Program-made: the position numbers and the translations under genes | Source of the DNA: a virus | DNA: 64,000 nt | Reading direction: 5' to 3' (one strand) | IMG/VR virus record: IMGVR_UViG_3300045988_126140 | Span: 64,001-128,000 of that record | The notes under the pieces: generated by a model | The model's input: only the letters and a program-made list of their open reading frames with translations | Databases searched by the model: none | Told to the model about the DNA's origin: nothing | Part shown: positions 1 through 64,000 of the stretch, piece by piece | How positions within the stretch are numbered: the stretch's first letter is position 1 | Layout: each line of letters starts with the position of its first letter

Positions 1-3000
1 CTGTTTTGAAAACTGTTTAATACTTCGTCTATATTACTTACATTTCCTTCTACATCAAATGTGAAACCATATTTAGATAAACTTTCTTGATATGTAGGAA
101 TCTTATTTTTCATATTAGTCATTAAATCCATTTGTTTAGATAGTTGTTCATTCATGAGTTTTAATTTTTCTTCTGTTAATTTAATTGTATCTACTCCATT
201 TGAATTTTCTAGTTTAACATCTATTATATCAATTTTATTTCCTAGTATATCAAATTGATTTTTTAATTTAGTTATGGCGTTGCTAAATTTATACAATTTA
301 TCTTCTCTAGTTAGCTTTTCAATTTCGTCATTATTTTCTTTGATTGTATTTTTCATTTCTTGCCATTGTTCTTCACAACTAAATAAATCACTTTGTTGTA
401 TATCATAATATTTATTAGCTAAATTTGTAAGTTTATCCAATTCTTCTTTATATTTACTAGCTTTATCACTTGCTGTATTATTTGAAGAACTACTAGAAGA
501 GTTACTTTTAGAAGATTTATCAGCTATATCTTGAAGTCGTTTATATTCTTTTTGCATAGCTAATAATTTTTCTTCATAGTTAGTCATATTCCCATCTTCA
601 TTAAATTGGAATCCTTCTTTTTGAAGCTTTTGTTGAAGTGTTTCTCTTTCAGAAATTAAATCGTCATAATATTCCTTTTGAAGTTTTGCTTGTTCTTCTA
701 GTAATTTATTTTTTTGTTTAAGGTATTTAATTTTTTCAGTACCTACTGCTTTTTCCATTTGTTTATCTAATAATGAAGTCTTCTTAGTTACTGTTTCAAT
801 TCTGTATTGCAATTCTTTAAATAGTTCAACAGAGTATTCAATCATATCTAATACATCTTGATATTTAAGACTTATAGGAGTTAAAGCAGTTTCTACATCA
901 CCTATGCTATTAAAATCTCTCGTAGCATATGTACTTATTCCACCAGAACCATCTGAAGTAGGAGTTGCTGTGTTTGCATCATTTGCAGTTACTACAGGTT
1001 GTGGAGTTACCATCGGTGTAGCACTCAACTGCTCTACAGAATAAGGATTATCTTCTATATTAGAAAATTCACCTATAGAATCTCCCCACATTACTGATTT
1101 TCCCTTTCCACTATGAGGAACTTTTGATTTACCTTTTTCTGTATAGGTTAAAGTAGCCATTATTGATATACTTCGTGGTATTTCTTTTATTTGTTGTTTC
1201 AAACTATCTAGTTTGCTTGCTACATCGGCACTATTACTAATTATTTTAATATATTTCTCTGGAATTTTTAATCCTTGAAGTGCATAAAGTTGCTGTAATG
1301 CTTGAAAAGCCATTACGGTAACATCTACAACTTTATTTTTTAATTGTATAGCATCTACAGTTCCAAGTTCATCTAATGCGTTAGATAATGCTACTCCAAC
1401 TTCAATTTGTTTTTCTGCTGGTAATCGCCCTATTAAGTCCATTACGGTTGCTATGTCACCTTGAGCTAAAGCTTTATCTATTTTTACTTTTATGTCTTTT
1501 TCATCTTTTTTATTTAATAGACTATCTATTTCAGCTTTAGCAGTTTTTATTGTATCTTCACCTAAAACATTTATATGACAACTTGTTACTGCTTCTGGAT
1601 GGTTAAATACCCATTGAATCATGTCTTCATAAGATTCTAATTTAGATAAATCTTCAATGTTATTTTTAAAGAATGTTTCAATGTCTTTATCTTTACCTCT
1701 TAAATTATCCATTAATTTGGCATAATTTTCAACTTGGTCAGTATTTTCTATATTCGCTCTTAAAGTTTTTACTATTTCATCTTTTCCGTCAAATTGTTTA
1801 AAACTTGCAAAAGCGTCATCTATTTTCTTTTTATCGTCATCAGATACAGCATATTCTCCTGTAACAAATAATTTACCTACGTCTATTTTACCTTTTCCAA
1901 ATTGTTTATCTACAAGATTTTGAACGTCTTGAATTAAATTATTTCTAGTTTCTTCATCATCTTCTACATAAATTTGAGATAATTTAGCTGTTAATTCCAT
2001 ATCGTCTAAAGAAAATTCATTGTCATCCATCAATCGATTTACCAAGTCTTTTACTTTGTCTGGTAAATTACTATCTTCTAAAGTGGCTTTAACTTCTTTG
2101 ATGTTATAAACCATTTTTCCGTCTTTTTCTACTGTATCAAGACCACTTAAATCTTGAAGAAAATTATTGTAAGCGTCCCATGTTGCCATTAAATCTTTAG
2201 TTTCTTTATCTGTCATGTTTATGTTTTTACCAAAAGAACGTAAATAAGCATCCATAGCATTTTGAGCCATTTTAGCACTTTCTGGCAATTCCACCATACT
2301 TCTAGCTACATCTTCATTTACTCCCCATAATTTAGCTAAAGAAGGGATTAATTTTTCAATTCCTTGTTCGTAAGCAGTAATGTCGCTTGTGTCTGCATAT
2401 GCTTGTTGCAAATCATACAATTTTCTTATTGACTTATCTATTGTTCCAGAATCAAACATTTTCTTCATATTTGATTCAAATAAACTTTGTTGTCCACTTG
2501 TTAATTGAGAAAAATCTAATCCATTTACAACTTCTATCATTTCAGATTGAACGTCACTTTTTAATTTACTAAAACCATCACCTATAGACAAAGAGTTTAC
2601 TATACTTTTATTTATTTTTTGAGATTCGGCACTTATTTTTGCTTCGGCATCTACAACTGCCTCTTTAGCACTAGCGTAAGTATCACTTAATTTAGCAAGC
2701 CTTTCTGAATAATCTTCTAGCCATGCTGAATCACCTGTTTGAGTAAATGTATTGTTAAGTTCACTTTTCTTTTTTCTGATGTTTTCTATTTGTCTATTAT
2801 ATTCCTTAATTGCTTGTTTATTGAAAGCCCCATCTTTACCAGCAAATCCTTGTCCTTCATTCATTTTGTCTGTAGCGTTTCTTTGTTGGTCTTTATATTC
2901 TTGATTCAGAGCCTCTTGTTGTTTCTTGATTAATTTATCATATTTTGCAATTAATTTATCAATATCTCCACCCATCGATAAAATCGGGTTATTATCTTTA

Positions 3001-3014
3001 TCATACAATATCTT
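1..3014 (-). CDS. tail tape measure protein, last exon visible (ORF runs off the window at position 1)
   Basis: I translated the minus strand by hand. It is open from 3014 to position 1 (KILYDKDNNPILSMGGDIDKLIAKYDKLIKKQQEALNQEYK...). It is coiled-coil-like and rich in K/E/Q/L. It is absent from the ORF track, probably because no stop falls inside the window. It follows in frame from the upstream exons once the intron is removed. Confidence 0.7.
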
Positions 3015-3362
3015 CACATAAGGTCGTTAATCTTATGCAGTTCTCTTATGAACTTCTCTAGTTTTCACTAGACGTTGAGACTATATCTTTACCTATTACT
3101 AGGCACATACCGCTTCCACTCACTTAAGTGTACTCTCTTTCGAGATAGTCGTTGAAGTTTAATTATTTTATTAATTATTTAAATTAAATCTTTTAAACAA
3201 TTAATAAAATAATTCTTACCTGCTGATTGCCCAATCCTTAAACTTTTTAAAACCATCACGCTTATCATTGCTAATTACGTTGTGGTATTAAGGCTCTAAG
3301 GGGTTTCCAGCAATTCAATATGTTTTCTAATAATAATTTCTTATTATAGGGGCTATTTATTA
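3015..3362 (-). ncRNA. group I intron, family A, in the tape measure gene (boundaries +/- a few nt)
   Basis: The minus-strand RNA carries all four classical group I core elements. P-like AAUUGCUGGAAA, Q AAUCAGCAGG, R UUCAACGACUA and S AAGAUAUAGUC, with GACUA/UAGUC able to form P7. A GNRA hairpin UCUC-GAAA-GAGA follows R. The 5' exon ends GGGU and can pair with GCCC 10 nt downstream, giving the U-G wobble. The intron ends in G. A stop codon lies just inside the intron, and removal restores the reading frame. Confidence 0.75.
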
Positions 3363-4253
3363 ACCCAAGACAATATCTTCGCCACAAATATCAATTATTT
3401 GTTGTTGTAACTCTTTAAATCTTTCTTGCTGTTCAGAAGTTTTATCTACTGTATCGTATAATTTTTTATATTCGTCTCTAATATTTGAAAGATTTGTTTT
3501 TGCTTTTGTTGAGCTATTTACTTTATTGTTTAAATTGGTTATATTTTCTGCATTTTCTTCTAAAGCATCATTAAGTTTATTAGCCTCGTCTGTAAAATGT
3601 TGAATAACTTTACCTATTCCCCATGATACGAGCATACCTATACCCATATTTACAACGCCCATAGCTAAATTCATAGCTCCTAAAGCTATTTTTGTTCCTA
3701 ATGCTTTAGCCTCTACACCTGCTAAAGCACTTCTAACTGCTGTTAATCCAGAGGCAAATACCCCAGATGATTGACGAGCTTCTTTAAATGAAGTACCTAT
3801 TCCTTTTATTACATTCCAAGATTTTCCAAGATAACTAGCTTGAAATCCTTCTCTTATTGTTGCAAAGAATCCTGGATTAGTAGTTCCAATCATTGTAGCA
3901 CTAGATGCTTGTCGTGTTGCAGTGGCTTGTCCTTCTAATGCAGTAGTTGTACTTAAAGCTTCGGCTTTTAATCTTCTTTCTTGATTAATTAATGCTTCAA
4001 ATCCACCGCTTCGATTAAATTTTAATGATTGAAAAAGACCAGAAATTGCACCTGCTATTACGGGTAATCCTACACCCATGTCATCTATATACTTAACAAA
4101 TTTATCTAACATGTCTAAAGCGCTTATACCAATGTCTAAAAATCCTTTTGCCGTATTTCCACTTACAGCAGTATTGACTATACTTCTCCATTTTTCTTGA
4201 AGTAATGTAAGTTTCCCTTGTACGGAGTCTATATATCTTGCATTCGTTATCTT
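3363..4253 (-). CDS. tail tape measure protein, exon 4
   Basis: This is track ORF 3360..4256 trimmed to the inferred splice sites. Ala/Gly-rich hydrophobic segments are typical of tape measure proteins. Confidence 0.7.
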
Positions 4254-4645
4254 CACATAAATTCGCTACATCTATGCAGTTCTCTTATGAACTTCCTATA
4301 CTTTCATATAGAGTCGAGACTATTTCTTCACCTTCAGCATTATCTGTTAAGGGCAAAGTATTTCCACTATCAATAGCTTATAGTGTACGGTTTCACAACC
4401 TAGTCGTTGAAAGTTTAATCTAATTTATTAATTATTTTTAAATCTTTAAATGATTTTTAACTGTATTAGATTAATACTTGCATGAACACCCATTGTTTAA
4501 GATTACTTAGGATTTAACCATATAATCATCCTTACGTTTTTTCTACTTTCGTACCTTCACGCTTATTGTTGCCAATTACGTTGTGGTGTAAGGCTTTAGG
4601 GATTACCTGCTTTTAACTTTGTGTCCTACGCACATTTCTGTACGT
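4254..4645 (-). ncRNA. group I intron, family A, in the tape measure gene (5' end uncertain, 4641-4650)
   Basis: It shares R (UUCAACGACUA), S-like (GAAGAAAUAGUCUC) and the 3' tail with the 3015..3362 intron. Its 5' half matches the capsid-gene intron (UAGGACACAA..GCAGGUAAU..UAAAGC..UACACCA). The hairpin after R covaries: GGUU-GUGA-AACC. Confidence 0.65.
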
Positions 4646-4769
4646 ACGGAGAATGTTGTTTCTCTTTCATTGAAGAGCCGAAAGTGTCACCATTTTCGTA
4701 CTCTTTCATAAATTTTTCAGCTTGACTCCAGTTACTCATTATTGCTGTGAAAACATTTAACTGGTTTTT
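4646..4769 (-). CDS. tail tape measure protein, micro-exon 3 (about 40 codons, ends approximate)
   Basis: An open stretch, KNQLNVFTAIMSNWSQAEKFMKEYENGDTFGSSMKE..., lies between two intron-like elements. It continues the '...AEAIAG' motif of exon 2 in the manner of tape measure core regions. Confidence 0.5.
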
Positions 4770-5107
4770 CGGTTTATTATCGTAAAGGCTTTTTATCCTC
4801 TACTTCTTATAGTTTCCTATAAGCCTAGCATACATTTTCACCCTCGTTTAACGTTAGGTATTGATGGTTGCAAACCCATCTCAAACATTACTATATAATG
4901 CTGTGGAGGAGGCTCGTGGTAGGATTATTGCTAACAATATCGCTCACCTACTATGCGTTACGGATGTTCTCTGTTAAGACACCCTCGGTATTACCACTAT
5001 CCATACAGGACTTAGGCTCTCTTACCACCTTAATCTTTTGATTTAGTTGACCGATACACCCCTCTAATCTACATGATATTTCTACCATGAGTGGCAAAAA
5101 TAATTTT
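4770..5107 (-). ncRNA. group I-like intron, family B, in the tape measure gene
   Basis: It shares blocks with the introns at 5279..5609 and 25922..27337: GGGG..AUCGGUC, GGUAAGAGAGCCUAAGUC, UAAUACCGAG and the 3' tail GAUAAUAAACCG. The upstream frame meets a stop shortly after the inferred 5' splice site. The core is less clearly canonical than in family A. Confidence 0.55.
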
Positions 5108-5278
5108 ACCTGCTATCGCTTCAGCTACAGAAGATTTACTTTTCTTATCTAACTTGTCCCACATTCCTGCTATATCACCCATGATGTCATAGAAATCTCT
5201 AACTTGACCATTTGAGTCATGCATATCAATTCCAGTTATTTTTTCTATAGCCATTGCTGTTTTATTCATTGAAATACT
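5108..5278 (-). CDS. tail tape measure protein, exon 2 (conserved core)
   Basis: SISMNKTAMAIEKITGIDMHDSNGQVRDFYDIMGDIAGMWDKLDKKSKSSVAEAIAG resembles the conserved core of TP901-type tape measure proteins. The N-terminal 20 codons of track ORF 5069..5338 are intron sequence. Confidence 0.65.
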
Positions 5279-5609
5279 CGAATTGTTATTATCATGAAGT
5301 TTTTTATCTTCATCTCTGGAAGTTTCCTTCATTTTCATCGATTGGTCATTTCCAATCCAGTCTGGCGTACATATTCCATCTTATATAAGACAGTCGGAGA
5401 CTCTTGGAGGGATTATATTCTAATTTAGGTTCACCCTCTACGCTCTACATTATTAAATAAGTTTTAATTTATTCAATTAACTCGGTATTAACTTATCTTT
5501 ATTAATTATTTTTAAGACTTAGTCTTTCTTACCATATGTATTACTACATATACGACCGATTTTCCCCGAACCGGCAATATTATTTACCGTCTTTAGCACT
5601 TGTTTTCCA
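5279..5609 (-). ncRNA. group I-like intron, family B, in the tape measure gene
   Basis: The 5' exon end GCUGGU can pair with GCCGGU about 30 nt downstream, giving a U-G at the splice site. There is a GNRA hairpin AUAUGUA-GUAA-UACAUAU. The intron ends ...AAUAACAAUUCG. It is collinear with the terminase intron but lacks that intron's ORF. Confidence 0.6.
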
Positions 5610-7616
5610 ACCAGCCATATTTTGCATGATTGTTTTTAAACCATTACCTAATTTACTTGCATTTTGTAACGGTTCTTGACCTGCAATTATAATACCAACT
5701 AACTCTTGCATACTAACGCCTAATGTTTTTGCTACGGAAGCTGAACGCATCATTGCTTCAGATACGTCTTTACCTGTAACAGCATAGTTGTTGTTTGCAT
5801 AGTTGACCATATCCATCATTTGCATCATTTTGGTAGTTTCTTTGGTGTTACCTTTGACTTTCATTGTGACTTTATCTAATGAGTTTGCAACACCACCATA
5901 AGATGCTAATGTTGATTTCAAGTATTTATCTGCATCTGCTTGGCTTGTATCTATAACGTTGGCAAACATAGATGCGTTTTTAGCATATTGTAAAGCTTTG
6001 CTGACATTATGGAAACCAGATTGTAATGCCTCGGCAGTGGAATCAATTATATCAATACTACTTCTGGCAACCTCTTGACCTGCCTCACTTGCTTTTTGAG
6101 TTAACCAATCTAATTGTTTAGCTGTTCCTGTAAAGGTATCTGGTGCAACCTTTAATAATTTTTTAATTGCTGTATCAGTATCAACAATAGTCTTAGGGAT
6201 TGAAGATATAGCTTGAGTAATAACTCTAGCAAACATATTCGGTATTGAATACATTGACAACATAGAGGATAGAGAACTGAAAAATCCCGACGTTTTTCTA
6301 GTTGTATTTCCTAGTATATTCATTGCTTGAGTTGCACTTCTAGCACTATTAGTAACTCCGTTTATACCATTTCCGTTAATATTAGATAAACTACTAGAAA
6401 AAGTACTCACATCTTTAGTTAACGCTTTTAATTCTGCATCTCTATCTTTTAAATTACTCATATTAGCTATCGTTTGCAATCTTTGTCTAAATTCTTCTAT
6501 TTTAGATGACGAAGCTCCTAACTCTTGACATCTTCTTGTTAGGTTCGTTAAATCTTGAGATACTTTATTAAAATCTGCATCAAATTTTACATTAGCTCTT
6601 TTAGTAGAAATTTCACTCTCAAATTGTTTATATTTATTTTCACATTCCGATATTTTATTTTTTAAACCATCAAATTCAGCTTTAGCACCTTCTGTATTAG
6701 GGTCTATATTTCGCAGTTTTGATTGATATTGTTCTATTTGAGTTATTAGCTCTTGTATTCCAGATGTATTAGCAAATTTACTCGTTCCTAATTCAGCAAG
6801 TTTAGCTTTAAGAGATTCTAACTTAGCGACAGATGTATTTACCTTATCAGTGAATGTAATTGAGCCGTTTAATCCTTTTAATGATACTGAAACATTACTA
6901 ATCTCTGCATTTAAATTATGTATTTGTTCATATGCCTTGTCGGATTTTAATATTTGACTTAAATCAGCACCTTTAACATTATTGATTTTATTTTGAAGTT
7001 CTTGGAGTTGCCCCACCTGTGAACTTGTTAAGTTTTTATTTTTGAACATATTGTTAATTTGTTCAGAGGTGTTATTAGCCTTTTGTTGAATTTTATCAAA
7101 TGAACTTATTAAATCTCTACTTATATCTATATTAGATTTATTTTTTAAGTTATCCATTTTTTGTGCAGTAGATTGCATCTCGCTGTTAATTTTTGACAAC
7201 TTAGATTCTAACTCGTTATAAGCTTGAGTATTTATAGTTTTAGACATTTGTTTTTGAAGTGATTCTGATTGTTTTTGTAAAACTTTATATTTAGCTATAG
7301 TATTATCTAATTCTTTATTACCAGTAGAAGTCTTAGTAGAACCACTGCCAAATAAATTTTTCTGTACGTCTTTACTTAAAGAATTTATTTCTTTCAAAGT
7401 ATTCTGTATCTGCTTAAGATTGTTTAATTGGTCGTCTTTAAGTTTAAAAGCATTATTTAATACTTTTTGAAGTTCCTCCATTTGAGATTTCATTTTTGTC
7501 GTATCAAATTTCAGATTAACTTCTTTTTTTTCTAATTTCTCTTTCAATTTTGCAACTTCTTGTTCTGCTCCACTTCCGTCTACAGAAGTTTTTAATCTAA
7601 TAGTTAAATCTGCCAT
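5610..7616 (-). CDS. tail tape measure protein, exon 1
   Basis: This is track ORF 5580..7616 trimmed at the inferred 5' splice site. A long coiled-coil N-terminal part is followed by ...GNGLKTIMQNMAG, which continues into exon 2. Confidence 0.75.
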
Positions 7617-7637
7617 ATATTAATCTCACCTGCCTTT

Positions 7638-8081
7638 CTATATAACATCTAAACCTTGCTCTATTAAATATTGTTTCAATTCAGATGGTATTTGTTGAGC
7701 TATTTTAGCTTGTGAATCTGGTATAATAGTTGTTGGAGGATAATAAGCAACTGTAGAATCGCTTTTAAAACTCCAAACTTTACCTGCTTCCCAACCTATA
7801 ATAGGAAAGAAATGCTCTCCCGTTAATACACTTGTCCAGTCCCCATTATCTTGAAATTCTACTACAGCACAATTCATATCAATGCTTGATATTTGTGCTA
7901 TTTCTCCCATTTGTCCTGTACGTCCATATGCAGATGGTTCATGGTCAGCATATATTTGTTCATTTACTTCTCGTTGCATTATTTCTACCATTTTATTTGC
8001 CATAGGTGTCATAGCCGTAGAAACAACGGATTTAATATAATTGACTGCACTTTCAATATCATTTACAACCAAATTAATCAC
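7638..8081 (-). CDS. hypothetical virion/tail-assembly protein
   Basis: A 147-aa ORF lies immediately upstream of the tape measure gene and overlaps the preceding ORF by 8 nt. Function not recognised. Confidence 0.6.
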   Translation of the reverse strand: MINLVVNDIESAVNYIKSVVSTAMTPMANKMVEIMQREVNEQIYADHEPSAYGRTGQMGEIAQISSIDMNCAVVEFQDNGDWTSVLTGEHFFPIIGWEAGKVWSFKSDSTVAYYPPTTIIPDSQAKIAQQIPSELKQYLIEQGLDVI

Positions 8082-8538
8082 CTTTTTTCATTTCTTTTAT
8101 TTCCTCTTCCAATTTTTCACATTGTTTATTTAATATTTCTAATTTTTCAGCCTCTAATAATATTCTTTTGCTTAAAGTTAATGAAGTCATATTTGCTAAT
8201 AGATTTTGTTTTTCTAACATGGCTTCTATAACAATTTCACTTACTATTTCATCTACGTCTTGTGCAATAAACATTAATTCTTTTTTACCCTTATTTATTG
8301 ATTTTATTAAATCTTCGCCTAATTCTAAATCCGTAGCTAATTCAAATGCTTTTTTATATATAAGTTCCATTAATGCTTTTTCTTCTAATCCTTGCTCTAG
8401 TCCTTTAGATATTTTTTCTTTTAATTCATTTCTATTCTCGCCAAATATATTATAAACTAAAACAGTTTCTATTTCGTTATTTATTTCCACGTCATATGAA
8501 CTTCTAATCATATCTAATGTTAAATCACTTAATTTCAT
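8074..8538 (-). CDS. acidic helical protein, possible tail assembly chaperone
   Basis: A 154-aa ORF, acidic and helical, sits two genes upstream of the tape measure gene. The 15-mer AAAATAATTAATAAA plus GGGAG RBS lie directly upstream. Confidence 0.5.
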   Translation of the reverse strand: MKLSDLTLDMIRSSYDVEINNEIETVLVYNIFGENRNELKEKISKGLEQGLEEKALMELIYKKAFELATDLELGEDLIKSINKGKKELMFIAQDVDEIVSEIVIEAMLEKQNLLANMTSLTLSKRILLEAEKLEILNKQCEKLEEEIKEMKKGD

Positions 8539-8723
8539 TTCTTAATCTCCCTTCTTTATTAATTATTTTAATATCTTTCCACTTTTATTTATTTTTATAA
8601 AACAAAATAGGAGAAGGAATTAATCCTCTCCTATTTCACACATTATACAAATAGTAATTAGAGTTATAACACACAGCTGGTTTTGTATACGTTTATATTA
8701 TGTGTTTATTTTAAATTTTTATA

Positions 8724-8749
8724 CGCAATATTTTTAAATTGCGAACTTA
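8724..8749. repeat. 26-bp palindromic element CGCAATATTTTTAAATTGCGAACTTA, copy 3
   Basis: It is identical over 26 bp to 11499..11524 and abuts the stop codon of the small ORF 8747..8881. Confidence 0.8.
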
Positions 8750-8881
8750 CACTAATGAATCTCCATATCCGTCATAACCATCTTGTTTTAATATATCAAG
8801 TGTTGATTCTTTAAACATTTTTGGTACTTGTTCTATTGTTCTAAGTTTCTTTATAATTAAATTAGCATATATTCTTGCCAT
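8747..8881 (-). CDS. small conserved tail-module protein (44 aa, below the track cutoff)
   Basis: MARIYANLIIKKLRTIEQVPKMFKESTLDILKQDGYDGYGDSLV. Its ATG overlaps the upstream stop (TAATG). Small proteins of this style commonly follow tail-fibre genes in Firmicute phages; this is from memory, not searched. Confidence 0.55.
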   Translation of the reverse strand: MARIYANLIIKKLRTIEQVPKMFKESTLDILKQDGYDGYGDSLV

Positions 8882-9246
8882 TATTTAGCACCTCCTTCTT
8901 GTAAAGCTAGAATCATTTCAGTTAATTCTGCTAATGCCTCTTCATGTTCAGTGTCCACATTTTTAAGTTGTGTTATTTTTTCATCTATAGTCAGTTCTTG
9001 TTCTATTAAATCCATTTGTTTTACCGCATACACGATTGTTATTGTTGTATCTTGTTCTGTATATCCTGTTATTACTAGATATTCAGTATCTGCATTATAA
9101 CTTGGTTGTTGGTCTATCACTTCTTTAAATCCATATCTAGTCATTAGTGCAACAGATTTGTTAAAACCTACTATTGTTCTACCATCATTTAATTTGTAAT
9201 TTTGTGGAGCATATTCTAATGCTTCATTATTTAATTTTGCATACAT
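8881..9246 (-). CDS. hypothetical protein, tail-fibre module accessory
   Basis: A 121-aa ORF with an RBS, in the fibre cassette. Confidence 0.6.
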   Translation of the reverse strand: MYAKLNNEALEYAPQNYKLNDGRTIVGFNKSVALMTRYGFKEVIDQQPSYNADTEYLVITGYTEQDTTITIVYAVKQMDLIEQELTIDEKITQLKNVDTEHEEALAELTEMILALQEGGAK

Positions 9247-9259
9247 ATTATTTTACCTC

Positions 9260-9826
9260 CTATTTTTTATAAGAAAATTTACCTGTACCTAAATTATAAA
9301 AATATTGTTGTGTTACTTCATCCCACAAACAAGCTACTCCTTTATTATCTAAGCAGGGTCTATAATCTCTAATAAGTTTATCGTTTTCTGATATTTTAAA
9401 ATAATTCAAAATCATTCGTGCATATGATTTATTAGAATTACTGCCAAATATGTATATTGGTTCTGTACTATCGAAATTAAAAACCATACCATCTTCAACA
9501 GTTTCTACTTCATCTATTGTAAAAGACTTATTTTTACTTTTAATTATATGTGGAACGTTATATTTACAATTAGAAAAATAATACACAACTGAATTTACTG
9601 TTAATGCATATCTATTATCATAATTTCTAAATCCTTTAATTTGTGAATTACCAAATTCAAAACTTCTATCGCCTAAGGGAGTATAATTAAACTCAAACAC
9701 ACTATTTATATTCGGAACATAATTAGTATTTATATATTGGTTTCCAGAACTCTCTATATAAGATACATAATCTACATTTATTTTATTTTTAACGTTATTA
9801 AATAATAATTTATGCGACATACTCAA
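9260..9826 (-). CDS. hypothetical protein, tail-fibre module
   Basis: A 188-aa ORF that overlaps the upstream fibre gene by 17 nt. Confidence 0.6.
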   Translation of the reverse strand: MSMSHKLLFNNVKNKINVDYVSYIESSGNQYINTNYVPNINSVFEFNYTPLGDRSFEFGNSQIKGFRNYDNRYALTVNSVVYYFSNCKYNVPHIIKSKNKSFTIDEVETVEDGMVFNFDSTEPIYIFGSNSNKSYARMILNYFKISENDKLIRDYRPCLDNKGVACLWDEVTQQYFYNLGTGKFSYKK

Positions 9827-11375
9827 TCACCCCACCTAACCATTCTGTAGTATAAGTAAAAATAAATTCATATGTTTTATTGGCAGATATTGTCGGAGTA
9901 TTTCCATTTTGCCATTTACACGAAGGTAATATAAGTGTTAAATCTTTAGTAGTATTAAAAAACAAGTGGAGTTCTAAAGGTCTACTGCCAGAAATTGAAG
10001 GCAATAAAATTTCTGTTCCGTCTACCATATTGTTAACAATTTGATTCTTTTTTTCAGTTAAAGTCAATGTTGTATTACTTATCGTTAACTCTTCCCATGT
10101 TTCAACAATTGCTCCACCAGTATCACCTTTTGGAATACCTAAATTTAATAACGGATTTTCAGTTGTTCCAGTAATACTTGCAGTTGCATTACTGCCACTC
10201 TCAAGTGTAGTTACTTTTCCTATTTGTAAATTTGGAGTTGCACCAGTATCTCCATTGTCTCCTTTCCAATTATACCAAGTGTAATTTTTTGGATTTGTTG
10301 GAGAATCTGCATTTGTATCTACACATAAGCCTATATATGCGTTTGGTGTATCTGATATTTGTCCTGCTAACTGTGGTGCTCCTGTACTTGAATATTTTAT
10401 ATGTAAATACTGACTTGTACCCCCACCACTTGATATAGGAAGTGTTATTCCGTTGCCTAATTTACTACCCTTTGAATTTACAAGTTGAAGTAAATTAGTA
10501 GCACTATCTAATGACAAATCAGTTGGTTGGTTGTTCGCAATATCTTTACATTGTGTATTAACTTCATTAATAGCTCCTATTAATGTTTTATTTGTGGTAT
10601 TTAATTCATCATGTGAAATATCATCTATACCATTAAATGAAACATCATCTTTATCAAGTTCAATTTGACTTTCTTGAACTTTCTTTATTTTATTATTTAC
10701 TTCATTTATCCCACCAGTAATTGTTTTTTCATCGGTATTTAAAAATTCATCATTTTTCTTTTGATAATCTTTTAATTCCACAGTTCCTCCACCGATTCCA
10801 GAATCAACATCTTCTCTTAACTGATTTATCGCACCTACTATAGTTTTGTTATCACCAACTAAATTTTCATCTCGTTTCATTTGAATTTCATCTTTATTTA
10901 TTCCGTCGGTTATTTCTTTAACATCTTTTATTAATTTTTCTAACACAGGAAGATTTTTATCATTTTTTATTTTTTTATTTAACTTAGCAGTTATATTTGG
11001 TTTAACTACATAATCAAATTCTTCAGATGTAAAACATTTTAATTCATTTTCTATTGTTCCCGAAACTCTTATTTCACATTCATAAGTTCCAATTATATCA
11101 AAATAATCTGTAGTTAAATCAACTTGATATAATAAATCTTCTTTAGATATTAATGTTGCATCTAAAGGTTTAAATTCATCTGTCTCTGGTTTTAATACTG
11201 CAAATTCAACAATTAAATCATCTGGTATGGTTTTATCTTCATCAGTACAAATTAATTTAATAAAAATATTACATATATTTAAATCTGTATTATAGAAAAA
11301 TATAGTTTTGTCGGATTTAACTTTTGTATTTTTTAAATCTACGGTAATTAAATAATCTTTATCTATATTAATCAT
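9810..11375 (-). CDS. tail fibre / receptor-binding-like protein
   Basis: A 521-aa ORF with repeated '..TI(V/T)G(A/G)IN(Q/E)(L/V)..' segments. '...NTQCKDIAN' matches the N-terminal motif of the neighbouring fibre gene. The C-terminal half is Gly/Thr/Asn-rich. Confidence 0.55.
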   Translation of the reverse strand: MINIDKDYLITVDLKNTKVKSDKTIFFYNTDLNICNIFIKLICTDEDKTIPDDLIVEFAVLKPETDEFKPLDATLISKEDLLYQVDLTTDYFDIIGTYECEIRVSGTIENELKCFTSEEFDYVVKPNITAKLNKKIKNDKNLPVLEKLIKDVKEITDGINKDEIQMKRDENLVGDNKTIVGAINQLREDVDSGIGGGTVELKDYQKKNDEFLNTDEKTITGGINEVNNKIKKVQESQIELDKDDVSFNGIDDISHDELNTTNKTLIGAINEVNTQCKDIANNQPTDLSLDSATNLLQLVNSKGSKLGNGITLPISSGGGTSQYLHIKYSSTGAPQLAGQISDTPNAYIGLCVDTNADSPTNPKNYTWYNWKGDNGDTGATPNLQIGKVTTLESGSNATASITGTTENPLLNLGIPKGDTGGAIVETWEELTISNTTLTLTEKKNQIVNNMVDGTEILLPSISGSRPLELHLFFNTTKDLTLILPSCKWQNGNTPTISANKTYEFIFTYTTEWLGGVIEYVA

Positions 11376-11400
11376 TTAATCATCCTCCTTTATTATTTTT

Positions 11401-11430
11401 AAAAGGGTTGTATTTTATAATACAACCCTA
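11401..11430 (-). terminator. intrinsic terminator after fibre gene 11525..13594
   Basis: On the minus strand: AGGGTTGTATTATAAAATACAACCCT followed by TTTT. Confidence 0.7.
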
Positions 11431-11496
11431 ATTTACATTCTTTCTAGCTTTTTTAAATTTTTCTTTCCTTTTTATATGAATGTAAGTGTGTAAGTG

Positions 11497-11524
11497 TTCG
11501 CAATATTTTTAAATTGCGAACTTA
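11497..11524. repeat. palindromic element TTCGCAAT-N8-ATTGCGAA, copy 2
   Basis: It abuts the stop codon at 11525. See the finding. Confidence 0.8.
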
Positions 11525-13594
11525 TTATAAACATAACAGATATTTTATTTCACTTGCTAAAGTATTTCCTACAGCAGTTATTCCATTATCACCTAAATGT
11601 AAACCATCTGATAAATAGCCTATATTAGCTATGGTTGTATTTGGAACAACACCACTATGTCTATATAAATCTAAAGTTCTAATACTATATTCATCTTCGA
11701 CTATTTTTTTAATTACTTCATTGACTAATAATTGAGTAGCATTTCCGTCAGCTCTTTGGGGTGGTAAACATACCAATATCTGAGCTGTTGGGTCATAGGC
11801 TTTTAATGTTTCCATACAATATCTAATTGCACCACACATTGTAGTTTTATCTGAACTTGTTTCACCTGTATCGGTATTACTACCTGCATTTGTTCCCATT
11901 ATAAAACAATATAAATCAAATTTTTCTTTATTAGCAACAATATAATCAACACGATTGACTGCACATTGAGTTTGTCCATCGCCTGTTTGCCACCATGCAC
12001 CTGCTAAACCTCTGTTAGTAGTTAATGCTCCCGTTTTATTATGTACAACTTTTAAAAAACCGTCTTGAGCATCATTACCTCCTCCCCAGTTAGTTAAACT
12101 ATCGCCAATACAAACCATAGTTTTTGGTATCACTTTTTCTTTTTCACCAGCTATATCTAATATCATTTTTCTTACATCGTCATTCCATTCAGAAAAATAT
12201 TCATCTTCTAATATATCATAATCCAAAATAGGATTATATGAATAAATAGCAGAATAATGCAATGCATCTTTTACATAAGGTATTACATATGATACATTTG
12301 CTGGAAAGGTAGTAGAATATATTTGCTTATCATAAATGGAGTCGTTATTTTTATCAGTACACCAAGGTTGGGGGGCTTGATTTACTATATTCAATCCAAG
12401 GCTACTTACTAAATTTGTAATAACTCCACTATTTGTTGCTCCACTTACATATAAAAAATTTTTATTTTCATCAAAACATCCAAACGTAGGTGGCTTTTTA
12501 TCTTTATAAACACACCAAGTTTTAAAGTAAAGTATTTTATTTGTACTGACATCTACATATCCATTATCTTTACCATACAATAAATTGCAATTTGAACCAT
12601 ATTTTGTAGCTAAATCGCCAGAATATCCTGTATTTATGTATTTATATATGTTTACAGGTGGACTTTGTTTCGTTTTAAAATTTATATTGCTAGAATCAAT
12701 ATTACTATACCAATATTTATTGTATTCATCTGAAAATGTTAATAGTTTCTCATATTTTTCTATTAGTGATAATTTGTTTGTTGTTAATGAAATTTTAATA
12801 TTATTAATATCTACATCACTCTCTGGTGTAAAACCGATTTTTATACCTGTTGCACCTAAAGATTTAAATTCGGATAAATCACATTCAAATTCATTTATAT
12901 TTTTACCTAACGAATTATGTGACAACTTATTCCAAAACCAATGTGTTGCATCGTTATTTACGTTTTTTGTAGTTTCTGTAGTATTTATGAAATAGCTAAA
13001 CCATATAACGGTGCAATTTTTACAATATATATATATATGTTCAGCATCAGTTATATCTATTAAATTCGTCATTTTTGCCCCTTTAGGTATATATCCATGC
13101 GAATTATCCGTTTCTAATGTTGGAGATATACAAACATTTCTATAACTTAAAAAATCTGTTTTTTGAGGAGTTATACTATTATCTGTTATAGTCATATTAG
13201 TTAAAGTACCATCATCTATTTTAGATTGAATTATATTTGTTAATTGTTCATCTGTAACTACTGCTGTAGGAATTTCAACAGTTGCTATTTGATTACCGTA
13301 ATTCATAAGTTTTAGAGTTTGACCACTCATACTCATAGATATTTTTGATAAGTCTACATCACTTCCACCTATTTCAATACCAGTTCCTAAAAGCGTCCCG
13401 TCTTGTTTTTTAATATAAACTTTTCCATCTGTATGTTTTGTAAGAGATAAGTTCGCAATATCTTTAAATTGCGCATCAATTTCATTAAACTTTGAAGTAT
13501 TACTTTTACCATTCTTATCCACAACTAAATCTGGTGAAGTGTAAGGGTAAGAATAACCATCATTACCGTCTCTTACTTTCATTTTATCGCTCAT
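11525..13594 (-). CDS. tail fibre-like protein with a C-terminal SGNH/GDSL hydrolase domain
   Basis: A 689-aa ORF. The C-terminal part has 'VCIGDSLTNWGG' (GDS block) and 'SDGLHLGDNG' (DxxH block). The N-terminus is fibre-like. Confidence 0.65.
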   Translation of the reverse strand: MSDKMKVRDGNDGYSYPYTSPDLVVDKNGKSNTSKFNEIDAQFKDIANLSLTKHTDGKVYIKKQDGTLLGTGIEIGGSDVDLSKISMSMSGQTLKLMNYGNQIATVEIPTAVVTDEQLTNIIQSKIDDGTLTNMTITDNSITPQKTDFLSYRNVCISPTLETDNSHGYIPKGAKMTNLIDITDAEHIYIYCKNCTVIWFSYFINTTETTKNVNNDATHWFWNKLSHNSLGKNINEFECDLSEFKSLGATGIKIGFTPESDVDINNIKISLTTNKLSLIEKYEKLLTFSDEYNKYWYSNIDSSNINFKTKQSPPVNIYKYINTGYSGDLATKYGSNCNLLYGKDNGYVDVSTNKILYFKTWCVYKDKKPPTFGCFDENKNFLYVSGATNSGVITNLVSSLGLNIVNQAPQPWCTDKNNDSIYDKQIYSTTFPANVSYVIPYVKDALHYSAIYSYNPILDYDILEDEYFSEWNDDVRKMILDIAGEKEKVIPKTMVCIGDSLTNWGGGNDAQDGFLKVVHNKTGALTTNRGLAGAWWQTGDGQTQCAVNRVDYIVANKEKFDLYCFIMGTNAGSNTDTGETSSDKTTMCGAIRYCMETLKAYDPTAQILVCLPPQRADGNATQLLVNEVIKKIVEDEYSIRTLDLYRHSGVVPNTTIANIGYLSDGLHLGDNGITAVGNTLASEIKYLLCL
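13451..13474. repeat. palindromic element, copy 1, inside the 5' coding region of the fibre gene
   Basis: GTTCGCAATATCTTTAAATTGCGC encodes ..AQFKDIAN.. on the minus strand. Confidence 0.7.
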
Positions 13595-13604
13595 TTAATC
13601 ATCC

Positions 13605-13800
13605 TCCATTTCTATATTTTGTAAGAGCAATAATTTGCCCCCATATAATTTGTATACTTTTTTGAACTACTCGCCAATAAATTGGCAAGATTCTTGGTCA
13701 ATATGCCTAACGGCACAAGTTTACCCAAGCTACCGAGGTAGTCCCGACCTCACTGAATACTAAAATTATAGTGCTAATTTTAGTAAGTTTTTACTTGCAT
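13605..13800 (-). ncRNA. putative omega RNA (reRNA) of TnpB
   Basis: The last codons of tnpB plus about 160 nt downstream are unusually GC-rich and full of stems (GGTCGGGACTACCTCGGTAGCTTGGG..., GCCAATTTATTGGC). In characterised TnpB systems the guide RNA is made from exactly this position. Confidence 0.45.
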
Positions 13801-14908
13801 TTATATCTCTATCGTGATGTGTATTACATTTAGGGCAAGTCCATTCTCTTAGTCCTAGATTTTTCACATCACTATTTTTATATCCACATTCAGAACATAA
13901 TTGAGAACTAGCATAGTTTGATGGTGCAATTACTATTTCTCTTCCATACCAATTAGCCTTATATTCTAACATTACTCTAAATTTATACCACGATACTTCT
14001 GATATAGCTCTTGCATTTTTATGATTTTTCACCATATTACCTATTCTTAAATCTTCTATTACTATTACTTGGTTTTCGTTTATTAGCTTTGTAGAGATTT
14101 TTTGTAGATAATCAGTTCTTTGATTTTTAATCTTTTCATGTAATTTCGCAACTTTAATTCTCGTTTTATTCCAATTACTAGAGCCATATTGCTTTCTCGA
14201 TAAATCTCTTTGTAATTTTTTCAATCTCTTAGTTTTATTTCTTAGCCACTTAGGATTTTTGAATTTAACTCCATCTGAACATATTGCAAAATCTTTTAGC
14301 CCAACATCTACTCCAACTTTCTTATTTATTTTAGGAAGCTCATTAATTTCTAGCTCACAAGTTAAAAATATGAAGTATTTCTCTGTGTTAGTTCTTCTTA
14401 TAGTTGCAGTTTTAATTTTACCTTCTACCTCTCTCGACTTAGCAAACCTCACTTTCCCTAGTTTTGGTAGTTGAATATACTTATTTAATACTTTAATATT
14501 TCCATTTACCATTTTTGTCTTGTAAGATTGTATTTCATTTTTCTTAGATTTAAATTTAGGTTTACCCCCTAAATGTTTATAATATCTACTGTATGCATTA
14601 TCTAAGTTTTCTACAGAAGATTGTAAAGCGATACTATCTACTTCTTTAAGAAAAGAATATTGTGATTTTAACTCTTTTACATCCTTAAAAGAGTTATTCT
14701 TGTTAAAAAACTCACCCTTCCAATTATTACAAGGAAGTTGCCCACATTGATACATTTCTTCTACTATATACCACATCTTATCTTTCTCTTGTTGTTTATC
14801 TAAAAAATAGTTAAATACAAATCTAGCACAACCAATAGTCTTATTAATGAGAATTGTCTGTTCTTTATTTGGATAAATTCTGAATTTATATGCTTTCATT
14901 TTTACCAT
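13766..14908 (-). CDS. tnpB: TnpB, RNA-guided RuvC-like nuclease (IS605 OrfB family)
   Basis: Starts [17 protein letters not shown]. RuvC motifs are present: [18 protein letters not shown] and [10 protein letters not shown]. Zinc-finger pairs CSECG...CPKC are present. The start was chosen at the ATG behind GGGGG; the track start at 15004 lies inside the IS end. Confidence 0.85.
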
Positions 14909-15006
14909 AATATCACCCCCTAAAGGAATATGTTTTATAATTAAACATATACTAAAAAAGCCGATTTGTCTCATGTTTAAAGACATGAGTGTTCTTGGTT
15001 GCATAT

Positions 15007-15036
15007 AAAAAAATATGGGGACATTTCTGCCCCCAT
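15007..15036 (-). terminator. intrinsic terminator after the tail tube gene
   Basis: On the minus strand: GGGGCAGAAATGTCCCC followed by ATATTTTTTT. Confidence 0.75.
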
Positions 15037-15059
15037 AAGTTAAAATTTATTAATTATTT

Positions 15060-15569
15060 TTATACACTTGCTTTATCTTCTTCAAATGTCATAAAATCTC
15101 CATTTGTATCAGTACCTATATCAAAAGTTACAGAATAAGTTTGTAAATCTAATGAACTTGTACCAAAGTCTTCAGTTATTTGTGGAGTACAATTAGCTAT
15201 TGTTGCATTTAATATTTTTCTTGTACCATCTGGGAATTTTAATTTCATTTTTCCTGTATAAGTATAAGTAGTAGATGGAGAATCACCTATATGTACTTTA
15301 CCTTCTGCATCTTTTGTAGCTCCTAAAGTAACTAAGAACATATCAAAATTCATAACTTCCATTTCTGCTGTGAAAGTCATGGCTTTATTTGCTTTTAATG
15401 TTATTTTATTTTTACCATCAGCTCTAGCATTTAAAGTGTCTTCTGATTGACCTAAATTAAATGCATTTACATAATCTAATGCTACGTCTTTATCTGTTCC
15501 AGTTTCACCGTTTGGATGAAGTTTCCCTTGCATAGCACCTTCTATTACGAATAAAGTTTCTTGTGCCAT
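15060..15569 (-). CDS. major tail (tube) protein, putative
   Basis: A 169-aa ORF rich in beta-type residues. It has a strong RBS and its own terminator, and it sits after the neck genes. Assigned by position and composition only. Confidence 0.5.
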   Translation of the reverse strand: MAQETLFVIEGAMQGKLHPNGETGTDKDVALDYVNAFNLGQSEDTLNARADGKNKITLKANKAMTFTAEMEVMNFDMFLVTLGATKDAEGKVHIGDSPSTTYTYTGKMKLKFPDGTRKILNATIANCTPQITEDFGTSSLDLQTYSVTFDIGTDTNGDFMTFEEDKASV

Positions 15570-15597
15570 TTCACATTACCTCCATTTTATTAATTAT

Positions 15598-16338
15598 TTA
15601 TTCATCCCTCATTAGTCTTGTACCCATATACCAAGGGGGAATTTCTTTACCTTTATATGCTCCTGCAATAGCAAGTTTCCAAGCCAATTCGCAATCTTCC
15701 ATTGCTTTCATTGATTTATAAGTGTCTTGTAATTGCCAAGCAGTCCAATTTTTTATTTCTTCATACGTAATTTTTCTCGTATGTATTACTTGTCTTACTA
15801 TTTCTTCAAAATATATAGCATTTTTTTTCATTTGTTTTTCTTTGTATTCTTTTTCATACTTTTCAAATAATGCTATATCTTCAGCCGAACCTTCAATCTT
15901 TTGCTTGATTTCTTTTTTAGGTTCATCATAATACATTATTTCTAAAACAATTTTAGACAATATATTAAAATTGCTATCGTCTATAAAAGATTCAATATTA
16001 TCTTGAGATTTAATAAATATACTATATCCTTTATCTCCACAATTTTTTAACTTTATATCTTTCGTATCATATAAAATCATAAGATATAATATTAAATCTA
16101 CTAATAAAGATTTATTCTTTTGAGATAAGGTATAATATATATTAAAAGGCATTTCCACTTCTTCAAAAGCACCATTATTATTCCAATATCGAACCATATA
16201 AAAAGGCTTTATAAATTCTATACTATCTACCACTTCTATAAAGGTTTGAACCTTGGGTTGTTTAATAATGCCCAAATTAAATTCTTTTAAATCAATATCT
16301 TTACCAGATAATAATTCTTTAGTGAATTTACATTTCAT
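15598..16338 (-). CDS. hypothetical virion-module protein
   Basis: A 246-aa ORF in the late operon. Confidence 0.6.
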   Translation of the reverse strand: MKCKFTKELLSGKDIDLKEFNLGIIKQPKVQTFIEVVDSIEFIKPFYMVRYWNNNGAFEEVEMPFNIYYTLSQKNKSLLVDLILYLMILYDTKDIKLKNCGDKGYSIFIKSQDNIESFIDDSNFNILSKIVLEIMYYDEPKKEIKQKIEGSAEDIALFEKYEKEYKEKQMKKNAIYFEEIVRQVIHTRKITYEEIKNWTAWQLQDTYKSMKAMEDCELAWKLAIAGAYKGKEIPPWYMGTRLMRDE

Positions 16339-16855
16339 TGAAATATCTCACTGTAACACTTGTTATATAAGTGTTGTAATCAATTGGTATTGAATAATTT
16401 TGTGATGTAGTTCCTATAATTGGTTTTCCAATAGCCTCTAATCTTTCATCTTCTCTAAGAATTTCATTTATTCTTTTGTAAATGATAACATCTCTTGAAC
16501 CATTTAATGTATTGGAACAACTATTGTGACAAACTACACCTATATCTAATCTAAAAGAACTTATAAATGAAGAGGTTTTACCATTATTTAAAGAAGCTGG
16601 TTCATCTTTATACATATTTAAAAATATATAACAATCAGATTCAAATATAGCGTCAAAGAGTTTATTAACTCTACGGTCTATAAATATTTTTTTATCATTA
16701 AGGTTCTTTATAGGCTCTTTTACTTTAGGTAGAGATAAAATATCATCTTCAGTGGTGTTCGTATAATACAACATTTTATTAATTGTATCATCAAGCATTA
16801 AAAGAGTTCCCACTTTATTTATATATCTATCTGGAAATGTTATTAACTTGCCCAT
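16328..16855 (-). CDS. hypothetical virion-module protein
   Basis: A 175-aa ORF that overlaps its neighbours. Confidence 0.6.
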   Translation of the reverse strand: MGKLITFPDRYINKVGTLLMLDDTINKMLYYTNTTEDDILSLPKVKEPIKNLNDKKIFIDRRVNKLFDAIFESDCYIFLNMYKDEPASLNNGKTSSFISSFRLDIGVVCHNSCSNTLNGSRDVIIYKRINEILREDERLEAIGKPIIGTTSQNYSIPIDYNTYITSVTVRYFNEM

Positions 16856-16856
16856 T

Positions 16857-17852
16857 TTAAGATGCCCCCAATCCTCTTATTGTTATATTTTTAATATCTA
16901 TAGTTTCACCATTCTTATTTTTTGCTATTAAAGTAATAACTTCTCCAATAATATCAAAATCTAAATCTACAGATATAGTACATTCTTTATTATTTGCATT
17001 AGTAATTTTACAAAAACCATAATCAAAATCTAATTCAAAATTTACTTCTTCGTCATATTGAATTTTATAAATTAAATCTTCACCTATATGTATTTTATCA
17101 TTTCCTTCTATTTCTCCAGATTTAACAGACGAGTCATAAAAAGGATTATAAGCAACTAAATTATCGTCATCGTCTTCAACTAATTGAGTAGTTTCAAGTA
17201 ACAACCATTTGATTAATCCATCACCAGGAGTTTCTCTTCTAGTATACTCAAAATCATTTTTATGAGTTATTTTATAAGCTTGTCTATCTTTTCCCATAAG
17301 TCTTGCACCGACTTTCAAACTAGAAGTTATCGGATTAGAACCTACTAAAACTGTTCTTTTTGCATCTAGGTTAGAAATATATTTATAATCGTGAATACCT
17401 TTAGAATACATTGTTAAGTTAGTAATATTAACTGGTGTTCTATAAATTTCACCTTTGTATCCAATATTGAACCATTCATTACATCGTTTTAATGTATACT
17501 TTTTATGAGTCATTGTACTTATTACTTCTTCAAATTCTAATATGTAATATGATTTATTCCAATATATATAACTACCCACATCCACAGGACATTCTAATCT
17601 ACAAACTAAATATTTTTCATCAAATGCTGTTTTATCATTATCAGCTACGTCTTTTATAATCATTCTTTCATGAAGATTAGTTTCTTTATTTATTAATTCA
17701 TCTGGTCTCGTATATTGGATTTCATAAGCACTTCGAGCCTCTTTAGTTAAGTAAAACTCAAAGTCGTTAATCATATCATTTCTTTCTTTTTCCTCTATTG
17801 TATTAAAATCTTTTAGATTTCTTTTTCTATATTTTTCAAAGTAATTACTCAT
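16857..17852 (-). CDS. hypothetical virion-module protein
   Basis: A 331-aa ORF in the late operon. Confidence 0.6.
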   Translation of the reverse strand: MSNYFEKYRKRNLKDFNTIEEKERNDMINDFEFYLTKEARSAYEIQYTRPDELINKETNLHERMIIKDVADNDKTAFDEKYLVCRLECPVDVGSYIYWNKSYYILEFEEVISTMTHKKYTLKRCNEWFNIGYKGEIYRTPVNITNLTMYSKGIHDYKYISNLDAKRTVLVGSNPITSSLKVGARLMGKDRQAYKITHKNDFEYTRRETPGDGLIKWLLLETTQLVEDDDDNLVAYNPFYDSSVKSGEIEGNDKIHIGEDLIYKIQYDEEVNFELDFDYGFCKITNANNKECTISVDLDFDIIGEVITLIAKNKNGETIDIKNITIRGLGAS

Positions 17853-18255
17853 TTATGTCAACTCCTCTTGTGGCATAACCTATTCTTAACTTTCTTAATT
17901 CTTTAACATACATTTCTCTAGTTTTCAAAAGGTTATTCAATAAGGTTGCAGGTGACTTAATAGAATATTCACTATCTGTTATATGAATAGTTAACGCATC
18001 TCTATTAAGTATTTTTGTATCTACAAAAGGAATTAACATACCTTTAGCTAATATTTGTTTTTCTTTCCAATTTAATTCAGATTTAAAATAGCCGTCCTCT
18101 ATAGTTAAATCTTGTTTGCATTGTTCAAAATTAGATATTGAAACATATAAATAGGATTCTAACAAATCTTCAAGGACGGATTCATCTATTTCTAATAAAT
18201 CATCTTTACCTAAATGTTTTAGAAATAAATCATAAATTTCTGTAACAGGTGTCAT
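17845..18255 (-). CDS. hypothetical protein, possible head-tail connector
   Basis: A 136-aa ORF downstream of the capsid gene. Assigned by position only. Confidence 0.45.
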   Translation of the reverse strand: MTPVTEIYDLFLKHLGKDDLLEIDESVLEDLLESYLYVSISNFEQCKQDLTIEDGYFKSELNWKEKQILAKGMLIPFVDTKILNRDALTIHITDSEYSIKSPATLLNNLLKTREMYVKELRKLRIGYATRGVDINE

Positions 18256-18265
18256 TTAATCACCT

Positions 18266-18886
18266 CTAATCAATATCTAGTAATTGTTCTCTACCTAGTA
18301 AATCACATAATATTTTTTCTTTTCTTCTTGATAACTCGAAATCACTTTCTTCTGATTTAGTCATCATTATTGCTTTGCAGGCTAGATTTCTTAGGAATGA
18401 TTCTTTTCTATTTTGAATTTTTCTTTCAAATCTATCATCTGGAAGATTTAATAATTCTTCAGCTTTAGCAGTTAATTGACTTTCTTCACTATTATAAATA
18501 GAAGCTATACCAACGTAATCTACAACATTATCTATTGTGTATTCATCTGATAATACGTCTGTTACAATTATCAGATAATCTTTAAAAAAAGATTTACATT
18601 TATTTGCAACTTCCCATAATTCTGCTAAAGATATTTCAGTATATTCGTTTGGAAGTAAATCAAAATATACTTCTTCATTCTTATTCATATAAATAACACT
18701 CATAAAAGACATATTACAAATCTGAACATATATTTCATCTTGATTCTTTTTTAGTTCCATGTTAATTTGTCTTTTAGTTTTTTTCTTTTCTATTTTTTCT
18801 TCTACCTTTTCCATAACATCTTCGGTTACTTCATTGGCAGTTTTCGCTTTAGTTGATTTAGTAGTAGCTTTTTTTATTTTTTCCAT
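18266..18886 (-). CDS. hypothetical protein
   Basis: A 206-aa ORF with a Lys-rich N-terminus. Confidence 0.6.
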   Translation of the reverse strand: MEKIKKATTKSTKAKTANEVTEDVMEKVEEKIEKKKTKRQINMELKKNQDEIYVQICNMSFMSVIYMNKNEEVYFDLLPNEYTEISLAELWEVANKCKSFFKDYLIIVTDVLSDEYTIDNVVDYVGIASIYNSEESQLTAKAEELLNLPDDRFERKIQNRKESFLRNLACKAIMMTKSEESDFELSRRKEKILCDLLGREQLLDID

Positions 18887-18963
18887 TTTGTTTATTCTCC
18901 CTTCTAAATTAAATAAAGCACTACCAATAAAGTAGTGCTATGTTAATTATTAATTATTTTTGA

Positions 18964-19104
18964 TTAGTTTTGTATTTTTATTATAGCGTAAGTAGAAGCT
19001 ACAGCTACACCTAAATGTACCATACGGTTCATTTCCATTTCGATTTGATAATCTTTTCTAGCTCCAGTAGTATCTTCGTTTAATTCTACATCGCCTAATC
19101 TTCG
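18964..19104 (-). CDS. major capsid protein, exon 2 (46 codons)
   Basis: I translated RRLGDVELNEDTTGARKDYQIEMEMNRMVHLGVAVASTYAIIKIQN* by hand. It is in frame with exon 1 after removal of the intron-like element. It is too short to appear in the track. Confidence 0.6.
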   Translation of the reverse strand, partial: RRLGDVELNEDTTGARKDYQIEMEMNRMVHLGVAVASTYAIIKIQN

Positions 19105-19501
19105 CATAAGGTCGTTACTCTTATACCGTTCTCTAAGGAACTGCTCATGCTTTCACATGAGAGGAGACTATTTCTTCACCCTATATTTATAGGGGCAACC
19201 CACTTCCGCCCACTTGGGTGTACGAACTTGCGTTCTAGTCGTTGGAGTTTTTCCTCGTTATATTATAAATTTATTTATAACAGGGGAACTTACCTGCATG
19301 AACAGGGATTGTAATGAATTTAATCATCTAGTGTTTAGGATTTAACCATGCACCATCTCTACGTTTTTTCTACTTTCGTGCCGTTACGTTTTAGTTTTCA
19401 CTATCCGCTTTGGTGTAGAGCTTTACCCATTACCTGCAATTCAAGTTGTGTCCTATACCGATTGCTCGATATACGAGGCGTTAAGCTACGTTTAGCTCGT
19501 T
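19105..19501 (-). ncRNA. group I intron, family A, in the major capsid gene (boundaries +/- about 8 nt)
   Basis: R is CCAACGACUAG. The covarying GNRA hairpin is GAAC-GCAA-GUUC. S-like is GAAGAAAUAGUCUCC. The 3' tail CGACCUUAUGCGAAGAU is nearly identical to that of the 3015..3362 intron. The 5' exon AGGU can pair with GCCU. Track ORF 19348..19638 (+) is an intron shadow. Confidence 0.7.
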
Positions 19502-20374
19502 ACCTTCATATCCTAATTTTACAATTGACTCACCGGCTGGTAGTAAAATCAAGTATTTATCTTCTATATCAAATTTACCTACTTCTTTATCATAATAGTT
19601 TGGTAATGGAACTAATGGAGTACCTTCAAATACTCTAGTGTAACCATAATTTCTTCTATCATCTTTTTCTGCGTCAGATAAGAAAGTAGCATCACTTTTT
19701 ACATGAGCTAATGCTGATTTAGTACCTAATATTTGTACTTCTGCACCTGTATGGTCAGAAACTTTAGCTATCATTTCTCTTAATGTTTCTGCTAAAGCAG
19801 TATCATTAGAGGCTTTGCATAAATTTGGATTTCCAGAAGCATCATAAGCTCCGTATAAAGTTTTAGTTACTAAAGTACATATTTTTTTATCAAAAGATTT
19901 AGAAACTCTTTCTACGAATAATGTCCAATCTATAGCACCTTTTAAGAAATCGAACATTTCTGCATAGATTTTGATACCTAGTCTAAAACCTTTAGTATCA
20001 ACTTTTCTATCAAAAATTCTTTGTCTATGAACAGTTTTGACACCAGTAGCCATTAAACTAACTTTAAATAATTCATCATTTTGTACTAAATATTCTTTTT
20101 TATCACCTAAATCAAATGTTTCAACATCAACTAAATCTCCATAAGATTCCATAGTTATTTCATTATGTGTTACTGTTATTAATTCTTCTAATAACTCAAA
20201 TACAATAGTACCATTTCTATCTAACCATCTTTTATATTTAGATTTCTTTTCTGGTAATGGTTCTACTTTTTCAAATATCATATTTCTGATTATATCAGAT
20301 GCTTCCTTTTTAGAATAATTACATACTCCATTATGTAAATCTACTATCATTTGTCTAACATCGTTATCTATCAT
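19502..20374 (-). CDS. major capsid protein, exon 1
   Basis: This is track ORF 19481..20374 trimmed. It follows the scaffold gene and is about 340 aa after splicing. Capsid assignment rests on position and size. Confidence 0.6.
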
Positions 20375-20415
20375 TATTTATAACCTCCTAATTTTATTAA
20401 TTGTTTTTCTTGATT

Positions 20416-20925
20416 TTAATAGAATAATATTTTAACCATATCTCTACCTTGTACTGTAAGTACCTCTACAACTTCACCAACTATTCTTTTAGCTCCTGTT
20501 TCACCAACATCTGGAGCAGTGTATTTTTTAAGATTATGTGAACTAGCTTTAACAGTTAATTGGTCTCCTACGGCAACAGTTTCGTCTATAAGTGTTTTTT
20601 CTATAGTGACAACCATTCCTTTATGTAAGAAATAACCTCTCACAGGGTTTCCTGCTTCTGTATCTGGATAATCTCCATGATTCCACATATCTCTTTTTTC
20701 ATATCTATGACCGTCAGATGCTACCATAGCTAATATTTTATTAGCGTCATCTTCTAAATCAGTTACTTTGTAACATTCACCTTCTGCTCCTATATCAGAT
20801 ACTTTAGCTAAAGTATTATCAGCAAGTCCTTTTACTAATACTACTTCTCCATTTTTTAATGCTTCATCTTCGCATATTATTGATTTGGCAAAATTATCTT
20901 CTACATAATTTAATATTTGTATCAT
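20416..20925 (-). CDS. hypothetical head-module protein
   Basis: A 169-aa ORF between the scaffold and capsid genes. Confidence 0.6.
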   Translation of the reverse strand: MIQILNYVEDNFAKSIICEDEALKNGEVVLVKGLADNTLAKVSDIGAEGECYKVTDLEDDANKILAMVASDGHRYEKRDMWNHGDYPDTEAGNPVRGYFLHKGMVVTIEKTLIDETVAVGDQLTVKASSHNLKKYTAPDVGETGAKRIVGEVVEVLTVQGRDMVKILFY

Positions 20926-20950
20926 TATTTATACCTCCTAATTTTGTTAA

Positions 20951-22225
20951 TTATTTTTTGTTTTTCCATTTTTCCAATCTACCACCGTAAGGTGCATTAG
21001 AATCCGTAAATTCTTCATTTGGATTTATTATACCTACTGAATTAGCTTTTCCATGTTTAGTTTTACTAAATGATTGAGCTTCTTTAACTTGTTTAGCCCA
21101 CATTATAGCTAATTTTCCTTCATATTCTTCTTTAGATATTTCATGTTTTAATACTGTGTCTTGAAGTACTTTAGCATCTTCTGTATCTAAAGAATATTTT
21201 TCAGTTATAGAATCAATTTCTAATTTAAATTGTTTAGCATCGCTATCAGCTTTAAATTGTTTTAATTCTTCATAATCACTCATGTTTTCTAATTGAGTTT
21301 TTAATTCTTCATATTCAACTTTTAATTGGTCAAAAGCAGTTTTTAATTGTGCATATTTTTCATCTTCTGTGTTATCTTCAACAGAATGATTTTCCTTATC
21401 TTTATCTTCTTCCTCTTCTGAACAATCTTCTTTCTTTTCTTCAGAATTATCTTGAGAACATTCTTCTTTTTGTTCTTCTTCATCTGGAGTGAAATCTTCT
21501 TGTTGAGTTTCCTCTTGATTTTCAAATTCTTCAGTTTCTTGAACTTCTTGATTTTCAAACTCTTTGTCCATTGTTTCACCTCCCTTTTCTAAAGAATAAA
21601 TTTTCTTCATTTTTTCTAATTCAGTTTTAACATCTCCACAAGTGAACAGAGATAAGTTAGCTCCTGCCATAGCAGGTTTAACACCTACACCAAGCATTGT
21701 TATACCTAAAAAAGTAAAATCAGTTATTTCAAAGAATCCATCTTCTCTAAAGCTGAAATCGTCAACATTTATTTCCATAGATACTTCTAATACACCATCG
21801 TTAGAATCTAATATATCAAGTAATTGTTGGGAATACTCCCTCCATATTAATGCTGTGCAAGATAAATATTTCTTACCGTCTTTTTCTACTTGTGTAATTA
21901 TAGTATCTTCTGGAACAAATCCATAAGCTTTTTCAAGGTATATTAATTGATAGTCATAACCATCTGGAGTATCAGTAGCCTCCATTTTAGTATCATGTCC
22001 ACCTAAAACCCATTTGTCATCTTCATTTTTATAAACATGAGCTAATAAGGGTATGCCTCTAATACTTTTTTCAGCACATTTCATTTGTGTTTCTGAATCA
22101 AACCAAGAACCATTTAAATTATCTTGGTCGTGGCATGCAAGTATTCTACAGGGAACGAATCTACTATCACTTGAAGATTTAAAAACTTCCATTTCACTAT
22201 ATAATTTTAAATGTTTATTTCCCAA
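20951..22225 (-). CDS. scaffolding-type head assembly protein
   Basis: A 424-aa ORF. It has a central, extremely acidic low-complexity stretch (EEFENQEETQQEDFTPDEEEQKEE...) and a coiled-coil C-terminal half. It lies upstream of the capsid gene. Confidence 0.5.
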   Translation of the reverse strand: MGNKHLKLYSEMEVFKSSSDSRFVPCRILACHDQDNLNGSWFDSETQMKCAEKSIRGIPLLAHVYKNEDDKWVLGGHDTKMEATDTPDGYDYQLIYLEKAYGFVPEDTIITQVEKDGKKYLSCTALIWREYSQQLLDILDSNDGVLEVSMEINVDDFSFREDGFFEITDFTFLGITMLGVGVKPAMAGANLSLFTCGDVKTELEKMKKIYSLEKGGETMDKEFENQEVQETEEFENQEETQQEDFTPDEEEQKEECSQDNSEEKKEDCSEEEEDKDKENHSVEDNTEDEKYAQLKTAFDQLKVEYEELKTQLENMSDYEELKQFKADSDAKQFKLEIDSITEKYSLDTEDAKVLQDTVLKHEISKEEYEGKLAIMWAKQVKEAQSFSKTKHGKANSVGIINPNEEFTDSNAPYGGRLEKWKNKK

Positions 22226-22249
22226 TTCTAATTCACACCCCCTTTCTTC

Positions 22250-22435
22250 TTAGAAAAATAATTTATTAGAAAACATGAATTTTCTTTTATCTTCATTACT
22301 GAATTTAACTTTAGTACTATTAAGAAAAATATAAACAGTTTTATTATCTATAATACCTTCAGATAAAAACACTAATCCTCGATTTAAAAGTTCATGTTTA
22401 TCTTCTTCATTAAATGCATATATGAATTTATTCAT
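22250..22435 (-). CDS. hypothetical protein
   Basis: A 61-aa ORF in the operon. Confidence 0.45.
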   Translation of the reverse strand: MNKFIYAFNEEDKHELLNRGLVFLSEGIIDNKTVYIFLNSTKVKFSNEDKRKFMFSNKLFF

Positions 22436-22445
22436 AATATATCAC

Positions 22446-23297
22446 CTACTCATTTATATATAAAAATCCCTCACCTTGAAGTTTTGAACTTATGCCCAAG
22501 TCTTTAGTATGCTTAATAAGTCTTGCATACAACTCTTCTTCTGAAGGAATTCTACCATATTTATTTATAAATTTTTCTCTTAATAATAATGATGCTCCTG
22601 TAACTATAGGTGCTGACATTGAAGTTCCACTGCTCTTACACCATTTATTATCGAAGTATACAGATACAATATCTGTTCCAACAGCTACTATATCCACCCA
22701 TTCGTTACTATTACTATATCTAGCAATAGATAAATCTTGATTTACTGCACCAACGTTTACACATTCTTGATAACTAGCAGGATATCCATATTCATCTGTA
22801 TTTGCATTTTCATCACCGTCATTACCTGCTGAAGTAACAACAAGAATACCACGTGTATTAGCTTCTTTTACTAATTCATGTAATTCTTCATCACTTTTGG
22901 TGCTTCCTAAACTCATAGATATTACATGAACATTTTGTTCTAAGGCATATTTAAAAGCATTTATAATACTTTTCATATCACCTTCACCTTTAGAGTTTAG
23001 TGCTTTAGCAACTACTACTTCACACTCTGGTGCTATTTGTATTACCTCACCTATACAGAAACTACCATGATTATTTTTATCAGTATAATCTTCTGAAGTT
23101 CCTTCATTTGTAAAATTTTTGCCTGCTACAATATTATTAACTATAAATGAATGAGAATGTGAACCTGTATCAATAATACAAACTCTTTGTCCTTTTCCGT
23201 TATATCCTTGTTCATGTAAAACTTGTATATTAGAAAGTTGTATTCCTTTACATATATAATTCTCATAAGGATTTGTTGATAAAATATTATAATCCAT
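22446..23297 (-). CDS. subtilisin-like serine protease (S8 family)
   Basis: The catalytic triad motifs appear in order: VCIIDTGSHSH (Asp), NNHGSFCIGEV (His) and SGTSMSAPIVTGA (Ser). Confidence 0.85.
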   Translation of the reverse strand: MDYNILSTNPYENYICKGIQLSNIQVLHEQGYNGKGQRVCIIDTGSHSHSFIVNNIVAGKNFTNEGTSEDYTDKNNHGSFCIGEVIQIAPECEVVVAKALNSKGEGDMKSIINAFKYALEQNVHVISMSLGSTKSDEELHELVKEANTRGILVVTSAGNDGDENANTDEYGYPASYQECVNVGAVNQDLSIARYSNSNEWVDIVAVGTDIVSVYFDNKWCKSSGTSMSAPIVTGASLLLREKFINKYGRIPSEEELYARLIKHTKDLGISSKLQGEGFLYINE

Positions 23298-23317
23298 TAT
23301 ATCACCTCCTTATTTTT

Positions 23318-24784
23318 TTAATAATCACCTGCGTTATCCGCTTCTGGCGCTCTATTCGGGTCACCAGACTCCTCTGATGTACTCGGTCTACCACCTGTAT
23401 TTTCAATATCTGCTCCCGACATTGTATGCGAATTAGCTAACGGACTCATAAGAGTTCCAAAATCTAATATACTTTCTATTTGAAGTATATTTAACGCTTC
23501 TAATGGTGAATATCCACATATTCCTAAATGTTCTAGCTTGCTTGTCCACGTTGTTAATCTATTGCAACTAGATTGAATTTTTTCCTCTTTATTAAATTTG
23601 GTTGTATCACAGAAATATAATTGAAAATTTTTTAATGATGAATTTTTACTAAAAACATAATTTAACCATATTTTGATTCTATCTAATAAATTCAATGGTA
23701 CTAAACTATCTACAATTGTCCCATAGATTACAGATTGAGTGCTACTTCTATTATCTCCATTAAATAAATTACTATCTATACCAGCTGTATCATATACATT
23801 TTTAGTTAAATTGTTTATTTCCTCATAATCAGAAACTTTATTAGTTTGTAATGAAACAGAATCTATTGGGTAAGGTGAACTTACAACTCCTATACCATCT
23901 CTGACATTTTTAACTAATGCTCTATGATAAAACGTTGCTGTTTCTGGCTCTATACTTAAATCACCGTCATCATCTGTAGGCAATAGTTGGTGAATTAATT
24001 TGAAGTTATTAGCTTCAATATTTTCCATACTAGCATCTGCTAAATCTTTTATCCTACTTAAATCTAAAAGCAATCCAGAATAATATGGAATACCTTTACT
24101 TTCTATTACTTCTGGAAGAAAAGCTATTGCATTTTCAAGTGGTAACATGTAATAGTTGTCTATGAAATTTTCATCATTTTTCAATTTACCTGCTTTATAA
24201 TCAGCGTATAAATTTTGAATATCTATTGGGTAATATCCTAATTGTTTAGTATTAATACCACTAAGTTTTATACTATAACCTAACATAAAAGATTCGGTAT
24301 AAGTAACTTTGCATAAATCTTCTGGTAAAGAAACAAATGTAATATTATCACTTGTTTCTTGTTTATATAAATATATTTCTCCTTTTCTAAATTCGCTTTC
24401 TAAAATCCAGGGACAAAGAGTTTTTAAATTATATTTTTCTAACTCTAAACAGGCTTTTCTGTAAGATTTAAAAAAGTTATCTTGTCCTTTAGTTATAAAT
24501 TTACTCGCATCTAATGGGACTAAATAATGGTCGTAAGTTAATAAATTCGATTTATAATTTATTATTTCTTTTAAATTACCATTAATAACCCTCATTAATT
24601 CAGATTGTTGTTGTAGTGTAGTAACATTAGAATAAGGATTTTCTAAGGCACTAGCTATTGTATCCGTATCAACTTTACTTCTCTTTCTACTACTAGCTAC
24701 CTTATCTATACTATTTATATCAATCATAGAAGATTTCTGTGCAAATTCTAAATTATTCTTTCTATTATCTTTCCCTTCGTTCAA
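23318..24784 (-). CDS. portal protein, putative
   Basis: A 488-aa ORF directly downstream of the large terminase, with an acidic C-terminal tail. Assigned by position and size. Confidence 0.55.
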   Translation of the reverse strand: MNEGKDNRKNNLEFAQKSSMIDINSIDKVASSRKRSKVDTDTIASALENPYSNVTTLQQQSELMRVINGNLKEIINYKSNLLTYDHYLVPLDASKFITKGQDNFFKSYRKACLELEKYNLKTLCPWILESEFRKGEIYLYKQETSDNITFVSLPEDLCKVTYTESFMLGYSIKLSGINTKQLGYYPIDIQNLYADYKAGKLKNDENFIDNYYMLPLENAIAFLPEVIESKGIPYYSGLLLDLSRIKDLADASMENIEANNFKLIHQLLPTDDDGDLSIEPETATFYHRALVKNVRDGIGVVSSPYPIDSVSLQTNKVSDYEEINNLTKNVYDTAGIDSNLFNGDNRSSTQSVIYGTIVDSLVPLNLLDRIKIWLNYVFSKNSSLKNFQLYFCDTTKFNKEEKIQSSCNRLTTWTSKLEHLGICGYSPLEALNILQIESILDFGTLMSPLANSHTMSGADIENTGGRPSTSEESGDPNRAPEADNAGDY

Positions 24785-24801
24785 ACATTTTCACCACCTT
24801 T

Positions 24802-25921
24802 TTAATTAGCCAAGAAAATATGTCTCTTTTTCTTATTCCTATTTTTCTTTCTTATATCTCTTTCTATCAATTCTGCTAAATAATTACCATAAGTAATAGA
24901 AGAATATCTATCCTTACGATTTCTTCCTTTTTCTTTAAGAACTATATCACCATTCCCCATAGTTTCATAATCTAAGTTTATTGATTCAAATATAAAATTA
25001 GATGTTTGAATAAATGGTGCTATTTTATTAGCATGATATTCTGCGTCTTGATGATATTTTAAGTCTTTACTAAAATCTCCTCTTTTTTCATTTTCTTCTA
25101 TTAATAATCTTATTTTTTTACTACTAAAAGCATTTTTAAGATATACTGCACAATCATTATTTATTTTTTGATTCCCTTTAATTACATATATACAATTTAT
25201 ACCATTTTTTAAAGGTTGAAAATCTTTTGATTGCGTACTCATATCATAAATACCAAAAGGTTCGTAATGTTCATCAATATTTTCGTCATAAGATGATTTT
25301 TCCATCTCTTGTATTACTGCTATACCTAAACCACCACCATCTATAATGATTTTATCAGCTTTAAATTCTGTATATAATCTCTTAATTCTAGTGGCTTGTT
25401 TTTCAAATTTCATACCATTATGTGATTCCATATAAACAACTTCTCTAATAATATTATTTCCACTAGGAAGTAATCTCCATAAAGTAAAAATAGAGTTATC
25501 ATTTTTATTTGATTTGTTAGCTTTTGCCGTTGCTACGTCAACTGAAATTATTCTTATTTCATCTTTCTTTTTAGGCATTCGTTTTAATTTTTCTTTCTTT
25601 TTATCTGGATTCCTATAATCGTCGTCCGTTAATGGATAATAACAATTCTTTAAAACTCTTGCATTCAACATATCTGCTGTATTAAAGAAACAATCTCCAC
25701 TTTGTCCATGCCATATAGCACCATATTCCATATTAAATACAAATTCACCCATATCCTCTTTATCTTCTTCAATCTTATCTTTTAAGACAAGTTTATGGTC
25801 TAAAGATGCCAAATAAGGAATTGCACAAGCAAATGCTTTTCCATTTTCAAACATTCTATTAAATATGGTTGTGAATTTTTCATAACTCCAGTGAACTTTT
25901 AACCACGCACTAGAAAGATAT
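24802..25921 (-). CDS. terL: terminase large subunit, exon 2 (nuclease half)
   Basis: This is track ORF 24802..25854 extended upstream to the inferred 3' splice site. The joined sequence reads ...PLESNMEI|YLSSAWLKVHWSYEKF.... Confidence 0.7.
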
Positions 25922-26175
25922 CAATTTGTTATTAACTATAGGTTTTTTATCCTATACTCTGGAGGTTTCCCTCATTTTCATCGGTTAGTCAATTCTAACC
26001 CAGTTTAGCATATATTTTCATTCTCTAAATTCTGTATAATGAATGTAGGATACTCTTGGGATACTAATTTTAGTATGTAAAATAATTACGGCATTATATT
26101 CTGTGGAGGGTAATTATCCCTCAAACAGTTTCAGCCCCTATGCGTTACAATACTTATAGTTTTTAAACATATAAG

Positions 26176-27156
26176 TTATCTCGGTATTAGCTTATTTATA
26201 AAATAATCATTTAAAGTTTTAATTGTATTTTCATAATAAGGTATTCTTAACATATTTATATTATTACTTTTACAATAATTATTTTTAATTCCATCTTTAA
26301 TTATTTGGATTTTAAATCCTTCTTCTCCTCCAAATAATTCTACTGGCATAAAATGTTGTCTACCATCGTATTCAACAACTAAATTATAATTAGGAATATA
26401 AAAATCAAATCTTAGTACATCATTATATTTACAATCATTGAATATGTATTCTCTTTCAAATCCAATATTTTTACTTAATAAATATTCCAGAATTTCTTGT
26501 TCCCCTTTGCTAATTGTAGCTTTTGACATTTTGTCATATCCTTTTCTAGCCATACATTTGGGGCAAATTATTTCAATATTGTTTTTAATTTTATCTTTAA
26601 TGTGATAAAAATTTTGCTCATATTCTTTTCCACATTTACATTTTAATTTTAATTTTTCGCCTGGAATATATTCAGTAGACAATAATTCACTTTCACCAGT
26701 ACTTTCACATATAAGTTTTACGTCATGGAAACTACAATAATGTCCATTATTGTTTTCTATATTTCTTTGTTTTCTTATTTTTTCAGCACATTTAGGACAA
26801 GTTTTTGTTTTACTTTTTTTAAATAATTCCCATGTTGTTTCATAAGTTTCACCACACGTTCCACATTTAACTAATAGTGAAGTATATACATTTTTATATT
26901 CAGTTGAAAGTAATTTATTACCATAAGATTCAATTTCACTTCTAACTTTATCTATACTCACTTTGTTATTAGAACAAGTTTGACAATAATATCTTTTTTT
27001 ATTTTTAAAATCTTGAAAACTTCTTTCAAATACATCTCCACATTTACAACGAATTTTCAATTTTTGTTTGTTATTAATATACTCTTTAGTTAATAAGGTA
27101 CAACCTTTTGATTCTATATATTCCTTAACTTTATCATAATCATATCTAACTCCCAT
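26176..27156 (-). CDS. intron-encoded nuclease: three zinc-ribbon repeats plus a PD-(D/E)xK (Vsr/DUF559-like) C-terminal domain
   Basis: Three repeats of Y..x..L.(I/V)(K/R)C.CG..(F/Y)E....F.....C..C are present. The C-terminus reads RFDFYIPNYNLVVEYDGRQHF. The ORF lies wholly inside the intron. Confidence 0.6.
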   Translation of the reverse strand: MGVRYDYDKVKEYIESKGCTLLTKEYINNKQKLKIRCKCGDVFERSFQDFKNKKRYYCQTCSNNKVSIDKVRSEIESYGNKLLSTEYKNVYTSLLVKCGTCGETYETTWELFKKSKTKTCPKCAEKIRKQRNIENNNGHYCSFHDVKLICESTGESELLSTEYIPGEKLKLKCKCGKEYEQNFYHIKDKIKNNIEIICPKCMARKGYDKMSKATISKGEQEILEYLLSKNIGFEREYIFNDCKYNDVLRFDFYIPNYNLVVEYDGRQHFMPVELFGGEEGFKIQIIKDGIKNNYCKSNNINMLRIPYYENTIKTLNDYFINKLIPR

Positions 27157-27180
27157 AAATTCACCCCCTTTTTTATATTA

Positions 27181-27220
27181 TTGTATTAACATAACTCAAT
27201 GATTAATTACTTATAAATTA
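27181..27220 (-). promoter_or_regulatory. class II bipartite promoter-like motif (TAAGTAAT-N15-GTTAATA) inside the terL intron
   Basis: On the minus strand: TAATTTATAAGTAATTAATCATTGAGTTATGTTAATACAA, about 25 nt upstream of the RBS of the intron ORF. Confidence 0.5.
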
Positions 27221-27337
27221 TTAATTATTTTATAAACTTAGCCTTTCTTACCATGTATATCACTATACATTTGACCGATTTTACCCTATTTTAAATATAA
27301 GCACTTATACTTTACTTATATTGAGACATATCTTTTT

Positions 27338-27978
27338 ATCTCCATATTTGATTCTAATGGATAATCTTTATATTCGGGTTTTTCTAAAAACGGAGGTTTT
27401 CTTGGATTTGTTAAGAATTGTTTTAAAACTGAATTTATTACATCTAATTTGATAAGCCTAAATTCATCTGCAACCAATACATTCCCTCTCAAGCCTCTCG
27501 CTCCATCATTAGAAGCTATAGCTGTTATTACAGAACCATTTTTAAATATACATTTAACATTATCTTTATTATTTTGAACTTTTTTAATTTCTTTTGCTAA
27601 CGCAGGGTAATCCCTTCGTAAATCTTCAATCTTTTCGGTTATAATTAATCCTGCCTGGTCTTTGTTACCAGATGCAACTATTATTTTAGAACCTGGATAT
27701 AATATTGCTCTACAACATACAAATATCGCAGTTAGAAATGACTTACCGAGACCACGTGACGCAATAAAGCAGAAACTTGTGCATATATTCATCATATAAA
27801 GTAATATTTGTTGAAACAAATATAAATTAATTCCTAACCAATCCATACAAAATCTATGTGGATTTTTTCTAAAATATTCTGTCCATATTTTTACACCATC
27901 TAATAAATTTTCATATGAATCTTTTTTTAAGTTTTTTCTTTGTTTGCATTTTAATCTATTCTCCATATCCTTTTTCAT
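27338..27978 (-). CDS. terL: terminase large subunit, exon 1 (ATPase half; start uncertain, 27978 or 27966)
   Basis: Walker A-like SRGLGKSF and Walker B VLVADEF are present. The layout LGINLYLFQQILL... is typical of TerL N-termini. Confidence 0.75.
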
Positions 27979-28801
27979 CCTCCTCTGTATAAGGAGTTGA
28001 ATCATTATTTATTAACTTTTTAATAGGATTTAAGAAGTAACGATTTAACCACCATTTAATTCTATCCACATCATCGTATTCTTGGTGGACATCTGGAATA
28101 GGTTCATTTTTTTCTACTTTAGCAATTAATGTACCATAACTTAAATTATCGTCTTCACCATATTTGCTCATTTTAGATGGTAAAACATTTAGTTCTTCCA
28201 TACGTTTAGAAATTTGATTAGTTAAGTTTTCAAATGCTTTTTGGTCATTCTTAACTATAGCTCTTTCTCTTAAAACTTCTAACATACATATTGTTTTAAT
28301 TAAATTAACTTCTTGAATGGCTTTAGACGGATAATTATCTGTGTATTGTTCATATTTTCTTTGGAGTAATTCATACTCATCATCTTGAAATCCCTTACCC
28401 CAAAAGTTAACAATCTCACTTGAAGTAACTGTCTCTCCAGTAATAATATTAGTTACACCATCATAAGTAAGCATATTATCTAAAGATGTTAACCCTTTAA
28501 ATGCTTTATCTCTATTCATTATTCTAGTATAATTACCTAAAAAATTATTGCCATATTTCTCAACACATTTTAGATATGTTTCTTCGTCATAATACATATC
28601 TAAAACCATACATAAATGTATAAATGCTAATCTACGGTCGTTGTTATAATTTTTTAATAACTTTTTAAAATATTTATCAACTACTTCTTTACTCATGGGT
28701 AATTTCTTATCATGCTCATAAAGCATTGATTGTGTAGAGTAGAAATCTCTAACGGTAGGTTTAAATTTACCTGTAGCTGAACATTGTTTTGTGTCTGCCA
28801 T
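27956..28801 (-). CDS. terminase small subunit, putative
   Basis: A 281-aa ORF immediately upstream of terL and overlapping it. Assigned by position only. Confidence 0.45.
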   Translation of the reverse strand: MADTKQCSATGKFKPTVRDFYSTQSMLYEHDKKLPMSKEVVDKYFKKLLKNYNNDRRLAFIHLCMVLDMYYDEETYLKCVEKYGNNFLGNYTRIMNRDKAFKGLTSLDNMLTYDGVTNIITGETVTSSEIVNFWGKGFQDDEYELLQRKYEQYTDNYPSKAIQEVNLIKTICMLEVLRERAIVKNDQKAFENLTNQISKRMEELNVLPSKMSKYGEDDNLSYGTLIAKVEKNEPIPDVHQEYDDVDRIKWWLNRYFLNPIKKLINNDSTPYTEEDEKGYGE

Positions 28802-28956
28802 TATATCACTCTCCTTTAAAATGAAAAAAAATGGTTACGACTAATGGAAGGAGTTTTTAGCCGTAACCTAAAGGGGAGAATTTATTATGAATTTTGAGCC
28901 TTATTTTAAAGACTCAAAAAATACTGATATAATTATCAATATCATTTCAATCCTTA

Positions 28957-28989
28957 AAATAAAAATACCACTCTTATTCGAGTGGTTTA
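28957..28989 (-). terminator. intrinsic terminator
   Basis: On the minus strand: ACCACTCGAATAAGAGTGGT followed by ATTTTTATTTT. Confidence 0.7.
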
Positions 28990-28994
28990 ATTAA

Positions 28995-30122
28995 TTATTC
29001 AACTTTCATTACATAACTTGCAACTACTCCATCTTCATCAAGTATTAATAATGTTTGAGAAGGTTTATTATATAATTTTTTCTTCATAGCATAATCGTCT
29101 GTTGAAATCAAACTACCATTTACATATATATCTGTGTTATATTGTGAAAACATCTTAGGTTGATGATAATGTCCTAATAAAATTAAATCTATGTTTTCAC
29201 CACCTATAACCATAGATAATTCTTCACTTACTTTATTTAAATTAACTTGGTCGCCATGACATGAAACAACTGTATTTCCTTTTACATTCATTACAGATAA
29301 TTCACCATTATTTATCGAATCTAAAAATACAACATTAGATAAATTTAATGTTCTCATTTTTATCATCTCATTTAATAACATAGAGTAATTATTACCATTA
29401 CTTCTATCGTCTTTCATCATTTCTACTGCTTCATGGTTACCATTATTTTGAGTTACAGTTAAATAAAAATAATTTGACAATTTCTCTATTACCTGTGATA
29501 TTATTTCACTAACACTTACTATTTGTTTTACTAAAGATTCTTGATTAGATAGCTTTATACTATTATGTAATTCACCAGATATTAAATCTCCGTTCAATAC
29601 TAAATGCAATTTATCTATGTTATTATCAATACAATGTTCTATTGTTTTATTAATTATTTTATCTAACCTTTCTATAGCTATATCTTTATTATATTTATTT
29701 ACTGAATTTTCTACAATCATAGAAATATGTAAATCGCTTAATATTAAAATTCCGTCTTTTCCACTTGAATCTTCTTTTAAAACATAACGATTTAATAATG
29801 GACTTCTTAAATTTAAATTATTAATTTCTTCTCTTATTAAATCCATTACATTTTCCATCCTAGACAATCCTCTTAATTGTCTATTCACTTCTGTTCTTAA
29901 ATCGGTTAGCTTTATTTTTTCCTTTTTTATTTCAGCTAATGTTTTACTGTCCATGTCATTTTCACTTATAGTTTCAGAATATAATTTAAATCCATATGCT
30001 AATTTTCTTAAATGGTCGTCTGAATAATCTGTTTCGTATTTTCTATTTATATCTTCCCATGACATATCATTTAATTTATTAAGTTTATTTAAACAATCCT
30101 GTATTAATCCCTTTTTATTCAT
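28995..30122 (-). CDS. calcineurin-like metallophosphoesterase
   Basis: The motifs LILSDLH, NGDLISG, GNHE and GHYH appear in canonical order. Confidence 0.75.
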   Translation of the reverse strand: MNKKGLIQDCLNKLNKLNDMSWEDINRKYETDYSDDHLRKLAYGFKLYSETISENDMDSKTLAEIKKEKIKLTDLRTEVNRQLRGLSRMENVMDLIREEINNLNLRSPLLNRYVLKEDSSGKDGILILSDLHISMIVENSVNKYNKDIAIERLDKIINKTIEHCIDNNIDKLHLVLNGDLISGELHNSIKLSNQESLVKQIVSVSEIISQVIEKLSNYFYLTVTQNNGNHEAVEMMKDDRSNGNNYSMLLNEMIKMRTLNLSNVVFLDSINNGELSVMNVKGNTVVSCHGDQVNLNKVSEELSMVIGGENIDLILLGHYHQPKMFSQYNTDIYVNGSLISTDDYAMKKKLYNKPSQTLLILDEDGVVASYVMKVE

Positions 30123-30182
30123 AACATACCCCCCAAAATAAACAAAAAAATAATTGGGAGGCTTTATACCTCCCTTATTTAA

Positions 30183-30374
30183 TTATCTTTCAATAGTATT
30201 TTCTACTTTCAATTTAACATTTTTGTCTCCAACAAAATCAGCGAACAAATCATTAATTGCAAATTTTTCTATATCATAACCGTCTTTATCAGTTTCAACA
30301 ATGAAATATTCACCATCTTCTTCGATAATACGACCTATTTTTATTTCTAATGTTTTTCCTTCTTTAAAAATCAT
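30183..30374 (-). CDS. hypothetical protein
   Basis: A 63-aa ORF with an RBS. Confidence 0.5.
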   Translation of the reverse strand: MIFKEGKTLEIKIGRIIEEDGEYFIVETDKDGYDIEKFAINDLFADFVGDKNVKLKVENTIER

Positions 30375-30396
30375 ATAATCATTCTCCCTTTATTAA

Positions 30397-30702
30397 TTAT
30401 TCACCTTGTATTCTTTTAGCAACAGACTTTTTAAGTCTAACCTTAACAACTTCTTTATCTTCGGTTTTAAAAGGTGTTTCTTTTCCTTCTTTAGTTTTCA
30501 TTACACCTTCTCTACCTTTTTTAACTTTCTTATCTACTAAGAACATTCCTAGAGAAACAGATTCATCAACATCTATTTGTTCATATACAGAAGCTACAAC
30601 ATCTTCTAATGCTTTTAATACTTCTCTAGCTTCTGCCTGTGATACTTTTAGACCTCTTTCTTCTAAAGCTCCTTGTAGTTCTTTTATTACGTTTATTTCC
30701 AT
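30397..30702 (-). CDS. HU/IHF-like DNA-binding protein
   Basis: A 101-aa ORF with HU-like layout: an N-terminal helix pair (..KVSQAEAREVLKALEDVV..) and a beta-arm region (..KKGREGVMKTKEGKETPFKTEDKEVVKVRLKKS..). Confidence 0.6.
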   Translation of the reverse strand: MEINVIKELQGALEERGLKVSQAEAREVLKALEDVVASVYEQIDVDESVSLGMFLVDKKVKKGREGVMKTKEGKETPFKTEDKEVVKVRLKKSVAKRIQGE

Positions 30703-30840
30703 AAAACATACCCCCCTTATAAATTATAAAATATTAATAAAAATAACAAATATTATAGGCTTTTTTAGCCTTACATAAATAATAGTTAATATACTAGGAA
30801 AAAATTAGGATATTTTGCACACTTTTAAAATATATTATTT

Positions 30841-32016
30841 TTATCGACATTTTTTACATATAGATAATAATCCTTTACTTCCGTTTTTATTAAATTTACT
30901 CACCAATTTAACTTTGCCACACTTATTACAACGTTTATATTCTCCTTTACATATATTCAAATAATACCAATCTTCTAATTCTTCTTCATAAGCTTGTACT
31001 ATGTTTTTTACTATTGTGTCTAACATTCCTGTAATTGAAGGAAGTTTTCGATTTAATTCCTTGGCTATATTTTTAATCGTCATACCTCCCATCCATAAAT
31101 CTAAAACTTCCTTCTGTTTATCTGTAAATTTAACTTTCTTTAATACTCGTCCTAAATCGTATAAAATACAATCTATATCCGACGTGAAATCATATGCTTC
31201 AGACTCTCTATATAATTGTAATAAAGGCTTAACATGAGTGACATCTAATGTATCTAAACAATCCCATGTTACCGCCCCATTATCTTTTAATAGTTTTTTA
31301 GGTATGTATAATGGATTATATGAATTTTGAACGTATTCCATATCACTTCTCAAACTACTTTTCATGTAATCACATTTATATTTAAACCATCCTTCATTTT
31401 TATTTTGATTTAATTTTTTATTAATATTATTTTGTAACTCTTTATTTTTCTGTATTTCATTTAAGTGATTTATTAAATCTTGATAACATTGTAATTCTTC
31501 ATGTTCATTTATATATTCTTTATTAATTGTTCTTTTTGGTACTAATTTAATGTTTTGAACCGATTTTAATACAATCATTGGGTCGTCTTCATTTATTTGT
31601 TCACCATATTTATGAATGTAAGATTTTTCTTTTTTCAATGCTCTTTGAAACTCTTCTTCATTATTATATATTTTTAATTTATTCTTTTTCCTATATTCTT
31701 CATCTGGCTGGAGAATATATGTACCTAAGCTTTCTAATAATTTACATACATTACTATCTGTTGCTAAATCTTCGTTTGCATTCGGTGATAAATTTATATG
31801 ACTTCTCTTCTCATTTTTTTGTTCAAATATTTCGTCCCAAAACAGTTCACCGTTTAGTTCTACCTCGTCTATGTATTTTAAATTCAACAATTCTTTTATG
31901 TATTCAATTCTTTCTTCCACAGTTTCTAATTTATATTTATCTTTATCTATCTGATAATCAAATATTGATTTACCATTTATTTTTCCGTAAAAATTATTAA
32001 AGTATATTCGTCCCAT
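30841..32016 (-). CDS. putative late transcription regulator with a sigma-70 region-4/LuxR-type HTH and a C-terminal zinc ribbon
   Basis: FTDKQKEVLDLWMGGMTIKNIAKELNRKLPSITGMLDTIVKNI looks like sigma region 4.2. It is followed by CKGEY..CNKCG...CKKC. It is the first large gene of the minus-strand late block. Confidence 0.5.
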   Translation of the reverse strand: MGRIYFNNFYGKINGKSIFDYQIDKDKYKLETVEERIEYIKELLNLKYIDEVELNGELFWDEIFEQKNEKRSHINLSPNANEDLATDSNVCKLLESLGTYILQPDEEYRKKNKLKIYNNEEEFQRALKKEKSYIHKYGEQINEDDPMIVLKSVQNIKLVPKRTINKEYINEHEELQCYQDLINHLNEIQKNKELQNNINKKLNQNKNEGWFKYKCDYMKSSLRSDMEYVQNSYNPLYIPKKLLKDNGAVTWDCLDTLDVTHVKPLLQLYRESEAYDFTSDIDCILYDLGRVLKKVKFTDKQKEVLDLWMGGMTIKNIAKELNRKLPSITGMLDTIVKNIVQAYEEELEDWYYLNICKGEYKRCNKCGKVKLVSKFNKNGSKGLLSICKKCR

Positions 32017-32051
32017 CTTATATCATCTCCTATTAATTTTATTAATTATTT

Positions 32052-32210
32052 TTACTTCGCATAATTATTTATTTCATCAATTTTATATTCTATCCTTTCT
32101 AAACTCCAACACAATCTTCGTATACATTCCTTACTCCTGCCCTCTTGAATTGCCTGTTTAATTTTTTCCTCCATTTTTATAGCTCTGTCTGTATTAGCTA
32201 CTCTACTCAT
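32052..32210 (-). CDS. hypothetical small protein (52 aa, below the track cutoff)
   Basis: MSRVANTDRAIKMEEKIKQAIQEGRSKECIRRLCWSLERIEYKIDEINNYAK. Found by hand translation; it abuts the upstream stop. Confidence 0.4.
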   Translation of the reverse strand: MSRVANTDRAIKMEEKIKQAIQEGRSKECIRRLCWSLERIEYKIDEINNYAK

Positions 32211-32211
32211 T

Positions 32212-32475
32212 TCATATCACCTCCCATTCATTTATTTTAAACACAAGCGATTCGTACATACTGTCTAAAATATATTTATCGTCTTCTATCGTTGTTATTG
32301 CCCAATCTTCATATTCAAATTGTTCTTCTAGTTGTTTCTTTACATATCCTTTTATTTTATCTCTAGCCGTATTTTTATCTTTACAAACACATTTAATATC
32401 TTTCTGAATTCCTTCTTCACTATAATATATTTCTATGACAATATACACTTTCATGTTTACACCTCCTAAATTCAA
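32212..32475 (-). CDS. hypothetical protein
   Basis: An 87-aa ORF. The likely start is the internal MKVYIV behind GGAGG. Confidence 0.55.
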   Translation of the reverse strand: MNLGGVNMKVYIVIEIYYSEEGIQKDIKCVCKDKNTARDKIKGYVKKQLEEQFEYEDWAITTIEDDKYILDSMYESLVFKINEWEVI

Positions 32476-32590
32476 TTTTAAGCAATCCTATTTCTTTATT
32501 GAATAACTAATCCTATTTTCAATTAAAAACTCTTAGAAAAGCTCTTATTAGATATTTTAACTATATCTTGTTTAACCACCTCCTATATTA

Positions 32591-32630
32591 GTGTATTAAC
32601 ATTGATGGTAGATAAATTACCTATGAATTA
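32591..32630 (-). promoter_or_regulatory. class II bipartite promoter-like motif
   Basis: On the minus strand: TAATTCATAGGTAATTTATCTACCATCAATGTTAATACAC. Confidence 0.5.
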
Positions 32631-32633
32631 AAA

Positions 32634-33182
32634 TTATTCATTCTTATATACATAATAATAGAAGATATTATCTATAACGATTCCTATTAACATAAAAATA
32701 AAACCTATATTTTGAGGTAATGTGATAATAAAACTAAAACCATAGCCAAGTATGCTAGTTATATTACAATAATAAACGGTTTTGTTATCAAATGTCTCCC
32801 TTTTTTCACCTATATATCTTCTAGATTTTAGTCTAGTTCCTCCGCATATTATATTTCTTGTTATTAAAGCACCAAGTATTCCATCCGCTATAAAATAAGT
32901 CACAGAATCAGCCAAGCCTGTCAAAAATAGAATAGTTAAAATTGTATATGCTACAGCTTCTAAGAATAATAATATTCCAAAATATTTATATAATTTTTCA
33001 CTCTTAGATAACCATATTTTCGTTATTATAACTACAAAAATACAATTTAATAATGATGTAAAACTTAAAATATTTGAATTAATACTTTGTACTGTTATCG
33101 TGTGAACTACGGGATAAGCAATACTATAAAATAAATTACTTATAGCTCCTGCAAAAAGTAATAAATCAACCTTTTTATTCAT
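32634..33182 (-). CDS. integral membrane protein
   Basis: A 182-aa ORF with about 5 hydrophobic segments. Confidence 0.6.
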   Translation of the reverse strand: MNKKVDLLLFAGAISNLFYSIAYPVVHTITVQSINSNILSFTSLLNCIFVVIITKIWLSKSEKLYKYFGILLFLEAVAYTILTILFLTGLADSVTYFIADGILGALITRNIICGGTRLKSRRYIGEKRETFDNKTVYYCNITSILGYGFSFIITLPQNIGFIFMLIGIVIDNIFYYYVYKNE

Positions 33183-33518
33183 ATTTAACCCCCCTTCATA
33201 TAATTAAAATTATTTATAGTGTCACTCTAAGTTTACGAATGTAATGAGTAAATGAAAGAGTGTGAGGAAAGAGTTAATGTTCTTTGTTAACTCTTGACGA
33301 ATAAATACAATTCTATCCCCTAGGTAATTCATAATAATTTAAAAACTAAATTATTATTCATTCCTTCCCCTTATCAAAGGGGAATTATCTCTTTATTAAT
33401 TATTTTTACTCTTCTCTTATTTTCTAAGAAAATGAATTTTTTGTCTTTAAAATGTTGCGATTTTTTCATATTATTTTAAATGGCGTTTTTTAGTTTTGTA
33501 ACCTTAATGGTAACAAAT

Positions 33519-34718
33519 TTATTTATCCAACCATTTTTTTAAAAGATTCCTCATCCTCTTAGAAGGTATATATAAATTAATTTCTTTTTCTTCTCGTATA
33601 CCACTTCTAAATAACCATTGAATTAATTCTGATAATGACCAAATATCTTCATCTATTTTTACACCTTTATCTGTGAAGAAATTGTTAATTGTAGGTTTAT
33701 AGTATCTATTTATTAAATAGGCACAATTAGTTTTATCTTTATATTCATTTGTCGCTCTACTGTTACAAGGTACAAATCCATTCGTGTATCCTTTACCTTT
33801 ACACTGATTTTTATAATCTTCAAAGCAAGTCCACATATTAAATTGACCCTTTCCTTTAATTATGTGTGTAAAGTAATTGACTGTGTTATTTTTTAATTTC
33901 TTCATCAATTCCTTCTTACTAGATTTATCATACCAACTTTTAGATAGTGCAGTAGTTTTGTCTCCTATATCATTTAATTTTCCTTCGTATATATGTATCA
34001 AACTTTTATATTTAGCACCATTAATTTCTTGATATTCACATAAGTTATAGCTGTCATTAATTTTACTTATTGATTTATATTCATATTCAACATTATTTAA
34101 ATCATAGTAATATCTTTGTACTTGACCTTTAAACATATACGTTAATATGTAAACTTCTTTGAATGCTGTAAATATATTAATTGGAAAAGTCCACAGCATT
34201 AATGAATTATTAAAGAAATATACATCTCCATTTTTAATTGGATTTTTCATACTACTAAATTTACCTTCATATGTATCATCTATCCAATGGGCTTTATTTT
34301 CTTCATCTATTTTGATTATTTTTTCATTTATTAATATTTGAATATCTCGTTTACTTATAGGTATTTGTTCGACAACATCACACACTTCATCTAATATAAG
34401 TATATACTCACCTTCTCGTATGTCATTTATCACTTCTTGACTTAACCCTCTAAATAAAGAATGTGTTGAAATTACGTTATAACCTTCTTTTACAAGTTCA
34501 TAGAAGTGATTTGTCTTACTTCCTTTCCCTAGTTTCTCATTCGGCTTTCTGAACTCTCTATTATCACAAGTTTTAATTACTCTATCTATTTCAGATAAAA
34601 ACGGTGTTATATACATAAATCTTTCAAATAGTTCATTATTCATATATTGTATTGCAAACGAAGTCTTACCGTACCCACATGGCGCATCAACTACTGTTAT
34701 TTTACATTGATTTTTCAT
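33519..34718 (-). CDS. P-loop NTPase, SF2 helicase-like
   Basis: Walker A is DAPCGYGKTS and Walker B/DExx is ILILDEVCD. Confidence 0.55.
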   Translation of the reverse strand: MKNQCKITVVDAPCGYGKTSFAIQYMNNELFERFMYITPFLSEIDRVIKTCDNREFRKPNEKLGKGSKTNHFYELVKEGYNVISTHSLFRGLSQEVINDIREGEYILILDEVCDVVEQIPISKRDIQILINEKIIKIDEENKAHWIDDTYEGKFSSMKNPIKNGDVYFFNNSLMLWTFPINIFTAFKEVYILTYMFKGQVQRYYYDLNNVEYEYKSISKINDSYNLCEYQEINGAKYKSLIHIYEGKLNDIGDKTTALSKSWYDKSSKKELMKKLKNNTVNYFTHIIKGKGQFNMWTCFEDYKNQCKGKGYTNGFVPCNSRATNEYKDKTNCAYLINRYYKPTINNFFTDKGVKIDEDIWSLSELIQWLFRSGIREEKEINLYIPSKRMRNLLKKWLDK

Positions 34719-34720
34719 AA

Positions 34721-34990
34721 TTATTTATCTCCTTTATTAATTTTTCTTCTAGCTATGTAATATTTGATTTTATCTATTATAACTTTTCCTAAATACCAAG
34801 ATATTAACAAACAAAATGCACAAACTGTAGTCAATATTATAAATTCTATAATTTTTATGTTCATTAATAAATAAAACAAAATAAGACATGTATAAGCCGA
34901 TACATAAATACTTGTAAATATTCCTATCCAACCTAAAACACCTAATAACACATATCCTATATTAAATAATATATTTTTAAATTTAATCAC
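34721..34990 (-). CDS. small membrane protein
   Basis: An 89-aa ORF with three hydrophobic segments. Confidence 0.55.
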   Translation of the reverse strand: MIKFKNILFNIGYVLLGVLGWIGIFTSIYVSAYTCLILFYLLMNIKIIEFIILTTVCAFCLLISWYLGKVIIDKIKYYIARRKINKGDK

Positions 34991-35123
34991 AATACCACTC
35001 CTTTTTATTAATTATTTTTGATAATGCTTATATTTTTTATACAATCCATATAACACTAATGTATTTTAAATGCTTTATCTTTTCTCATACATTCATGGTC
35101 TACCACCTCCTTTCTTATATTAC

Positions 35124-35163
35124 TATATTAACGAAATTATATTAAAAATTACCTATGATTTTA
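35124..35163 (-). promoter_or_regulatory. class II bipartite promoter-like motif
   Basis: On the minus strand: TAAAATCATAGGTAATTTTTAATATAATTTCGTTAATATA. Confidence 0.5.
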
Positions 35164-35379
35164 TTTCTTTTTATTTTTAATTATAGCGTCGTGAATTACT
35201 ACTATCATTATTAGTATAATCATAGGAAGAAACATAATTCCTGTTAATGTTATTATAAAAGCTACCTCTCCAAATGCTTCACCAACTATAACTGAATATT
35301 TTAAAGCTTTAAATAATATAAATGCAGTTATCACAGCTCCTGATAATGTTGCACTATTTTTACCAGCATATCTCCACAT
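35161..35379 (-). CDS. small membrane protein
   Basis: A 72-aa ORF with two hydrophobic segments. Confidence 0.55.
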   Translation of the reverse strand: MWRYAGKNSATLSGAVITAFILFKALKYSVIVGEAFGEVAFIITLTGIMFLPMIILIMIVVIHDAIIKNKKK

Positions 35380-35410
35380 AATATCAACTCCTTTTTATTT
35401 ATTTCTTATT

Positions 35411-35451
35411 TATGTATTAACATAACTGTATCAAAAATTACCTATGAATTA
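35411..35451 (-). promoter_or_regulatory. class II bipartite promoter-like motif
   Basis: On the minus strand: TAATTCATAGGTAATTTTTGATACAGTTATGTTAATACATA. Confidence 0.5.
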
Positions 35452-35533
35452 CAAAAAATATGTATGTCCTCCAAGATTTTTATTAAGCTTCTTTAATACC
35501 ATTACAAAAACACTCCGAATATATGTGTTATTT

Positions 35534-35575
35534 TATATAATTAACAACTAATAATGAAAAATTACCTATGAATTA
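35534..35575 (-). promoter_or_regulatory. class II bipartite promoter-like motif
   Basis: On the minus strand: TAATTCATAGGTAATTTTTCATTATTAGTTGTTAATTATATA. Confidence 0.45.
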
Positions 35576-35667
35576 CATTATTTTTAATATATATAGTATT
35601 TAATTTAGTATTTAATAGTATTTAGAGTGCCTATATATGTTGATATCGCTTGTATTCAGACTATTAT

Positions 35668-35861
35668 ATATGAGTTTTAAAGGTTTTAATATGTGTTTTT
35701 AAGGAACAAATATGTTAAATTAAGTATTATTTCATTTATAAATATGTGTTTTTAAGGTTATTTTATTTCCTTAATTACTCATAATAATTTTAAATATGTT
35801 AAAATAAGGGACTATTAATATGAGATATTAAGGGTTATAATATAACTATGAGAAATTAAGG
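35668..35861 (+). repeat. iteron array upstream of rep (6-7 copies of about ATATGWGNTTTTAAGG)
   Basis: ATATGAGTTTTAAAGG, ATATGTGTTTTTAAGG (twice), ATATGTTAAATTAAG, ATATGTTAAAATAAGGG, ATATGAGATATTAAGGG and CTATGAGAAATTAAGG. They are preceded at 35593..35627 by three tandem AGTATTTAA units. Confidence 0.75.
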
Positions 35862-35870
35862 AGGTTTAAT

Positions 35871-36827
35871 ATGAGCAAAAATCAAATACTTATGAAAAAT
35901 AATACAATAGTTAGTGCTAGATATAACATATCTCTTATGCATAATAATATATTTATTTTCATATTGTATAAACTTCAGAAAGCTAAGTCTGGTAATGCAT
36001 ATTGTTATATAAGCAAACAAGAATTTCAAAATCTTATTTCAAATAAAACACAGAAAACAGTTCCAGGTATTAAAAAAGTATTAGATAATATGCTAGATGA
36101 AAAAATATATTTTAGAGAAGATGGTGAGTGGAGCTGTAAATATAGTATTATAGCTGGGTATGAATATAATAAAAAAGAAGATTTATTTAAAATAGTTGTC
36201 ATTGATAAAGTTTATCATCTTCTTATGAATTACAAAGCTTATACACCTATTAATATGAAAATATTTTTAACTTTAAAATCAATATATAGCCAAAGATTAT
36301 ATGACCTTCTTAGATTATGGAGTAATACAAAAGAAAATATAACATATGAACTAGATGAATTAAAAGATTTGTTAATGCTAAATAACAAATATAATTTGTA
36401 TGCTGATTTTAAAAGAAATGTTCTTCAACGAGCTAAAAAAGAATTAAATAATACTGGAATGTTTGAATTATCATATACCGAAAATAAAAAAGGACGAAGT
36501 GTAAAGTCTATAACATTTCATGTGAAAGATTTAGATAAAAGAGTATATTTTAAAAAGAAACAAACTGAACAAATTTCGCCATTGTCATACATTTCTAATA
36601 AGGATTTAATATCAAATGATTGTATATCATCTTTTCAAAAAGATTTTGAACTAATAGATTTCACATACGAAGATATGAATCAAGCTTTTATTGAATCAAT
36701 TAATATAACATTATCTAAATTTAATGTAGATAAAATAGATTATAATGTATATCCTTACTTTAAAGCTGTGTTAAATAATAAAATTAAGTATTATACTGAC
36801 TTATTTATAAAGACAAGTATTTTTTAA
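35871..36827 (+). CDS. rep: plasmid-type replication initiator, Rep_3 family
   Basis: The N-terminus NNTIVSARYNISLMHNNIFIFILYKL and the later LKSIYSQRLYDLLRLWSN...ITYELDELKDLLML..KYNLYADFKRNVLQRAKKELN follow the Rep_3 pattern as I remember it. Iterons lie upstream. Confidence 0.75.
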   Translation: MSKNQILMKNNTIVSARYNISLMHNNIFIFILYKLQKAKSGNAYCYISKQEFQNLISNKTQKTVPGIKKVLDNMLDEKIYFREDGEWSCKYSIIAGYEYNKKEDLFKIVVIDKVYHLLMNYKAYTPINMKIFLTLKSIYSQRLYDLLRLWSNTKENITYELDELKDLLMLNNKYNLYADFKRNVLQRAKKELNNTGMFELSYTENKKGRSVKSITFHVKDLDKRVYFKKKQTEQISPLSYISNKDLISNDCISSFQKDFELIDFTYEDMNQAFIESINITLSKFNVDKIDYNVYPYFKAVLNNKIKYYTDLFIKTSIF

Positions 36828-36966
36828 TCAATTTATCGACAAAATATATTTTCCATGTTATCATAATATAGTACACTCTCATAAGAATTGCAAATATCAC
36901 GTATAACATAGAATTTTCTTACAATTTTAATTAAATTATTACCTTTTGGAGATAAAATGTAATAAT

Positions 36967-36992
36967 CAGCCCTTTTTAGGGCTTTTTCTTTT
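36967..36992 (+). terminator. hairpin terminator (T runs on both sides)
   Basis: CAGCCCTTTTTAGGGCTTTTTCTTTT lies between the convergent rep gene and the minus-strand genes. Confidence 0.6.
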
Positions 36993-37010
36993 GTTTTTTA
37001 TAAAAATAAG

Positions 37011-37080
37011 CAATTTTTCTTAATTTTTAATGTTTTTTATGCATTTTTACTCATTTTTTACTAAAATTTTAGCATTTTAT
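37011..37080. other. phased T-tracts (predicted intrinsically curved DNA)
   Basis: T4-6 runs start at about 37014, 37024, 37033, 37044, 37054, 37067 and 37075, close to a 10-bp period. Confidence 0.7.
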
Positions 37081-37271
37081 TCGTATTTTTTCTTAACAAT
37101 CTCACCAAATTCAGGAGCTTTCATTAAAATTTTCTCACGTATTGACCTATCTTTATAAATTTCCATCAATGATTCTAATTCTTTCAATGAGTTTTCTCTG
37201 ATTACTCCACCAATTATTTCTCTTCCATCTCTTGATTTCATTTCCCATTCTACTTCCCAAATTTCTCTCAT
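37077..37271 (-). CDS. hypothetical protein
   Basis: A 64-aa ORF with an RBS. Confidence 0.5.
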   Translation of the reverse strand: MREIWEVEWEMKSRDGREIIGGVIRENSLKELESLMEIYKDRSIREKILMKAPEFGEIVKKKYE

Positions 37272-37283
37272 ACCATCGACCTC

Positions 37284-37466
37284 CTAAAATAATTTTTTAA
37301 CTATATTATATTCACATCCATATTGTGGATTTTTATTGCATTTTTCTTTTAACTCTTCAATTTCTTCCTTGACTTGTTCTTTATTTTTAAGTTTTGTTTC
37401 CTTTTTATAAACTGTTTCACAACAATCATCTATATCATATATATATCCGTACAATTCATATCTCAT
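37284..37466 (-). CDS. hypothetical protein
   Basis: A 60-aa ORF with an RBS. Confidence 0.5.
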   Translation of the reverse strand: MRYELYGYIYDIDDCCETVYKKETKLKNKEQVKEEIEELKEKCNKNPQYGCEYNIVKKLF

Positions 37467-37478
37467 AATTGCCCCTCC

Positions 37479-38597
37479 TTATTTCTTTTTACCATACTTT
37501 TCACATATTTTAAGTACAGTCTCTCTATCAATATAGAAAGTTTGTATTTCTGTACCATATTCCTCATAGTCAAACACTCTCATATTCCCTGCTCCTCTTA
37601 ATAAATGTAAATATCCATAGTTAATTATCATATTAGACCTAATTTCATCTTTACATTTACCACCTATAACGATATTTATATTTTGTTTAGTTATATTAGG
37701 TAATATATCTTTAGAAGGTAATTGGGTAGTTAGTATTAAAAATACCCCTGCCCCTGCACCTCTACTAGCTATTAAAGCTAACATATTGTGAAAATCTTTA
37801 TTCTTCATATAAGAAGATAACTCTTCTATCACTATAAATCTAATAGGCATTTTTTTAAACTTTCTATATTGCCATATATCAGTACAATTTCTATAAGTAA
37901 ACTGTTCATATCTTTTATCTATATCTTGTATAGCATCAAATAATATATCTTCAGCTTCATCTCTGTTTTCTGTATAATGAATTACGTTCTTACAGTTTCT
38001 AAATTCAAATAAATCTACTCTCTTTTCATTGATTAAATCTAATACAACATCACATTTTCTTTTCATTACTAATTGAGATATAATAACTCTTAAACAATTA
38101 GATTTACCACATCTAGTAGCACCTGCTAAATACATATGTGCATTAGAAGGTTCGCTAAAATCAATATATCTAATGCTACAATCTTCTAAATTAATCCCAA
38201 TAGGTATTTTATATCCTTTAGCCTTATGTTTTTCTAAATCAAAGTCAGCACATACTATCTCTTCCTTTTTAATTCTTAATTGAATATAATATCCATTCTT
38301 TTTAAAACTAACATCTTCTTTTTCTTTATTTAATAAATGACAAAACTTATTCTTATTATTACTAAAATCATCTATAGTCATTCCTACAGGTATTATAAAT
38401 TCATATATCTTATAATTTTCATCCTCCCATTTCTTTCTTAACTTAGGTATATCTCCAGAAACATTCTTCATATTGATATTATTAAAGAAATCAGTAAAAT
38501 CAATATGTTTAATATTAAATACATCTAAAACTGATTTACATAATAATGTTATTGTATCCCAAATAGTATTTGTTAAAGGTTCTATTACATTACTCAT
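37479..38597 (-). CDS. FtsK/SpoIIIE-family DNA translocase-like ATPase
   Basis: Walker A is LAGATRCGKSN and Walker B is RFIVIEELS. The size and layout resemble the small FtsK-like proteins of Gram-positive plasmids and ICEs. Confidence 0.7.
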   Translation of the reverse strand: MSNVIEPLTNTIWDTITLLCKSVLDVFNIKHIDFTDFFNNINMKNVSGDIPKLRKKWEDENYKIYEFIIPVGMTIDDFSNNKNKFCHLLNKEKEDVSFKKNGYYIQLRIKKEEIVCADFDLEKHKAKGYKIPIGINLEDCSIRYIDFSEPSNAHMYLAGATRCGKSNCLRVIISQLVMKRKCDVVLDLINEKRVDLFEFRNCKNVIHYTENRDEAEDILFDAIQDIDKRYEQFTYRNCTDIWQYRKFKKMPIRFIVIEELSSYMKNKDFHNMLALIASRGAGAGVFLILTTQLPSKDILPNITKQNINIVIGGKCKDEIRSNMIINYGYLHLLRGAGNMRVFDYEEYGTEIQTFYIDRETVLKICEKYGKKK

Positions 38598-38716
38598 ATT
38601 ATCATCTCCTTTTACTTAACTATATGCAAGTGTGTAGTAAATGTTTCCTAAATATTAAAAAAAATATTTTAGTAACATTATTTAAATATATACATATACT
38701 ATATTGAGGTGATAAT

Positions 38717-39310
38717 ATGACGGAAAGAGATTTAAATGTATTAAACTTTATTAATTTAGTTGCTATGTGTAGAACAGAACATATAAGAAACTTATTTTTT
38801 ACAGGATTAACTAATACCACTTGGGATAGAAGAGCTAATAAATTAGTAGAATATAAGCAATTAAAACGATTTAGAAGTGGAATATATAATAGAGAATATA
38901 TTTATTATATTGAAAATAAACCTAATGAAAGATTACTTAGGCATGATATGTATATAACTGAATTAATATATAATTTATTATTACTAGGTGTAGAAATAAT
39001 ATACGTAGATAGAAACGTTCAATTAGGTAATGTTATAGCAGATGGTTATATTATAATTAGATATAAAAAAGACAATACTATAATTAAGAAAGGCTTATTA
39101 ATAGAAGTTCAATTGCATGGTAGATTATCAGATTGTATAGATAAATACACAGATATTAATCCCATTAAAGAATATGTTATAGAACAAGGTATGCAGACTC
39201 TTCCTTCTCTACTTATTATAAGCGACTTACAGGGTAAGATTAGAAATAAAATTCTTAAAACTATGTGTGTAAACTGTAACTTAGAGTGTTTAGACAAGTG
39301 TATATTATAA
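38717..39310 (+). CDS. replication-relaxation family protein
   Basis: The N-terminus MTERDLNVLNFINLVAMCRTEHIRNLFF...RRANKLVEYKQLKRF matches the Replic_Relax pattern as I remember it. It is divergent from the FtsK-like gene. Confidence 0.55.
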   Translation: MTERDLNVLNFINLVAMCRTEHIRNLFFTGLTNTTWDRRANKLVEYKQLKRFRSGIYNREYIYYIENKPNERLLRHDMYITELIYNLLLLGVEIIYVDRNVQLGNVIADGYIIIRYKKDNTIIKKGLLIEVQLHGRLSDCIDKYTDINPIKEYVIEQGMQTLPSLLIISDLQGKIRNKILKTMCVNCNLECLDKCIL

Positions 39311-39319
39311 TGTAAAATT

Positions 39320-39364
39320 GAGTGTGTGATACAACTATTGCTTGTACTACACACTCTTTTATTT
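39320..39364 (+). terminator. intrinsic terminator
   Basis: GAGTGTGTGATACAACTATTGCTTGTACTACACACTC followed by TTTTATTT. Confidence 0.7.
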
Positions 39365-39920
39365 GGTATTTCAATGGTTTGATACGGTAAACTAAGGAGT
39401 TTATATAGATAAATTAATACGTAGTGGGGAGTATATTATGTCCAATTAACACCGTATTTTCCCATTTATTTCCAATATATTAAATATACTATTAAATTCC
39501 CATTAAATCAAGTACTAATTTATAAACGTAAAATAACATATTTATGATACCATTTCCCGAGAATAAGCACAACATAGAAACATTTAATTTTAATACTTTT
39601 AAATTAGGCAAAATGAAGTATAACAAAAACGTATTAATTTCCTAGTATTCTTGATTTGCAAATATGGCTATGTTGCAAATATAGGAGCTTGTAGGAATTG
39701 CTAAAAATCTAATTCGGTATTTTTTACGACATGTAGTTGGTAAACTACTACACAGAATAAAATTTTTGTCAAGCCCCTCCGAATATGATACCACCCCCTA
39801 GATGTTGAAATATCAACATTTCTTACCCTTTGAAAAAAAATTCCTTCTCCAAAAAGTGTGATTAAGTATTAATTAATCGTACATTCTTAATTTTTTAAAG
39901 TGGTTGACTTGTCCAGAATT

Positions 39921-39984
39921 CTAGTTGTCTACAAGCATTTTGCTAGTTATCCACAAGTATTTTGCTAGTTATCCACAAGCTGTT
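39921..39984 (+). repeat. three tandem 22-bp repeats, each carrying a DnaA box
   Basis: The repeat is CTAGTT(G/A)TC(T/C)ACAAG(C/T)ATTTTG. Perfect TTATCCACA boxes lie at 39947..39955 and 39969..39977. A variant, TTGTCTACA, lies at 39925..39933. A fourth perfect box lies at 40134..40142. Confidence 0.8.
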
Positions 39985-40081
39985 AATATGTATAAATATA
40001 TATACGAAGGCAAGTATTACCAATACTTACAATTACATTTACAACTACATCTCAAGCTAACAACCTATAAGTCTATATAAT

Positions 40082-41315
40082 CTAGTAATATCAACGCTTT
40101 CATACACTTATACACTTTTTTTCTTAATCTAAGTTATCCACAAGTAAAATTTTTCTAATTTTTTCATTTTACATTTTTTACCATTTATTCAATTTCCCCT
40201 AATAATCTAAAGTAATTTGTCTATTTTCCTTTATTTTCCTAAAGCGTCTACACTAAAATGTTCTACGGTTTACCTTTATTACCCAATACTATACAACCGT
40301 TGCAATAACTGTATCCTATACCTATAGTGGGTATATTGTAAAGCGTGAAACGGTTGAAACTGCTACATTCTTCTGTTTTCTTCTATTTGTGTATACCTAT
40401 GTATGGTATTCAATCCTAGTTATATCAACACTTCTATTGTTTTCCTTTGCATTTTCCTAAAGCTTACAACCGTTGATAATGCTAGATAGTTAATAAATAT
40501 ACCTATGATAATTAAGATAATAAATCATAATGTTAATTTACATTAATTAATTAAACTATTCTCTTCTGTTCTCTTTACTATATAAACCATGCATATATTT
40601 TGTCGAATACTCTAAAGCTAGTAATATCAACAACTACAGTATTTTATAATAACTTTACAATATAAAACAATCTTTATATTTTCCCTAATTAAATAAAGCT
40701 AATCCTTGATTTACCTTAATATTTTAAAGGAGATATTATCATTCTGCTTTATTTAATTAAGTTAAACTTATTAATTAATACCAACTTTATTTATTAAACT
40801 TTAAAATCAATTTTAAAATGGAGTATTCCATAAAAATAATTTTGTACTATATACTTTTTTATAGCTTTACTAAAATAAGTATATAGTACTATTCACTTTA
40901 ATAAAATTCGTGACCCTATTTTCTACTATCAATAAGTAAAGTATTCGACATAATGCACTTTACTTATATAAAGTATTCGACACTTGCTTTCACTATATCA
41001 ATTATTTTTTATGTAAGAATTATCTAATATGATACAAATATATTTTAATATATAAATTATTTTTTATGTAAAGAATTAATTATTTAGAGGGCGTAAACTT
41101 TAATAAATAAAGTGACCATATTTTTTACTATCACTTTTTAAAGTAAAACTTGTCGAACACTTTAATAATTGACTGTGGAGTCTATCAATTGCCTTGTTTT
41201 TTAAAGTGTTAATTGTCGGACTATCATATAAATTTATTTTTATGTAAAAATTTAATTTTATAATAAGAAAATCCAACACAACTAAAATATAGCTTAAACT
41301 GTTGATATTACTAAC
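40082..41315. repeat. nested repeat region (candidate origin/partition locus)
   Basis: CTAGTAATATCAAC-type sites lie at 40082, 40416, 40618 and, inverted, at 41301. GTATTCGACA lies at 40941 and 40973 and, inverted, at 40601. TATTTTTATGTAA occurs three times between 41012 and 41258. TTTTCCTAAAGC..ACAACCGTTG occurs twice. Two degenerate units of about 200 bp lie at 40899-41095 and 41098-41260. Confidence 0.7.
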
Positions 41316-41385
41316 TTGTAGCGTTTTTACTTATCATTTTTCTATCTATATATTTTTTAAGAAAAAAATAAATTTCAAAAAATTG

Positions 41386-41415
41386 TTGACAAATTAAACT
41401 AGAACGTGATATTAT
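41386..41415 (+). promoter_or_regulatory. sigma-A-type promoter, first of two in front of the plus-strand early array
   Basis: TTGACA, an 18-nt spacer, then TATTAT with an upstream TG. Confidence 0.6.
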
Positions 41416-41467
41416 ATAAACATAAACAACAACAAAAAAATAATTAATAAAAAATTAAAAAAAGTTG

Positions 41468-41496
41468 TTGACAAAATAGACGACAAGTGATAACAT
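41468..41496 (+). promoter_or_regulatory. sigma-A-type promoter
   Basis: TTGACA, a 17-nt spacer, then TAACAT. The 15-mer lies just upstream at 41437..41451. Confidence 0.55.
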
Positions 41497-41580
41497 TAAA
41501 GTATAAGTATTAGACAAGGGAGAACGCCCAACCGTTCATAAAGTAACAATAAAAATAATTAATAAATAGGAGTGGTAAAT

Positions 41581-41940
41581 ATGAAAACAAGAAATCCAAA
41601 GAACTTAGTTAAAAGATATGGAAATCTTTGCGAATTAGAAAACACTGTATCAGATTGTTATTTAGGAAATTCAAGTTTCTATATGTTATCTGACGGTAGA
41701 TACTTGAATGCCGAATCTGATGGTAGTTACAGAGCAGTCGACCATAGAATAATTTTTGGAGCTACAAAAATAAGTGCATACGATAATGACGCTTTTGGAA
41801 AATTACAAAGAAATTACCAACTTATTAGAATAGTTCCAGAGTGTGAAACTATAATGTTAGATAAAAAGCAGAAGATAACATTAGAACAACAAAGAGAACT
41901 TGACAACCTTGGTTTTGACATAGAATATTATTGGGAATAA
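41581..41940 (+). CDS. hypothetical early protein
   Basis: The ATG sits behind AGGAG; the track start at 41572 is a GTG inside the RBS. The 15-mer lies directly upstream. Confidence 0.65.
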   Translation: MKTRNPKNLVKRYGNLCELENTVSDCYLGNSSFYMLSDGRYLNAESDGSYRAVDHRIIFGATKISAYDNDAFGKLQRNYQLIRIVPECETIMLDKKQKITLEQQRELDNLGFDIEYYWE

Positions 41941-42000
41941 TAATCTATTCCCTAAAGCTCAAGTTTTAAAAATAATTAATAAATAAAGGGGATGTTTTAA

Positions 42001-42444
42001 ATGCTAAAAGGTGAAATAAGAAAAGGAACAATAAGAAATACAGAAGGACAAGAAAAGAAATATATTAAACAGTTCAAAGGTAACGACCTAGAAAAGTGTA
42101 TCATAGCAATAAATAATATGATGCATCAACGTATATACACATCAAGTCACTTAAGAAAAAAATCAACAGTATCATATAATATGAGAACAATTTGCGAAAT
42201 GTTGAAATATGGAGAATTTGACGTCATAGAATACAATTACACTAGAGGACAAGGAAGAATATTAGTGGAAAGTTGGAGTACATTTCCAGTAGAAATTGAT
42301 GATAAAATGACACAATGTACAATGAAGGTTGTCGTTGAACCAAAAACACAAAAAATTATAACAGTATGGTATAATAGCGTTGACGACACTCATGTAAGTT
42401 TAAATATGAAAAGATATAACAAGGACTTAGAAATTGTGTTCTAG
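42001..42444 (+). CDS. hypothetical early protein (weak resemblance to small DUF4258/BrnT-like toxin folds)
   Basis: A 147-aa ORF. The pattern H.RK...S....I.EML.YGE.DVIEY.....G..LVE......KVVVEP...KIITVWYN is only a remembered similarity. Confidence 0.6.
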   Translation: MLKGEIRKGTIRNTEGQEKKYIKQFKGNDLEKCIIAINNMMHQRIYTSSHLRKKSTVSYNMRTICEMLKYGEFDVIEYNYTRGQGRILVESWSTFPVEIDDKMTQCTMKVVVEPKTQKIITVWYNSVDDTHVSLNMKRYNKDLEIVF

Positions 42445-42497
42445 TCCTTCCAGCTCAATACTATCATTTATGATAATGAAAACAATTAATAAAATTG

Positions 42498-42526
42498 TTG
42501 ACAAATATTAAATGATAGTATATAAT
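42498..42526 (+). promoter_or_regulatory. consensus sigma-A-type early promoter
   Basis: TTGACA, a 17-nt spacer containing AATGATAGTA, then TATAAT. Confidence 0.7.
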
Positions 42527-42561
42527 ATCGATATAAAATAAATTGATAGGAGTGATGAGTT

Positions 42562-42708
42562 ATGAAGAAAGTATATTATAGCTTATATTTAGTAACAGAA
42601 GAAAGCGAAGAATTTTTAGCAAAAGTAAAGTCAAAAGGTCTTGCAATAAGAACTAAAATGTTATATAACAAAATATATGAAGGCAAAGGAAAAATAATTA
42701 TTAAATAG
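42562..42708 (+). CDS. hypothetical small protein (48 aa, below the track cutoff)
   Basis: MKKVYYSLYLVTEESEEFLAKVKSKGLAIRTKMLYNKIYEGKGKIIIK. It has an RBS (AGGAG) and its own promoter. Confidence 0.5.
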   Translation: MKKVYYSLYLVTEESEEFLAKVKSKGLAIRTKMLYNKIYEGKGKIIIK

Positions 42709-42780
42709 AGGATTTTAAGCCCTCTAGCTCAAGCTATCGAATGATAGCAAATTATATTAATAAAAAGGAGATATAAGATT

Positions 42781-42945
42781 ATGAAAAATAAAATGTTATT
42801 TGTATTAGTGTTAGTATTAGGAATTGTTATATTTAAAAATCAAATATCCATAGCATTGATGTATGCAGTTGACTGTATAGGTTATGCATTCAACATTAAT
42901 GTGGTTGATATTATTGATTTGCTTAATACAATATACTATTTATAG
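42781..42945 (+). CDS. small hydrophobic protein (54 aa, below the track cutoff)
   Basis: MKNKMLFVLVLVLGIVIFKNQ... with an RBS (AAGGAG). Confidence 0.5.
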   Translation: MKNKMLFVLVLVLGIVIFKNQISIALMYAVDCIGYAFNINVVDIIDLLNTIYYL

Positions 42946-42994
42946 TATTAAGCAATGATGGCAAAAATAATTAATAAATTTTTTAAAATAATTA

Positions 42995-43023
42995 TTGACA
43001 ACATCTAAATGATAGTATATAAT
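42995..43023 (+). promoter_or_regulatory. consensus sigma-A-type early promoter
   Basis: TTGACA, 17 nt (..AAATGATAGTA), then TATAAT. The 15-mer lies at 42964..42978. Confidence 0.7.
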
Positions 43024-43056
43024 ATTAAGTATAAGTAAATAAAGGAGTTGGTTTAA

Positions 43057-43404
43057 ATGACTAAAAAAGAAAAAAATATATTATTAGAAGAATATGGATA
43101 TCAATATCAAATGGAACAACTAATGGATAAGGATATTAGATTTTATAAAAATCTATTAGACAAATTAGGACTTCATAATGACAGAATAAATATAGAAAAC
43201 GATGTTTATTATATGGAAAATGAATTGAGTACTGTAAAATCCCATGCCTATGAAAGCCTTAATGATATAATTGAAAAATACAATGATGGTAAAAGAGTTA
43301 ACGTTGAAGTCATGGAAATTTATTTAGAAGAAATAAAATATCAAGCTACTAATGATGATAAAAAATATATAGAAAGCAGTAAAAAAATTATATTAGGAGA
43401 ATAA
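43057..43404 (+). CDS. hypothetical early protein
   Basis: A 115-aa ORF with an RBS and its own promoter cassette. Confidence 0.65.
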   Translation: MTKKEKNILLEEYGYQYQMEQLMDKDIRFYKNLLDKLGLHNDRINIENDVYYMENELSTVKSHAYESLNDIIEKYNDGKRVNVEVMEIYLEEIKYQATNDDKKYIESSKKIILGE

Positions 43405-43458
43405 TTTTCTCCTAAGCTCAAGCTATCTAAATTATAGTGAATAATATTAATAAAATTG

Positions 43459-43487
43459 TTGACTTGTTGTAAATGATAGTATATAAT
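43459..43487 (+). promoter_or_regulatory. sigma-A-type early promoter
   Basis: TTGACT, 17 nt, then TATAAT. Confidence 0.7.
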
Positions 43488-43522
43488 ATTAAATATAGAA
43501 TAAATAAAGGGGAGTCGATAAT

Positions 43523-44020
43523 ATGAAATATTTTGAAAGTTGTAAGAGTAAAGAAGACGCAAAAAAATTATATAAAAAATTAGCTTTCCAATATCATCCC
43601 GATAAAGGCGGGGATGTTGAAATAATGAAAGCCATCAATAATGAATTTGATGACTTTATGAAGAACTTTAGAGAAGAAAAAAAAGATAGTAAAAAAGAAT
43701 ATGAATTTACGGCAACTACATATAGAAACCTTATAGAACAATTAATAAAATTTGACGATATAACCATTGATGTAGTAGGCTGTTTTATATGGATAACTGG
43801 CAACACTTATCCAATAAAAGAAGAATTAAAACAATTAGGATTTAGATTTAGTAAAAATAAAAAATCATGGTATATTGCGCCAGAAGAATATATGAAAAAT
43901 AGAGTCAATTATAAGAAAAAATACAGTATGAATGAAATAAAAAATAAATATGGATGTACTTCTATAAAATCAAAAGGAGGATACAAGAAGGAAAAAGATA
44001 ATATAATAATGATAGGATAA
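43523..44020 (+). CDS. J-domain (DnaJ-like) protein, copy 1
   Basis: KEDAKKLYKKLAFQYHPDKGGDVEIMKAINNEFD carries the HPD motif. The C-terminal motif LKQLGFRFSKNKKSWYIAPEEY is shared with 48313..49167. Confidence 0.75.
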   Translation: MKYFESCKSKEDAKKLYKKLAFQYHPDKGGDVEIMKAINNEFDDFMKNFREEKKDSKKEYEFTATTYRNLIEQLIKFDDITIDVVGCFIWITGNTYPIKEELKQLGFRFSKNKKSWYIAPEEYMKNRVNYKKKYSMNEIKNKYGCTSIKSKGGYKKEKDNIIMIG

Positions 44021-44166
44021 ATAATTAATAATACTGCTTATAAGAACATAAGCAGTATAGCTCAAAATGATTATATAAATTATTAATAAAAACTATTGAC
44101 AAAAGATAGTAAAATATGATATTATATAATCATGATAAAAATAATTAATAAATAGGAGTGGTAAAT

Positions 44167-44676
44167 ATGAATAAAAAAACATTATGGACTATATTAGGTA
44201 TAACAAGTAATGCTATATTTCTAATAGGATTATTATTAATAATAGTATCATTTAAATATGATACTCATAAAGAATATGCATATACAGAAATGACTAGCAT
44301 AAACATACAAAAAGATGACAAAATAATAGCTAATGAACGTCCTCTTGATGATAGTCAAGAGCATGACAATAGAGTTAATAAAGATAATAAAGATTATGCT
44401 ACTAATAACACTAGTGATTATGTTATAAAAACAACTACAAAAAAATCTACATACAATAATAATAGCAAAAACAATAGTAATGATAATAAAAACTATAGTA
44501 ACACTAATACTAATAATACTAATAATACTAATAATACTAATAATACTAATAACAATAATAACTATACAGTTGAATATACAAACACCAGTTATTGTGGATT
44601 TTGTGGTAAACAATTAAATAACAACGATGGTATTTGTGAAACTTGCAAAGATATAAGAAGTAAATTAGGAGAATAA
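44167..44676 (+). CDS. membrane-anchored protein with an Asn/Thr repeat and a C-terminal zinc ribbon
   Basis: It has an N-terminal transmembrane segment. The NTNNTNNTNNTNN stretch comes from a 9-bp tandem repeat at about 44503-44560. The C-terminus reads CGFCG...CETC. Confidence 0.65.
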   Translation: MNKKTLWTILGITSNAIFLIGLLLIIVSFKYDTHKEYAYTEMTSINIQKDDKIIANERPLDDSQEHDNRVNKDNKDYATNNTSDYVIKTTTKKSTYNNNSKNNSNDNKNYSNTNTNNTNNTNNTNNTNNNNNYTVEYTNTSYCGFCGKQLNNNDGICETCKDIRSKLGE

Positions 44677-44732
44677 TTTTCTCCTAAGCTCAATACTATC
44701 ATTTTGATATTGAAAAATAATTAATAAAACTA

Positions 44733-44761
44733 TTGACAACTTATGAATGATAGTATATAAT
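44733..44761 (+). promoter_or_regulatory. consensus sigma-A-type early promoter
   Basis: TTGACA, 17 nt (..GAATGATAGTA), then TATAAT. The 15-mer lies at 44714..44728. Confidence 0.7.
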
Positions 44762-44800
44762 ATTAAATATAAGTAAATTAATAAAAAGGAGAATGATATT

Positions 44801-45115
44801 ATGAATAAAAAAGAATTAAGAACAATAGTAAAAGGTTTAGAAGGATATAAAATAGTTTTAACAAAAGAAGAATATAGAAAAGAAGGAAGAAAAAACTTCC
44901 CTAAAAATCCTTTAGAAATAACTGTTGAAGAAATAACAAGAGAAGAATATGAAAAAATATTCTCTAGTGTAAACTTCTTTATTGAAACATTTGGAGGGAC
45001 TGAAAGAATTTATAAAAGTTATACTTTAGCAGGTTATATACCTACTAAATTAGTAAGTACAAGTCCTAATAAAGAAATTAAAATTGTAAGAAGAATATCT
45101 ATTGAAAGATATTAA
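44801..45115 (+). CDS. hypothetical early protein
   Basis: A 104-aa ORF with an RBS. Confidence 0.65.
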   Translation: MNKKELRTIVKGLEGYKIVLTKEEYRKEGRKNFPKNPLEITVEEITREEYEKIFSSVNFFIETFGGTERIYKSYTLAGYIPTKLVSTSPNKEIKIVRRISIERY

Positions 45116-45279
45116 AAATAATTAATAAAGTTATTTATAATGATGACAAAATCATATATTATATAAATATAAAAAGGTTTACTGGTTCATCCTTTAAAAA
45201 CCAGTCGTAAAAATAATTAATAAATTTTTTAAAAAGCTTTTGACAATGATAATAAAATATATTAATTGGAGGTTTTAAA

Positions 45280-45516
45280 ATGAACAACAATTTAATAAGA
45301 TTAAGAAGTTTAATAGGGAGCGAATTAGATTATGATGATATAATTTGTGCAATGATAGATAAAGACGAAGAAGTAATAATCGATAACGTAAATCGTAGTA
45401 GCAACTTTGAAGAATATGGACTTTGCAATTTGTATCTAGTATATTACAACGACCCAATAAGTAGGACATATGGCATATGGGTTGATGTTGATAATATAAT
45501 ACGTGTAATATCATAA
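45280..45516 (+). CDS. hypothetical early protein
   Basis: A 78-aa ORF behind GGAGG. The antisense ORF 45275..45514 is rejected. Confidence 0.6.
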   Translation: MNNNLIRLRSLIGSELDYDDIICAMIDKDEEVIIDNVNRSSNFEEYGLCNLYLVYYNDPISRTYGIWVDVDNIIRVIS

Positions 45517-45587
45517 GGGCGTTAAGCCCTGGTTCTTAGTCATCAAAATGATGACAGAATATATTAATATTTTGGAGGTAATAATAT

Positions 45588-45818
45588 ATGCGTATAGAAG
45601 GTTATATATTGGACTGTGATAATAATAACTTAGCTAATAGCGTATTAGAATATTTAAAAAGAAAAACAAATAATTTAACTTATAAATATGAAGAGGATAT
45701 TTACAGTTTATTTGTAAAAGGTGATATAGTATCAAATGATACAGAAATATATATTAACAATTTTATAGATTTTTTAGAAAATAATAATATGTGTTTTATG
45801 GGTATGTTTGGGGAGTAA
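45588..45818 (+). CDS. hypothetical early protein
   Basis: A 76-aa ORF behind GGAGG. Confidence 0.6.
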   Translation: MRIEGYILDCDNNNLANSVLEYLKRKTNNLTYKYEEDIYSLFVKGDIVSNDTEIYINNFIDFLENNNMCFMGMFGE

Positions 45819-45941
45819 TTCCTCAAGTTCTAGATTGTCTAAAATGATACTAAAAATAATTAATAATACTGCCTATATTTATAGGTGATATTGCTCAAAA
45901 CTATCAAATGATAGTAAATAATATTAAAGGGGATGGAATAT

Positions 45942-46766
45942 ATGAACGAATTACAAATAAATAATAAATTAGTTGCTACTATACCAAGTTACGAAATTGC
46001 TAAAATGATGGATAGAAGACATAGCGATGTATTAAGAATGTTGGAAGGGAGTGAAAAACCTAAAGTTATCGGAATAATACCAGTTATAGAGGAGAACGTA
46101 GAACTACACTTATCCGATTATTTTATTAAATCTACATTCATAACAAGTCAAAATAAAAAAGTAACTTGTTATGAATGTACGCGAATGGGTTGTGATATAT
46201 TAGCGAATAAAATGACAGGTGAAAAGGGAATATTATTTACTGCGAAATATGTTAAACGTTTTAGAGAGATGACAGAATATATTGATAATCAAATACAACA
46301 ATTGTCACCAGAAGACCAAGCTGTATTAAATATAATAAATGCAAATGATAAACTTGATAAAGCATTAGCCATAAAGGATTACAAAGATATCATAGAAAAG
46401 CCTTTATTGCAAGAAATAGATAAAATTAAACCATTAGCTCAAAAATTTGAAGCATTTTTAAAAGATGATGGATTAATTGATATAAATACATTTGCTAAAA
46501 CATTAGGGATAAAAAATCTTGGAAGAAATAATATGTATAAATATCTTAGAGATAATCACTACATAGATAAAAATAATTATGCTATGCAGAGATATATTAA
46601 TCAAAAATTATTTATTCTTAAACCAAGGGGGTATAAAGAAAATTATTATGGTGAGCGTATGCTAATATTTAAAACTTTTATAACTAAAAAGGGATTGGCT
46701 TATCTATTAGGAAAATTAGTCGAAGACGGATATATAACTTTTACAGATGATAATAAAAATAATTAA
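45942..46766 (+). CDS. antirepressor (Rha-type N-terminal domain plus KilA-C/ANT-type C-terminal domain)
   Basis: IPSYEIAKMMDRRHSDVLRMLEG is Rha-like. DINTFAKTLGIKNLGRNNMYKYLRDNHYIDKNN.AMQRYINQKLFILKP is KilAC-like. Confidence 0.7.
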   Translation: MNELQINNKLVATIPSYEIAKMMDRRHSDVLRMLEGSEKPKVIGIIPVIEENVELHLSDYFIKSTFITSQNKKVTCYECTRMGCDILANKMTGEKGILFTAKYVKRFREMTEYIDNQIQQLSPEDQAVLNIINANDKLDKALAIKDYKDIIEKPLLQEIDKIKPLAQKFEAFLKDDGLIDINTFAKTLGIKNLGRNNMYKYLRDNHYIDKNNYAMQRYINQKLFILKPRGYKENYYGERMLIFKTFITKKGLAYLLGKLVEDGYITFTDDNKNN

Positions 46767-46777
46767 TAAATATTATT

Positions 46778-46805
46778 GACTGGAGTTTTATCCAGTCTTT
46801 TTTAT
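46778..46805 (+). terminator. intrinsic terminator
   Basis: GACTGGAGTTTTATCCAGTC followed by TTTTTTA. Confidence 0.75.
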
Positions 46806-47277
46806 TGTCTATAAAATGATAATGATTTTCATTAACATTAAATATTAACTCCAGAAGTTATTTTTATAAAAGCTCAATAAAATCAACCTCTTAAACGCCC
46901 TTCTAAGGCGTTTTAAAATGATTAAGGTATAAATACCTTGTAGGCTATCGAATTCCTTTATAATGGATTATATAGGATATTTTATATTTTTATCTATAAT
47001 TGATAATACTTTTCATTTATATATTTATTCTCATTTAAAAATGATACTAAAATATATTAATTTATGAATTGATAATAAATATCAAATAAAATTATTTGTT
47101 ATTGAGAATAATAATCATAACTATAAAAATTAATTTATATATAAAATAATATATTTTTAAAAAAATTTATATTTATTATTGATTTATAAAATTGAATATG
47201 ATATTATATAATCATAGTAGTAAATAAAAAGTTTTAAAAGATTATAAAAATAATTAATAAAATTAATAAAAAAGCTC

Positions 47278-47306
47278 TTGACAACGATAGTTAAATCATA
47301 TATAAT
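47278..47306 (+). promoter_or_regulatory. sigma-A-type early promoter
   Basis: TTGACA, 17 nt, then TATAAT. The 15-mer lies at 47247..47261. Confidence 0.7.
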
Positions 47307-47338
47307 AATATTAGATAATTAAATAAGGAGTTGATATT

Positions 47339-47851
47339 ATGTTAAGTTTACAAAAAGCAAATAAAATATTGGAATTAGTTAAATCAGAAGGTATAAAGCT
47401 AGATAATATAAAATTAATAAAAGATGATAAATTTTCATATAGTACAAATGGTGTGATAACAATTCAAAATTGTAATTTTAACATAAATTCTAAATGGTAT
47501 GAATTTATGATTAAATACTTAGAAAAAGAATATAATTTAGACTCTAATGTTTATATGTTTTATGACTTTTTAGAAACATTTTCATTTTTACATGAGGTAG
47601 GGCACGCAACACAAGGATTAAAGAATAATGAAAAATATGATGATGAATACTTTTTATATAAAAATACAATATATAAAAGTTATGAAGAAGCTTACAAAAC
47701 TTATAGAAATTTGACACTAGAAAAACAAGCTGATAAATTTGCGGTATCATTCATTAAAAATCATAAACTTGAAATCTGGGCAATAATGAATGATATAAGT
47801 GTAAAAGAGGCTGAAGAAGAGTCTCAATTTTGGGAAACAAATTTATATTAA
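47339..47851 (+). CDS. putative zinc metallopeptidase (HExxH)
   Basis: FLHEVGHATQG is the only motif recognised. Confidence 0.45.
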   Translation: MLSLQKANKILELVKSEGIKLDNIKLIKDDKFSYSTNGVITIQNCNFNINSKWYEFMIKYLEKEYNLDSNVYMFYDFLETFSFLHEVGHATQGLKNNEKYDDEYFLYKNTIYKSYEEAYKTYRNLTLEKQADKFAVSFIKNHKLEIWAIMNDISVKEAEEESQFWETNLY

Positions 47852-47973
47852 TCCTAATAGCTCGAGCTATTAGGATAATTATAAAAACAATTAATAAATT
47901 TAAAAAAGCTCTTGACAAAATAAAATGAAGTGTGATATAATTAAAATATAAAATAAATAAAGGAGTTGATAAT

Positions 47974-48249
47974 ATGAAAACAAATAGAGATAGAATATTA
48001 GAAAAATTAAAGAAGGAAGGGTTTATAATAGGTTGTTATGACAGTAATATAGATAAATTAAATTATAACAACATTAAAAAAGTACTAGACGATATTCCTT
48101 TTGGAAGTACTGATATACAAGTATCCCTAAATAGAAAAAAATACATTGTCGAAGTTTCTGATGTAGACAATGAGTATGATTTTAAAATGACAGAAAAAAA
48201 CACTTATTTAGACAGATATGGAGATGATGAATATTATGAAAAATGGTAA
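47974..48249 (+). CDS. hypothetical early protein
   Basis: A 91-aa ORF with an RBS and promoter cassette. Confidence 0.6.
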   Translation: MKTNRDRILEKLKKEGFIIGCYDSNIDKLNYNNIKKVLDDIPFGSTDIQVSLNRKKYIVEVSDVDNEYDFKMTEKNTYLDRYGDDEYYEKW

Positions 48250-48312
48250 GGGAATTAATCCCTTCCAGCTCTTAAAAATAATTAATAAGATAATTGAAAG
48301 GGGACAAATGAT

Positions 48313-49167
48313 ATGAAATATTTTAAAAATGTAAACTCTTTAGAAGACTTAAAAAAACAATTTAAAAAATTAGCTTTTAAACATCATCCAGATAGAGGTG
48401 GAGACGCTGAAATAATGAAAGCTGTCAATAATGAATATGATATGTTATTTCCTATTTGGAAAAATAGAGATAATATAAAAACAGAGGAAACAGCAGAAAG
48501 CACAAGAAATGAATTTTATACTGCAAATGGTTGGAAGGGTGACAAATATAATAGAGATTTAGATATTAAAACAATAGCAAAATTAGTTAGAAAACAATTA
48601 AAAGAAGAATTTCCAGATTGTAAATTTAGTGTTACAAAAAATGAATTTTCTGGAGGTTGTAGTTTAACTGTAATTGTAAAAGAAACTCCTAAAAGTGTTT
48701 ATGCAAATGATGATAAAAATATAATCAATTATGATATATCACCGTATATCGAATATCCAGAATTATCAATATATGGTAAAGAATTAGTTATAAGAGTTTG
48801 GGAAATAATAAATCAATATAGATATTCTGATTGTGACTATCAAATAGATTATTTTGACGTTAATTTTTATCCATCTTTAAACCTTGGTAATTATGATGAA
48901 ACAGTCAAAGTGGTTGAAAAAGTTAAAAAATCTAAAAGACAAGAAAAAAATAATAAAAATAATAATAAATTTGATATAATAGAAAACCTTGAAAAAAATG
49001 GAATAGAATTATATTTTGAAGGTAAACCATCAGAAGATTTTAGAAATATGTTGAAACAATTTGGATTTAGATGGAATAGAAATAAAAAATGTTGGTATGC
49101 TAAAAGAGATTCAGATATTTTAATAGTATTTGAAAATTTACAAAATCAATATAAATTAATAGGATAA
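48313..49167 (+). CDS. J-domain (DnaJ-like) protein, copy 2
   Basis: LEDLKKQFKKLAFKHHPDRGGDAEIMKAVNNEYD carries the HPD motif. The C-terminus reads LKQFGFRWNRNKKCWYAKRDSD. Confidence 0.75.
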   Translation: MKYFKNVNSLEDLKKQFKKLAFKHHPDRGGDAEIMKAVNNEYDMLFPIWKNRDNIKTEETAESTRNEFYTANGWKGDKYNRDLDIKTIAKLVRKQLKEEFPDCKFSVTKNEFSGGCSLTVIVKETPKSVYANDDKNIINYDISPYIEYPELSIYGKELVIRVWEIINQYRYSDCDYQIDYFDVNFYPSLNLGNYDETVKVVEKVKKSKRQEKNNKNNNKFDIIENLEKNGIELYFEGKPSEDFRNMLKQFGFRWNRNKKCWYAKRDSDILIVFENLQNQYKLIG

Positions 49168-49330
49168 TATTATAGGTTTATTGGTTTATCCTTTAAAAAC
49201 CAGCATAAAAATAATTAATAAATTTTTTAAAAATTCTTGACAATGATAGTAAAAATAATTAATAAGATAGCACTTGACTTTTATATGGGTTGAGTGCTAT
49301 AATATAATATAAGATAACTGAAAGGGGAAA

Positions 49331-49825
49331 ATGATGATGAATAATATTAAAAGATTCTTAAAATTATTAAATGACGAAACAATAGAAGGCAAAATAATAG
49401 ACTGCTATTGCACTCTTCATAAACAAGCATGGTATGATGGAAAAATAAAAACTAAAATAGTACTAGATTTAAATGGAGTAATAACAGCTACAAATGAAGT
49501 AAAAGATAATCAATTACTAATAATAGAACTCAATGAATATGTAGAAGTACCAGAGACAGAATTTGGTAACATTGAATTACAAGATGATTATCAAGAATTT
49601 GTAAATTATCTAATGGAAGAATGTGAAGAAATATTTGAAAGTGATATAGATAAACAGCAGTATATTTGGGATAATGCAACATGGAATGAATATAAAGATT
49701 TCAATGGATTAGGTTATGAGGATGAAGAACAATATGTTTGGAATTATATTTGTGATATGGAAGATGCAGATTTTATATATAATGTTATATCAAAATTAAT
49801 AAGCCAACTAGAAATGATGGTATAA
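49331..49825 (+). CDS. acidic protein, paralog of 51243..51791
   Basis: The shared N-terminus is (R/K)FL..LND..I.G.I......H...W.DG.IK..I.L..G. The C-terminal half is very rich in D/E/Y/W. Confidence 0.65.
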   Translation: MMMNNIKRFLKLLNDETIEGKIIDCYCTLHKQAWYDGKIKTKIVLDLNGVITATNEVKDNQLLIIELNEYVEVPETEFGNIELQDDYQEFVNYLMEECEEIFESDIDKQQYIWDNATWNEYKDFNGLGYEDEEQYVWNYICDMEDADFIYNVISKLISQLEMMV

Positions 49826-49963
49826 ACTATTATATGGTAGTATGGAAATATCTATACTACCATATAGAAAAAAGATAATAAAAATAATTAATAAATAGCT
49901 CTTGACAAATATATCTACAATGATATATAATATAACTATAATAATAAATAAGGAGTTGATAAT

Positions 49964-50215
49964 ATGAAACAATGCACAGGAGATTATTTATATAAAGGTT
50001 TCTTAATTAATTTTAGCGAATACGACCAAGCTTGGAGATTAGAACCTACATTACAATTAACAGGAGATGATTCCGACACAGCAATAGATTTTGCTATAGA
50101 GTATAACAATGATAGTAAAAAATTTAGAACTATCAATCAAGCTAAAAGATATATAAAAGATAATTACAATGAATTAGTATTAGAAATTAAAAAATTATAT
50201 GAGGATTTTAAATAG
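49964..50215 (+). CDS. hypothetical early protein
   Basis: An 83-aa ORF with an RBS and promoter cassette. Confidence 0.6.
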   Translation: MKQCTGDYLYKGFLINFSEYDQAWRLEPTLQLTGDDSDTAIDFAIEYNNDSKKFRTINQAKRYIKDNYNELVLEIKKLYEDFK

Positions 50216-50321
50216 TCCTCAAGCTCAAAAGTCAATGATGATAAAAATAATTAATAAAATCATTGACAAATAATAACATAACATGATATACTTAATATAT
50301 AAAATTGATTGGAGGAATTAA

Positions 50322-51173
50322 ATGATGGAAAAATACATTAAAAGTCCGATGAATTACACAGGGGGCAAAGGTAAATTATTAAGTCAAATATTACCACTAT
50401 TTCCAAAAAATATAAATACTTTTGTAGATTTATTTACAGGTGGTTGTAATGTAGCAGTAAATGTATCAGCTAATAAAATAATAGCTAATGATTTATGCAC
50501 TCAAGTAATAAATACATATAAAGGAATACAAAATAATACTACAGAAAAAGCTATCGAAATGATAGAAAAAATAATTAACGAATATGATTTAAGTAAAGAA
50601 AACAAAGAAGGTTATTTAGAATTAAGAAAAGCTTACAATGATGGTAATAAAGAATGGCATATATTCTATACTTTATTAGCTTATTCATTCAATAATCAAA
50701 TTAGATTCAATAAAAAAGGCGAATTTAATATGCCTTTTGGAAAGGGTAGAAGTAGTTTTAACTCAACTTTAAAAAAGAAATTTGAAGACTTTTCAGACGC
50801 AATTCATAATAAAAATATAAAATTTACAAATAACGATTTTAAAAAATTAAATATAGATAAATTAAAGAATGATGATTTTGTATATTTAGACCCACCATAC
50901 TTAGTAACAGAAGCTACTTACAATACAGGTTGGAATGAAGAAACTGAAAAAGAATTATTATCATTATGTGACAGATTAAATGAAAAAGGTATAAAATTTG
51001 CAATATCTAATGTATTAGAACATAATGGAAGTAAAAATGAAATATTAATAAACTGGAGCAAAAATTATAATATAAACTACTTAGATTATAATTATTCAAA
51101 TTGTAATTATCATAAAAAAGATAATGGACATAAAAGTATAGAAGTTTTAATTACTAACTACAAAAATAATTAA
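50322..51173 (+). CDS. DNA N6-adenine methyltransferase, Dam/D12-class (no restriction partner in the window)
   Basis: MNYTGGKGKLLSQILPLFP, FVDLFTGGCNV (FxGxG) and VYLDPPYLV (DPPY) appear in the order typical of Dam-like enzymes. Confidence 0.8.
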   Translation: MMEKYIKSPMNYTGGKGKLLSQILPLFPKNINTFVDLFTGGCNVAVNVSANKIIANDLCTQVINTYKGIQNNTTEKAIEMIEKIINEYDLSKENKEGYLELRKAYNDGNKEWHIFYTLLAYSFNNQIRFNKKGEFNMPFGKGRSSFNSTLKKKFEDFSDAIHNKNIKFTNNDFKKLNIDKLKNDDFVYLDPPYLVTEATYNTGWNEETEKELLSLCDRLNEKGIKFAISNVLEHNGSKNEILINWSKNYNINYLDYNYSNCNYHKKDNGHKSIEVLITNYKNN

Positions 51174-51242
51174 TAAAACCCTTGACAATGATAGTTAAAC
51201 ATGATATACTTAATATATAAAAATAAAAAGGTGGTTGATATT

Positions 51243-51791
51243 ATGAATAAAACTGAAAAATTTTTAGGATTTTTAAATGATGACAAAATATTTGGTGAAA
51301 TACAAGAATTATATCACGAACTACATCTAAATTTATGGACTGACGGTCATATAAAACATGATATAATATTAACTATAGACGGAGATGTTGAATATACAAG
51401 TTATATAGGTAATCAGTCTAGAATGGATGTATATGAAGGTGATGCAATACTTATATGTACTATGGACGAATATCCAGAAGTATTTGACGAAGATTTAGGG
51501 GAATTATCAGAAGTTGATAATTATAATGAATACCTTGAATGGTTAGAAAAAGATGCTAGAATCAATTATGAATATGAAACAACAGAAGAAGTTAAAGAGC
51601 ATATTGAAGAGTATGCTGACGACTGGGAAAAATATTCAGAATTTGATTTAATAACATACGAAGAACAGCAACTTTTAGTTTGGCAATTTAATTGTGAACA
51701 ATACGACTGGGATTATATAAACGATAAAATTTATCAAAGAATAGACGAGTTAGAAGAAATAGGGGAAAATTACTTTAAAAGAGGGTTTTAA
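51243..51791 (+). CDS. acidic protein, paralog of 49331..49825
   Basis: The start was chosen behind AAAGGTGG. See 49331..49825. Confidence 0.65.
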   Translation: MNKTEKFLGFLNDDKIFGEIQELYHELHLNLWTDGHIKHDIILTIDGDVEYTSYIGNQSRMDVYEGDAILICTMDEYPEVFDEDLGELSEVDNYNEYLEWLEKDARINYEYETTEEVKEHIEEYADDWEKYSEFDLITYEEQQLLVWQFNCEQYDWDYINDKIYQRIDELEEIGENYFKRGF

Positions 51792-51846
51792 ATAACCCTC
51801 TAGCTCAATCAATGATGATAAAAATAATTAATAAAATTATTGACTT

Positions 51847-51908
51847 ATATAATATAGTATGTTATATTTAATATATAATATAGTATGTTATATTTAATAT
51901 ATAATATA
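51847..51908 (+). repeat. 26-bp tandem repeat (about 2.4 copies) duplicating a promoter -10 region
   Basis: ATATAATATAGTATGTTATATTTAAT occurs twice, plus a partial third copy, directly after TTGACT. Confidence 0.8.
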
Positions 51909-51928
51909 AATAAAGGGGTGTTGATAAT

Positions 51929-52231
51929 ATGGATGAAAATGTATGTGCGAATTGTGATTATAATAAGATGTGGGGAGGTAATTGTGAATATGAACAAGAA
52001 GAAAAATGCATATATGCAACTGCTAGATATTTAACTCATGATGAACGTAATAAGATAGAAAAGAAATTAATTATGATTGATTATTTATTAAATGATATAG
52101 TCGAAATCGACAAAGAGAATACTATCGAGGATTTAACAGATAAGATTTCAGATGTATTGTGTGAAATGGAATATGAAGTCAAATATAGAATTAGAGACTT
52201 TGAATATATGAAAAAGGAGGGTTTTAAATAA
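51929..52231 (+). CDS. hypothetical Cys-rich early protein
   Basis: A 100-aa ORF with N-terminal CANCDYNKMWGGNCEYEQEEKC. Confidence 0.6.
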   Translation: MDENVCANCDYNKMWGGNCEYEQEEKCIYATARYLTHDERNKIEKKLIMIDYLLNDIVEIDKENTIEDLTDKISDVLCEMEYEVKYRIRDFEYMKKEGFK

Positions 52232-52353
52232 CCTTCCAGCTCTTGAAATGATAGTAAAAATAATTAATAAATTTTTTAAAAAGCTCTTGACATCTTAGTT
52301 AAAATCATATATGATAATATTAAGATTAAGATAATTGAAAGGGGTTTTATAAT

Positions 52354-52791
52354 ATGAGCAAATATATAACATTACCTAGTACAATAACAATGACTACTTT
52401 AGCATTAGCAAAAAGTTTATCAAGTAAACCAGTATCAACATCACCAGTAATAACATACCTTACTCCAGCAACTGTAAAACCACACATAAGCAAAGTAATT
52501 TGCACTCTAAAAGCATCTAGTACTCCAGCAACAATGTTGCCTTATCTTGTAGGTTATAAAATAGCATTGCGTGGTACTCACCACAAATACGTATGTGTGC
52601 ATAGTGTCAAAATTCCTACATCTTTGTTGATAGTATCAACAACATCAACTGGTATTATTACTTATACAGGTATGAGTTACAGTGGTGGTTATGCACATTA
52701 TACAGTACATGTATTTCCATACACTAGCACAACAACATTAACTGGTTTAATAAAGATGCTAAAAAGTGGTATGTATACATTACTACCATAA
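52354..52791 (+). CDS. compositionally aberrant Thr/Ser-rich basic protein (no D, E, N, Q or W)
   Basis: A 145-codon ORF with an RBS (AAAGGGG) and a canonical promoter cassette. See the finding. Confidence 0.5.
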   Translation: MSKYITLPSTITMTTLALAKSLSSKPVSTSPVITYLTPATVKPHISKVICTLKASSTPATMLPYLVGYKIALRGTHHKYVCVHSVKIPTSLLIVSTTSTGIITYTGMSYSGGYAHYTVHVFPYTSTTTLTGLIKMLKSGMYTLLP

Positions 52792-52839
52792 TATAAAAGG
52801 TTTGCAGGTAATCCTTTAAAACCTGCTAAAAAGATTATC

Positions 52840-52911
52840 AAAATAATTAATAAAAATAATTAATAAATTTTTTAAAAGCTCTTGGCAATGATAGTAAAAA
52901 TAATTAATAAA
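52840..52911 (+). repeat. cluster of three copies of the 15-mer AAAATAATTAATAAA
   Basis: Copies lie at 52840..52854, 52853..52867 and 52897..52911. This is an example of a motif found about 45 times in the window. Confidence 0.9.
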
Positions 52912-52930
52912 TAATATCAAGGGGGTAAAA

Positions 52931-53713
52931 ATGATGGGGAAAAATATTAATAGAATAGGAGAGAGAAATATAAATACATTTGGAAGTGAAATGGTTATAG
53001 TAGAATATAGAATGAATAGAGATATCGACGTTTATTTTCCAGAATATGACTGGACTTTTAAAAATGCGAGATATGAAACTTTTAAAAAAGGAAACATTAA
53101 ATGTCCTTATGATAGAAGTATATATGGTGTTGGTTACATTGGTGAGGGTAATTATAAGGTAAGTGAAAATCGCAAACTAACTAAAGTTTATAGCACTTGG
53201 CAAAGCATGCTACAAAGATGTTATAGTAATAAATTTCATAAGAAACAACCTACTTATATTGGTTGTGATGTTTCTGAAGAATGGCATAATTTTCAAAACT
53301 TTGCCAAATGGTATTATGAAAATTATTATGAGGTAGAAGGAGAAAAAATGCATTTGGATAAAGATATTTTATATAAACATAATAAGATATACTCTCCTAG
53401 GACTTGCATATTTGTACCTCAAACTATTAATGGTTTATTTATTAAAAGGGATAATAATAGAGGTAAATCAGTTATAGGGACAACGCCTCGTAAAAATGGT
53501 AAATATCAAGTAAAATGTTGTTTAATAAATCCAGAAACAGGTAAGTCTAAATATGAATATTTAGGGATTTATGACACACAAGAAAAAGGGTTTAAAATAT
53601 ATAAGTATTATAAAGAGAAAAATATTAAACAAGTTGCTGACTATTACAAAGATTTAATACCATACAAATTATATCAAGCTTTATATGAGTATGTTGTTGA
53701 AATAGATGATTGA
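52931..53713 (+). CDS. homing-endonuclease-like protein, paralog 1 of 5 (HNH-like core plus AP2-like C-terminal domain)
   Basis: The family signature is G(E/K)...N.FGSEM.I..Y, then Y.TW..ML.RCY...(F/S)..K.PTY..C.V..EWHNFQNF..WY, then LDKDIL.KHNKIYSP.TC.FVPQ.IN, then GKYQV.C.L.NP.TGKS...YLG.YD....AF..YK.YKE. Confidence 0.55.
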   Translation: MMGKNINRIGERNINTFGSEMVIVEYRMNRDIDVYFPEYDWTFKNARYETFKKGNIKCPYDRSIYGVGYIGEGNYKVSENRKLTKVYSTWQSMLQRCYSNKFHKKQPTYIGCDVSEEWHNFQNFAKWYYENYYEVEGEKMHLDKDILYKHNKIYSPRTCIFVPQTINGLFIKRDNNRGKSVIGTTPRKNGKYQVKCCLINPETGKSKYEYLGIYDTQEKGFKIYKYYKEKNIKQVADYYKDLIPYKLYQALYEYVVEIDD

Positions 53714-53767
53714 AAATTTAAAATGATACCAAAAACTATTAATAAATAATATTAAGGGGTGGTAAAA

Positions 53768-54367
53768 ATGATGAAAGAAACTTGGACTGAAAAAGAAATA
53801 AGAAGTTATATGAAGAACTTTGTTAATGACATGGACGAAGAAGACAAAATGGTAATAGGGGATATAATTGATGCAATTCCAATATCAGTAGACGGACGAC
53901 TTAAAAATAGTCTAGGTTACTTCTCTGGTATATATAAAAGAAGTGGAGAATTTGTAGAACCTGTAAAATTTAAATTTTCCAAACGTATTAACTGTTATGA
54001 CGATAACACTATAAAACATATTATAAATCACGAACTTTTACACTTATTATCAGACAAGAAGTATGGTAAAAGTACAAGCCATAACAAAGAATGGAAAGAA
54101 CTTTGCTGTAAATATAGGATAAATGATGATGAATTCTTTACTCCTAATTTAGAATTAGAAAAAGATTATCACCGTTATCATATATATTGTAATGAATGTT
54201 ATAAATTAGTAGGTGTAAGAGACAGATTATCAAAAGAGAAAATAATTCAATTGTTATTATATGGAAGACATCAAGATGATTATGGTAAATTAAGAATATA
54301 TGATAATAAAGAAAAAGGATATATTAAATTAAACAATATAATGGTAAATGATGGTGAAAATAATTAA
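53768..54367 (+). CDS. SprT-like zinc metalloprotease-domain protein
   Basis: It carries IINHELLHLL (HExxH). The start was chosen behind AAGGGG. Confidence 0.55.
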   Translation: MMKETWTEKEIRSYMKNFVNDMDEEDKMVIGDIIDAIPISVDGRLKNSLGYFSGIYKRSGEFVEPVKFKFSKRINCYDDNTIKHIINHELLHLLSDKKYGKSTSHNKEWKELCCKYRINDDEFFTPNLELEKDYHRYHIYCNECYKLVGVRDRLSKEKIIQLLLYGRHQDDYGKLRIYDNKEKGYIKLNNIMVNDGENN

Positions 54368-54437
54368 TAAAACTGTTGACAAATGATAGTGAAATATGAT
54401 ATAATTAATGATATAAAACATAAGGAGGTTGGTAATT

Positions 54438-54920
54438 ATGAATAAAAAATTATCAGTACTAATATTAACAGGGATGTTATCAATATCTATGATAGGATGC
54501 AAAGATGTTGAACTTGATTCTGTGCCAGAAAATACAACTCAACAAATGGATGAGGAAGCAAAAGATAAACAAAAACAACAACTGGTAGAAATAGCATATT
54601 ATTTAACCGAAAATAAGGTGGATGAAATATTCTATGGAAAAGATTACGTTTATAAAATGGAAAAAGATGGTTTAGTATTAACTAACTATTTCCAATATGA
54701 TGAGGTATCTAATGCTATATATACTGGTAAATGGGATAATCTGTTAGATACATTAAAAGAAACATCTAGTACCTTAAAAGAATACTTAAACGACAAAGGT
54801 TACACTAATGTTAGCTTTACAATTCAAATTTGTGACGCAAAGGATAGGGAGGGAACTTGTTATTTGATAATAAAAGATGGTGAAATTGTATTTAACATAG
54901 CAGATAACATGAATCAATAA
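54438..54920 (+). CDS. lipoprotein
   Basis: The signal peptide carries the lipobox LSISMIGC. Confidence 0.65.
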   Translation: MNKKLSVLILTGMLSISMIGCKDVELDSVPENTTQQMDEEAKDKQKQQLVEIAYYLTENKVDEIFYGKDYVYKMEKDGLVLTNYFQYDEVSNAIYTGKWDNLLDTLKETSSTLKEYLNDKGYTNVSFTIQICDAKDREGTCYLIIKDGEIVFNIADNMNQ

Positions 54921-55085
54921 AAGAACTAAAATGATGACAAATAATATTAATTGATAGGCTAGATTTTATTCTAGTCTATTCTTTTATAGTTCAAAAAGAT
55001 TGTAAAAATTATTAATAAATCTATTGACAAAATATACCATATGATATATACTTATACATATATAAGATATTAAAGGGAGGAAAAG

Positions 55086-55988
55086 ATGATGGAAAAAGTT
55101 AATAATATGGAAAGATTAATAAATAATTATATAGCATACTTGAAGGATATAAAAAACTTATCACCTAAAAGTATTAAATCATATATTCCAGTAGTAAAGG
55201 AAATGATTGAGTATTGTGGATTTAAAAGAATAGATGATATACAAAATTCTACTATAATCCAATTACAAAATTGGTTAAACAAAAAAAGAAATGAAGGATT
55301 ATCTAATCAAAGTCTTAACAGAAGGATAGCTAGTTGTAAATCATTTTATGGTTATCTATGTGCATTTAGGATTATTGATTTTAATGCTAGTAAGGAACTT
55401 AAACAATTAAGAATTGAATCTAAAGGTAAAATAGGAAACACAGGACAAGTTGACAAAATAAGAACTTATTTAGAATCTGAATATAATAGAAAACCTAATT
55501 ATATGAATATGAGAAATAGATTGATTGTTGAAGTCATGCTTAATTGTGCTTTAAGAAATTCAGAGCTTAGACAATTAAATATAGATAGTATCAATCCCAA
55601 TACTGGAGAATTTACAGTTATCCAAAAAGGCGGGACTAGGAAATCTTGCGTGTTATCTAGTAAAACATTACAACTATATAATGAATACATGATAGAACGC
55701 AACAGAATCCCTTCTAAGGATAATTCTCTATTTCTTAGTAGTTATAAGAGTAGAATAAGTATTGGTGGCTTAGAAAAGCTTATACACAAGATAACAGAGG
55801 TTACAGGACAACAGTTAAATCCCCACGATTTACGTCATATTTCAGCTACAAAATACGTGGAAGCTGGATTTAGTTGTGATGAGGTCGCAAAGTTACTAGG
55901 GCACTCAAGTAGTAATACAACCTTCAGATTTTATTATCACCAAGATAATGACAATAAAAAGAAAATGGTTGAAAATACATGGGATTAA
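55086..55988 (+). CDS. tyrosine recombinase (XerC/D / phage integrase family)
   Basis: NCALRNSELRQL (Arg box) and HDLRHISATKYVEAGFSCDEVAKLLGHSSSNTTFRFYYH (H-x-x-R, H, Y) are present. Confidence 0.8.
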   Translation: MMEKVNNMERLINNYIAYLKDIKNLSPKSIKSYIPVVKEMIEYCGFKRIDDIQNSTIIQLQNWLNKKRNEGLSNQSLNRRIASCKSFYGYLCAFRIIDFNASKELKQLRIESKGKIGNTGQVDKIRTYLESEYNRKPNYMNMRNRLIVEVMLNCALRNSELRQLNIDSINPNTGEFTVIQKGGTRKSCVLSSKTLQLYNEYMIERNRIPSKDNSLFLSSYKSRISIGGLEKLIHKITEVTGQQLNPHDLRHISATKYVEAGFSCDEVAKLLGHSSSNTTFRFYYHQDNDNKKKMVENTWD

Positions 55989-55991
55989 TTT

Positions 55992-56031
55992 TAATTCATA
56001 GGTAATTTTACTTAAAGTTATGTTAATATAA
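55992..56031 (+). promoter_or_regulatory. class II bipartite promoter-like motif
   Basis: TAATTCATAGGTAATTTTACTTAAAGTTATGTTAATATAA lies upstream of paralog 2. Confidence 0.5.
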
Positions 56032-56131
56032 TGATAACAATTAATAAAGTGGATAAAGTTTTGTTGTGTCACAATTAAAAATAACGTTACTTATCCTCTT
56101 TATTAAATTATAATATAAAGGAGGAGATATT

Positions 56132-56944
56132 ATGGGAAGAAAATCAATAAATAGAACAGGGGAGAAAGGAATTAATAATTTTGGAAGTGAGATGATAATT
56201 GTTAATTCTTATATGAAATTCAATGATAAATATAAAAGAAATTATACTTATGTAGACGTTTATTTCCCAGAGTATAATTGGACTTTTAAAGGTGTAAGAT
56301 ATGAGAGTTTCAAAAATGGTAATGTCAAATGCCCATATGAGAGAACTGTGTTTGGAATAGGTTATGTTGGCGAAGGAAAGTATAAGGTAAGTGAAAATGG
56401 CAAAGACACTAAGAGTTATAATACTTGGCGTAATATGTTGCAAAGATGTTATAATGAAAAATGTCAAGAGAAAAATCCAACTTATAAAGGTTGTACTGTA
56501 TGTGATGAGTGGCATAATTTTCAGAACTTTGCGAAATGGTATGAAGACAATTATTATGAGATAGAAGGTGAGAGAATACATTTGGACAAAGATATTTTAT
56601 GTAAAGGCAATAAAATATATACTCCAGAAACTTGTGTTTTTGTACCACAGACAATTAATATGTTATTTACTAAAAGGCAAAATGATAGAGGGGAATCAGT
56701 TATTGGAACAAGCTATCATAAAAGAGATAAAAAATATCAAGCATATTGTAGTTTAATTAATCCTAAAACTGGTAAATCTAAAGATAAATACTTGGGATAT
56801 TATGATACAGAAATAGAAGCATTTGAGATATACAAATATTATAAAGAACGTAATATTAAACAAGTAGCTGATTATTATAGAGATTTAATACCAGAAAGAT
56901 TATACATGGCATTGTATAATTATGAAGTTGAAATTACAGACTAA
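56132..56944 (+). CDS. homing-endonuclease-like protein, paralog 2 of 5
   Basis: It carries the same signature as 52931..53713. Confidence 0.55.
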   Translation: MGRKSINRTGEKGINNFGSEMIIVNSYMKFNDKYKRNYTYVDVYFPEYNWTFKGVRYESFKNGNVKCPYERTVFGIGYVGEGKYKVSENGKDTKSYNTWRNMLQRCYNEKCQEKNPTYKGCTVCDEWHNFQNFAKWYEDNYYEIEGERIHLDKDILCKGNKIYTPETCVFVPQTINMLFTKRQNDRGESVIGTSYHKRDKKYQAYCSLINPKTGKSKDKYLGYYDTEIEAFEIYKYYKERNIKQVADYYRDLIPERLYMALYNYEVEITD

Positions 56945-56982
56945 AATTGACTATAAAAATAATTAATAAAGGAGATGATAAT

Positions 56983-57792
56983 ATGAGTAACAAAGTACAA
57001 AAATTATTTGATAAATTAGTAGAAAAATATAATATGAGAGCAATAAAAATAGGTGATGAAACATGGTATGCGATGAACGATTTACCATTAGATAGAAAAG
57101 CAATAAACAGAAAAATGAGTGACCTTAGAAAAAACTTATCTGGTAACGGTGATTTTAAATATACTCCAAACTTTGTAGAGCAAAACACAAGATTAATAAC
57201 AAATTCAACGGTGATTTTAAATCACCTTAGAAATTTTGATAAAGTTCATAATACAGGAGAAATGTTTGGTAACTTTACAATGATAAATTACATAGTTATG
57301 ACAAGTAGACTTGGACACGAATATAAAATAGAAATGATAAAAATTTTAGACGAAATAAGAAAAAATGATTTCTATGTAGATGACAATATATCAAAAGAAC
57401 AATTAAACTCGCTTCAGAACAAAGTTAATAAACTAAAAGATAGATTACATTATGAAAGACGTAGAAAGGCTTACGGGGCTACTCAAATAGTTAAAAAAAT
57501 AAATATAGATAATTTGTTGCCAAGTACATTATTTAGATACCTAGATGAATATTTGAATTTAGGAGATTATATAATAGTAAATAAAAATAGAAGATTTAGA
57601 CCTAATGATAATTTTGTTAACAAATGTGCTGATTTAGGTGTAGTCAGAATTGGAGTAAACAATAATATAATATTCTTTAGTGAATTTGCAGAACAAGTAA
57701 ATAGAAACAAAGACATCCTTAATATATTGAAAATAATTAATAAAGAAGAATTACAAATAAGAGAAAAGGGAATTGAAAACAGAATTAAATAA
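56983..57792 (+). CDS. antirepressor-like protein (Bro-N/KilA-C-like)
   Basis: The start MSNKVQ sits behind AGGAG. NMRAIKIGDETWYAMNDL and a C-terminal KilAC-like stretch give weak motif support. Confidence 0.45.
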   Translation: MSNKVQKLFDKLVEKYNMRAIKIGDETWYAMNDLPLDRKAINRKMSDLRKNLSGNGDFKYTPNFVEQNTRLITNSTVILNHLRNFDKVHNTGEMFGNFTMINYIVMTSRLGHEYKIEMIKILDEIRKNDFYVDDNISKEQLNSLQNKVNKLKDRLHYERRRKAYGATQIVKKINIDNLLPSTLFRYLDEYLNLGDYIIVNKNRRFRPNDNFVNKCADLGVVRIGVNNNIIFFSEFAEQVNRNKDILNILKIINKEELQIREKGIENRIK

Positions 57793-57803
57793 TCATTGCT
57801 TTC

Positions 57804-57831
57804 AAGAGGTTTTATACCTCTTATTTTTTTT
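57804..57831 (+). terminator. intrinsic terminator
   Basis: AAGAGGTTTTATACCTCTT followed by ATTTTTTTT. Confidence 0.75.
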
Positions 57832-57973
57832 GCTTTATTTTCAAAATAATTAATAAATTATGAATATTTAAACTCCATTTTGTATATAATATAGTAAAGA
57901 AAATTAATAAAAAGTAGTTGTCATTAAGGATATCATATGTTATACTAAGCAAGACAACTAAGAAGGAGTTAAA

Positions 57974-58846
57974 ATGAAAAAAATGTGTGATAAAAAAATT
58001 AAAATGGACAGAATGGAAAATAGAGTAAACGATTTAATTAATGAAATAGGTGAAAAAAATATAAATGAAGAAGTGATAAAAGATTTTGCTATAAAAAATT
58101 TAAAGACAATTAATAGAAGTAGTTTCTACGATGGATTTAGAATTTTAAAAGAAGTATTAGATACAAAGGGAATTAAATACGATTTAAAAGAAGATGAATT
58201 AATGGAAAAATGTTTATATTTTGACGAATCTAAATACTTCACAAAAACTCAAATATTAGATATAATCAATTCACTTATAAATGCACAAGACAAATTATTA
58301 ATATACATGATATTTAATAAAGTATTAGGTAAGAAATTCAAAGACCTATTAGAAATTAAGGTTTCTGACGTAGCCGAAGACTATAGTTATATAAATGTAA
58401 ATGGAAATAAAATACTATGCGACGATATAATGAAAGAGTTAGTTAAAGACACAATAGAACAAGAAGTATATGTTAATACAACAAGAAGTAGAAACGTACT
58501 TTATTATGATTTAAATATGAATAGTGAATATTTATTCAAGACATTATGTAATAGATATACCAATAATGGTTTAGAACCAATGAAACGTAGTAATTTAAGT
58601 GGAAAATTAACTGTTTTAACAAAAGAATTACAACATGGAGGATTAAATGTTACCTTAACAGCTACAGGAATATATCAGTCTGGAATCATGTATGACATGT
58701 TTGTATTGCAAGTATTAGATAATATTATATGGACTATACAAAATACAAAGAGCTATCTTGATATAAATGGATATAATATGAATGCCAATGAATTAACCTA
58801 TAAATATCACCATTTATATTATGGAACGAACTCTTCAAGAAATTAG
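57974..58846 (+). CDS. hypothetical protein, possibly a degenerate integrase-fold protein
   Basis: A 290-aa ORF. Its layout recalls tyrosine recombinases (..LLIYMIFNKVLGKKFKDLLEIKVSDV..), but the catalytic R/H/Y residues are not evident. Confidence 0.5.
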   Translation: MKKMCDKKIKMDRMENRVNDLINEIGEKNINEEVIKDFAIKNLKTINRSSFYDGFRILKEVLDTKGIKYDLKEDELMEKCLYFDESKYFTKTQILDIINSLINAQDKLLIYMIFNKVLGKKFKDLLEIKVSDVAEDYSYINVNGNKILCDDIMKELVKDTIEQEVYVNTTRSRNVLYYDLNMNSEYLFKTLCNRYTNNGLEPMKRSNLSGKLTVLTKELQHGGLNVTLTATGIYQSGIMYDMFVLQVLDNIIWTIQNTKSYLDINGYNMNANELTYKYHHLYYGTNSSRN

Positions 58847-58873
58847 AGGTTTTTCTCTAGTTTCTTTTTTTTT
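58844..58873 (+). terminator. intrinsic terminator
   Basis: TAGAGGTTTTTCTCTA followed by GTTTCTTTTTTTTT. Confidence 0.7.
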
Positions 58874-58912
58874 GTTTATAGGTAATTTTTCAATACTAAT
58901 TGTTAATATATT
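58874..58912 (+). promoter_or_regulatory. class II bipartite promoter-like motif
   Basis: GTTTATAGGTAATTTTTCAATACTAATTGTTAATATATT. Confidence 0.45.
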
Positions 58913-59061
58913 AGTATAAGAAAGGAGTTGATGCAAATTGAGTGTAGAATAAAAATAATTAATAAAATCAGTTGACAAATTGTAGTGAATATCATATACT
59001 TAATATTATAAATAATCAATAAAATATTAATAAAAATAATAAATAAAGGGGATGGAATATT

Positions 59062-59838
59062 ATGGGAAATAAAATAGATAGAACAGGAGAAATAAATTGT
59101 AATACGTTTGGAAGTGAAATGATAATTACGGAATATAGAAGTGCAAAAGACATTGATGTTTATTTTTCAGAATATAACTGGACTTTTAAAAATGTTCGAT
59201 ATAGTATTTTTAAAAATGGTAATATGAAATGTCCGTATGAAAGAAGACATTATAAAATTGGTTATTTAGGTGAAGGTGAGTATAAAATGAGTGAAAATCG
59301 TAAACATACCAAAGTTTATAATACTTGGCATCATATGTTAGAAAGATGTTATGATAAAAAATTTCAAGAGAAACACCCCACTTACAAAGATTGTAAAATA
59401 TCTGAAGAATGGCATAACTTTCAGAATTTTGGCAATTGGTATAATGAAAATTATTATGAGGTAGAAGGCGAGATTATGTGTTTAGATAAAGACATTCTTG
59501 TTAAGCATAACAAGATATATTCACCAGATACTTGTATATTTGTACCTCAAATAATTAATACTTTATTTGTTAAAAGAGATAATGATAGAGGTGAATCATG
59601 TATAGGTACAAGTCTTAAAGATGGAAAATATCAAGTAAGTTGTAATTTAATTAATCCTAAAACTGGAAAATCAAAAAGCGAATATTTAGGAATTTATGAT
59701 ACAGAACTAGAAGCATTTGAGGTTTATAAGTATTATAAAGAAAAGAATATAAAACAAGTAGCTGATTATTATAAAGAACAAATACCATATAAACTTTATA
59801 ACGCTTTATACAAGTATAAAGTTGAAATAAATGATTAA
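59062..59838 (+). CDS. homing-endonuclease-like protein, paralog 3 of 5
   Basis: It carries the same signature as 52931..53713. Confidence 0.55.
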   Translation: MGNKIDRTGEINCNTFGSEMIITEYRSAKDIDVYFSEYNWTFKNVRYSIFKNGNMKCPYERRHYKIGYLGEGEYKMSENRKHTKVYNTWHHMLERCYDKKFQEKHPTYKDCKISEEWHNFQNFGNWYNENYYEVEGEIMCLDKDILVKHNKIYSPDTCIFVPQIINTLFVKRDNDRGESCIGTSLKDGKYQVSCNLINPKTGKSKSEYLGIYDTELEAFEVYKYYKEKNIKQVADYYKEQIPYKLYNALYKYKVEIND

Positions 59839-59855
59839 AACAATTAGTAATATTA

Positions 59856-59883
59856 AGACTAGATAATTCTAGTCTATTTTTTG
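59856..59883 (+). terminator. intrinsic terminator
   Basis: AGACTAGATAATTCTAGTCT followed by ATTTTTT. Confidence 0.75.
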
Positions 59884-59945
59884 TTCATTTTTTAGTTGAT
59901 AAATATATCAAGATGTGCTACTTTTATATTAAAGGGGTGATAGAT

Positions 59946-60014
59946 ATGAAATATGTATTAACATTTATGTTTATAAATTTAGTTGGTATAACAATGGGCT
60001 TTATATTATTTTAA
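59946..60014 (+). CDS. 22-aa hydrophobic peptide
   Basis: MKYVLTFMFINLVGITMGFILF behind the RBS AAAGGGG. Confidence 0.35.
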   Translation: MKYVLTFMFINLVGITMGFILF

Positions 60015-60099
60015 TTGATTTTAAAAATAATTAATAAAACAGTTGATAAATTATAATAAACATCATATAATATATATAAAATAAAAACAAGGGGGATAA

Positions 60100-60411
60100 A
60101 TGATAAATATGATAATAGAACCTATGAACTGTGCAGGGGGAAATGTAATCGAAAAAAATAAAGAAAGAATTAGAAATATAAAACTAGAAATACAAAGAGG
60201 TGGTATTTCGATAAATAATCTATATAGTAAATATAACTACGAAGGATTTAAAACTTTTTTATGTAACAATGTATTATTTGAAGATATACCAGATTCAGAA
60301 GTTATTAGGATATATAATTGTATAAACAAGGAGCAGTTTAAAGAATGGTATATGAGTAGAGGGACTAGAGGTGCGTATGATTTAATAGCATATTATAAAA
60401 TTTATAAATAA
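60100..60411 (+). CDS. hypothetical protein
   Basis: A 103-aa ORF with an RBS. Confidence 0.6.
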   Translation: MINMIIEPMNCAGGNVIEKNKERIRNIKLEIQRGGISINNLYSKYNYEGFKTFLCNNVLFEDIPDSEVIRIYNCINKEQFKEWYMSRGTRGAYDLIAYYKIYK

Positions 60412-60490
60412 TTAATAAAGATGTTGACAAAATAGTAAAGGATATGTTATACTTAGTACATAAATAAAATAATAAAGGAGCTGATATAAT

Positions 60491-60832
60491 ATGAATACAG
60501 ATTTATATAACTTAAATAAAAATTATATATACAAAGGAGAACTTGTAACACTTGTGGATGAGTTTACAGGCGTAATAGAAGAAAATGGTAAAGAGAAAAT
60601 AATTTTACCATCACAAACTGAATGTTTAGGTTACAAAGTAGAAGAGTTTGAAGTAGGAAAACAATATGTATTTGATAAGAGATTAATATCAAAACATCTA
60701 GGAGAATTGAGTGGATGGCAAATAGAAATAGATGGTAAACCAGTCAAAGTTGAAAATAAAAAAAATGGTTATTGTTTCAATGATAAAGGTGAATTGTATA
60801 TGGTATTTGCGAGTTGGTGTAAAGAAGTATAA
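60491..60832 (+). CDS. hypothetical protein, related to the C-terminal half of 62050..62661
   Basis: The shared pattern is F.V.K.Y.FD..L......W......V.V....(N/K)G......E...V...WCK. Confidence 0.6.
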   Translation: MNTDLYNLNKNYIYKGELVTLVDEFTGVIEENGKEKIILPSQTECLGYKVEEFEVGKQYVFDKRLISKHLGELSGWQIEIDGKPVKVENKKNGYCFNDKGELYMVFASWCKEV

Positions 60833-60870
60833 TATAATATACAAAAGATAAAATAAGGGGGAAATTGAAT

Positions 60871-61068
60871 ATGAAATTAATAGAAGCATTTCAAATAGTT
60901 ACTGATTCTATAGAAGACGATATAAAATTTTGTAAGGAAATTAACAATGACTTTGACGATGAGTTTCTACATGAAGTTATTGATTTCTTAGAAACAAGAT
61001 GCGATGTATTGAATCGTGCTGAACAAAGGGAGAGAAAATGGAATCAACGTAGAAATTTAGAAAAATAA
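60871..61068 (+). CDS. hypothetical protein
   Basis: The ATG sits behind GGGGG; the track start is a TTG. Confidence 0.55.
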   Translation: MKLIEAFQIVTDSIEDDIKFCKEINNDFDDEFLHEVIDFLETRCDVLNRAEQRERKWNQRRNLEK

Positions 61069-61090
61069 TTAATAAAAAAGGGGGATTAAA

Positions 61091-61867
61091 ATGGGGAAAG
61101 TAATAGATAGAACAGGAGAAAAGAATTATAATACATTTGGAAGTAAAATGATAATAGCGAATTATAATGGATGTATGGATATTGATATATATTTCCCAAA
61201 GTATGATTGGACTTTTAAAAATGCAAAATATCAACATTTTAAAAATGGAGATATAAAATGTCCTTATGATAGAAGTATATATGGTGTTGGTTACATTGGT
61301 GAGGGTAATTATAAGGTAAGTGAAAATCGCAAACTAACTAAAGTTTATAGCACTTGGCAAAGCATGTTACAAAGATGTTATTCTGAAAAATTTCAAGAGA
61401 AACATCCTACATATATTACTTGTGAAGCATCTGAAGAATGGCATAATTTTCAAAACTTTGCTAAATGGTACAATGAGAATTACTATGAAATTGAAGGCGA
61501 AAGAATGGATTTAGATAAAGATATTTTAGTAAAGCACAATAAAATATATTCTCCAGAGACTTGTATATTTGTACCACAAACTATTAACAAATTATTTGTT
61601 AGATGCGATAGAAGTAGAGGTGAATCAGTTATAGGTACAACTCCTGTAAATGGTAAATATCAAGTAAAATGTTATTTACTTAATCCTAAAACAGGAAAAT
61701 CTAAAAATGAATATTTAGGCTATTATGATAGTCAAGAAAAAGCATTTGAGGTATACAAATACTATAAAGAAAAGAATATAAAAGAAGTCGCTGATTATTT
61801 TAAAGATGAAATTCCAGTTAAACTTTATAACGCTTTATATTCATATGAAGTTGAAATTACAGATTAA
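61091..61867 (+). CDS. homing-endonuclease-like protein, paralog 4 of 5
   Basis: It carries the same signature. It shares a 126-bp tract with paralog 1 that differs at one position. Confidence 0.55.
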   Translation: MGKVIDRTGEKNYNTFGSKMIIANYNGCMDIDIYFPKYDWTFKNAKYQHFKNGDIKCPYDRSIYGVGYIGEGNYKVSENRKLTKVYSTWQSMLQRCYSEKFQEKHPTYITCEASEEWHNFQNFAKWYNENYYEIEGERMDLDKDILVKHNKIYSPETCIFVPQTINKLFVRCDRSRGESVIGTTPVNGKYQVKCYLLNPKTGKSKNEYLGYYDSQEKAFEVYKYYKEKNIKEVADYFKDEIPVKLYNALYSYEVEITD

Positions 61868-61895
61868 TAATAATGTATAAAGGAGGTTATATAAT

Positions 61896-62033
61896 ATGAA
61901 ACATTTATTTAAATTTATATTATTATTGTTAATTTATGGAGTTTTATTTGAAACATTCGGAGTAAAAAGTTTTGATGGTAAGTGGTTAATTATGACTATT
62001 TGTGTTACATTGACATATATGTTAGGTAATTAA
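61896..62033 (+). CDS. 45-aa hydrophobic protein (below the track cutoff)
   Basis: MKHLFKFILLLLIYGVLFETFGVKSFDGKWLIMTICVTLTYMLGN behind AAGGAGG. Confidence 0.45.
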   Translation: MKHLFKFILLLLIYGVLFETFGVKSFDGKWLIMTICVTLTYMLGN

Positions 62034-62049
62034 TAAAGGAGGAGAAAAT

Positions 62050-62661
62050 ATGTTAGATAAATTTAATTTAGAATCATTATATATATTTAATAAAAACAAA
62101 TACAAAGTCTACAATGGTACAATTCCTAATTGGGTTGAAATATGTCACGGATTAATAGTTGAAGTGGAAAACGAATATATAGGTAATATTAAAGTAGAAG
62201 GCGAAGAGTACGTTGTATTTCCTTATAGTTGTAATAAAATAGAAGTAGATGTTAAATCCGCAGAAACAGAAAATGTATATGGAAATGATATTATAAATGA
62301 CGTTATAGGAACAATACAAACAAAATCAAGTTTTCAAGGTGGTAAACCTAAAGAATTTGAAGGAAAAATATTTTTTGGTATAGATAAAAATGATATTTGG
62401 ACAGACGCAGGATTTTCATTATTAGATAATTTAGAAGATAAATCTATAAATAATCACTCAAAAGAACTTACATTTAATGTAAATAAGAAATATTATTTTG
62501 ATGTGAATTTAGTTGATAAAAAAGACATAAAAGATTGGATGTATAAATGTAGTGGAGTTAATGTCGATGTAGCTGATGTAAATAAAGGATTTGTTTTAGA
62601 TTCGTGGGAAGATGAATATCATGTTGTAGTTAGAAAATGGTGTAAGTTGAAAAATAATTAA
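62050..62661 (+). CDS. hypothetical protein
   Basis: A 203-aa ORF with an RBS. Confidence 0.6.
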   Translation: MLDKFNLESLYIFNKNKYKVYNGTIPNWVEICHGLIVEVENEYIGNIKVEGEEYVVFPYSCNKIEVDVKSAETENVYGNDIINDVIGTIQTKSSFQGGKPKEFEGKIFFGIDKNDIWTDAGFSLLDNLEDKSINNHSKELTFNVNKKYYFDVNLVDKKDIKDWMYKCSGVNVDVADVNKGFVLDSWEDEYHVVVRKWCKLKNN

Positions 62662-62719
62662 TAAACTTATTGACGAATAATATTGAAAACTAAATAATTA
62701 ATAAAAAGGAGGAGAAAAT

Positions 62720-63502
62720 ATGAGTGAAAAAACAATAGGTAGAACAGGTGAAACAGCTTATAATAAATTTGGAAGCGAGATGATAATTATTGATTATAAA
62801 GGATGTATGGACGTAGATGTTTATTTTCCAGAATATAATTGGACCTTTAAAAATGCACATTATAGTAGTTTTAAAAAAGGAAATATTAAATGCCCTTATG
62901 AGAGGAGATATTATGAAGTTGGATATTTAGGAGAAGGAAAATATAAAGTAAGTGAAAATGGTAAACATACCAAAGTTTACCAAACATGGCACGATATGTT
63001 GAGAAGATGCTATGACGAAAAAAGTCTTAAAAGAAATCCTACTTATATAGGCTGTAAGGTAGATAAAGAGTTTCATAATTTTCAAGAATATGGAGAATGG
63101 AGCGAAGATAACTATTATGAAATAAAAGAAGAAAAGATGTGTCTTGACAAAGACATATTAGTTAAACATAATAAAATCTACTCACCAGAAACCTGTATAT
63201 TTGTACCGCAAAGAATAAATACTTTATTTACAAAAAGAGATAGTAAAAGAGGAAATAATCCAATAGGTGTTTCAGATTATATAAATGGTAAGTATGTAGC
63301 ACAATGTCATATAATTAATCCCGAAACAGGAAAATCAAAATATGAATGTTTAGGTGTTTATGAAACTCAACTTAAAGCTTTTGAGGTGTATAAAGAATTT
63401 AAAGAGAAAAATATCAGACAAGTAGCTGACTATTACTTTGGTTTAATCCCTAACAAACTATACAATACTTTATATAATTATGAAGTTGAGATAACAGATT
63501 AA
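62720..63502 (+). CDS. homing-endonuclease-like protein, paralog 5 of 5
   Basis: It carries the same signature and is the most diverged copy. Confidence 0.55.
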   Translation: MSEKTIGRTGETAYNKFGSEMIIIDYKGCMDVDVYFPEYNWTFKNAHYSSFKKGNIKCPYERRYYEVGYLGEGKYKVSENGKHTKVYQTWHDMLRRCYDEKSLKRNPTYIGCKVDKEFHNFQEYGEWSEDNYYEIKEEKMCLDKDILVKHNKIYSPETCIFVPQRINTLFTKRDSKRGNNPIGVSDYINGKYVAQCHIINPETGKSKYECLGVYETQLKAFEVYKEFKEKNIRQVADYYFGLIPNKLYNTLYNYEVEITD

Positions 63503-63593
63503 AAATAATTAATAAAATTTATTAGAAGGTATTGACTTTCTAGTAAATACTTTATATAATATGTAGTATAAGATAAACAAAGGGGGAGAAAAT

Positions 63594-64000
63594 ATGAAAG
63601 AAAAAATTTCAAATGAACAAGGAAGATTGATGATAAAAATAACAAAGGGGATATGGAATAAACGATTTAAAACATTCTCTCTATTTAAAGACGATATGCA
63701 ATCATATGCTTATATGCAAATGTGTAGTGCTATAAAAAGATATGATGAAAGCAAAAATGTTTCATTAAATACTTATCTCAATGCTATTGCATGGAAGAGC
63801 ATGACAAAATATGTGAGAGACTTTGTATATAAAAATAAAGGTAAAGTTATTTCTGCTGAAGGAATATATACAATGAATGATACATCACTGGATTGTAGAA
63901 AGGAATATAATAAAATAATTAGTCATTTTCTTAAGGAAGATATCAACTATGAAAATATTGAAAAACAAGAGTTTATAGATAAATTTAATAATATAGTTGA
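63594..64000 (+). CDS. sigma-70-family RNA polymerase sigma factor, N-terminal part (ORF runs off the window)
   Basis: I translated it by hand; it is open to position 64000. DDMQSYAYMQMCSAIKRYDESKNVSLNTYLNAIAWKSMTKYVRDF follows the region 2 pattern (D..Q.....L..A...(F/Y)D......F.TY....I.....D..R). It has an RBS (GGGGGAG) and an upstream TTGACT..TATAAT promoter. Confidence 0.6.
   Translation, partial: MKEKISNEQGRLMIKITKGIWNKRFKTFSLFKDDMQSYAYMQMCSAIKRYDESKNVSLNTYLNAIAWKSMTKYVRDFVYKNKGKVISAEGIYTMNDTSLDCRKEYNKIISHFLKEDINYENIEKQEFIDKFNNIV

Follow-up and report, generated by a model that had tools for sequence, protein, structure and literature searches.

Putative group I introns of two families on either side of a 36-codon micro-exon in a phage tail tape measure gene

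Introduction

We wanted to know whether two neighbouring insertions in a phage gene are separate introns, where exactly each of them begins and ends, and whether the short piece of DNA that lies between them is part of the message. The question was raised by a 64,000-nt stretch of viral DNA (IMG/VR record IMGVR_UViG_3300045988_126140, positions 64,001 to 128,000; hereafter the window), for which a reading of the sequence alone had proposed a family B element and a family A element around a micro-exon of a tape measure gene. The reading that we favour, with a probability of roughly 0.88, is that four mobile group I introns entered this tape measure gene independently of one another and that the two central ones, B and A, are spliced out in frame.

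Results

The interrupted gene is a tail tape measure gene

The gene that contains both introns is a tail tape measure gene on the minus strand, and its pieces are found in the ORFs 7616..5580, 5338..5069, 4739..4626 and 4256..3360. The exons, the introns and the structural elements discussed below are listed in Table 1. All tape measure exons are in phase 0, and exon 5 was found to be collinear with relatives down to about position 570. When the protein obtained by conceptual splicing was compared with TIGR01760, it matched in a single stretch covering profile positions 4-344 of 349 (78.6 bits), while exon 1 alone gave 44.2 bits over positions 4-186.

Homologues were looked for among GenBank phages by tblastn. 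The nearest tape measure proteins were those of the large Clostridioides difficile phages phiCD211, phiCDIF1296T and AR1086-1 (about 41% identity), and homologues without interruption were found in Bacillus phage Tsamsa and Enterocloster phage CB473P1. The spliced protein aligned without gaps across the B and A junctions to the tape measure proteins of phiCD211, Tsamsa and CB473P1. In the multiple alignment, AIAGK|NQLNVFTAIMSNWSQAEKFMKEYENGDTFGSSMKE|NARYIDSVQGK of the window lay gaplessly over the contiguous AISGKNHINTFFAIMDNWSQTKKFQNDFLNGEVFGSAEKENERFINSAEGK of phiCD211, and exon 2 likewise aligned without gaps to AR1086-1. A close genome was found among GenBank phages neither by tblastn nor by megablast, the latter returning only intron-core matches of 50-150 nt, and a contig scan of 185,579 representative genomes gave no relative.

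Table 1. Positions of the tape measure exons, the putative introns and their structural elements in the window
Feature	Position	Strand	Description
Exon 1	5586..7616	-	ATG at 7616; ends ...GAC GGU; ORF 5580..7616; TIGR01760 profile 4-186
Intron C	5585..5279	-	307 nt; putative, diverged B-type group I intron; P7 GCGUA/UACGC
Exon 2	5278..5108	-	171 nt, 57 codons, phase 0; SISMNKTAMAIEK...AEAIAG; TIGR01760 profile 190-240
Intron B	5107..4770	-	338 nt; putative B-type group I intron, without ORF; absent from L006-L009
Internal guide of B	5093..5100	-	5'-UUUUUGCC-3'; predicted P1 with GGU (U.G at the splice site) and P10 with AAAAA of the micro-exon
P7 5' strand of B	4952..4956	-	GCAUA; pairs with UAUGC at 4828-4832 (model)
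P3 3' strand of B	4907..4911	-	CUCCU; pairs with AGGGG at 5059-5063; P3/P7 pseudoknot (model)
Micro-exon	4769..4662	-	108 nt, 36 codons, phase 0 at both ends; peptide KNQLNVFTAIMSNWSQAEKFMKEYENGDTFGSSMKE
Intron A	4661..4245	-	417 nt; putative A-type group I intron, without ORF; ends ...GAAGAUAACG
Internal guide of A	4649..4655	-	5'-CAUUCUC-3'; exact complement of the ligated exons GAG|AAUG; invariant, 12 IMG/VR contigs
P2 hairpin of A	4625..4649	-	CCGUACGUACA-GAAA-UGUGCGUAGG; GAAA loop
Exon 4	4244..3363	-	882 nt, 294 codons, phase 0; NARYIDSVQGK...; ORF 3360..4256; junctions from intron-less alleles
Intron D	3362..3006	-	357 nt; putative A-type group I intron; canonical P1 GGGU|UAAU...GCCC
Exon 5	1..3005	-	Predicted; leaves the window at its left end, hence without a listed minus-strand ORF

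Relatives with and without each intron set the boundaries

A scan of IMG/VR gave 17 related contigs (L006-L022), mostly of 114-140 kb. Their exon DNA was 93-97% identical to that of the window in 14 of the 17 and about 80% identical in L020-L022. The boundaries given here rest on the intron-less and partly intron-less alleles of these relatives and not on the reading of motifs. All four introns were present in L014, L015 and L019, as in the window, and all four were absent from L008. In L006, L007 and L009, introns C, B and A were absent and D was present; L010, L011 and L013 lacked C and carried B and A; L018 and L020 carried C and B and lacked A; and L012 lacked C and A and carried B with an endonuclease gene. 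Seen intron by intron, C was absent from L006-L013 and present in L014-L022, A was absent from L006-L009, L012, L018 and L020, and D was absent from L008 and L022. Presence and absence vary independently for each of the four introns, and because close relatives carry or lack each of them in this way, the boundaries are exact to the base.

The empty sites read GCAGGA|AAAAACCAG for B and ATGAAAGAA|AATGC for A, and the window sequence after conceptual splicing reproduced the intron-less junctions base for base. Comparison with intron-less homologous tape measure genes, a check that the sequence-only reading had proposed, was thus run; it set both junctions and showed that in the intron-less alleles L006-L009 nothing comes between the micro-exon and the exons on either side. 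The 3' junction of exon 1 was set by the C-less alleles L006-L013. The limits first proposed for B (4770-5107) proved exact. For A, the element was rightly recognized and its ends were misplaced, the true limits being 4245-4661 instead of 4254-4645, which is a difference of 9 nt at the 3' end and of 16 nt at the 5' end. Similarly, a micro-exon had been predicted with the correct peptide, KNQLNVFTAIMSNWSQAEKFMKEYENGDTFGSSMKE, and with too large a size, 108 nt (36 codons) being found in place of about 120 nt (about 40 codons). The central claim, two separate intervening sequences of two families around a micro-exon, was confirmed by their independent presence and absence in relatives, far beyond chance. 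Introns B and A are separated by 108 bases. A twintron or nested intron was considered and rejected, since these 108 nt are coding and kept in intron-less alleles, and since B occurs without A.

Intron B reads as a member of a family outside the Rfam model

The helix order of the B-type family was derived from and tested on 43 distinct members, and runs P2, P3, P4, P5, P4', P6, P7, P7.1 (which encloses a hairpin), P3', P8, P7', P9 and P9.1. With this structure, 92.7% of the cells of the alignment were paired, against 31-44% in controls slid by 1-3 columns. Both-side changes were found in 38 of the 55 pairs across the 43 sequences, and the covariation score was 0.563 against about 0.1 in the controls; the observed values were reached by none of 500 shuffles. 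The columns of P3 were 96% paired, with both-side changes in all five pairs (43 sequences). P7 was invariant within the B-type alignment, its compensated differences being found only between the families B, C and A. In this model, B has the P3-P9 order of the group I core, the P3/P7 pseudoknot and the P4-P6 domain (43 sequences), and its fold was better than that of 100 out of 100 dinucleotide shuffles (z = -2.66). Another candidate for P7 of B, AGCAU...AUGCU, was discarded: AGCAUUA/UAAUGUU is a covarying local hairpin, and P7 is GCAUA/UAUGC.

The ends of B were also examined. The last triplet of the 5' exon is GGU, up to 5108, and the last letters of the intron are ...AAACCG, up to 4770, with a terminal (omega) G that is conserved in 10 of 10 alleles. 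P1 of B, GGU|AAAA...UUUUGCC, is replaced by the compensatory variant GGUAUAU/AUAUGCC in L020 and L021. The triplet before the insertion site is GGA in the intron-less alleles and GGU in the intron-bearing ones.

With the Rfam model RF00028 (Intron_gpI), no match to B was obtained when 381 nt were searched at a cut-off as loose as E<=10, nor was any obtained in 10 other B-type loci. Given that the structural features of a group I intron are present, this silence reads as a gap in the model and not as evidence against group I. Altogether, we take B for a member of a group I intron family outside the Rfam model, and a subgroup can be proposed for it by analogy only, as the helices that it has between P7 and P3' are IA-like. 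Among GenBank phages of Staphylococcus, Listeria, Bacillus and Clostridium, 333 records contain a sequence 75-94% identical to the 3' 70 nt of B, and at least 119 IMG/VR loci were retrieved with a pattern made from its 3' segment. The B-type would be a widespread phage intron family that RF00028 does not report, and genes interrupted by such introns appear in annotations as split ORFs, examples being those of phiCD211, ROSA and TPWB06.

Intron A and its G-C splice-site pair

Judged from profile matches, intron A is homologous to a group I intron of the same gene, intron D, that is positive in Rfam. A profile built from the A alleles matched D at E 1e-30 and a third copy (E) near 19.1-19.5 kb at E 1.5e-43 (nhmmer). 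RF00028 itself gave a partial match to A, over the 3' half (4295-4431), with 31.5 bits for a gathering score of 50 (E 2.7e-5). For the structure, the RNAalifold input comprised nine A alleles and four further introns, namely D, the copy near 19.1-19.5 kb, that of AR1086-1 and the annotated one of phiCD211. The helices predicted were P1, P2, P3, two hairpins between P7 and P3', P9, P9.1 and P9.2, and compensatory change was seen in 36 of the 56 pairs, the compensated helices being P2, P3, P9, P9.1 and P9.2. Invariant in this alignment were CAACGACUA and AUAGUCU, which we take to be R and S of the classical group I core. P7 of A is GACUA/UAGUC. The intron ends in an omega G, with a tail homologous to those of D, the copy near 19.1-19.5 kb and AR1086-1, and its fold was better than that of all 100 dinucleotide shuffles (z = -3.21).

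Two places had been suggested for the 5' splice site of A, one after CAUUCU and one after CCGUACGU. Both are wrong. In the intron-less alleles the exon ends at GAG, and CCGUACGU with its partner GCGUAGG forms the P2 hairpin with a GAAA loop, which carries two compensatory double changes, C-G to U-A and C-G to G-C, in L021 and L022; further compensatory changes in P2 are found in L149.

In group I introns, the last base of the 5' exon is near-universally a U that forms a U.G wobble with the guide. At intron A a G-C pair was found instead of this canonical U.G. The empty sites leave an ambiguity of 2 nt (AA) at the A junction, and only GAG|AAA...ACG|AAU gives the intron a terminal G, so the last exon base is a G, paired with a C of the guide, and the 5' junction is GAG|AAACAAC. 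Other junctions with a U at -1 and a G at the intron end were tried and rejected, as they led to stops, frameshifts or insertions of 3-10 residues absent from homologues, and offered no guide sequence. At columns 10/21 of the alignment, the A alleles have G-C, and intron D and phiCD211 intron 2 both have U.G; the rows of copy E and AR1086-1 are cut or misaligned at these columns, and their U.G was read by eye. The junction GAG|AAACAACAUUCUCC was found in 12 IMG/VR contigs, three of them with a more distant tape measure gene. The G-C state was kept in every A allele found, that is, in at least 13 phage contigs including the more distant tape measure lineage.

How should this pair be understood? 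It lowers confidence in an efficient canonical splicing of A, which is not assured, and does not lower confidence in group I homology. That A is a natural functional ribozyme, with a 5' splice site set by the Watson-Crick pair of exon G and guide C, has in our view about even odds. It is possible, and we think rather unlikely, that A is crippled or helper-dependent, in which case it would splice slowly, need a protein or another cellular factor, or limit the output of tape measure protein. The G at -1 and the guide C in all A alleles would fit such a state; moreover, the inversion of U.G to G.U at the splice site of the Anabaena intron abolished the reaction (PMC12355055), and several introns of Bastillevirinae spliced only in vivo (PMC11878797). 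Contrarily, at least 13 alleles of a gene that is essential have kept intron A, with its core helices intact and with compensatory changes, which implies adequate splicing. In addition, the triplet before the site is GAG in 10 of 10 A-bearing alleles against GAA in 6 of 7 A-less ones, and this suggests selection for the guide pair. Our search of the literature on natural non-U.G splice sites found no survey, only the Anabaena mutagenesis. With its G-C pair, intron A offers a natural candidate exception to the U.G rule that is directly testable. If the G-C site is functional, either its wobble-receptor chemistry would depart from the textbook group I case or a helper factor would be involved.

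Introns C and D, and the guides at the four junctions

Intron C was matched by the B-family profile at 5287-5499 (nhmmer, E 1.7e-16), and intron D by the Rfam Intron_gpI model with 76.4 bits for a gathering score of 50 (E 9.8e-19). When Rfam was run on the whole 64-kb window, nothing was obtained at the gathering threshold or at E<=0.1, whereas the 5-kb search found D at 76 bits. The silence on the whole window is a filter effect and so is not evidence of absence.

Guides were then compared at all four junctions. That of C, AAUAUUGCCG, pairs with the ligated exons CGGU|AGUAUU, and that of D, AUAGCCC, pairs with GGGU|UAU. In four of four introns, the guide lies at intron nt 5-15, directly upstream of P2, and is complementary across the ligated junction, as expected for P1 plus P10 in a group I intron. 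Taken intron by intron, the shuffle test for this pairing was weak, the observed pairing being reached by 1-4% of shuffles for C, B and A and by 53% for D.

The micro-exon and the predicted splicing

The micro-exon was kept in all 16 relatives covering the region, intron-less ones included, always in frame and with mostly synonymous differences; compared with the intron-less alleles, 12 of its 108 nt and one amino acid differ. Its peptide aligns without gaps to KNHINTFFAIMDNWSQTKKFQNDFLNGEVFGSAEKE of phiCD211, and it encodes conserved positions of the TIGR01760 core. By this pattern of change, the micro-exon is coding, and purifying selection acts on it in alleles with and without flanking introns. 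Since it measures 108 nt and is in phase 0 at both ends, skipping it would be exactly in frame, which makes precise the earlier expectation of an in-frame or near-in-frame product. In-frame stops are met 13-14 codons into both B and A. The earlier view that the conserved tape measure core can be made only if both introns are taken out also holds, as the micro-exon that they flank is coding. Both introns have group I anatomy.

We infer that splicing occurs and that it is autocatalytic. According to the mechanism that we propose, the gene would have received, all at codon boundaries and in this order, introns C (B-type), B (B-type), A (A-type) and D (A-type), and the insertion of B and A only 108 nt apart would have left a micro-exon of 36 codons of the conserved tape measure core. 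After transcription, each intron would fold as a separate ribozyme domain. Its guide would form P1 with the end of the upstream exon and P10 with the start of the downstream exon, and transesterification initiated by guanosine would then release the intron and ligate the exons. Exon 2, the micro-exon and exon 4 would be rejoined in frame. In the MFE fold of the 929-nt precursor made of B, the micro-exon and A, 215 of the 273 pairs were inside one intron and none was between A and B, which makes independent folding of the two ribozymes plausible.

A different outcome would be the removal of the whole 863 nt (B, micro-exon and A) as one unit, the main product then lacking 36 residues. This would stay in frame, and skipping between adjacent group I introns is documented for the SIOphi terminase, in which the internal exon is skipped in the dominant variant (PMC11878797), and for Twort orf142, as reported there. 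We nevertheless consider it very unlikely. The micro-exon is open over its 36 codons, with mainly synonymous change, in all intron-bearing alleles, and the TIGR01760 positions that it encodes are kept in intron-less homologues. Moreover, B occurs alone, in L012, L018 and L020, and the P10 part of its guide (UUUUU) fits AAAAA of the micro-exon and not AAUGC of exon 4. Conservation in the TIGR01760 core, together with this P10 match, argues against skipping as the main route. That the insertions stay unspliced and give separate polypeptides or a pseudogene is scarcely credible: the database entries of phiCD211 and AR1086-1 do list the pieces as separate CDSs, but these pieces have no plausible starts (the micro-exon has none in context), every exon is in phase 0 and collinear with uninterrupted homologues, the downstream exons of >1000 codons stay open in 17 relatives, and the insertions have ribozyme cores backed by covariation.

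Discussion

Our preferred reading, four independent group I introns of which B and A are removed separately, clearly makes this locus a new, well-documented example of an arrangement already known in phages. The novelty that the sequence-only reading implied was overstated, as the literature already describes phage genes with more than one intron, small exons inside such genes and exon skipping (Twort, SIOphi and phiNIT1; PMC11878797). The tail tube gene orf142 of Twort contains three group I introns and shows exon skipping (Landthaler and Shub 1999, cited in PMC11878797). The likeness is that a structural gene of a phage contains more than one group I intron, that exons within it are short and that skipping between neighbouring introns is possible, and the difference is that four introns of two families are found here, in a tape measure gene, with A devoid of the U.G pair and with splicing predicted from sequence. 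The genes described in PMC11878797 itself resemble ours in having a small exon between two group I introns, established with cDNA reads, and a 5' site joined to the 3' site of the next intron. They are genes of DNA metabolism or packaging with introns detected through Rfam and GISSD models, whereas here a tail gene is concerned and one of the two families is invisible to Rfam.

The tape measure gene of phiCD211 / phiCDIF1296T (NC_029048.2), which encodes the closest sequenced protein, has one annotated Intron_gpI. By our reading, a micro-exon is found there too, preceded by a B-type intron and followed by an A-type one. The B-type intron (28580-28867; nhmmer E 1e-60) is unannotated; the micro-exon (28868-28900) has 33 nt and encodes EKVGTALKTIG; and the annotated group I intron would span 28901-29175 by our junctions. 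This pair is located about 80 codons upstream of that of the window, at ..VQNA|EKVGTALKTIG|INMSG.., and AR1086-1, contiguous across the phiCD211 site, served as the intron-less reference.

We also compared the introns with the classical phage IA2 introns (T4 td and SPO1 pol; RF00028). Intron D is alike in its GGGU|UAAU junction, in CAACGACUA and AUAGUCU, and in its score of 76 bits. Intron A shares the CAACGACUA / AUAGUCU core elements as well as P2, P9, P9.1 and P9.2, and is unlike them in the G-C at the cleavage site. Intron B has the same helix order, with helices of the P7.1/P7.2 type between P7 and P3', and differs by its P7, GCAUA/UAUGC, and by the rest of its core, which is diverged and for this reason would not match RF00028.

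The locus provides a clean, population-resolved case in which group I introns have built up in a single essential structural gene. Near-identical phages differ in which of the four they carry, each intron varying independently, and this gives the homing sites and junctions to the base. The in-frame micro-exon would also provide a simple assay for exon skipping in the protein that acts as the ruler of tail length.

At the DNA level, the introns would have spread by homing. In L012, L017 and L022, the P1 loop of B contains a LAGLIDADG ORF of 272-287 aa with two motifs, and a sibling of A in the more distant relative L146 carries a 1.1-kb ORF within the intron. Two features of mobility are found in B, namely an optional endonuclease gene in a peripheral loop and presence or absence at one exact site. 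In the window, the tape measure frame enters B for 13 codons and ends with ATHGRNIM*, which is the tail of the LAGLIDADG ORF of the siblings. The intron-less site, a candidate target of the LAGLIDADG protein of L012 and L017, reads GCAGGAAAAAACCAG.

Tape measure gene introns in the window and in phiCD211

We looked at how the introns of the window behave in Rfam searches. RF00028 gave no match to the B-type family, as judged from intron B of the window and ten other B-type loci (L029, L034, L038, L040, L072, L076, L087, L090, L095 and L101). Intron D, which scored 76 bits in a 5-kb Rfam search, was lost to the Rfam filters in 64-kb searches. Under routine annotation, the window would appear intron-free.

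Intron C, the first of the tape measure gene, is a diverged B-type intron whose P7 (GCGUA/UACGC) is compensated. The MKMKETSRDEDKKLHDNNNS residues lie within it and are intronic, although the ORF track places them at the start of 'exon 2'. At the 5' splice site of intron A (4661/4662; guide 4649-4655), a G-C pair replaces the U.G pair, and this G-C pair was kept in all alleles found.

In phage phiCD211, an unannotated B-type intron is followed by a micro-exon and then by the annotated group I intron. Read in this way, what the record lists as two separate 'tape measure' CDSs is really a single gene made of three exons.

Features located in the window, published phages and related contigs
Feature	Sequence	Coordinates	Strand	Remark
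Intron C, first in tape measure gene	window	5279-5585	minus	diverged B-type, nhmmer E 1.7e-16
A-type intron outside tape measure gene	window	~19074-19498	minus	E 1.5e-43
B-type intron outside tape measure gene	window	~25912-26215	minus	E 9e-26
AAAAATAATTAATAAA, example sites	window	4424-4439, 5498-5513, 15046-15061	minus	
AAAAATAATTAATAAA, example sites	window	41436-41451, 63501-63516	plus	
B-type intron	phiCD211 NC_029048.2	28580-28867		unannotated
Micro-exon	phiCD211 NC_029048.2	28868-28900		33 nt, EKVGTALKTIG
Group I intron	phiCD211 NC_029048.2	28901-29175		annotated; limits are the junctions assigned here
B-type intron	Staphylococcus phage ROSA (L142)	7639-7839		unannotated
B-type intron	Arcanobacterium phage TPWB06 (L143)	~22160-22418		unannotated
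A-type intron	AR1086-1 (L005)	locus 3366-3646		intron site GCGAU|UUCAGG
Region of intron B allele with LAGLIDADG ORF in P1 loop	contig L012	3860-5070		
Region of intron B allele with LAGLIDADG ORF in P1 loop	contig L017	4170-5380		
Region of intron B allele with LAGLIDADG ORF in P1 loop	contig L022	4170-5395		
A-site intron	distant relative L146	949-2350		1.1-kb ORF

Introns at other sites and in other phages

Outside the tape measure gene, the window holds one further intron of each type. The B-type copy is flanked by ORFs 26176-27156 and 24802-25854, and since the latter gave a weak Terminase_6C match, the interrupted gene is probably that of the large terminase. In phage ROSA, a B-type intron was found in the head-tail region directly after an HNH endonuclease ORF, and in TPWB06 another immediately precedes the CDS that is annotated as tape measure. 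The AR1086-1 intron is of the A-type and its site is 7 nt upstream of that of the B-type intron of the window, so that neighbouring sites within one conserved motif, AIAGK, are targeted by different intron families.

Open reading frames in sibling alleles and a repeated 16-mer

Sibling alleles of these introns carry putative endonuclease-type ORFs, located in the P1 loop in the case of intron B. In two related contigs (L020 and L021), intron D is enlarged by insertions of ~700-900 nt.

The 16-mer AAAAATAATTAATAAA was detected at 48 sites in the window against 0.34 expected, with at most one mismatch allowed. Its orientation is that of the coding strand at every site, minus up to 35 kb and plus from 41 kb. 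The 16-mer resembles a phage-specific promoter-type element. Introns A and C each contain copies of it, and in relatives it is found immediately 5' of the LAGLIDADG ORF.

Follow-up and report, generated by a model that had tools for sequence, protein, structure and literature searches.

The window, by which we mean the whole 64,000-nucleotide stretch of viral DNA analyzed here (positions 64,001 to 128,000 of IMG/VR record IMGVR_UViG_3300045988_126140), contains a capsid gene and a tape measure protein (TMP) gene whose reading frames are broken up by inserts. A sequence-only reading had noted that the capsid ORF stops at 19481 and that its C-terminal part follows ~400 nt downstream, which the ORF list confirms, with both parts in the same orientation, and had regarded the intervening sequence as homologous to two TMP inserts. 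This relationship is borne out by BLASTN of the capsid insert against the window, which matches the TMP segments ~3010-3160 and 4249-4628 at 74-77% identity (E values of 1e-12 to 1e-22). The capsid locus is composed as follows.

19481 to 20374, minus strand: capsid ORF, 297 amino acids, ending ...LGYEGNELNVA and a stop codon (ORF list).
18964 to 19107, minus strand: downstream ORF, 47 amino acids, MRRLGDVELNED...IKIQN and a stop codon, ~400 nt downstream of the capsid ORF, in the same orientation.
19503 to 20374, minus strand: capsid exon 1, ending ...GGA TAT GAA GG (ORF list and alignment of 17 homologues; Pfam YonB on the homologues).
19094 to 19502, minus strand: predicted group I intron, 409 nt, ORF-less, IA2-like (Rfam RF00028, L001, L131/L152/L154, splice test).
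18964 to 19093, minus strand: capsid exon 2, a C completing a GGC glycine codon, then DVELNED...IKIQN and a stop codon (42 codons).

The exon junction of the capsid gene

With the provisionally spliced capsid protein as query we recovered 19 relatives, and 17 of those aligned (324-339 amino acids) span the whole query. In all 17 intron-less homologues GYEG is directly followed by (D/E/S/G)(V/L/I) with no insertion, the glutamate and the glycine being invariant, which sets the joined protein as ...LGYEG|DVELNED.... Splicing in silico yields a coding sequence of 1002 nt, or 333 amino acids, equal in length to the intron-less homologue P0002 and aligned to it across the junction without a gap. 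A database protein that is 96% identical (P0001, 297 amino acids) is truncated exactly as the window capsid ORF is. At the DNA level, the closest intron-less relative (L001, 81% amino acid identity) reads GGATATGAAGGTGACGTACAG at the junction. The window therefore joins GAAGG|...UUAGG|CGAUGUA, with the intron at 19094..19502 and exon 2 starting from C19093. L068, which is intron-less at this site, reads GAAGGTGATGTTG. A second lineage carries the same insertion (L131, L152, L154, L072); here, the intron ends in GAAGATAATG|CGATGTT, with an in-frame TAA just upstream. Given an intron-terminal G, the TAA in L131, L152 and L154 implies that only G|C with exon 1 ending in GAAGG holds the frame.

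The C-terminal part of the protein had thus been correctly located, but its extent had not: the last 46 codons assigned to 18964-19104 become the third base of a glycine codon plus 42 codons, from C19093. The 3' boundary previously put at 19105 was off by 10 nt, with the homologue junctions, the L131 group and the splice test all placing the intron end at G19094.

We conclude that the major capsid gene (SPbeta YonB-type) is very probably split by a 409-nt, ORF-less, self-splicing phage group I intron of IA2-like type at 19094..19502 on the minus strand. The ligated junction would then be GAAGGCGATGTA, with a G before the 5' splice site and a terminal G in the intron; the ligated mRNA would read GAAGG(C/T)GATGTAGAA, and the protein would contain the peptide LGYEGDVELNEDTTGAR. 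The capsid gene should accordingly be annotated as join(20374..19503, 19093..18964), encoding 333 amino acids, and not as a truncated 297-amino acid protein plus a 47-amino acid ORF. A megablast search of cultured phages with the capsid region gave no match, and the capsid homologues in the cultured-phage collection are all intron-less and at most 39% identical.

Anatomy of the capsid intron

In a 700-nt scan the Rfam model RF00028 (Intron_gpI) aligns over its full length to 19144..19519 with 49.9 bits (E=1.2e-11), 0.1 bit under the gathering cutoff of 50 bits. Scans of the whole window, at the gathering threshold and at E<=1, returned no introns; the matches appear only on short stretches, and the scan filters are laxer with less sequence per scan. 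The capsid intron is aligned to model positions 1-253 and contains the conserved core P3-P8 with P7 and J8/7 (consensus GAAGAUAUAGUC). The Rfam alignment assigns AAUUGCAGG to J3/4-P4 and ACGACUA...UAGUC to P7, and its core further includes GAAGAAAUAGUCU. The individual elements are listed below.

19476 to 19480, minus strand: internal guide sequence CGCCU, able to pair with the ligated exons AGG|CG (P1 and P10; found by script).
19456 to 19471, minus strand: P2 hairpin UAUCGA-GCAA-UCGGUA (Rfam alignment).
19253 to 19286, minus strand: P6 loop region, site of the endonuclease ORF in relatives, with no ORF in the window copy.
19236 to 19244, minus strand: P7 5' strand.
19166 to 19178, minus strand: J8/7 and P7 3' strand, UGAAGAAAUAGUC (Rfam alignment to the core consensus).
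19164 to 19165, minus strand: J7/9 dinucleotide UC, 5' half of a P9.0-type pairing (covariation).
19144 to 19161, minus strand: P9 hairpin (covariation; four of five pairs change on both sides).
19128 to 19142, minus strand: P9.1 hairpin AGUUC-CUUAGA-GAAC, the family signature (pattern frequency).
19104 to 19126, minus strand: P9.2 hairpin GUAUAAG-AGUAACGAC-CUUAUGC (covariation).
19098 to 19114, minus strand: 17-nt motif CGACCTTATGCGAAGAT, comprising the end of L9.2, the P9.2 3' strand, the invariant GAA linker, the P9.0 GA, and U.
19094 to 19103, minus strand: 3' tail GAAGAUUAGG, in which G19100/A19099 pair with C19164/U19165 and G19094 is the omega G.

P9, P9.1 and P9.2 are backed by covariation in 109 sequences. 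In L003 and L031, P2 of the homologous TMP-a type has changed in a compensatory way (ACGUACA/UGUGCGU to ACGUAGA/UCUGCGU). Between the P7 5' strand and P3' there are two extra hairpins, GAACGCAAGUUC and CACCCAAGUGGG, assigned by eye to P7.1/P7.2. From these features we infer an IA2-like subgroup for the capsid intron. The CGCCU guide sequence is unchanged in all seven same-site relatives; its complementarity to the exons amounts to just 5 bp, compared with 7-10 bp in four introns of the TMP gene.

Introns of the tape measure gene

The two TMP inserts related to the capsid intron, here called TMP-a and TMP-b, are accompanied by two further predicted introns in the same gene.

5279 to 5585, minus strand: further TMP intron, junction DG|SISMNK, U before the 5' splice site, terminal G, 10-bp guide match.
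4770 to 5107, minus strand: further TMP intron, junction AG|KNQLNVF, U before the 5' splice site, terminal G, 8-bp guide match.
4245 to 4661, minus strand: TMP-a intron, junction ...SSMKE|NARYIDS... (partial Rfam match, 31.5 bits; guide sequence CAUUCUC matches GAG|AAUG).
3006 to 3362, minus strand: TMP-b intron, junction ...EDIVLG|YDKDNNPIL..., canonical U·G 5' site (Rfam, 76.4 bits; guide sequence AUAGCCC matches GGGU|UAU).

Four homologues (P0022, P0026, P0027 and P0029) are gap-free over GSSMKE|NARYIDS, which sets TMP-a as AAAGAG|...GAAGAUAACG|AAUGCA; its ligated junction would be AAAGAGAATGCA. Same-site copies of TMP-a are found in L003, L031, L137, L138 and L164. For TMP-b, the 81% identical, intron-less P0020/L004 reads EDIVLAYDKNNNPIL and P0022 reads LVLGYDENNDPIL, so that the intron is ...UUGGGU|...GAAGAUAUUG|UAUGAU. 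RF00028 gave no match to the introns at 5279..5585 and 4770..5107, even in an 881-nt scan, and these two look like members of a different group I family that is missed by this model. Removal of all four introns leaves the TMP frame open for 2065 amino acids. In each of the five introns, the capsid intron included, the ligated exons can pair over 5-10 bp with a stretch close to the intron's 5' end (P1 and P10). Gene callers have split both the capsid and the TMP genes, as seen in the truncated database proteins P0001, P0021, P0023 and P0024; the TMP gene should likewise be annotated as joined across its four introns.

Two repeats were seen in the TMP gene. The TMP-b tail with the first base of the following exon (GAAGAUAUUG|U) recurs as an exact 11-nt match in exon 1, starting 18 nt upstream of the 5' splice site (3005..3015 versus 3370..3380, minus strand). 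The exon copy is kept in the intron-less L004, and this variant of the tail is also found in the unrelated introns L026, L039 and L065; the match looks unlikely to be due to chance. We considered such a similarity between tail and exon 1 as a family property and rejected it: beside the 11 nt of TMP-b, it is weak in the capsid intron (AUUAGG) and fails in the L131 group and in TMP-a. The second repeat, AUGAAAGAG, is present twice in a small TMP exon, at FMKE|YENG and SSMKE|NARY (~4710..4720 and 4662..4670, minus strand). TMP-a is inserted at the second copy; the first is empty in the window and is occupied in L143 by a related intron.

The conserved motif and the 3' splice site

All three related copies had been described as ending in nearly the same sequence, CGA(C/A)(C/T)TTATG(T/C)GAAGAT. 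We indeed find the 12-nt core TTATGYGAAGAT exactly three times in the window (3010, 4249 and 19098), always on the minus strand, and the P9.1 pattern has three matches there versus 0.31 expected. A candidate fourth family copy at 34032 (TTATGTGAATAT) proved to be plain coding sequence. The motif does not straddle the exon junction, as had been thought: with the capsid junction assigned as above it is wholly intronic, ending 4 nt inside the capsid intron, and is followed by four further bases and then by the terminal G19094. This omega G, set by the homologue junctions, is the tenth tail base, counted after TTATGY, as it is in TMP-a and TMP-b, and it is the tenth tail base in L068 as well.

The P9.1 hairpin AGTTCNTNAGAGAACNGNATA served as an unbiased probe of IMG/VR and matched at least 120 stretches; 112 distinct 3' ends, from the P9.1 matches listed, were aligned. 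In this alignment TTATG(T/C) forms the 3' strand of P9.2, with 99.9% of the cells paired and none of 500 shuffles reaching the score. Pair 56-78 is CG in 73 sequences, UA in 29 and GU in 5, pair 60-74 is GC in 64, AU in 36, UA in 5 and CG in 2, and the covariation signal vanishes when the partner is slid by 1-3 columns. CGA(C/A) is the conserved end of the L9.2 loop (U-A/G-C-G-A). The tail that follows has the profile G 100%, A 100%, A 97%, N, A 85%, U 57%, A 71%, A 64%, N, G; in 96 of the 112 sequences the first G from tail position 7 on falls at positions 9-11, and the commonest variants are GAATAT (27/112) and GAAGAT (23/112).

Tail position 4 shows Watson-Crick covariation with the base two positions past the P7 3' strand (AUAGUCU-N), the combinations being C-G (39), A-U (37) and G-C (25) among 109-112 members, again with 0/500 shuffles reaching the score. 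The neighboring U of J7/9 has tail A5 as its partner in 91 sequences and a G in 13. In the window capsid copy, C19164/U19165 pair with G19100/A19099. We infer that this pairing between J7/9 and the tail is of the P9.0 type; it lies 5-6 nt from the terminal G and does not adjoin it. P9.0 and the terminal G are determinants of the second transesterification site (PMC11417360), and a P9.0-type pairing together with a short P10 would dock the terminal G in the guanosine site so that the exons can be ligated.

These data bear on the earlier suggestions for the motif. A 3' splice-site helix (P9.0/P10) essentially matches the covariation found for the GA of GAAGAT. An exonic GAAGAT, or a common target for homing or insertion, does not agree with the intron-less alleles, which lack GAAGAT at the 3' side of the junction (L001 for the capsid gene, L004 for TMP). 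Conservation had been placed at the RNA or DNA level because the reading frame differs between the capsid and TMP exons; the covariation supports the RNA level, but the frame argument is moot because the motif is non-coding. All three window copies read GAAGAU because J7/9 is UC in all three, and their likeness would reflect membership in one very large phage-intron family with a common 3' architecture plus this shared dinucleotide. The 3'-end signature of the family (P9.1, P9.2, GAA, the P9.0 pair, about four bases and G) allows 3' splice sites to be placed to the base.

5' splice sites apparently lacking the U·G pair

A U·G wobble pair at the 5' splice site is virtually universal in group I introns (PMC2504315). 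With a terminal G in the capsid intron, however, the last exon base G19503 pairs with C, and U19502·G19479 comes one pair further on, within the intron; a canonical U requires an intron-terminal C, U19502 then being the last exon base with the same protein encoded. In TMP-a the exon ends in AAAGAG and the guide sequence CAUUCUC contains no G, GAG|AAUG pairs over seven contiguous bases, and no alternative yields a U. Related introns behave similarly: in L143 the TMP junction ...LQYQRE|YNAG... has 8 bp and a non-U 5' site, and L118, in another gene (WR|NQ), pairs GAGG|AAU with AUUCCUC over 7 bp, with an extra G-C pair that covaries. The non-U pattern is thus seen at four independent sites (capsid EG|DV; TMP KE|NARY in the window, L003 and L031; TMP RE|YNAG in L143; WR|NQ in L118), at which the ligated exons are complementary to the guide over 5-8 bp (5 in the capsid gene). 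At the three non-capsid sites no one-base shift puts a U last in the exon. A canonical U·G is found in L068, TMP-b and the two further TMP introns. The last exon base was tabulated by hand at five sites; an automated survey of ~110 family members was set aside as error-prone, short guide matches arising by chance.

These comparisons raise the possibility, which we put forward tentatively, that a sub-lineage marked by UAGGACACA at J2/3-P3, including the capsid intron and TMP-a, splices after a G in a G-C pair, without U·G. A search of a limited literature for natural group I introns lacking a 5' U returned nothing specific, which is not proof of novelty. If true, this ribozyme lineage would have relaxed the most conserved 5' splice-site rule and thereby gained a wider set of invadable sites.

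Alternative splicing schemes for the capsid gene

An unlikely alternative shifts both capsid splice sites by one base and leaves the protein unchanged: the 5' site would follow U19502, paired with G19479, the intron would run from 19501 to C19093, and the ligated junction would read GAAGGTGATGTA. P1, formed by AGGU and GCCU, has a U·G pair exactly there, and both intron-less alleles seen carry GGT, the codon that the shift restores, although GGT may merely reflect AT-rich codon use. A terminal C is opposed by the other family members with junctions that can be fixed, all of which end in G at this tail position; moreover, since no shift gives a last-exon U in TMP-a, L143 and L118, non-U 5' sites exist in the lineage anyway.

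Our own pairing analysis turned up another P1, between ACGAGCU (19493..19499) and GCCUCGU, which extends over seven positions with one mismatch, ends in U·G, employs the same guide G and keeps the frame with G19094. Cleavage at CU|C would give the junction GAGCTCGATGTA and the protein ...GYEG-NEL-DVELNED.... We consider this quite improbable: the three-residue insertion is found at the junction of no homologue, the helix is weakened in L131, L152, L154 and L162 (ACAAGCU, an extra A·C mismatch), and AGCU...AGCU forms a small hairpin of its own. In addition, the L068 intron starts with the same UAACG after a canonical GGU|, placing the homologous 5' end in the window at U19502.

The 3' splice site implied by the sequence-only reading, after ...CCTTATG (G19105) with GAAGAT opening exon 2, would produce the junction GGTCGAAGATTAGGCGAT and ...LGYEG-RRLG-DVELNED.... 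This site ends in G and is in frame with a 5' site after GGU, which has the canonical U, and the ORF at 18964..19107 is open through it; yet none of the 17 intron-less homologues contains RRLG, the covarying P9.2 helix has G19105 and C19104 in base pairs, and the intron-less alleles lack GAAGAT at the junction. The L131 group has a base other than G at the equivalent position (CTTATAC), and its in-frame TAA lies upstream of TGC GAT. Transferred to the TMP copies, such a site either breaks the frame or introduces residues not found in homologues. We thus regard it as very improbable.

That the capsid protein simply ends at ...GNELNVA, in a decayed gene of a defective prophage whose 47-amino acid ORF is separate or unused, is scarcely credible given that exon 2 resembles the homologues at the protein level through to the C terminus, that the interrupted arrangement is kept in two lineages ~81% apart with the ribozyme core intact, and that removal of four introns restores a 2065-amino acid frame in TMP.

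Distribution, age and mobility of the intron family

A group I intron spliced at 19094..19502, our preferred reading, has many relatives. The same 3' architecture is present in the at least 120 viral-contig stretches retrieved from IMG/VR with the P9.1 pattern and in cultured phages, to whose introns the 3' domain (window intron ~250-409) is 70-80% identical. The cultured carriers include Lactococcus phage r1t, Enterococcus, Bacillus, Staphylococcus and Streptococcus phages, C. botulinum phages c-st and D-1873 and Pseudomonas KIL phages; the introns of c-st and D-1873 are annotated "Group I catalytic intron".

Three copies in two genes of one genome had been taken to imply recent intragenomic spread, which our comparisons do not support. 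The window copies are 73-77% identical over segments of 78-208 nt and are not each other's closest relatives: for the 3' domain they rank 12th to 78th of 108 against one another among the matches listed, and 11-77 sequences from unrelated viral contigs are closer. Other contigs hold same-site orthologues of each copy at 85-99% identity, and further same-site orthologues belong to phages with host proteins diverged to 54-81% identity (capsid 81% in the L131 group, TMP 54% in L003/P0024, plus L031). Same-site orthologues across diverged phages point to long residence at each site and argue against recent spread in this genome.

The capsid intron of the window contains no homing endonuclease gene or other ORF. 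The same-site intron of L002 diverges in the P6 loop, after CCCCTGTTATAA, into a LAGLIDADG-like ORF (1298..1489; Pfam E=5e-4, a truncated 64-amino acid piece), and that of L131 holds in the P6 loop a 308-amino acid ORF with repeated zinc fingers and a RAP-like C terminus (749..1675), unrelated to the L002 ORF. Endonuclease-like P6-loop ORFs in same-site relatives suggest that the element spreads by homing between related phages, and it appears to be, or to have been, mobile; the window copy may be a derivative that lost its endonuclease gene. L068 (IMGVR_UViG_3300045988_125645) has a 96% identical core (window intron 28-235) inserted ~30 nt upstream in the capsid gene (...IVPV|GESLVK...), with a different guide sequence/P1 and a different 3' domain. 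By this comparison, it is a probable example of site switching through exchange of peripheral parts.

Comparison with known phage introns

IA2 introns with a site-adapted P1 have been described in TMP genes of Bacillus cereus group prophages as TMP-IVS1/IVS2 (Tourasse and Kolsto 2008, PMC2504315). As in that system, several related introns reside in one phage structural gene, with conserved cores, site-adapted P1 and periphery, and with or without an ORF. The window introns differ in that they belong to a clostridial SPbeta/YonB-type phage, the capsid gene is among the sites, two copies appear to be without the U·G pair, and divergence is greater, with the window copies 73-77% identical compared with 80% overall and 90-92% in the core for the B. 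cereus introns.

Introns in phage capsid and tail genes are also known from Lactococcus phage Tuc2009 and from the mycobacteriophages LittleE and BAKA, for which splicing was demonstrated (PMC3706429). The window resembles Tuc2009 and LittleE in having an intron in the most highly expressed virion gene and in that some copies carry an endonuclease gene. In LittleE, RT-PCR and N-terminal sequencing showed splicing with a U before the 5' site and a G at the intron end (PMC3706429), whereas splicing of the window introns is predicted from sequence.

The intron of Lactococcus phage r1t (ORF40-ORF42) and its relatives share with the window family the same P9.1 AGUUCAUAAGAGAAC, a P9.2 and a GAAUAUAAACG-type tail, but their host genes (tail, ribonucleotide reductase and others) and 5' halves differ, and none of those from cultured phages lies in a YonB-type capsid gene. 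The T4 td intron likewise has a short pairing of the P7-P9 junction with the 3' tail and a linker between P9.2 and P9.0 (PMC11417360). In td, however, P9.0 must be near the terminal G (PMC11417360), whereas the window pair is four A/U-rich bases away.

The finding is thus mostly ordinary, a well-documented example of an established kind of phage intron, and the intron-bearing phage structural genes now include a capsid gene of YonB type from a clostridial SPbeta-like phage. The sole feature of wider interest is the apparent lack of the U·G pair in two introns.

Transposon-related genes were noted as well. An IS605-type OrfB/TnpB gene lies among the structural genes of the window (13766..15004, minus strand), and the 81%-related L001 has one in a similar position (6553..7695), with the Pfam domains HTH_OrfB_IS605, OrfB_IS605 and Cas12f1-like_TNB. 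In Clostridium phage D-1873 (L169, ACSJ01000013.1, 4291..6091), a gene for an IS605-family transposase follows ~350 nt downstream of an annotated group I intron whose 3' domain is related, and a small opposite-strand ORF separates the two, an IStron-like layout.

What the first reader, a model, noticed from the sequence alone, without database searches (positions are those of the whole stretch)
25922..27337. Large terminase split by a family B intron that carries a nuclease ORF with its own promoter-like motif
The TerL ATPase half (27338-27978) and nuclease half (24802-25921) are separated by 1.4 kb.

The flanks are collinear with the ORF-less tape measure intron 5279-5609. The 326-aa ORF sits exactly where that intron has a short loop, between ..TAATACCGAG and ..AATAATTAATAA... 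A P1 helix GAGAU/GUCUC with a U-G at the 5' splice site and a terminal G give an in-frame join, ..SNMEI|YLSSAW...

The ORF combines three zinc-ribbon repeats with a C-terminal PD-(D/E)xK-type block (..VVEYDGRQHF..). I do not recognise this architecture as one of the classical LAGLIDADG, GIY-YIG or HNH intron endonucleases.

A copy of the TAGGTAAT-N15-GTTAATA motif (here TAAGTAAT) lies inside the intron just upstream of the ORF. This suggests the ORF is transcribed independently of terL.
Basis: partly seen in the sequence, partly recalled or inferred. Interest (0 to 1): 0.75.

Follow-up and report, generated by a model that had tools for sequence, protein, structure and literature searches.

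The report
Mobile group I intron in terminase
The phage's DNA-packaging (large terminase) gene is interrupted by a self-splicing group I intron that carries its own homing-nuclease gene; this is real and well supported by comparison, but it is a known kind of mobile element in a known kind of place.

Summary
terL is split at 25922-27337 (minus strand). Joining 27338 to 25921 restores the invariant TerL block ..EIYLSS.W..HWS with no gap against uninterrupted homologues.

The insert is a group I intron, although Rfam RF00028 does not detect it. Comparison with more than 100 homologous phage elements recovers P1 to P10, the P3/P7 pseudoknot and a P7.1 helix (a subgroup IA trait). In the formal test, 86% of cells are paired against 33-43% when partners are slid, and 46 of 65 pairs show changes on both sides.

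Near-identical phages carry an empty site, an ORF-less copy or the ORF-bearing copy. There is a co-conversion-like cluster of silent changes at the junction. An exon base that pairs with the guide sequence tracks intron presence perfectly, in 12 of 12 intron-bearing and 6 of 6 empty alleles.

The 326-aa ORF sits in loop L5 and has three zinc ribbons followed by a Vsr-like nuclease. It belongs to the known EDxHD homing-endonuclease family (PHROG 559), which has already been reported in terL introns of Bacillus phages.

The TAGGTAAT-N15-GTTAATA motif is a real repeated motif that lies ahead of genes. Its promoter function, and independent transcription of the ORF, remain untested.

Verdict: a new member of a known kind, of modest interest.

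The parts
27338..27978 (-). terL exon 1 (ATPase half: Walker A ASRGLGKS, Walker B VLVADEF). The start codon is uncertain: 27978, or 27966 as called in relatives.
   Evidence: Pfam Terminase_6N 2e-10 and TerL_ATPase 8e-7. Alignment to phiCD211 and SPbeta TerL. Gene calls in L140.
25922..27337 (-). Group I intron, 1416 nt, IA-like. It begins after U27338 and ends with omega-G 25922.
   Evidence: Comparative structure on 34 homologues: 86.3% of cells paired against 33-43% when slid, and 0 of 500 shuffles reach the observed values. My own covariance model, trained without this copy, scores it 76 bits, E 1e-12. Empty-site alleles exist in relatives.
27323..27342 (-). P1 and P10 guide region. Exon GAGAU 27342-27338 pairs with the internal guide sequence (IGS) GUCUC 27327-27323. 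Intron AAAGAUAU 27335-27328 pairs with the first 8 nt of exon 2.
   Evidence: Read from the sequence. G at -3 is present in all 12 intron-bearing alleles and A in all 6 empty alleles.
27294..27322 (-). P2 hairpin, AAUAUAAG / CUUAUAUU.
   Evidence: Read from the sequence. This hairpin is present only in the terL intron and its close copies.
27274..27287 (-). P3 5' strand AGGGUA (27287-27282), J3/4 AAA, and P4 5' strand UCGGU (27278-27274; the 'P' element AAAAUCGGU).
   Evidence: P3 covaries with UAUCCU 26052-26047. Of 24 distinct strand combinations, 20-22 are canonical at each position. Helices 2-3.
27253..27270 (-). Extra hairpin capped by GUGA, lying between P4 and P5. It is found only in the terL/TMP subtype of the family.
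   Evidence: Compensatory differences between the terL copy (AUGUAUA/UAUACAU) and the TMP copy (AUAUGUA/UACAUAU).
27184..27213 (-). Copy of the repeated motif TAGGTAAT-N15-GTTAATA (here TAAGTAAT), a candidate internal promoter. The Shine-Dalgarno sequence GGGGGUG lies at 27168-27162.
   Evidence: Seven copies against 1.26 expected. All are co-oriented with and 27-159 nt upstream of ORFs. The motif is absent from ORF-less copies and present in all ORF-bearing copies.
26176..27156 (-). Homing-endonuclease gene, 326 aa: three zinc-ribbon (CapR/DUF4379-like) repeats followed by a Vsr-like (EDxHD) nuclease. It lies in L5. The stretch 26181-26191, inside its last six codons (..KLIPR and the stop), doubles as P5', J5/4 and P4'.
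   Evidence: PHROG 559 at 1e-61. AlphaFold2 model with pLDDT 89. The best PDB fold match is Vsr 1vsr, probability 1.0. hhalign to I-Bth0305I gives E 1e-3 with catalytic residues in register.
26181..26191 (-). P5 3' strand GCU, J5/4 AAU, and P4 3' strand ACCGA (the 'Q' element AAUACCGAG).
   Evidence: Nearly invariant across the family. P5 pairs covary, for example GGC/GCU, GAC/GUU and GGU/ACU.
26152..26176 (-). P6 hairpin, ACUUAUA / UAUAAGU.
   Evidence: Helix 5: all 7 pairs show changes on both sides, although the alignment is loose in the inner part.
26008..26143 (-). Catalytic core. It comprises the P7 5' strand GCAUA (26143-26139), P7.1 with two inserted hairpins (26138-26059), the P3 3' strand UAUCCU (26052-26047), P8 CAUUC/GAAUG (26045-26019), J8/7 AAAAUA, and the P7 3' strand UAUGC (26012-26008).
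   Evidence: P7 is 100% paired, with compensated variants GCAUA/UAUGC, GCGUA/UACGC, GACUA/UAGUC, GAGUA/UACUC and GCACA/UGUGC. P7.1 shows 26 strand combinations.
25922..26003 (-). P9 domain. P9 is CUG/CAG and encloses P9a (GGUUAG/CUAACC), the invariant GAUGAAAAU, and P9b (GAGG-GAAA-CCUC). P9.2 (UAUAGG/CCUAUA) follows, then the tail GUUAAUAACAAAUUG ending in omega-G.
   Evidence: P9a and P9.2 are 99% canonical over 28 and 32 strand combinations. The block occurs in more than 118 IMG/VR contigs.
24802..25921 (-). terL exon 2: coupling motif YLSSAW and the nuclease half.
   Evidence: Pfam Terminase_6C. Alignment. There is no start codon with a ribosome-binding site at the junction.

Best explanation
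The insert at 25922-27337 (minus strand) is a mobile group I intron of the IA type in the large-terminase gene.

After transcription the RNA folds into the group I core (P3-P8 with the P3/P7 pseudoknot, P4-P6, and a P9 domain). The 5' exon end GAGAU pairs with the guide GUCUC, and the start of the 3' exon pairs with the adjacent guide bases (P10). A free guanosine attacks after U27338. The freed exon then attacks after the terminal G25922. This joins AU|A and restores codon Ile214 inside the conserved ATPase coupling motif ..EIYLSS...

Loop L5 carries a gene for a homing endonuclease of the EDxHD (Vsr-like) family, with three zinc-ribbon DNA-binding modules. When this phage meets a relative with an uninterrupted terL, the enzyme is expected to cut near the empty site. 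Repair then copies the intron, together with a short stretch of flanking exon, into the recipient.

The ORF has its own ribosome-binding site and is preceded by a motif that recurs upstream of other genes of this phage. It is therefore probably also expressed from its own transcript.

Shown here: the split gene, the exact in-frame junction, the RNA architecture with covariation, the fold and family of the protein, and the presence/absence polymorphism with a co-conversion signature. Inferred: splicing itself, cleavage activity and target, and promoter function.
For: Gene and junction.

RNA structure: the P, Q, R and S elements and every helix can be mapped. The formal count on 34 sequences gives 86.3% of cells paired, against 69.0% in shuffles and 33-43% when partners are slid. 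The covariation score is 0.494 against 0.181. Of 65 pairs, 46 have changes on both sides, and 0 of 500 shuffles reach the observed values. Anchored counts for P3, P7, P7.1, P9a and P9.2 are. My own model R1, trained without this copy, finds it at 76 bits, E 1e-12. The same model finds the two annotated introns of AR9 gyrA and the split terL of phage vB_CpeS-1181.

Mobility: uninterrupted terL alleles at 98.3-99.0% DNA identity (L123, L124, L125, L137), ORF-less copies of 408-409 nt (L135, L136), and ORF-bearing copies (L134, L139, L101, L108, L140-143). Eight of 17-18 differences from three of the four empty alleles (8 of 30 for L137) fall at CDS nt 612-657, around the junction at 641/642. The G at -3 that pairs with the guide is present in 12 of 12 intron-bearing alleles, and A is present in 6 of 6 empty alleles.

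Protein: PHROG 559 at 1e-61. AlphaFold2 pLDDT is 89 and the best PDB fold match is Vsr. I-Bth0305I hits the same part of PHROG 559 at 2.7e-11. It aligns to this family with D251=D196, D264=N208 and D288=D222.

Precedent: PHROG 559 VSR-type nucleases occur inside terL group I introns, and splicing of a terL intron was confirmed in phage SIOphi (PMC11878797).

Motif.
Against: Rfam RF00028 gives no match, even at E up to 10, for this intron or for its ORF-less relative.

P4 and the P9 stem are invariant, so they have no covariation support.

The hairpin between P4 and P5 is unusual for group I introns.

Sequence-only links of the nuclease domain to solved structures fail.

The sigma-70 consensus scan shows no enrichment in the intron.

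There are no RNA or activity data.
Confidence: 0.9

Rival explanations
1. The insert is a free-standing homing-endonuclease cassette that has split terL into two genes. Their products would assemble into a working terminase without any RNA splicing, as in the split nrdA of phage Aeh1 or 'fractured' genes.
For: Gene callers and deposited annotations treat the halves as separate genes. PHROG holds separate families for the N and C halves (phrog_15503, phrog_26582).
Against: About 435 nt of non-coding flanks are conserved as RNA structure with compensatory changes across more than 100 elements in unrelated genes. Exon 2 has no start codon with a ribosome-binding site at the junction: the first ATG is 22 codons in, with no Shine-Dalgarno sequence. 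The junction falls inside a codon within an invariant motif. ORF-less copies of the same insert exist at the same site. The exon base at -3 tracks the guide sequence.
Confidence: 0.04
2. The element is a group I intron whose nuclease gene is a decaying passenger or has been recruited as a maturase. Under this view the intron no longer moves, and the presence/absence pattern reflects losses only.
For: ORF-less derivatives keep the last codons of the ORF, which suggests ORF deletion events. The ORF copies differ at too few codons to show purifying selection: 1 synonymous against 2-4 non-synonymous.
Against: The ORF is intact at 326 aa in every copy seen. All family-invariant catalytic and zinc-binding residues are present. 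The cluster of silent exon changes next to the site, in otherwise 99% identical genes, is what homing with co-conversion leaves behind.
Confidence: 0.1
3. The TAAGTAAT-N15-GTTAATA copy is not a promoter. Under this view the ORF is translated only from the terL pre-mRNA or the excised intron, and the motif is another kind of site or a remnant of the cassette's origin.
For: The motif does not resemble the sigma-70 consensus, and the promoter scan is not enriched. This copy has a mismatch in the first block. There is no transcript-start evidence.
Against: All seven good copies are co-oriented with, and 27-159 nt upstream of, ORFs with Shine-Dalgarno sequences. Seven copies are found against 1.26 expected. 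Internal promoters for intron nucleases are established in T4 (I-TevI; from my own knowledge).
Confidence: 0.35

Closest known systems
Group I introns in terL of Bacillus Bastillevirinae phages carrying PHROG 559 'VSR' nucleases (PMC11878797, NAR 2025)
   Same: The host gene class (large terminase) is the same, and so is the nuclease family: PHROG 559, 1e-61 here. In both cases the ORF sits in a loop of a group I ribozyme, and standard models recognise the ribozyme incompletely. Splicing of a terL intron (phage SIOphi) was shown there.
   Different: The TerL lineage is different: SPbeta/phiCD211-like, against phrog_675 there. I did not test whether the ribozymes are the same family. The host is AT-rich (26.5% GC) and probably clostridial.
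I-Bth0305I and its intron in the recA/UvsX gene of Bacillus phage 0305phi8-36 (EDxHD prototype; PDB 3R3P; PMC3239194)
   Same: Both have a Vsr-like catalytic domain with the same catalytic residues in register, and both match PHROG 559 in the same region. In both, the ORF interrupts P5 of a group I intron.
   Different: The N-terminal DNA-binding part is NUMOD/helix-turn-helix in I-Bth0305I and three zinc ribbons here. The intron RNA is not of the same family: my model R1 finds nothing in that locus.
Introns of Bacillus phage AR9/PBS1 gyrA, the Yersinia phage phiR1-37 element, and the Clostridium perfringens phage vB_CpeS-1181 terL insert
   Same: These are the same ribozyme family by sequence (72-82% identity over the 3' domain). 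For AR9 gyrA and vB_CpeS-1181 they are also the same family by my model R1, at 52-130 bits. The AR9 gyrA CDS is deposited as a join of three pieces, that is, with two introns.
   Different: The host genes and ORF content differ. In vB_CpeS-1181 the terL halves are annotated as separate genes with a 'hypothetical protein' between them.
Phage T4 td intron / I-TevI (subgroup IA2)
   Same: It is a group I intron of subgroup IA in an essential phage gene, with a loop-encoded homing endonuclease that has its own expression signals inside the intron, and homing is accompanied by co-conversion. This comparison rests on my own knowledge.
   Different: The nuclease is GIY-YIG, the ORF lies in P6a, and there are P7.1 and P7.2 helices. 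Rfam-type models recognise introns of that kind; two such introns were found in loci L042 and L082.

Membership tests
Group I intron | P1 with a U.G pair at the 5' splice site, formed with an internal guide sequence, and P10 with the 3' exon. | tested here: met
   GAGAU/GUCUC with U27338.G27327, plus an 8-bp P10. The tape-measure copy has its own matching P1 (CUGGU/GCCGG) and P10 (AGUAUU/AAUAUU). The exon base at -3 tracks intron presence in 12 of 12 and 6 of 6 alleles.
Group I intron | Terminal G (omega-G) at the 3' splice site. | tested here: met
   G25922. The join is in frame and gap-free against homologues.
Group I intron | Core helices in the order P3-P4-P5-P6-P7-P3'-P8-P7', with the P3/P7 pseudoknot. 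| tested here: met
   All are mapped. P3 is 81-90% paired, with 5 of its 6 pairs changed on both sides. P7 is 100% paired, with 3 of 5 pairs changed on both sides. Slid controls give 33-43%.
Group I intron | Conserved P/Q/R/S sequence elements (J3/4-P4, P4'-P6, J6/7-P7, J8/7-P7'). | tested here: met
   The elements are AAAAUCGGU, AAUACCGAG, GUAACGCAUAG and GAAAAUAUAUGC. Some family members carry the classical GACUA...AUAUAGUC. The comparison with the consensus rests on the Rfam alignment shown and on my own knowledge.
Group I intron | Match to the curated covariance model (Rfam RF00028). | tested here: not met
   There is no hit at the gathering score or at E up to 10, although the model finds other introns in the same loci. 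PMC11878797 documents that this model is incomplete for phage introns.
Group I intron | Guanosine-dependent self-splicing. | not testable with these tools
   This needs in vitro transcription and splicing, or RT-PCR.
Subgroup IA | Extra helix or helices (P7.1, with P7.1a or P7.2) between P7 and P3'. | tested here: met
   The P7.1 hairpin lies directly after the P7 5' strand. It is 97% paired, and 4 of its 5 pairs show changes on both sides. Some members have an optional inner hairpin. No separate P7.2 was seen, so I did not attempt a finer assignment (IA1, IA2 or IA3).
EDxHD (Vsr-like) homing endonucleases | C-terminal domain with the Vsr-type nuclease fold. | tested here: met
   The AlphaFold2 model has pLDDT 89. 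The top PDB match by Foldseek is 1vsr, with probability 1.00 and target-normalised TM-score 0.57, though E is only 0.038. 3R3P itself was not in the top 50.
EDxHD (Vsr-like) homing endonucleases | Composite catalytic motif E, D, x, H, D. | tested here: met
   E219 and H268 are nearly invariant. D251 and D288 are invariant. D264 takes the x position. In hhalign, D251 aligns to D196, D264 to N208 and D288 to D222 of I-Bth0305I. The His is displaced by one residue.
EDxHD (Vsr-like) homing endonucleases | Detectable homology to the prototype I-Bth0305I. | tested here: met
   Both proteins match the nuclease part of PHROG 559, this ORF over profile positions 132-406 and I-Bth0305I over 309-411 (1e-61 and 2.7e-11). 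The direct profile-to-sequence comparison gives E 1.1e-3 with probability 20%. Plain HMM searches of PDB sequences find nothing.
EDxHD (Vsr-like) homing endonucleases | N-terminal NUMOD/helix-turn-helix DNA-binding modules, as in I-Bth0305I. | tested here: not met
   The N-terminus is three zinc-ribbon repeats of the CapR/DUF4379/DUF723 type. This feature belongs to the prototype rather than defining the family.
EDxHD (Vsr-like) homing endonucleases | Site-specific cleavage of the intron-less allele. | not testable with these tools
   Only indirect support is available: empty alleles and a co-conversion-like tract.
HNH endonucleases (the label carried by PHROG 559 and many GenBank records) | His-Me finger (beta-beta-alpha-metal) motif. 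| tested here: not met
   There is no HNH Pfam match. The fold is Vsr / PD-(D/E)xK. PMC11878797 likewise reports only a VSR signature for PHROG 559. The 'HNH' name is a mislabel.

The most novel reading that the evidence does not exclude
The ribozyme may belong to a large subclass of phage group I introns that is uncurated and structurally distinct. Its traits are an IA-like core with a single P7.1, a P9 three-way junction with the invariant module GAUGAAAAUGA-GARG-GAAA-CYUC, and an often minimal P5. It occurs in more than 118 IMG/VR contigs and in phages of Bacillus, Clostridium and Yersinia, and current covariance models miss it entirely.

Its nuclease may be an uncharacterised branch of the EDxHD family that reads DNA with three tandem zinc ribbons and is expressed from a phage-specific promoter carried inside the intron.
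Probability: 0.4. Interest if true: 0.45.

Novelty: new member of a known kind. Interest (0 to 1): 0.3.

Why it matters
For annotation: the two terL halves and the 'hypothetical' or 'HNH' ORF between them should be joined and renamed. The same applies to deposited genomes such as vB_CpeS-1181.

For RNA databases: this family is abundant, yet Rfam's group I model does not detect it. A seed alignment like the one built here would recover many missed phage introns, including at least three in this window.

For phage biology: this group of phages, with genomes of about 135 kb, shows up to three polymorphic intron sites in terL. Empty, ORF-less and ORF-bearing states occur at 98-99% identity, which makes it a good natural system for studying the homing cycle.

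For enzymology: an EDxHD nuclease with three zinc ribbons has, to my knowledge, not been characterised.

None of this changes current concepts.

Tried and rejected
Rfam gave nothing, either at the gathering score on the whole window or at E up to 10 on the terL and tape-measure regions.

My first hand-drawn structure was wrong. I took CUGG/CCAG as P7 and AUCGGU/AYCGAU as P3. Covariation showed that the G/A before and the C/U after the hairpin pair with each other (P9a), so I dropped that structure. The correct P7 emerged from family members carrying GACUA...AUAUAGUC.

A single large regular expression for all helices failed. A loose anchor mis-parsed P7 and P7.1. One search repaired this.

Sequence searches of the ORF and of its family profile against PDB chains gave only spurious zinc-finger or Cas7 hits.

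NCBIfam gave only weak zinc-ribbon hits.

The sigma-70 promoter scan was not enriched, and no terminators were found.

Megablast of the region against phage genomes found almost nothing.

The supplement of PMC3239194 is not held.

Group II intron, intein and translational bypass were considered and rejected. There are no GUGYG/domain V features, there are in-frame stops, and the insert is 1.4 kb long.

A dN/dS estimate on the ORF was uninformative because too few differences exist.
Full report
**What is there.** The window is AT-rich phage DNA (26.5% GC) with a minus-strand structural module.

- The ORF ending at 27316 carries the TerL ATPase domain (Terminase_6N 2e-10, TerL_ATPase 8e-7).
- The ORF 24802-25854 has a Terminase_6C match just under Pfam's gathering cut-off (21.8 against 22.6 bits).
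- Between them lies a 326-aa ORF (26176-27156), flanked by about 180 and 250 nt of non-coding sequence.

Joining 27338 to 25921 gives an in-frame 586-aa protein..SNMEI|YLSSAW... In tblastn this protein matches uninterrupted terminases of phiCD211 and SPbeta-like phages in a single piece, at about 41% identity.

**Is the insert an intron?** Rfam gives no answer. RF00028 does not match this insert or the ORF-less tape-measure (TMP) relative, even at E up to 10. The same model does find two other group I introns in related loci.

I therefore collected homologues. A 26-nt block from the 3' part occurs in more than 118 IMG/VR contigs. Distant blastn also finds the element in other phages:

- AR9 and PBS1, inside gyrA, whose CDS is deposited as a join of three pieces;
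- phiR1-37;
- the split terL of Clostridium perfringens phage vB_CpeS-1181.

My first structure was wrong. I had taken CUGG/CCAG for P7. Family members that carry GACUA...AUAUAGUC at one covarying helix showed that this helix is P7, and the rest then fell into the canonical order. On the terL copy the elements are:

- P1: GAGAU with GUCUC.
- P10: intron AAAGAUAU with exon AUAUCUUU, 8 bp.
- P2.
- P3: AGGGUA with UAUCCU, forming the pseudoknot.
- J3/4: AAA.
- P4: UCGGU with ACCGA.
- An extra hairpin capped by GUGA.
- P5: GGC with GCU. The ORF lies in loop L5.
- P6.
- P7: GCAUA with UAUGC.
- P7.1, between P7 and P3', which is a subgroup IA trait.
- P8.
- J8/7: AAAAUA.
- A P9 three-way junction with a GAAA-capped arm.
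- P9.2.
- The terminal G25922.

**Formal test of the structure.** I counted pairs on a 34-sequence MAFFT alignment, with the pseudoknot written in.

| Measure | Observed | Shuffled | Partners slid |
|---|---|---|---|
| Cells paired | 86.3% | 69.0% | 33-43% |
| Covariation score | 0.494 | 0.181 | 0.085-0.150 |

Of 65 pairs, 46 show changes on both sides, and 0 of 500 shuffles reach any observed value. This count is conservative, because eight rows of the terL/TMP subtype are misaligned in the P2-P4 region.

Counts anchored on invariant flanks agree:

- P3 has 24 strand combinations, with 20-22 canonical at each position.
- P7 has five fully compensated variants.
- P7.1 has 26 combinations.
- P9a and P9.2 are 99% canonical over 28 and 32 combinations.

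I also built a covariance model of the Q-to-S core from 28 members, excluding the terL copy. It finds the terL intron at 76 bits (E about 1e-12), the tape-measure intron, and a further copy at 4821-4994. It also finds both AR9 gyrA introns and the vB_CpeS-1181 insert.

P4 and the P9 stem never vary, so they are neither supported nor contradicted.

**Evidence of mobility.** Seventeen loci from closely related genomes of about 135 kb were retrieved, and they fall into three states.

- Four have an uninterrupted terL at 98.3-99.0% DNA identity.
- Two have an ORF-less copy of the same intron at the same site (408-409 nt).
- Others carry the ORF-bearing form.

Against three of the four empty alleles, 8 of the 17-18 differences in 1761 nt lie at CDS positions 612-657, around the junction at 641/642 (for the fourth, L137, the same 8 are among 30 differences). 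All eight are silent. That is what co-conversion during homing leaves behind.

The exon base at -3 is G (GAG AU|) in all 12 intron-bearing alleles and A (GAA AU) in all 6 empty ones. This G pairs with C27325 of the guide, so the association is independent support for P1.

ORF-less copies still keep the last codons of the ORF, because those nucleotides are P5', J5/4 and P4'. ORFs that overlap the core are a known arrangement (PMC3984707).

**The protein.** The best family match is PHROG 559 (1e-61), labelled 'HNH endonuclease'. Pfam gives only sub-threshold hits to zinc-ribbon families and DUF5889.

An alignment of 73 homologues shows three repeats, each with four conserved Cys. It also shows a C-terminal block with invariant D251, E262, G265, D288 and K291, and nearly invariant E219 and H268. 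Homologues score above Pfam's thresholds for the CapR and DUF4379 zinc-ribbon families.

The AlphaFold2 model is confident (pLDDT 89). Its best match among PDB structures is E. coli Vsr (probability 1.00, target-normalised TM-score 0.57), followed by other PD-(D/E)xK enzymes, although the E-value is only 0.038.

I located I-Bth0305I, the EDxHD prototype, in phage 0305phi8-36 (gp29). It hits the same region of PHROG 559 at 2.7e-11. It aligns to this family with the catalytic residues in register: D251=D196, D264=N208 and D288=D222 (E 1.1e-3, probability 20%).

The ORF is therefore an EDxHD (Vsr-like) homing endonuclease with a different DNA-binding N-terminus from the prototype. The 'HNH' label is a mislabel.

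This exact pairing has already been reported: PHROG 559 with only a VSR signature, found only inside group I introns of terL, in Bastillevirinae, where splicing of a terL intron was shown (PMC11878797). As in I-Bth0305I, the ORF interrupts P5 (PMC3239194).

**The motif.** With at most 2 mismatches, TAGGTAAT-N15-GTTAATA occurs 7 times against 1.26 expected. All seven copies have at most 1 mismatch. All are co-oriented with the local genes and lie 27-159 nt upstream of ORFs that have Shine-Dalgarno sequences.

The intron copy ends 27 nt before the ATG. It is identical in all ORF-bearing copies and absent from ORF-less ones, so it travels with the ORF cassette.

The motif does not resemble the sigma-70 consensus, and the generic scan is not enriched. 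Promoter function is a reasonable inference. T4 intron nucleases have internal promoters, as far as I know. It is not shown here.

The element works like, and passes the structural tests for, a subgroup IA-type group I intron with an EDxHD homing endonuclease. It is a new member of a known kind.

Three points are mildly noteworthy:

- The ribozyme family is abundant yet invisible to Rfam.
- The three-zinc-ribbon EDxHD architecture is uncharacterised.
- This phage group offers empty, ORF-less and ORF-bearing alleles at several terL sites.

Noticed in passing
window 4781-5100 (minus strand): There is a second intron of the same ribozyme family in the tape-measure gene, just downstream of the one at 5279-5609. 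My model R1 hits 4821-4994 at 62.7 bits (E 4e-10), but the P9 region differs. Exon 2 of the tape-measure gene would then be only about 60 codons long.
   Followed up: partly
window about 4240-4650 (minus strand): A probable third tape-measure intron, of a different type. Read by eye, it has classical group I R/S elements CAACGACUAGG ... GAAAUAGUCUCG. Neither Rfam nor my model detects it. A short candidate exon, ..NWSQAEKFMKEYENGDTFGSSMKEKQ.., lies at 4626-4739, and the last exon is 3360-4256.
   Followed up: no
L129-L131, L133, L135, L136, L142 (relatives of the window phage): terL of related phages has two further polymorphic intron sites, after CDS nt 234-241 and nt 485-487. In L142 the insert after about CDS nt 485 (I did not map its exact junction) belongs to the same ribozyme family (R1, 64.7 bits), and the called ORF lying in that stretch has only a faint Pfam LAGLIDADG_3 hit. 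The window phage lacks both.
   Followed up: partly
window 32594-32623, 35126-35155, 35415-35444, 35539-35568 (minus strand); 55999-56028, 58879-58908 (plus strand): These are six further copies of TAGGTAATTTTT-N-TGTTAATA, all upstream of and co-oriented with ORFs, and three of them lie in tandem at 35.1-35.6 kb. This is probably a phage-specific promoter class. SPbeta-like phages encode their own RNA polymerase, YonO, as far as I know. I did not look for a polymerase or sigma gene in the window.
   Followed up: partly
L120 (Clostridium phage vB_CpeS-1181, MW478292.1) 839-3793: The deposited genome annotates two 'terminase large subunit' genes with a 'hypothetical protein' between them. The 3' flank is the best match to my model of this intron family (129.9 bits), so this is an unannotated group I intron with an ORF in terL.
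   Followed up: partly
L042 851-1149 and L082 8599-8903: Classical group I introns, recognised by RF00028 at 92.8 and 68 bits, sit within 0.5-1.3 kb of introns of the unrecognised family in the same phage contigs. Single phage loci can therefore hold introns of both types.
   Followed up: no
window 27956-28801 and 28995-30122 (minus strand): The gene upstream of terL is a YonG_N-type protein, and the next one is a faint metallophosphatase match (from gene calls in L140). This fits an SPbeta/phiCD211-like packaging module. The terL start codon is ambiguous (27978, 27966 or 28005).
   Followed up: no

Follow-up and report, generated by a model that had tools for sequence, protein, structure and literature searches.

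A conserved bipartite intergenic element, a putative middle promoter class, in a family of large plasmid-like gut phages

The middle promoters of the Bacillus phage SPO1 are read by a phage sigma factor, gp28, and have the -35 sequence AGGAGA and the -10 sequence TTTNTTT. In phage T4, middle promoters combine a MotA box with a sigma70 -10 element and are used together with AsiA, and both intron-encoded and free-standing homing endonucleases have private middle or late promoters. Among Firmicute ECF sigma factors, sigmaW provides an example of promoter architecture, TGAAAC-N16-CGTATA. The group-5 clostridial sigma factors TcdR, BotR, TetR and UviA use promoters with -35 TTTACA and -10 GTTATA or GTTAAT, and an SRQ motif in region 4.2 is a marker of the group (PMC4031146). 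In SPbeta, a 15-bp repeated intergenic element, SPBRE, serves as a binding site for MrpR, a repressor with a recombinase fold (PMC10516654).

Here we describe an intergenic element that recurs in a ~133.5-kb SPbeta/phiCD211-like plasmid-phage, of which a 64,000-nt stretch ("the window") was analysed. Judging from the DNA sequence, we give a somewhat better than even chance to the explanation that the repeats form a phage-specific middle promoter class, probably read by a small phage-encoded sigma factor. So understood, the element is a new instance of a well-known kind of phage gene control.

Copies of the element in the window

A search for TARGTAAT-N15-GTTAAT returned exactly seven matches in the window, compared with 0.04 expected from 100 shuffles (at most one per shuffle). 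These are the same seven sites, with invariant 15-nt spacing, that a preliminary description of the window had listed, and the shared flanks given there (TTCATAGG..., ...ATGTTAATAYA) were also correct; one copy carries the variant TAAGTAAT. The seven sites score 46-55 bits on a position-weight matrix built from them. Because a scan of the whole window, repeated at a threshold of 10, found nothing else above 12 bits, we conclude that the window holds no weaker copies of the motif. The sites are as follows.

27171..27221, minus strand: site 1, ATAATTTATAAGTAATTAATCATTGAGTTATGTTAATACAATAATATAAAA (pattern match 27185-27213), in the terminase intron, 28 nt 5' of the ATG of the intron homing endonuclease gene (HEG)
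32581..32631, minus strand: site 2 (pattern match 32595-32623), heads an operon encoding 87-aa, 52-aa and 391-aa (regulator) proteins
35113..35163, minus strand: site 3 (pattern match 35127-35155), 5' of the genes for an 89-aa membrane protein and a 399-aa YonV_C-like P-loop protein
35402..35452, minus strand: site 4 (pattern match 35416-35444), 36 nt 5' of a 72-aa membrane protein gene (35161-35379)
35526..35576, minus strand: site 5 (pattern match 35540-35568), the first left-arm site, adjoining Rep3 iteron-like repeats and with the -10 variant GTTAATT
55991..56041, plus strand: site 6 (pattern match 55999-56027), begins 3 nt past the stop of an integrase-like gene, 5' of an HNH HEG
58871..58921, plus strand: site 7 (pattern match 58879-58907), 5' of a sigmaA-type promoter (58972-59000) and an HNH HEG

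All seven lie between ORFs and are aimed at the downstream gene, an orientation that had been noted before; where a stop codon precedes a site, it lies 6-11 nt before it. A Shine-Dalgarno-like element and a 3-codon ORF directly follow site 3 on its 3' side, and site 7 begins 5 nt past the terminator (58837-58866) of an MrpR-like gene. Extending the motif search beyond the window, as had been proposed, yielded an eighth copy on the same contig (L023:17309-17349), 5.3 kb past the window end. Four further features behind or around these sites are relevant.

33519..34718, minus strand: 399-aa YonV_C-like P-loop protein, its gene part of the operon that follows site 3
56132..56944, plus strand: HNH homing endonuclease (phrog_953), behind site 6
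59062..59838, plus strand: HNH homing endonuclease (phrog_953), behind site 7 and the sigmaA-type promoter, in a cassette flanked by terminators
25921..27336, minus strand: intervening sequence that interrupts the terminase large subunit between residues 210 and 211, with a seamless split (tblastn query: the intact 582-aa TerL of L017)

The intervening sequence holds site 1 and an HEG (26176-27156), which are nearly identical in the relatives L018 and L021 and missing where TerL is intact (L017). With three of the seven window sites preceding HEGs, the copies could be passive hitch-hikers of mobile HEG cassettes that share no regulatory role. We regard this as very improbable. Of the window's five paralogous HNH genes, three are without the motif, orthologous sites share the boxes and not the surrounding sequence, and most sites in the family precede non-mobile core genes (polymerases, NrdD, helicase); this client list already largely refutes hitch-hiking. 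HEG cassettes that bear such a promoter would follow from the promoter class and do not compete with it as an explanation.

Conservation, anatomy and client genes in the phage family

The motif is matched by more than 112 IMG/VR stretches, mostly ~114-140-kb contigs of one family, and each relative has at least 12-13 copies, counted in ~35-45% of its genome. When a 20-base version was run in one strict scan against representative genomes of 185,579 species, only three stretches matched; given this near-absence, the motif is not a host regulon. Most likely, its use is confined to one family of large, uncultivated, plasmid-like phages of the gut.

Across the family, the element reads A-tract, CATAGGTAATTTT, N10, TGTTAATAY, TAATATAAG and then, at a fixed distance, a Shine-Dalgarno-like element, for a total of ~55 nt. 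The two boxes and 15-nt spacing of the preliminary description were thus sound, but the element is longer than described there, since the third block TAATATAAG and the Shine-Dalgarno-like element belong to it. The 15-nt spacing is present in 170 of 183 box pairs. With the T of TAGGTAAT numbered as position 1, the boxes of 111 unique sites are 90-100% conserved and spacer positions 13-22 are near background; conservation outside the search pattern includes A at -4 (95%), T23 (91%), A30 (92%) and the TAATATAA block (77-95%). GTTAAT is 97-100% invariant, and the TG proposed earlier as part of an extended -10 does precede the -10-like box (positions 23-24; T in 91% and G in 99% of sites). In loci fetched via the 391-aa protein rather than via the motif, the orthologous site 2 keeps both boxes while eight spacer positions vary, and at orthologous sites generally conservation is limited to the boxes.

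No TTGACA-like hexamer was found in the motif sites, in line with the earlier remark that the upstream half is unlike this housekeeping sigmaA -35 sequence. The right arm contains ~25 sigmaA-type promoters, and the early promoters use TATAAT or TATACT. The proposal of a promoter-like class distinct from these was supported, as the boxes and the 15-nt spacing are kept in many related genomes and the spacer varies.

If the element is a promoter, its -35-type box would be cATAGGTAATTTT and its -10-type box TGTTAATAY, with an A-rich, UP-element-like tract at about -16 to -8. The non-conserved spacer would separate GGTAAT and GTTAAT by 15 nt, which is equivalent to AGGTAA-N16-GTTAAT. Transcription would start near A38, in the region TAATATAAG, and the Shine-Dalgarno-like element would occupy positions 40-45. 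With a start at this point, an unusually small gap of 2-7 nt would separate it from the Shine-Dalgarno-like element.

Of 128 family sites, 115 run in the same direction as the coding strand, and the next start codon lies either 22-40 nt or 80-150 nt away. The client genes encode a DNA polymerase III alpha-like protein, a second DNA polymerase, NrdD, a Sak4-like protein, a DnaB-like helicase, methylases, homing endonucleases (one in the terminase intron) and the 391-aa regulator operon, with no structural genes among them. Replication-type clients without structural genes fit a middle promoter class. The gene set drawn up earlier for the window was correct, including the intron-encoded nuclease, but its emphasis on "maintenance" did not carry over to the family, where the clients serve mainly replication, recombination and nucleotide metabolism.

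Repeated intergenic DNA might also serve as a repressor operator, for example for the MrpR/YopR-like protein encoded at 57974-58846, in the way SPBRE does, or as some other non-promoter DNA or RNA signal. The SPbeta precedent (PMC10516654) and the presence in the window of a protein with an MrpR_C_cat domain would be consistent with this, as would the direct repeat formed by GGTAAT and GTTAAT, 21 bp or two helical turns apart. However, the ~55-nt element is strictly transcription-oriented and lies at a fixed distance from the Shine-Dalgarno-like element, a bipartite form with a fixed-length, non-conserved spacer is the signature of sigma2/sigma4 recognition, and the motif precedes lytic replication genes at no fewer than 12 places per genome. 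Length, strict orientation and bipartite form argue against an SPBRE/MrpR-type operator as the main role, and we consider this explanation improbable. An operator could overlap the promoter without replacing it.

As a proposed middle promoter class, the element invites comparison with those of SPO1 and T4. As in SPO1, a candidate phage sigma-70-family protein would be made from host-sigmaA early promoters and would read a private bipartite promoter, and it serves replication genes together with regulators of the class that follows, the logic being that of a cascade. Unlike in SPO1, a virulent myovirus, the present system belongs to an uncultivated temperate-type plasmid phage; its boxes are unrelated to those of SPO1, and it encodes two ECF-sized paralogues (190 and 196 aa) together with a 391-aa HTH protein. 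The resemblance to T4 lies in a phage-specific substitute for the -35 next to a -10-like element, and in HEGs, one of them in an intron of an essential gene, that would carry a phage stage-specific promoter. In contrast to T4, no MotA or AsiA homologues were seen, and the -10 departs from the host consensus at its key last position in half of the sites.

Candidate readers of the motif

The preliminary description named two candidate cognate factors, the genes at 63594 and at 30841..32016. Of these, the first is the better candidate for a reader, and a third candidate, better conserved, lies outside the window.

30841..32016, minus strand: 391-aa regulator (phrog_5767, "sigma factor"), downstream of site 2, carrying an HTH of LuxR/sigma-region-4 type and, at its C-terminus, a zinc ribbon
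63532..63560, plus strand: sigmaA-type promoter TTGACT-17-TATAAT, in front of the 196-aa sigma gene
63594..64000, plus strand: N-terminal 135 codons of a 196-aa sigma-70-family protein, ECF-sized with sigma2 and sigma4, the remainder lying past the window end

A 190-aa paralogue of the 196-aa protein is encoded 300 bp further on, just outside the window. Both are members of the sigma-70 family. TIGR02937 (sigma70-ECF) matches to P0121 and its orthologues extend across both domains, residues ~5-189, with scores of up to 62 bits in orthologues compared with a cut-off of 42.9, and Sigma70_r2 scores 22-23 bits in the small sigma proteins, just below its cut-off. When an AlphaFold model of the 196-aa protein was searched with Foldseek, sigma factors made up nearly all of the 50 best hits, at E-values of 0.018 or worse. 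The TTGACT-17-TATAAT promoter places the 196-aa gene in the early class. These two proteins, the early-expressed 196-aa sigma and its better-conserved 190-aa paralogue, are the best candidates for readers of the motif. Across genomes in which the motif is unchanged, identity ranges over 65-92% for the 190-aa protein, 40-93% for the 196-aa protein and 42-100% for the 391-aa protein. The 196-aa sigma is weaker as a reader because it diverges to ~40-55% identity under an unchanged motif. Since all motif-bearing genomes belong to one phage family, co-occurrence of the motif and the small sigmas carries little independent weight.

Like ECF systems, the element has two short boxes ~16 nt apart (AGGTAA-N16-GTTAAT) and the proteins have regions 2 and 4 only, with TIGR02937 matches; unlike them, it shows no AAC/CGT signatures, no anti-sigma gene is evident, and the regulon is a phage gene class. 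The likeness to group 5 consists of the -10 hexamer GTTAAT, identical to that of the BotR-type promoter PorfX1, the low-GC Firmicute setting, the size and make-up of the sigmas (~180-196 aa, sigma2 and sigma4 only) and the location of their genes on mobile elements. On the other hand, the -35 here is ATAGGTAAT, with no TTTACA at the corresponding position, and region 4.2 has no SRQ, reading VSSTNVNKK and VSSVTINKK. BLAST gave no similarity of the small phage sigmas to plasmid-borne members of the group-5 family. In region 4, the 196-aa protein reads EISKMLGVSSTNVNKKVNRI and the 190-aa protein EISKTLNVSSVTINKKINLI. It is a speculative and rather doubtful idea that the small sigmas are phage-borne relatives of TcdR, BotR and UviA that kept a GTTAAT-type -10 and acquired the new -35 ATAGGTAAT, and that the two paralogues, their region 4 being near-identical and their region 2 divergent, share a single -35 but serve different -10 classes.

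The 391-aa protein might itself be a sigma factor that reads the motif and so drives both its own gene, in a positive autoregulatory loop, and the replication genes. It was found in every family locus examined, its match to PHROG 5767, annotated as a sigma factor, is full-length (E 2.5e-73), and a fold search gave weak Foldseek hits to whole sigma factors, none of them a confident whole-sigma match. Against this, the HTH is its only recognisable domain, and searches of Pfam, NCBIfam and PDB sequences turned up no sigma region 2. Sites 5, 4, 3 and 2 come first in the left arm, all ahead of the 391-aa gene, so that the reader is more simply placed elsewhere; every promoter-like site 5' of the gene on that strand is the motif, leaving no independent source of the first 391-aa molecules visible. 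In addition, genomes with 391-aa copies only 42-50% identical have an identical motif, yet L019 has a copy 62% identical and no motif. The gene occupies the yonO position of SPbeta, at the head of the structural genes, which suggests a late role. The 391-aa protein is more likely a target of the motif than its reader, and we hold the autoregulatory loop to be unlikely.

Another way to read the motif would be sigma appropriation, or class-II activation, where host sigmaA reads TGTTAATAT as an extended -10 and a phage protein on cATAGGTAATTTT stands in for -35 recognition, much as MotA/AsiA do in T4. The activator could be the 391-aa protein, whose HTH is confidently of the LuxR/sigma-4 type, or a small sigma-like protein. 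The conserved TG is in keeping with this, and the -10 can be read as TG-n-TAATAT, TAATAY matching TATAAT at four of six positions. Moreover, the C. difficile phage LIBA2945 has TTGACA-17-TGTTAATAT 5' of its orthologue of the 391-aa gene, indicating that this -10 can go with a canonical -35. However, sigmaA has a near-absolute requirement for T at -7, and 48% of sites have C (46% have T) at the last -10 position; the early promoters of this same phage use TATAAT or TATACT. T25, which as the "n" of TGn would be free to vary, is kept in 97% of sites, and the octamer is near-invariant, beyond what a sigmaA -10 needs; furthermore, the motif also precedes the 391-aa gene, which varies while the motif stays constant. 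Appropriation of sigmaA thus seems to us a real but minor possibility.

Under the preferred explanation, a phage-specific middle class, right-arm early genes would be transcribed by host sigmaA polymerase from TTGACA-17-TATAAT promoters, and their products would include the 196-aa (63594) and 190-aa sigma-70-family proteins. One or both of these may redirect host core polymerase to the motif, switching on genes for replication, recombination and nucleotide metabolism, the HEG cassettes, the small membrane proteins and the 391-aa operon. The structural genes would then presumably be controlled by the 391-aa regulator from its yonO-like position.

Meaning for the phage family

Through its -10 half, the element connects a putative phage promoter with clostridial toxin regulation, from which the unusual GTTAAT/GTTATA -10 is known. 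If kinship with group 5 is true, the family would be a natural experiment in the re-wiring of sigma specificity and would hint that toxin sigma factors arose from phage middle-gene regulators. If a cognate sigma is confirmed, the pair may offer an orthogonal promoter/sigma system for low-GC Firmicutes. Because the consensus is sharp (~20 informative positions) and was near-absent from representative bacteria in one strict scan, it can be used for annotating transcription units in related contigs.

HEG cassettes, one inside the terminase intron, would carry the phage's own stage-specific promoter. For widespread uncultivated ~135-kb plasmid-like phages, known from metagenome assemblies apparently from gut, the element contributes to a regulatory map in which sigmaA-type early promoters, a private class for replication genes and HEGs, and a separate late regulator would form successive layers.

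Seven copies of a bipartite element and their phage setting

The promoter-like element TARGTAAT-N15-GTTAAT matches the window exactly seven times, compared with 0.04 times in shuffled sequence. The preliminary description had listed seven copies at these places, each oriented with the gene downstream; this held, and all seven matches lie between ORFs and are aimed at the downstream gene.

Exact pattern matches to TARGTAAT-N15-GTTAAT in the window
27185-27213, minus strand, site 1
32595-32623, minus strand, site 2
35127-35155, minus strand, site 3
35416-35444, minus strand, site 4
35540-35568, minus strand, site 5
55999-56027, plus strand, site 6
58879-58907, plus strand, site 7

With a weight matrix built from these sites, their own scores were 46-55 bits, and the rest of the window never exceeded 12 bits. 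Natural box variants are TAGGTGAT, GTTAATT, and GTTAAA; a second class pairing the ATAGGTAAT box with another -10 was not seen in the window. Site 7 begins 5 nt past a terminator, and its endonuclease cassette closes with another.

PHROG and Pfam matches identify the window as part of a large siphophage. Genes for tape measure, portal, protease, and terminase are found in the left arm (1 to ~41 kb, minus strand), along with members of the SPbeta 'Yon' families (YonB, D, G, J, V). A Rep3 initiator and iteron-like repeats occupy the middle. Besides small early-type genes, the right arm (41.5-64 kb, plus strand) encodes an anti-repressor, a methylase, proteins resembling an integrase and MrpR, and five paralogous HNH homing endonucleases. 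ENA contig ERZ28662998 scaffold_26 (133,562 bp) is identical to the window across 11,951 bases and has a ParM-like gene past the window end, and we therefore consider this a plasmid-type phage. The iteron-like repeats (CCTTAAAAACACATAT and variants, 35576-35870) adjoin the Rep3-family initiator gene (35871-36827), and, taken with the ParM-like gene, indicate plasmid-type maintenance. Among cultured phages, the closest relatives are phiCD211 and LIBA2945, 'big plasmidial' siphophages of C. difficile, whose protein identity is no more than 30-35%; when 10 kb of the window were compared with cultured phages by megablast, there was no match. Scans of the window for tRNA and with Rfam at gathering thresholds found none.

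Several other features were observed. The 1.7 kb between the divergent arms (39627-41300) has no convincing ORF. At 57974-58846 (plus strand), a 290-aa protein with an MrpR_C_cat domain is encoded, with a sigmaA-like promoter before it and a strong terminator after. An IS605-type OrfB/TnpB gene (phrog_506; 13766-15004, minus strand) sits amid the tail-gene region, and the adjacent 170 nt (13595-13765), which are GC-richer and structured-looking, may be a guide RNA; in the related stretch L016, a TnpB lies immediately behind the orthologue of site 2. An identical hairpin, GTTCGCAATTTAAAAATATTGCG(AAC), stands right after two tail-region genes (~11498-11524 and ~8721-8746, minus strand).

Conservation and full consensus of the motif

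An independent set of relatives was obtained by retrieving loci through homologues of the 391-aa regulator (30841..32016, minus strand) rather than through the motif. At these loci the sites occupy orthologous positions, with identical boxes and varying spacers. An IMG/VR scan with 15-nt spacing returned more than 112 matching stretches, mostly from contigs of ~114-140 kb that belong to one family; the readable ~35-45% of each genome holds 12-13 copies. The same scan with 14-nt spacing returned only single chance matches plus one natural 14-nt variant, in the related stretch L013, and the boxes are 15 nt apart in 170 of 183 pairs. The relatives LIBA2945 and L019 are without the motif.

Conservation was then scored over 111 unique sites at positions that belonged to no search pattern (numbered from the first T of the upstream box). 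Upstream, positions -16 to -10 are A-rich, with A at -4 in 95% and C at -1 in 76%; T23, in 91%, places TG ahead of the -10-like box, A30 is present in 92%, and a third block, TAATATAA at 34-41, is 77-95% conserved. In 110 of 140 sites (background, 20%) a Shine-Dalgarno-like element begins between positions 40 and 45, and it is carried by 60 of the 74 sites whose next real gene is more than 45 nt off. These conserved positions outside the pattern, together with the Shine-Dalgarno-like element, thus define a longer, full consensus: A-tract, aattCATAGGTAATTTTt, N10, (a)TGTTAATAyA, n, TAATATAAG, SD.

SPbeta has an SPBRE/MrpR operator system, MrpR being its recombinase-fold master repressor (PMC10516654). 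A similar operator role may be overlaid on our element, but it would not account for an oriented, bipartite element whose distance to a Shine-Dalgarno-like sequence is fixed. When representative genomes covering 185,579 species were scanned with a 20-base version of the motif, only three stretches matched: two belong to a single Firmicutes MAG, both small contigs, and the third is likely a chance match; the motif is no host regulon. We conclude that this promoter-like class is real, strongly conserved, and private to the phages, and consider it likely to be a promoter.

Early promoters, client genes, and intervening sequences

About 25 promoters in the right arm consist of AAATAATTAATAAA and, shortly after it, TTGACA and TATAAT spaced by 17-18 nt, a layout that fits host sigmaA. 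Here AAATAATTAATAAA is UP-element-like, 4-16 nt upstream of TTGACA-17/18-TATAAT. With at most one mismatch it occurs 58 times in the window versus 2.8 expected, 57 of the 58 co-oriented with transcription (for example, 41438-41451, 52841-52867, and 63503-63516, plus strand; 3167-3180 and 35004-35017, minus strand); other copies immediately precede Shine-Dalgarno sequences or lie at gene ends.

As had been proposed, the upstream half of the motif is unlike TTGACA, and no TTGACA-like hexamer is present. The main rival to reading by a phage sigma resembles T4 MotA: host sigmaA would act on TGnTAATAT, with a phage protein at -35. Consistent with this, the 391-aa orthologue of LIBA2945 (L145, 19650-19700) is preceded by TTGACA-17-TGTTAATAT, which is the motif's -10 octamer with a canonical -35. 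The last T of the sigmaA -10 is essential, whereas the matching motif position is C in 48% of sites; moreover, compared with the sigmaA early promoters, the motif's -10-like octamer is nearly invariant. Promoters of the sigmaH type read RWAGGAXXT-N14-HGAAT, and reading by host sigmaH was rejected, because the spacing falls short by about 3-4 nt and bacterial genomes are essentially free of the motif. A late-promoter candidate, TTTCCTAGTATA, is conserved upstream of a 101-aa gene; it does not recur in the window above chance, and thus did not reveal a late promoter class.

Of 128 sites across the family, 115 share the orientation of the coding strand. Behind them lie genes for a DNA pol III alpha-like protein, a second DNA polymerase, NrdD, a Sak4-like annealing protein, a DnaB-like helicase, methylases, a YonV-like P-loop protein, small membrane proteins, and several endonucleases, as well as the 391-aa operon; no structural genes were found behind the motif in the family. 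This list is as expected of a middle (replication) class.

Site 1 lies within a 1416-bp intervening sequence (25921-27336, minus strand) that seamlessly separates residues 210 and 211 of the terminase large subunit and encodes a 326-aa homing endonuclease, the site being just upstream of that gene. A relative with an intact terminase gene lacks both insert and site, and relatives sharing the endonuclease have the same site. No Rfam intron model matched the intervening sequence, probably because of its 1-kb ORF insert. Relatives differ in what lies within or next to the split terminase gene: a GIY-YIG enzyme, LAGLIDADG-like proteins, or nothing. A group I intron match (RF00028; 19144-19519, minus strand; 49.9 bits where the gathering score is 50, E 1.4e-11) falls in the capsid-module region, between a YonB-like ORF (19481-20374) and the ORF at 18266-18886.

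The motif precedes only two of five HNH paralogues lying within 11 kb; the other three are preceded by AAATAATTAATAAA copies only.

HNH homing endonuclease genes (phrog_953)
52931-53713, plus strand
56132-56944, plus strand
59062-59838, plus strand
61091-61867, plus strand
62720-63502, plus strand

From site 2 to the first gene of the 391-aa operon runs a leader of ~115 nt (32476-32590, minus strand) that is highly conserved in relatives and holds a direct repeat, TAAGAGCTTTTCTAAGAG; it may be a regulatory leader.

Candidate readers and a possible cascade

Two factors had been put forward as readers, the protein encoded from 63594 and the 391-aa protein, of which we retain the first. This 196-aa protein (P0121) matched the sigma70-ECF superfamily model over both domains, nearly all the best structural matches to its AlphaFold model were sigma factors, with weak E-values, and its gene is preceded by TTGACT-17-TATAAT. 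A 190-aa sigma-70-family paralogue is encoded 300 bp beyond it, about 500-1070 bases past the window end (12447-13019 of the continuing contig L023), and is preceded by a 68-aa Cys-rich ORF. The two proteins are 37% identical, with an almost identical region-4 helix-turn-helix (EISK.L.VSS..NKK.N.I.D.I.EIKNN) and differing region 2. Their orthologues score above or close to the TIGR02937 cut-off, and both genes are present in the family contigs covered at that region. Across genomes in which the motif stays the same, conservation is highest for the 190-aa protein (65-92% identity, compared with 40-93% for the 196-aa and 42-100% for the 391-aa protein). PDB sequence searches with the small sigmas gave nothing informative; tblastn with the 190-aa sigma gave no match among cultured phages and, in plasmids, nothing beyond weak matches to sigmas in general.

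The 391-aa protein is probably a target of the motif and a late regulator rather than its reader, since its only recognisable parts are an HTH of LuxR/sigma-4 type and a zinc ribbon, and since site 2 precedes its gene, which heads the structural genes in the place that belongs to yonO in the SPbeta gene order.

The motif geometry (AGGTAA-N16-GTTAAT) and the size of the small sigmas resemble ECF systems. Group-5 promoters of BotR/TcdR have a GTTAAT/GTTATA -10 and a TTTACA -35, and the group's sigmas carry an SRQ motif in region 4.2 (PMC4031146). The -10 hexamer is identical to the motif's GTTAAT, but neither the -35 nor the SRQ is matched, and the system therefore does not belong to that group. 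We lean slightly towards one of the small phage sigmas as the reader.

The most economical scheme would be a cascade in which sigmaA early promoters act first and yield the small phage sigma or sigmas; these would activate the motif, the motif would drive the 391-aa regulator, and this regulator would turn on the late genes. The same logic applies at the middle promoters of SPO1 gp28. A text search of the literature for the motif strings returned no paper describing it and nothing relevant. Stage-specific phage promoters with a phage sigma are a well-known kind, to which this motif, undescribed by that search, would add.
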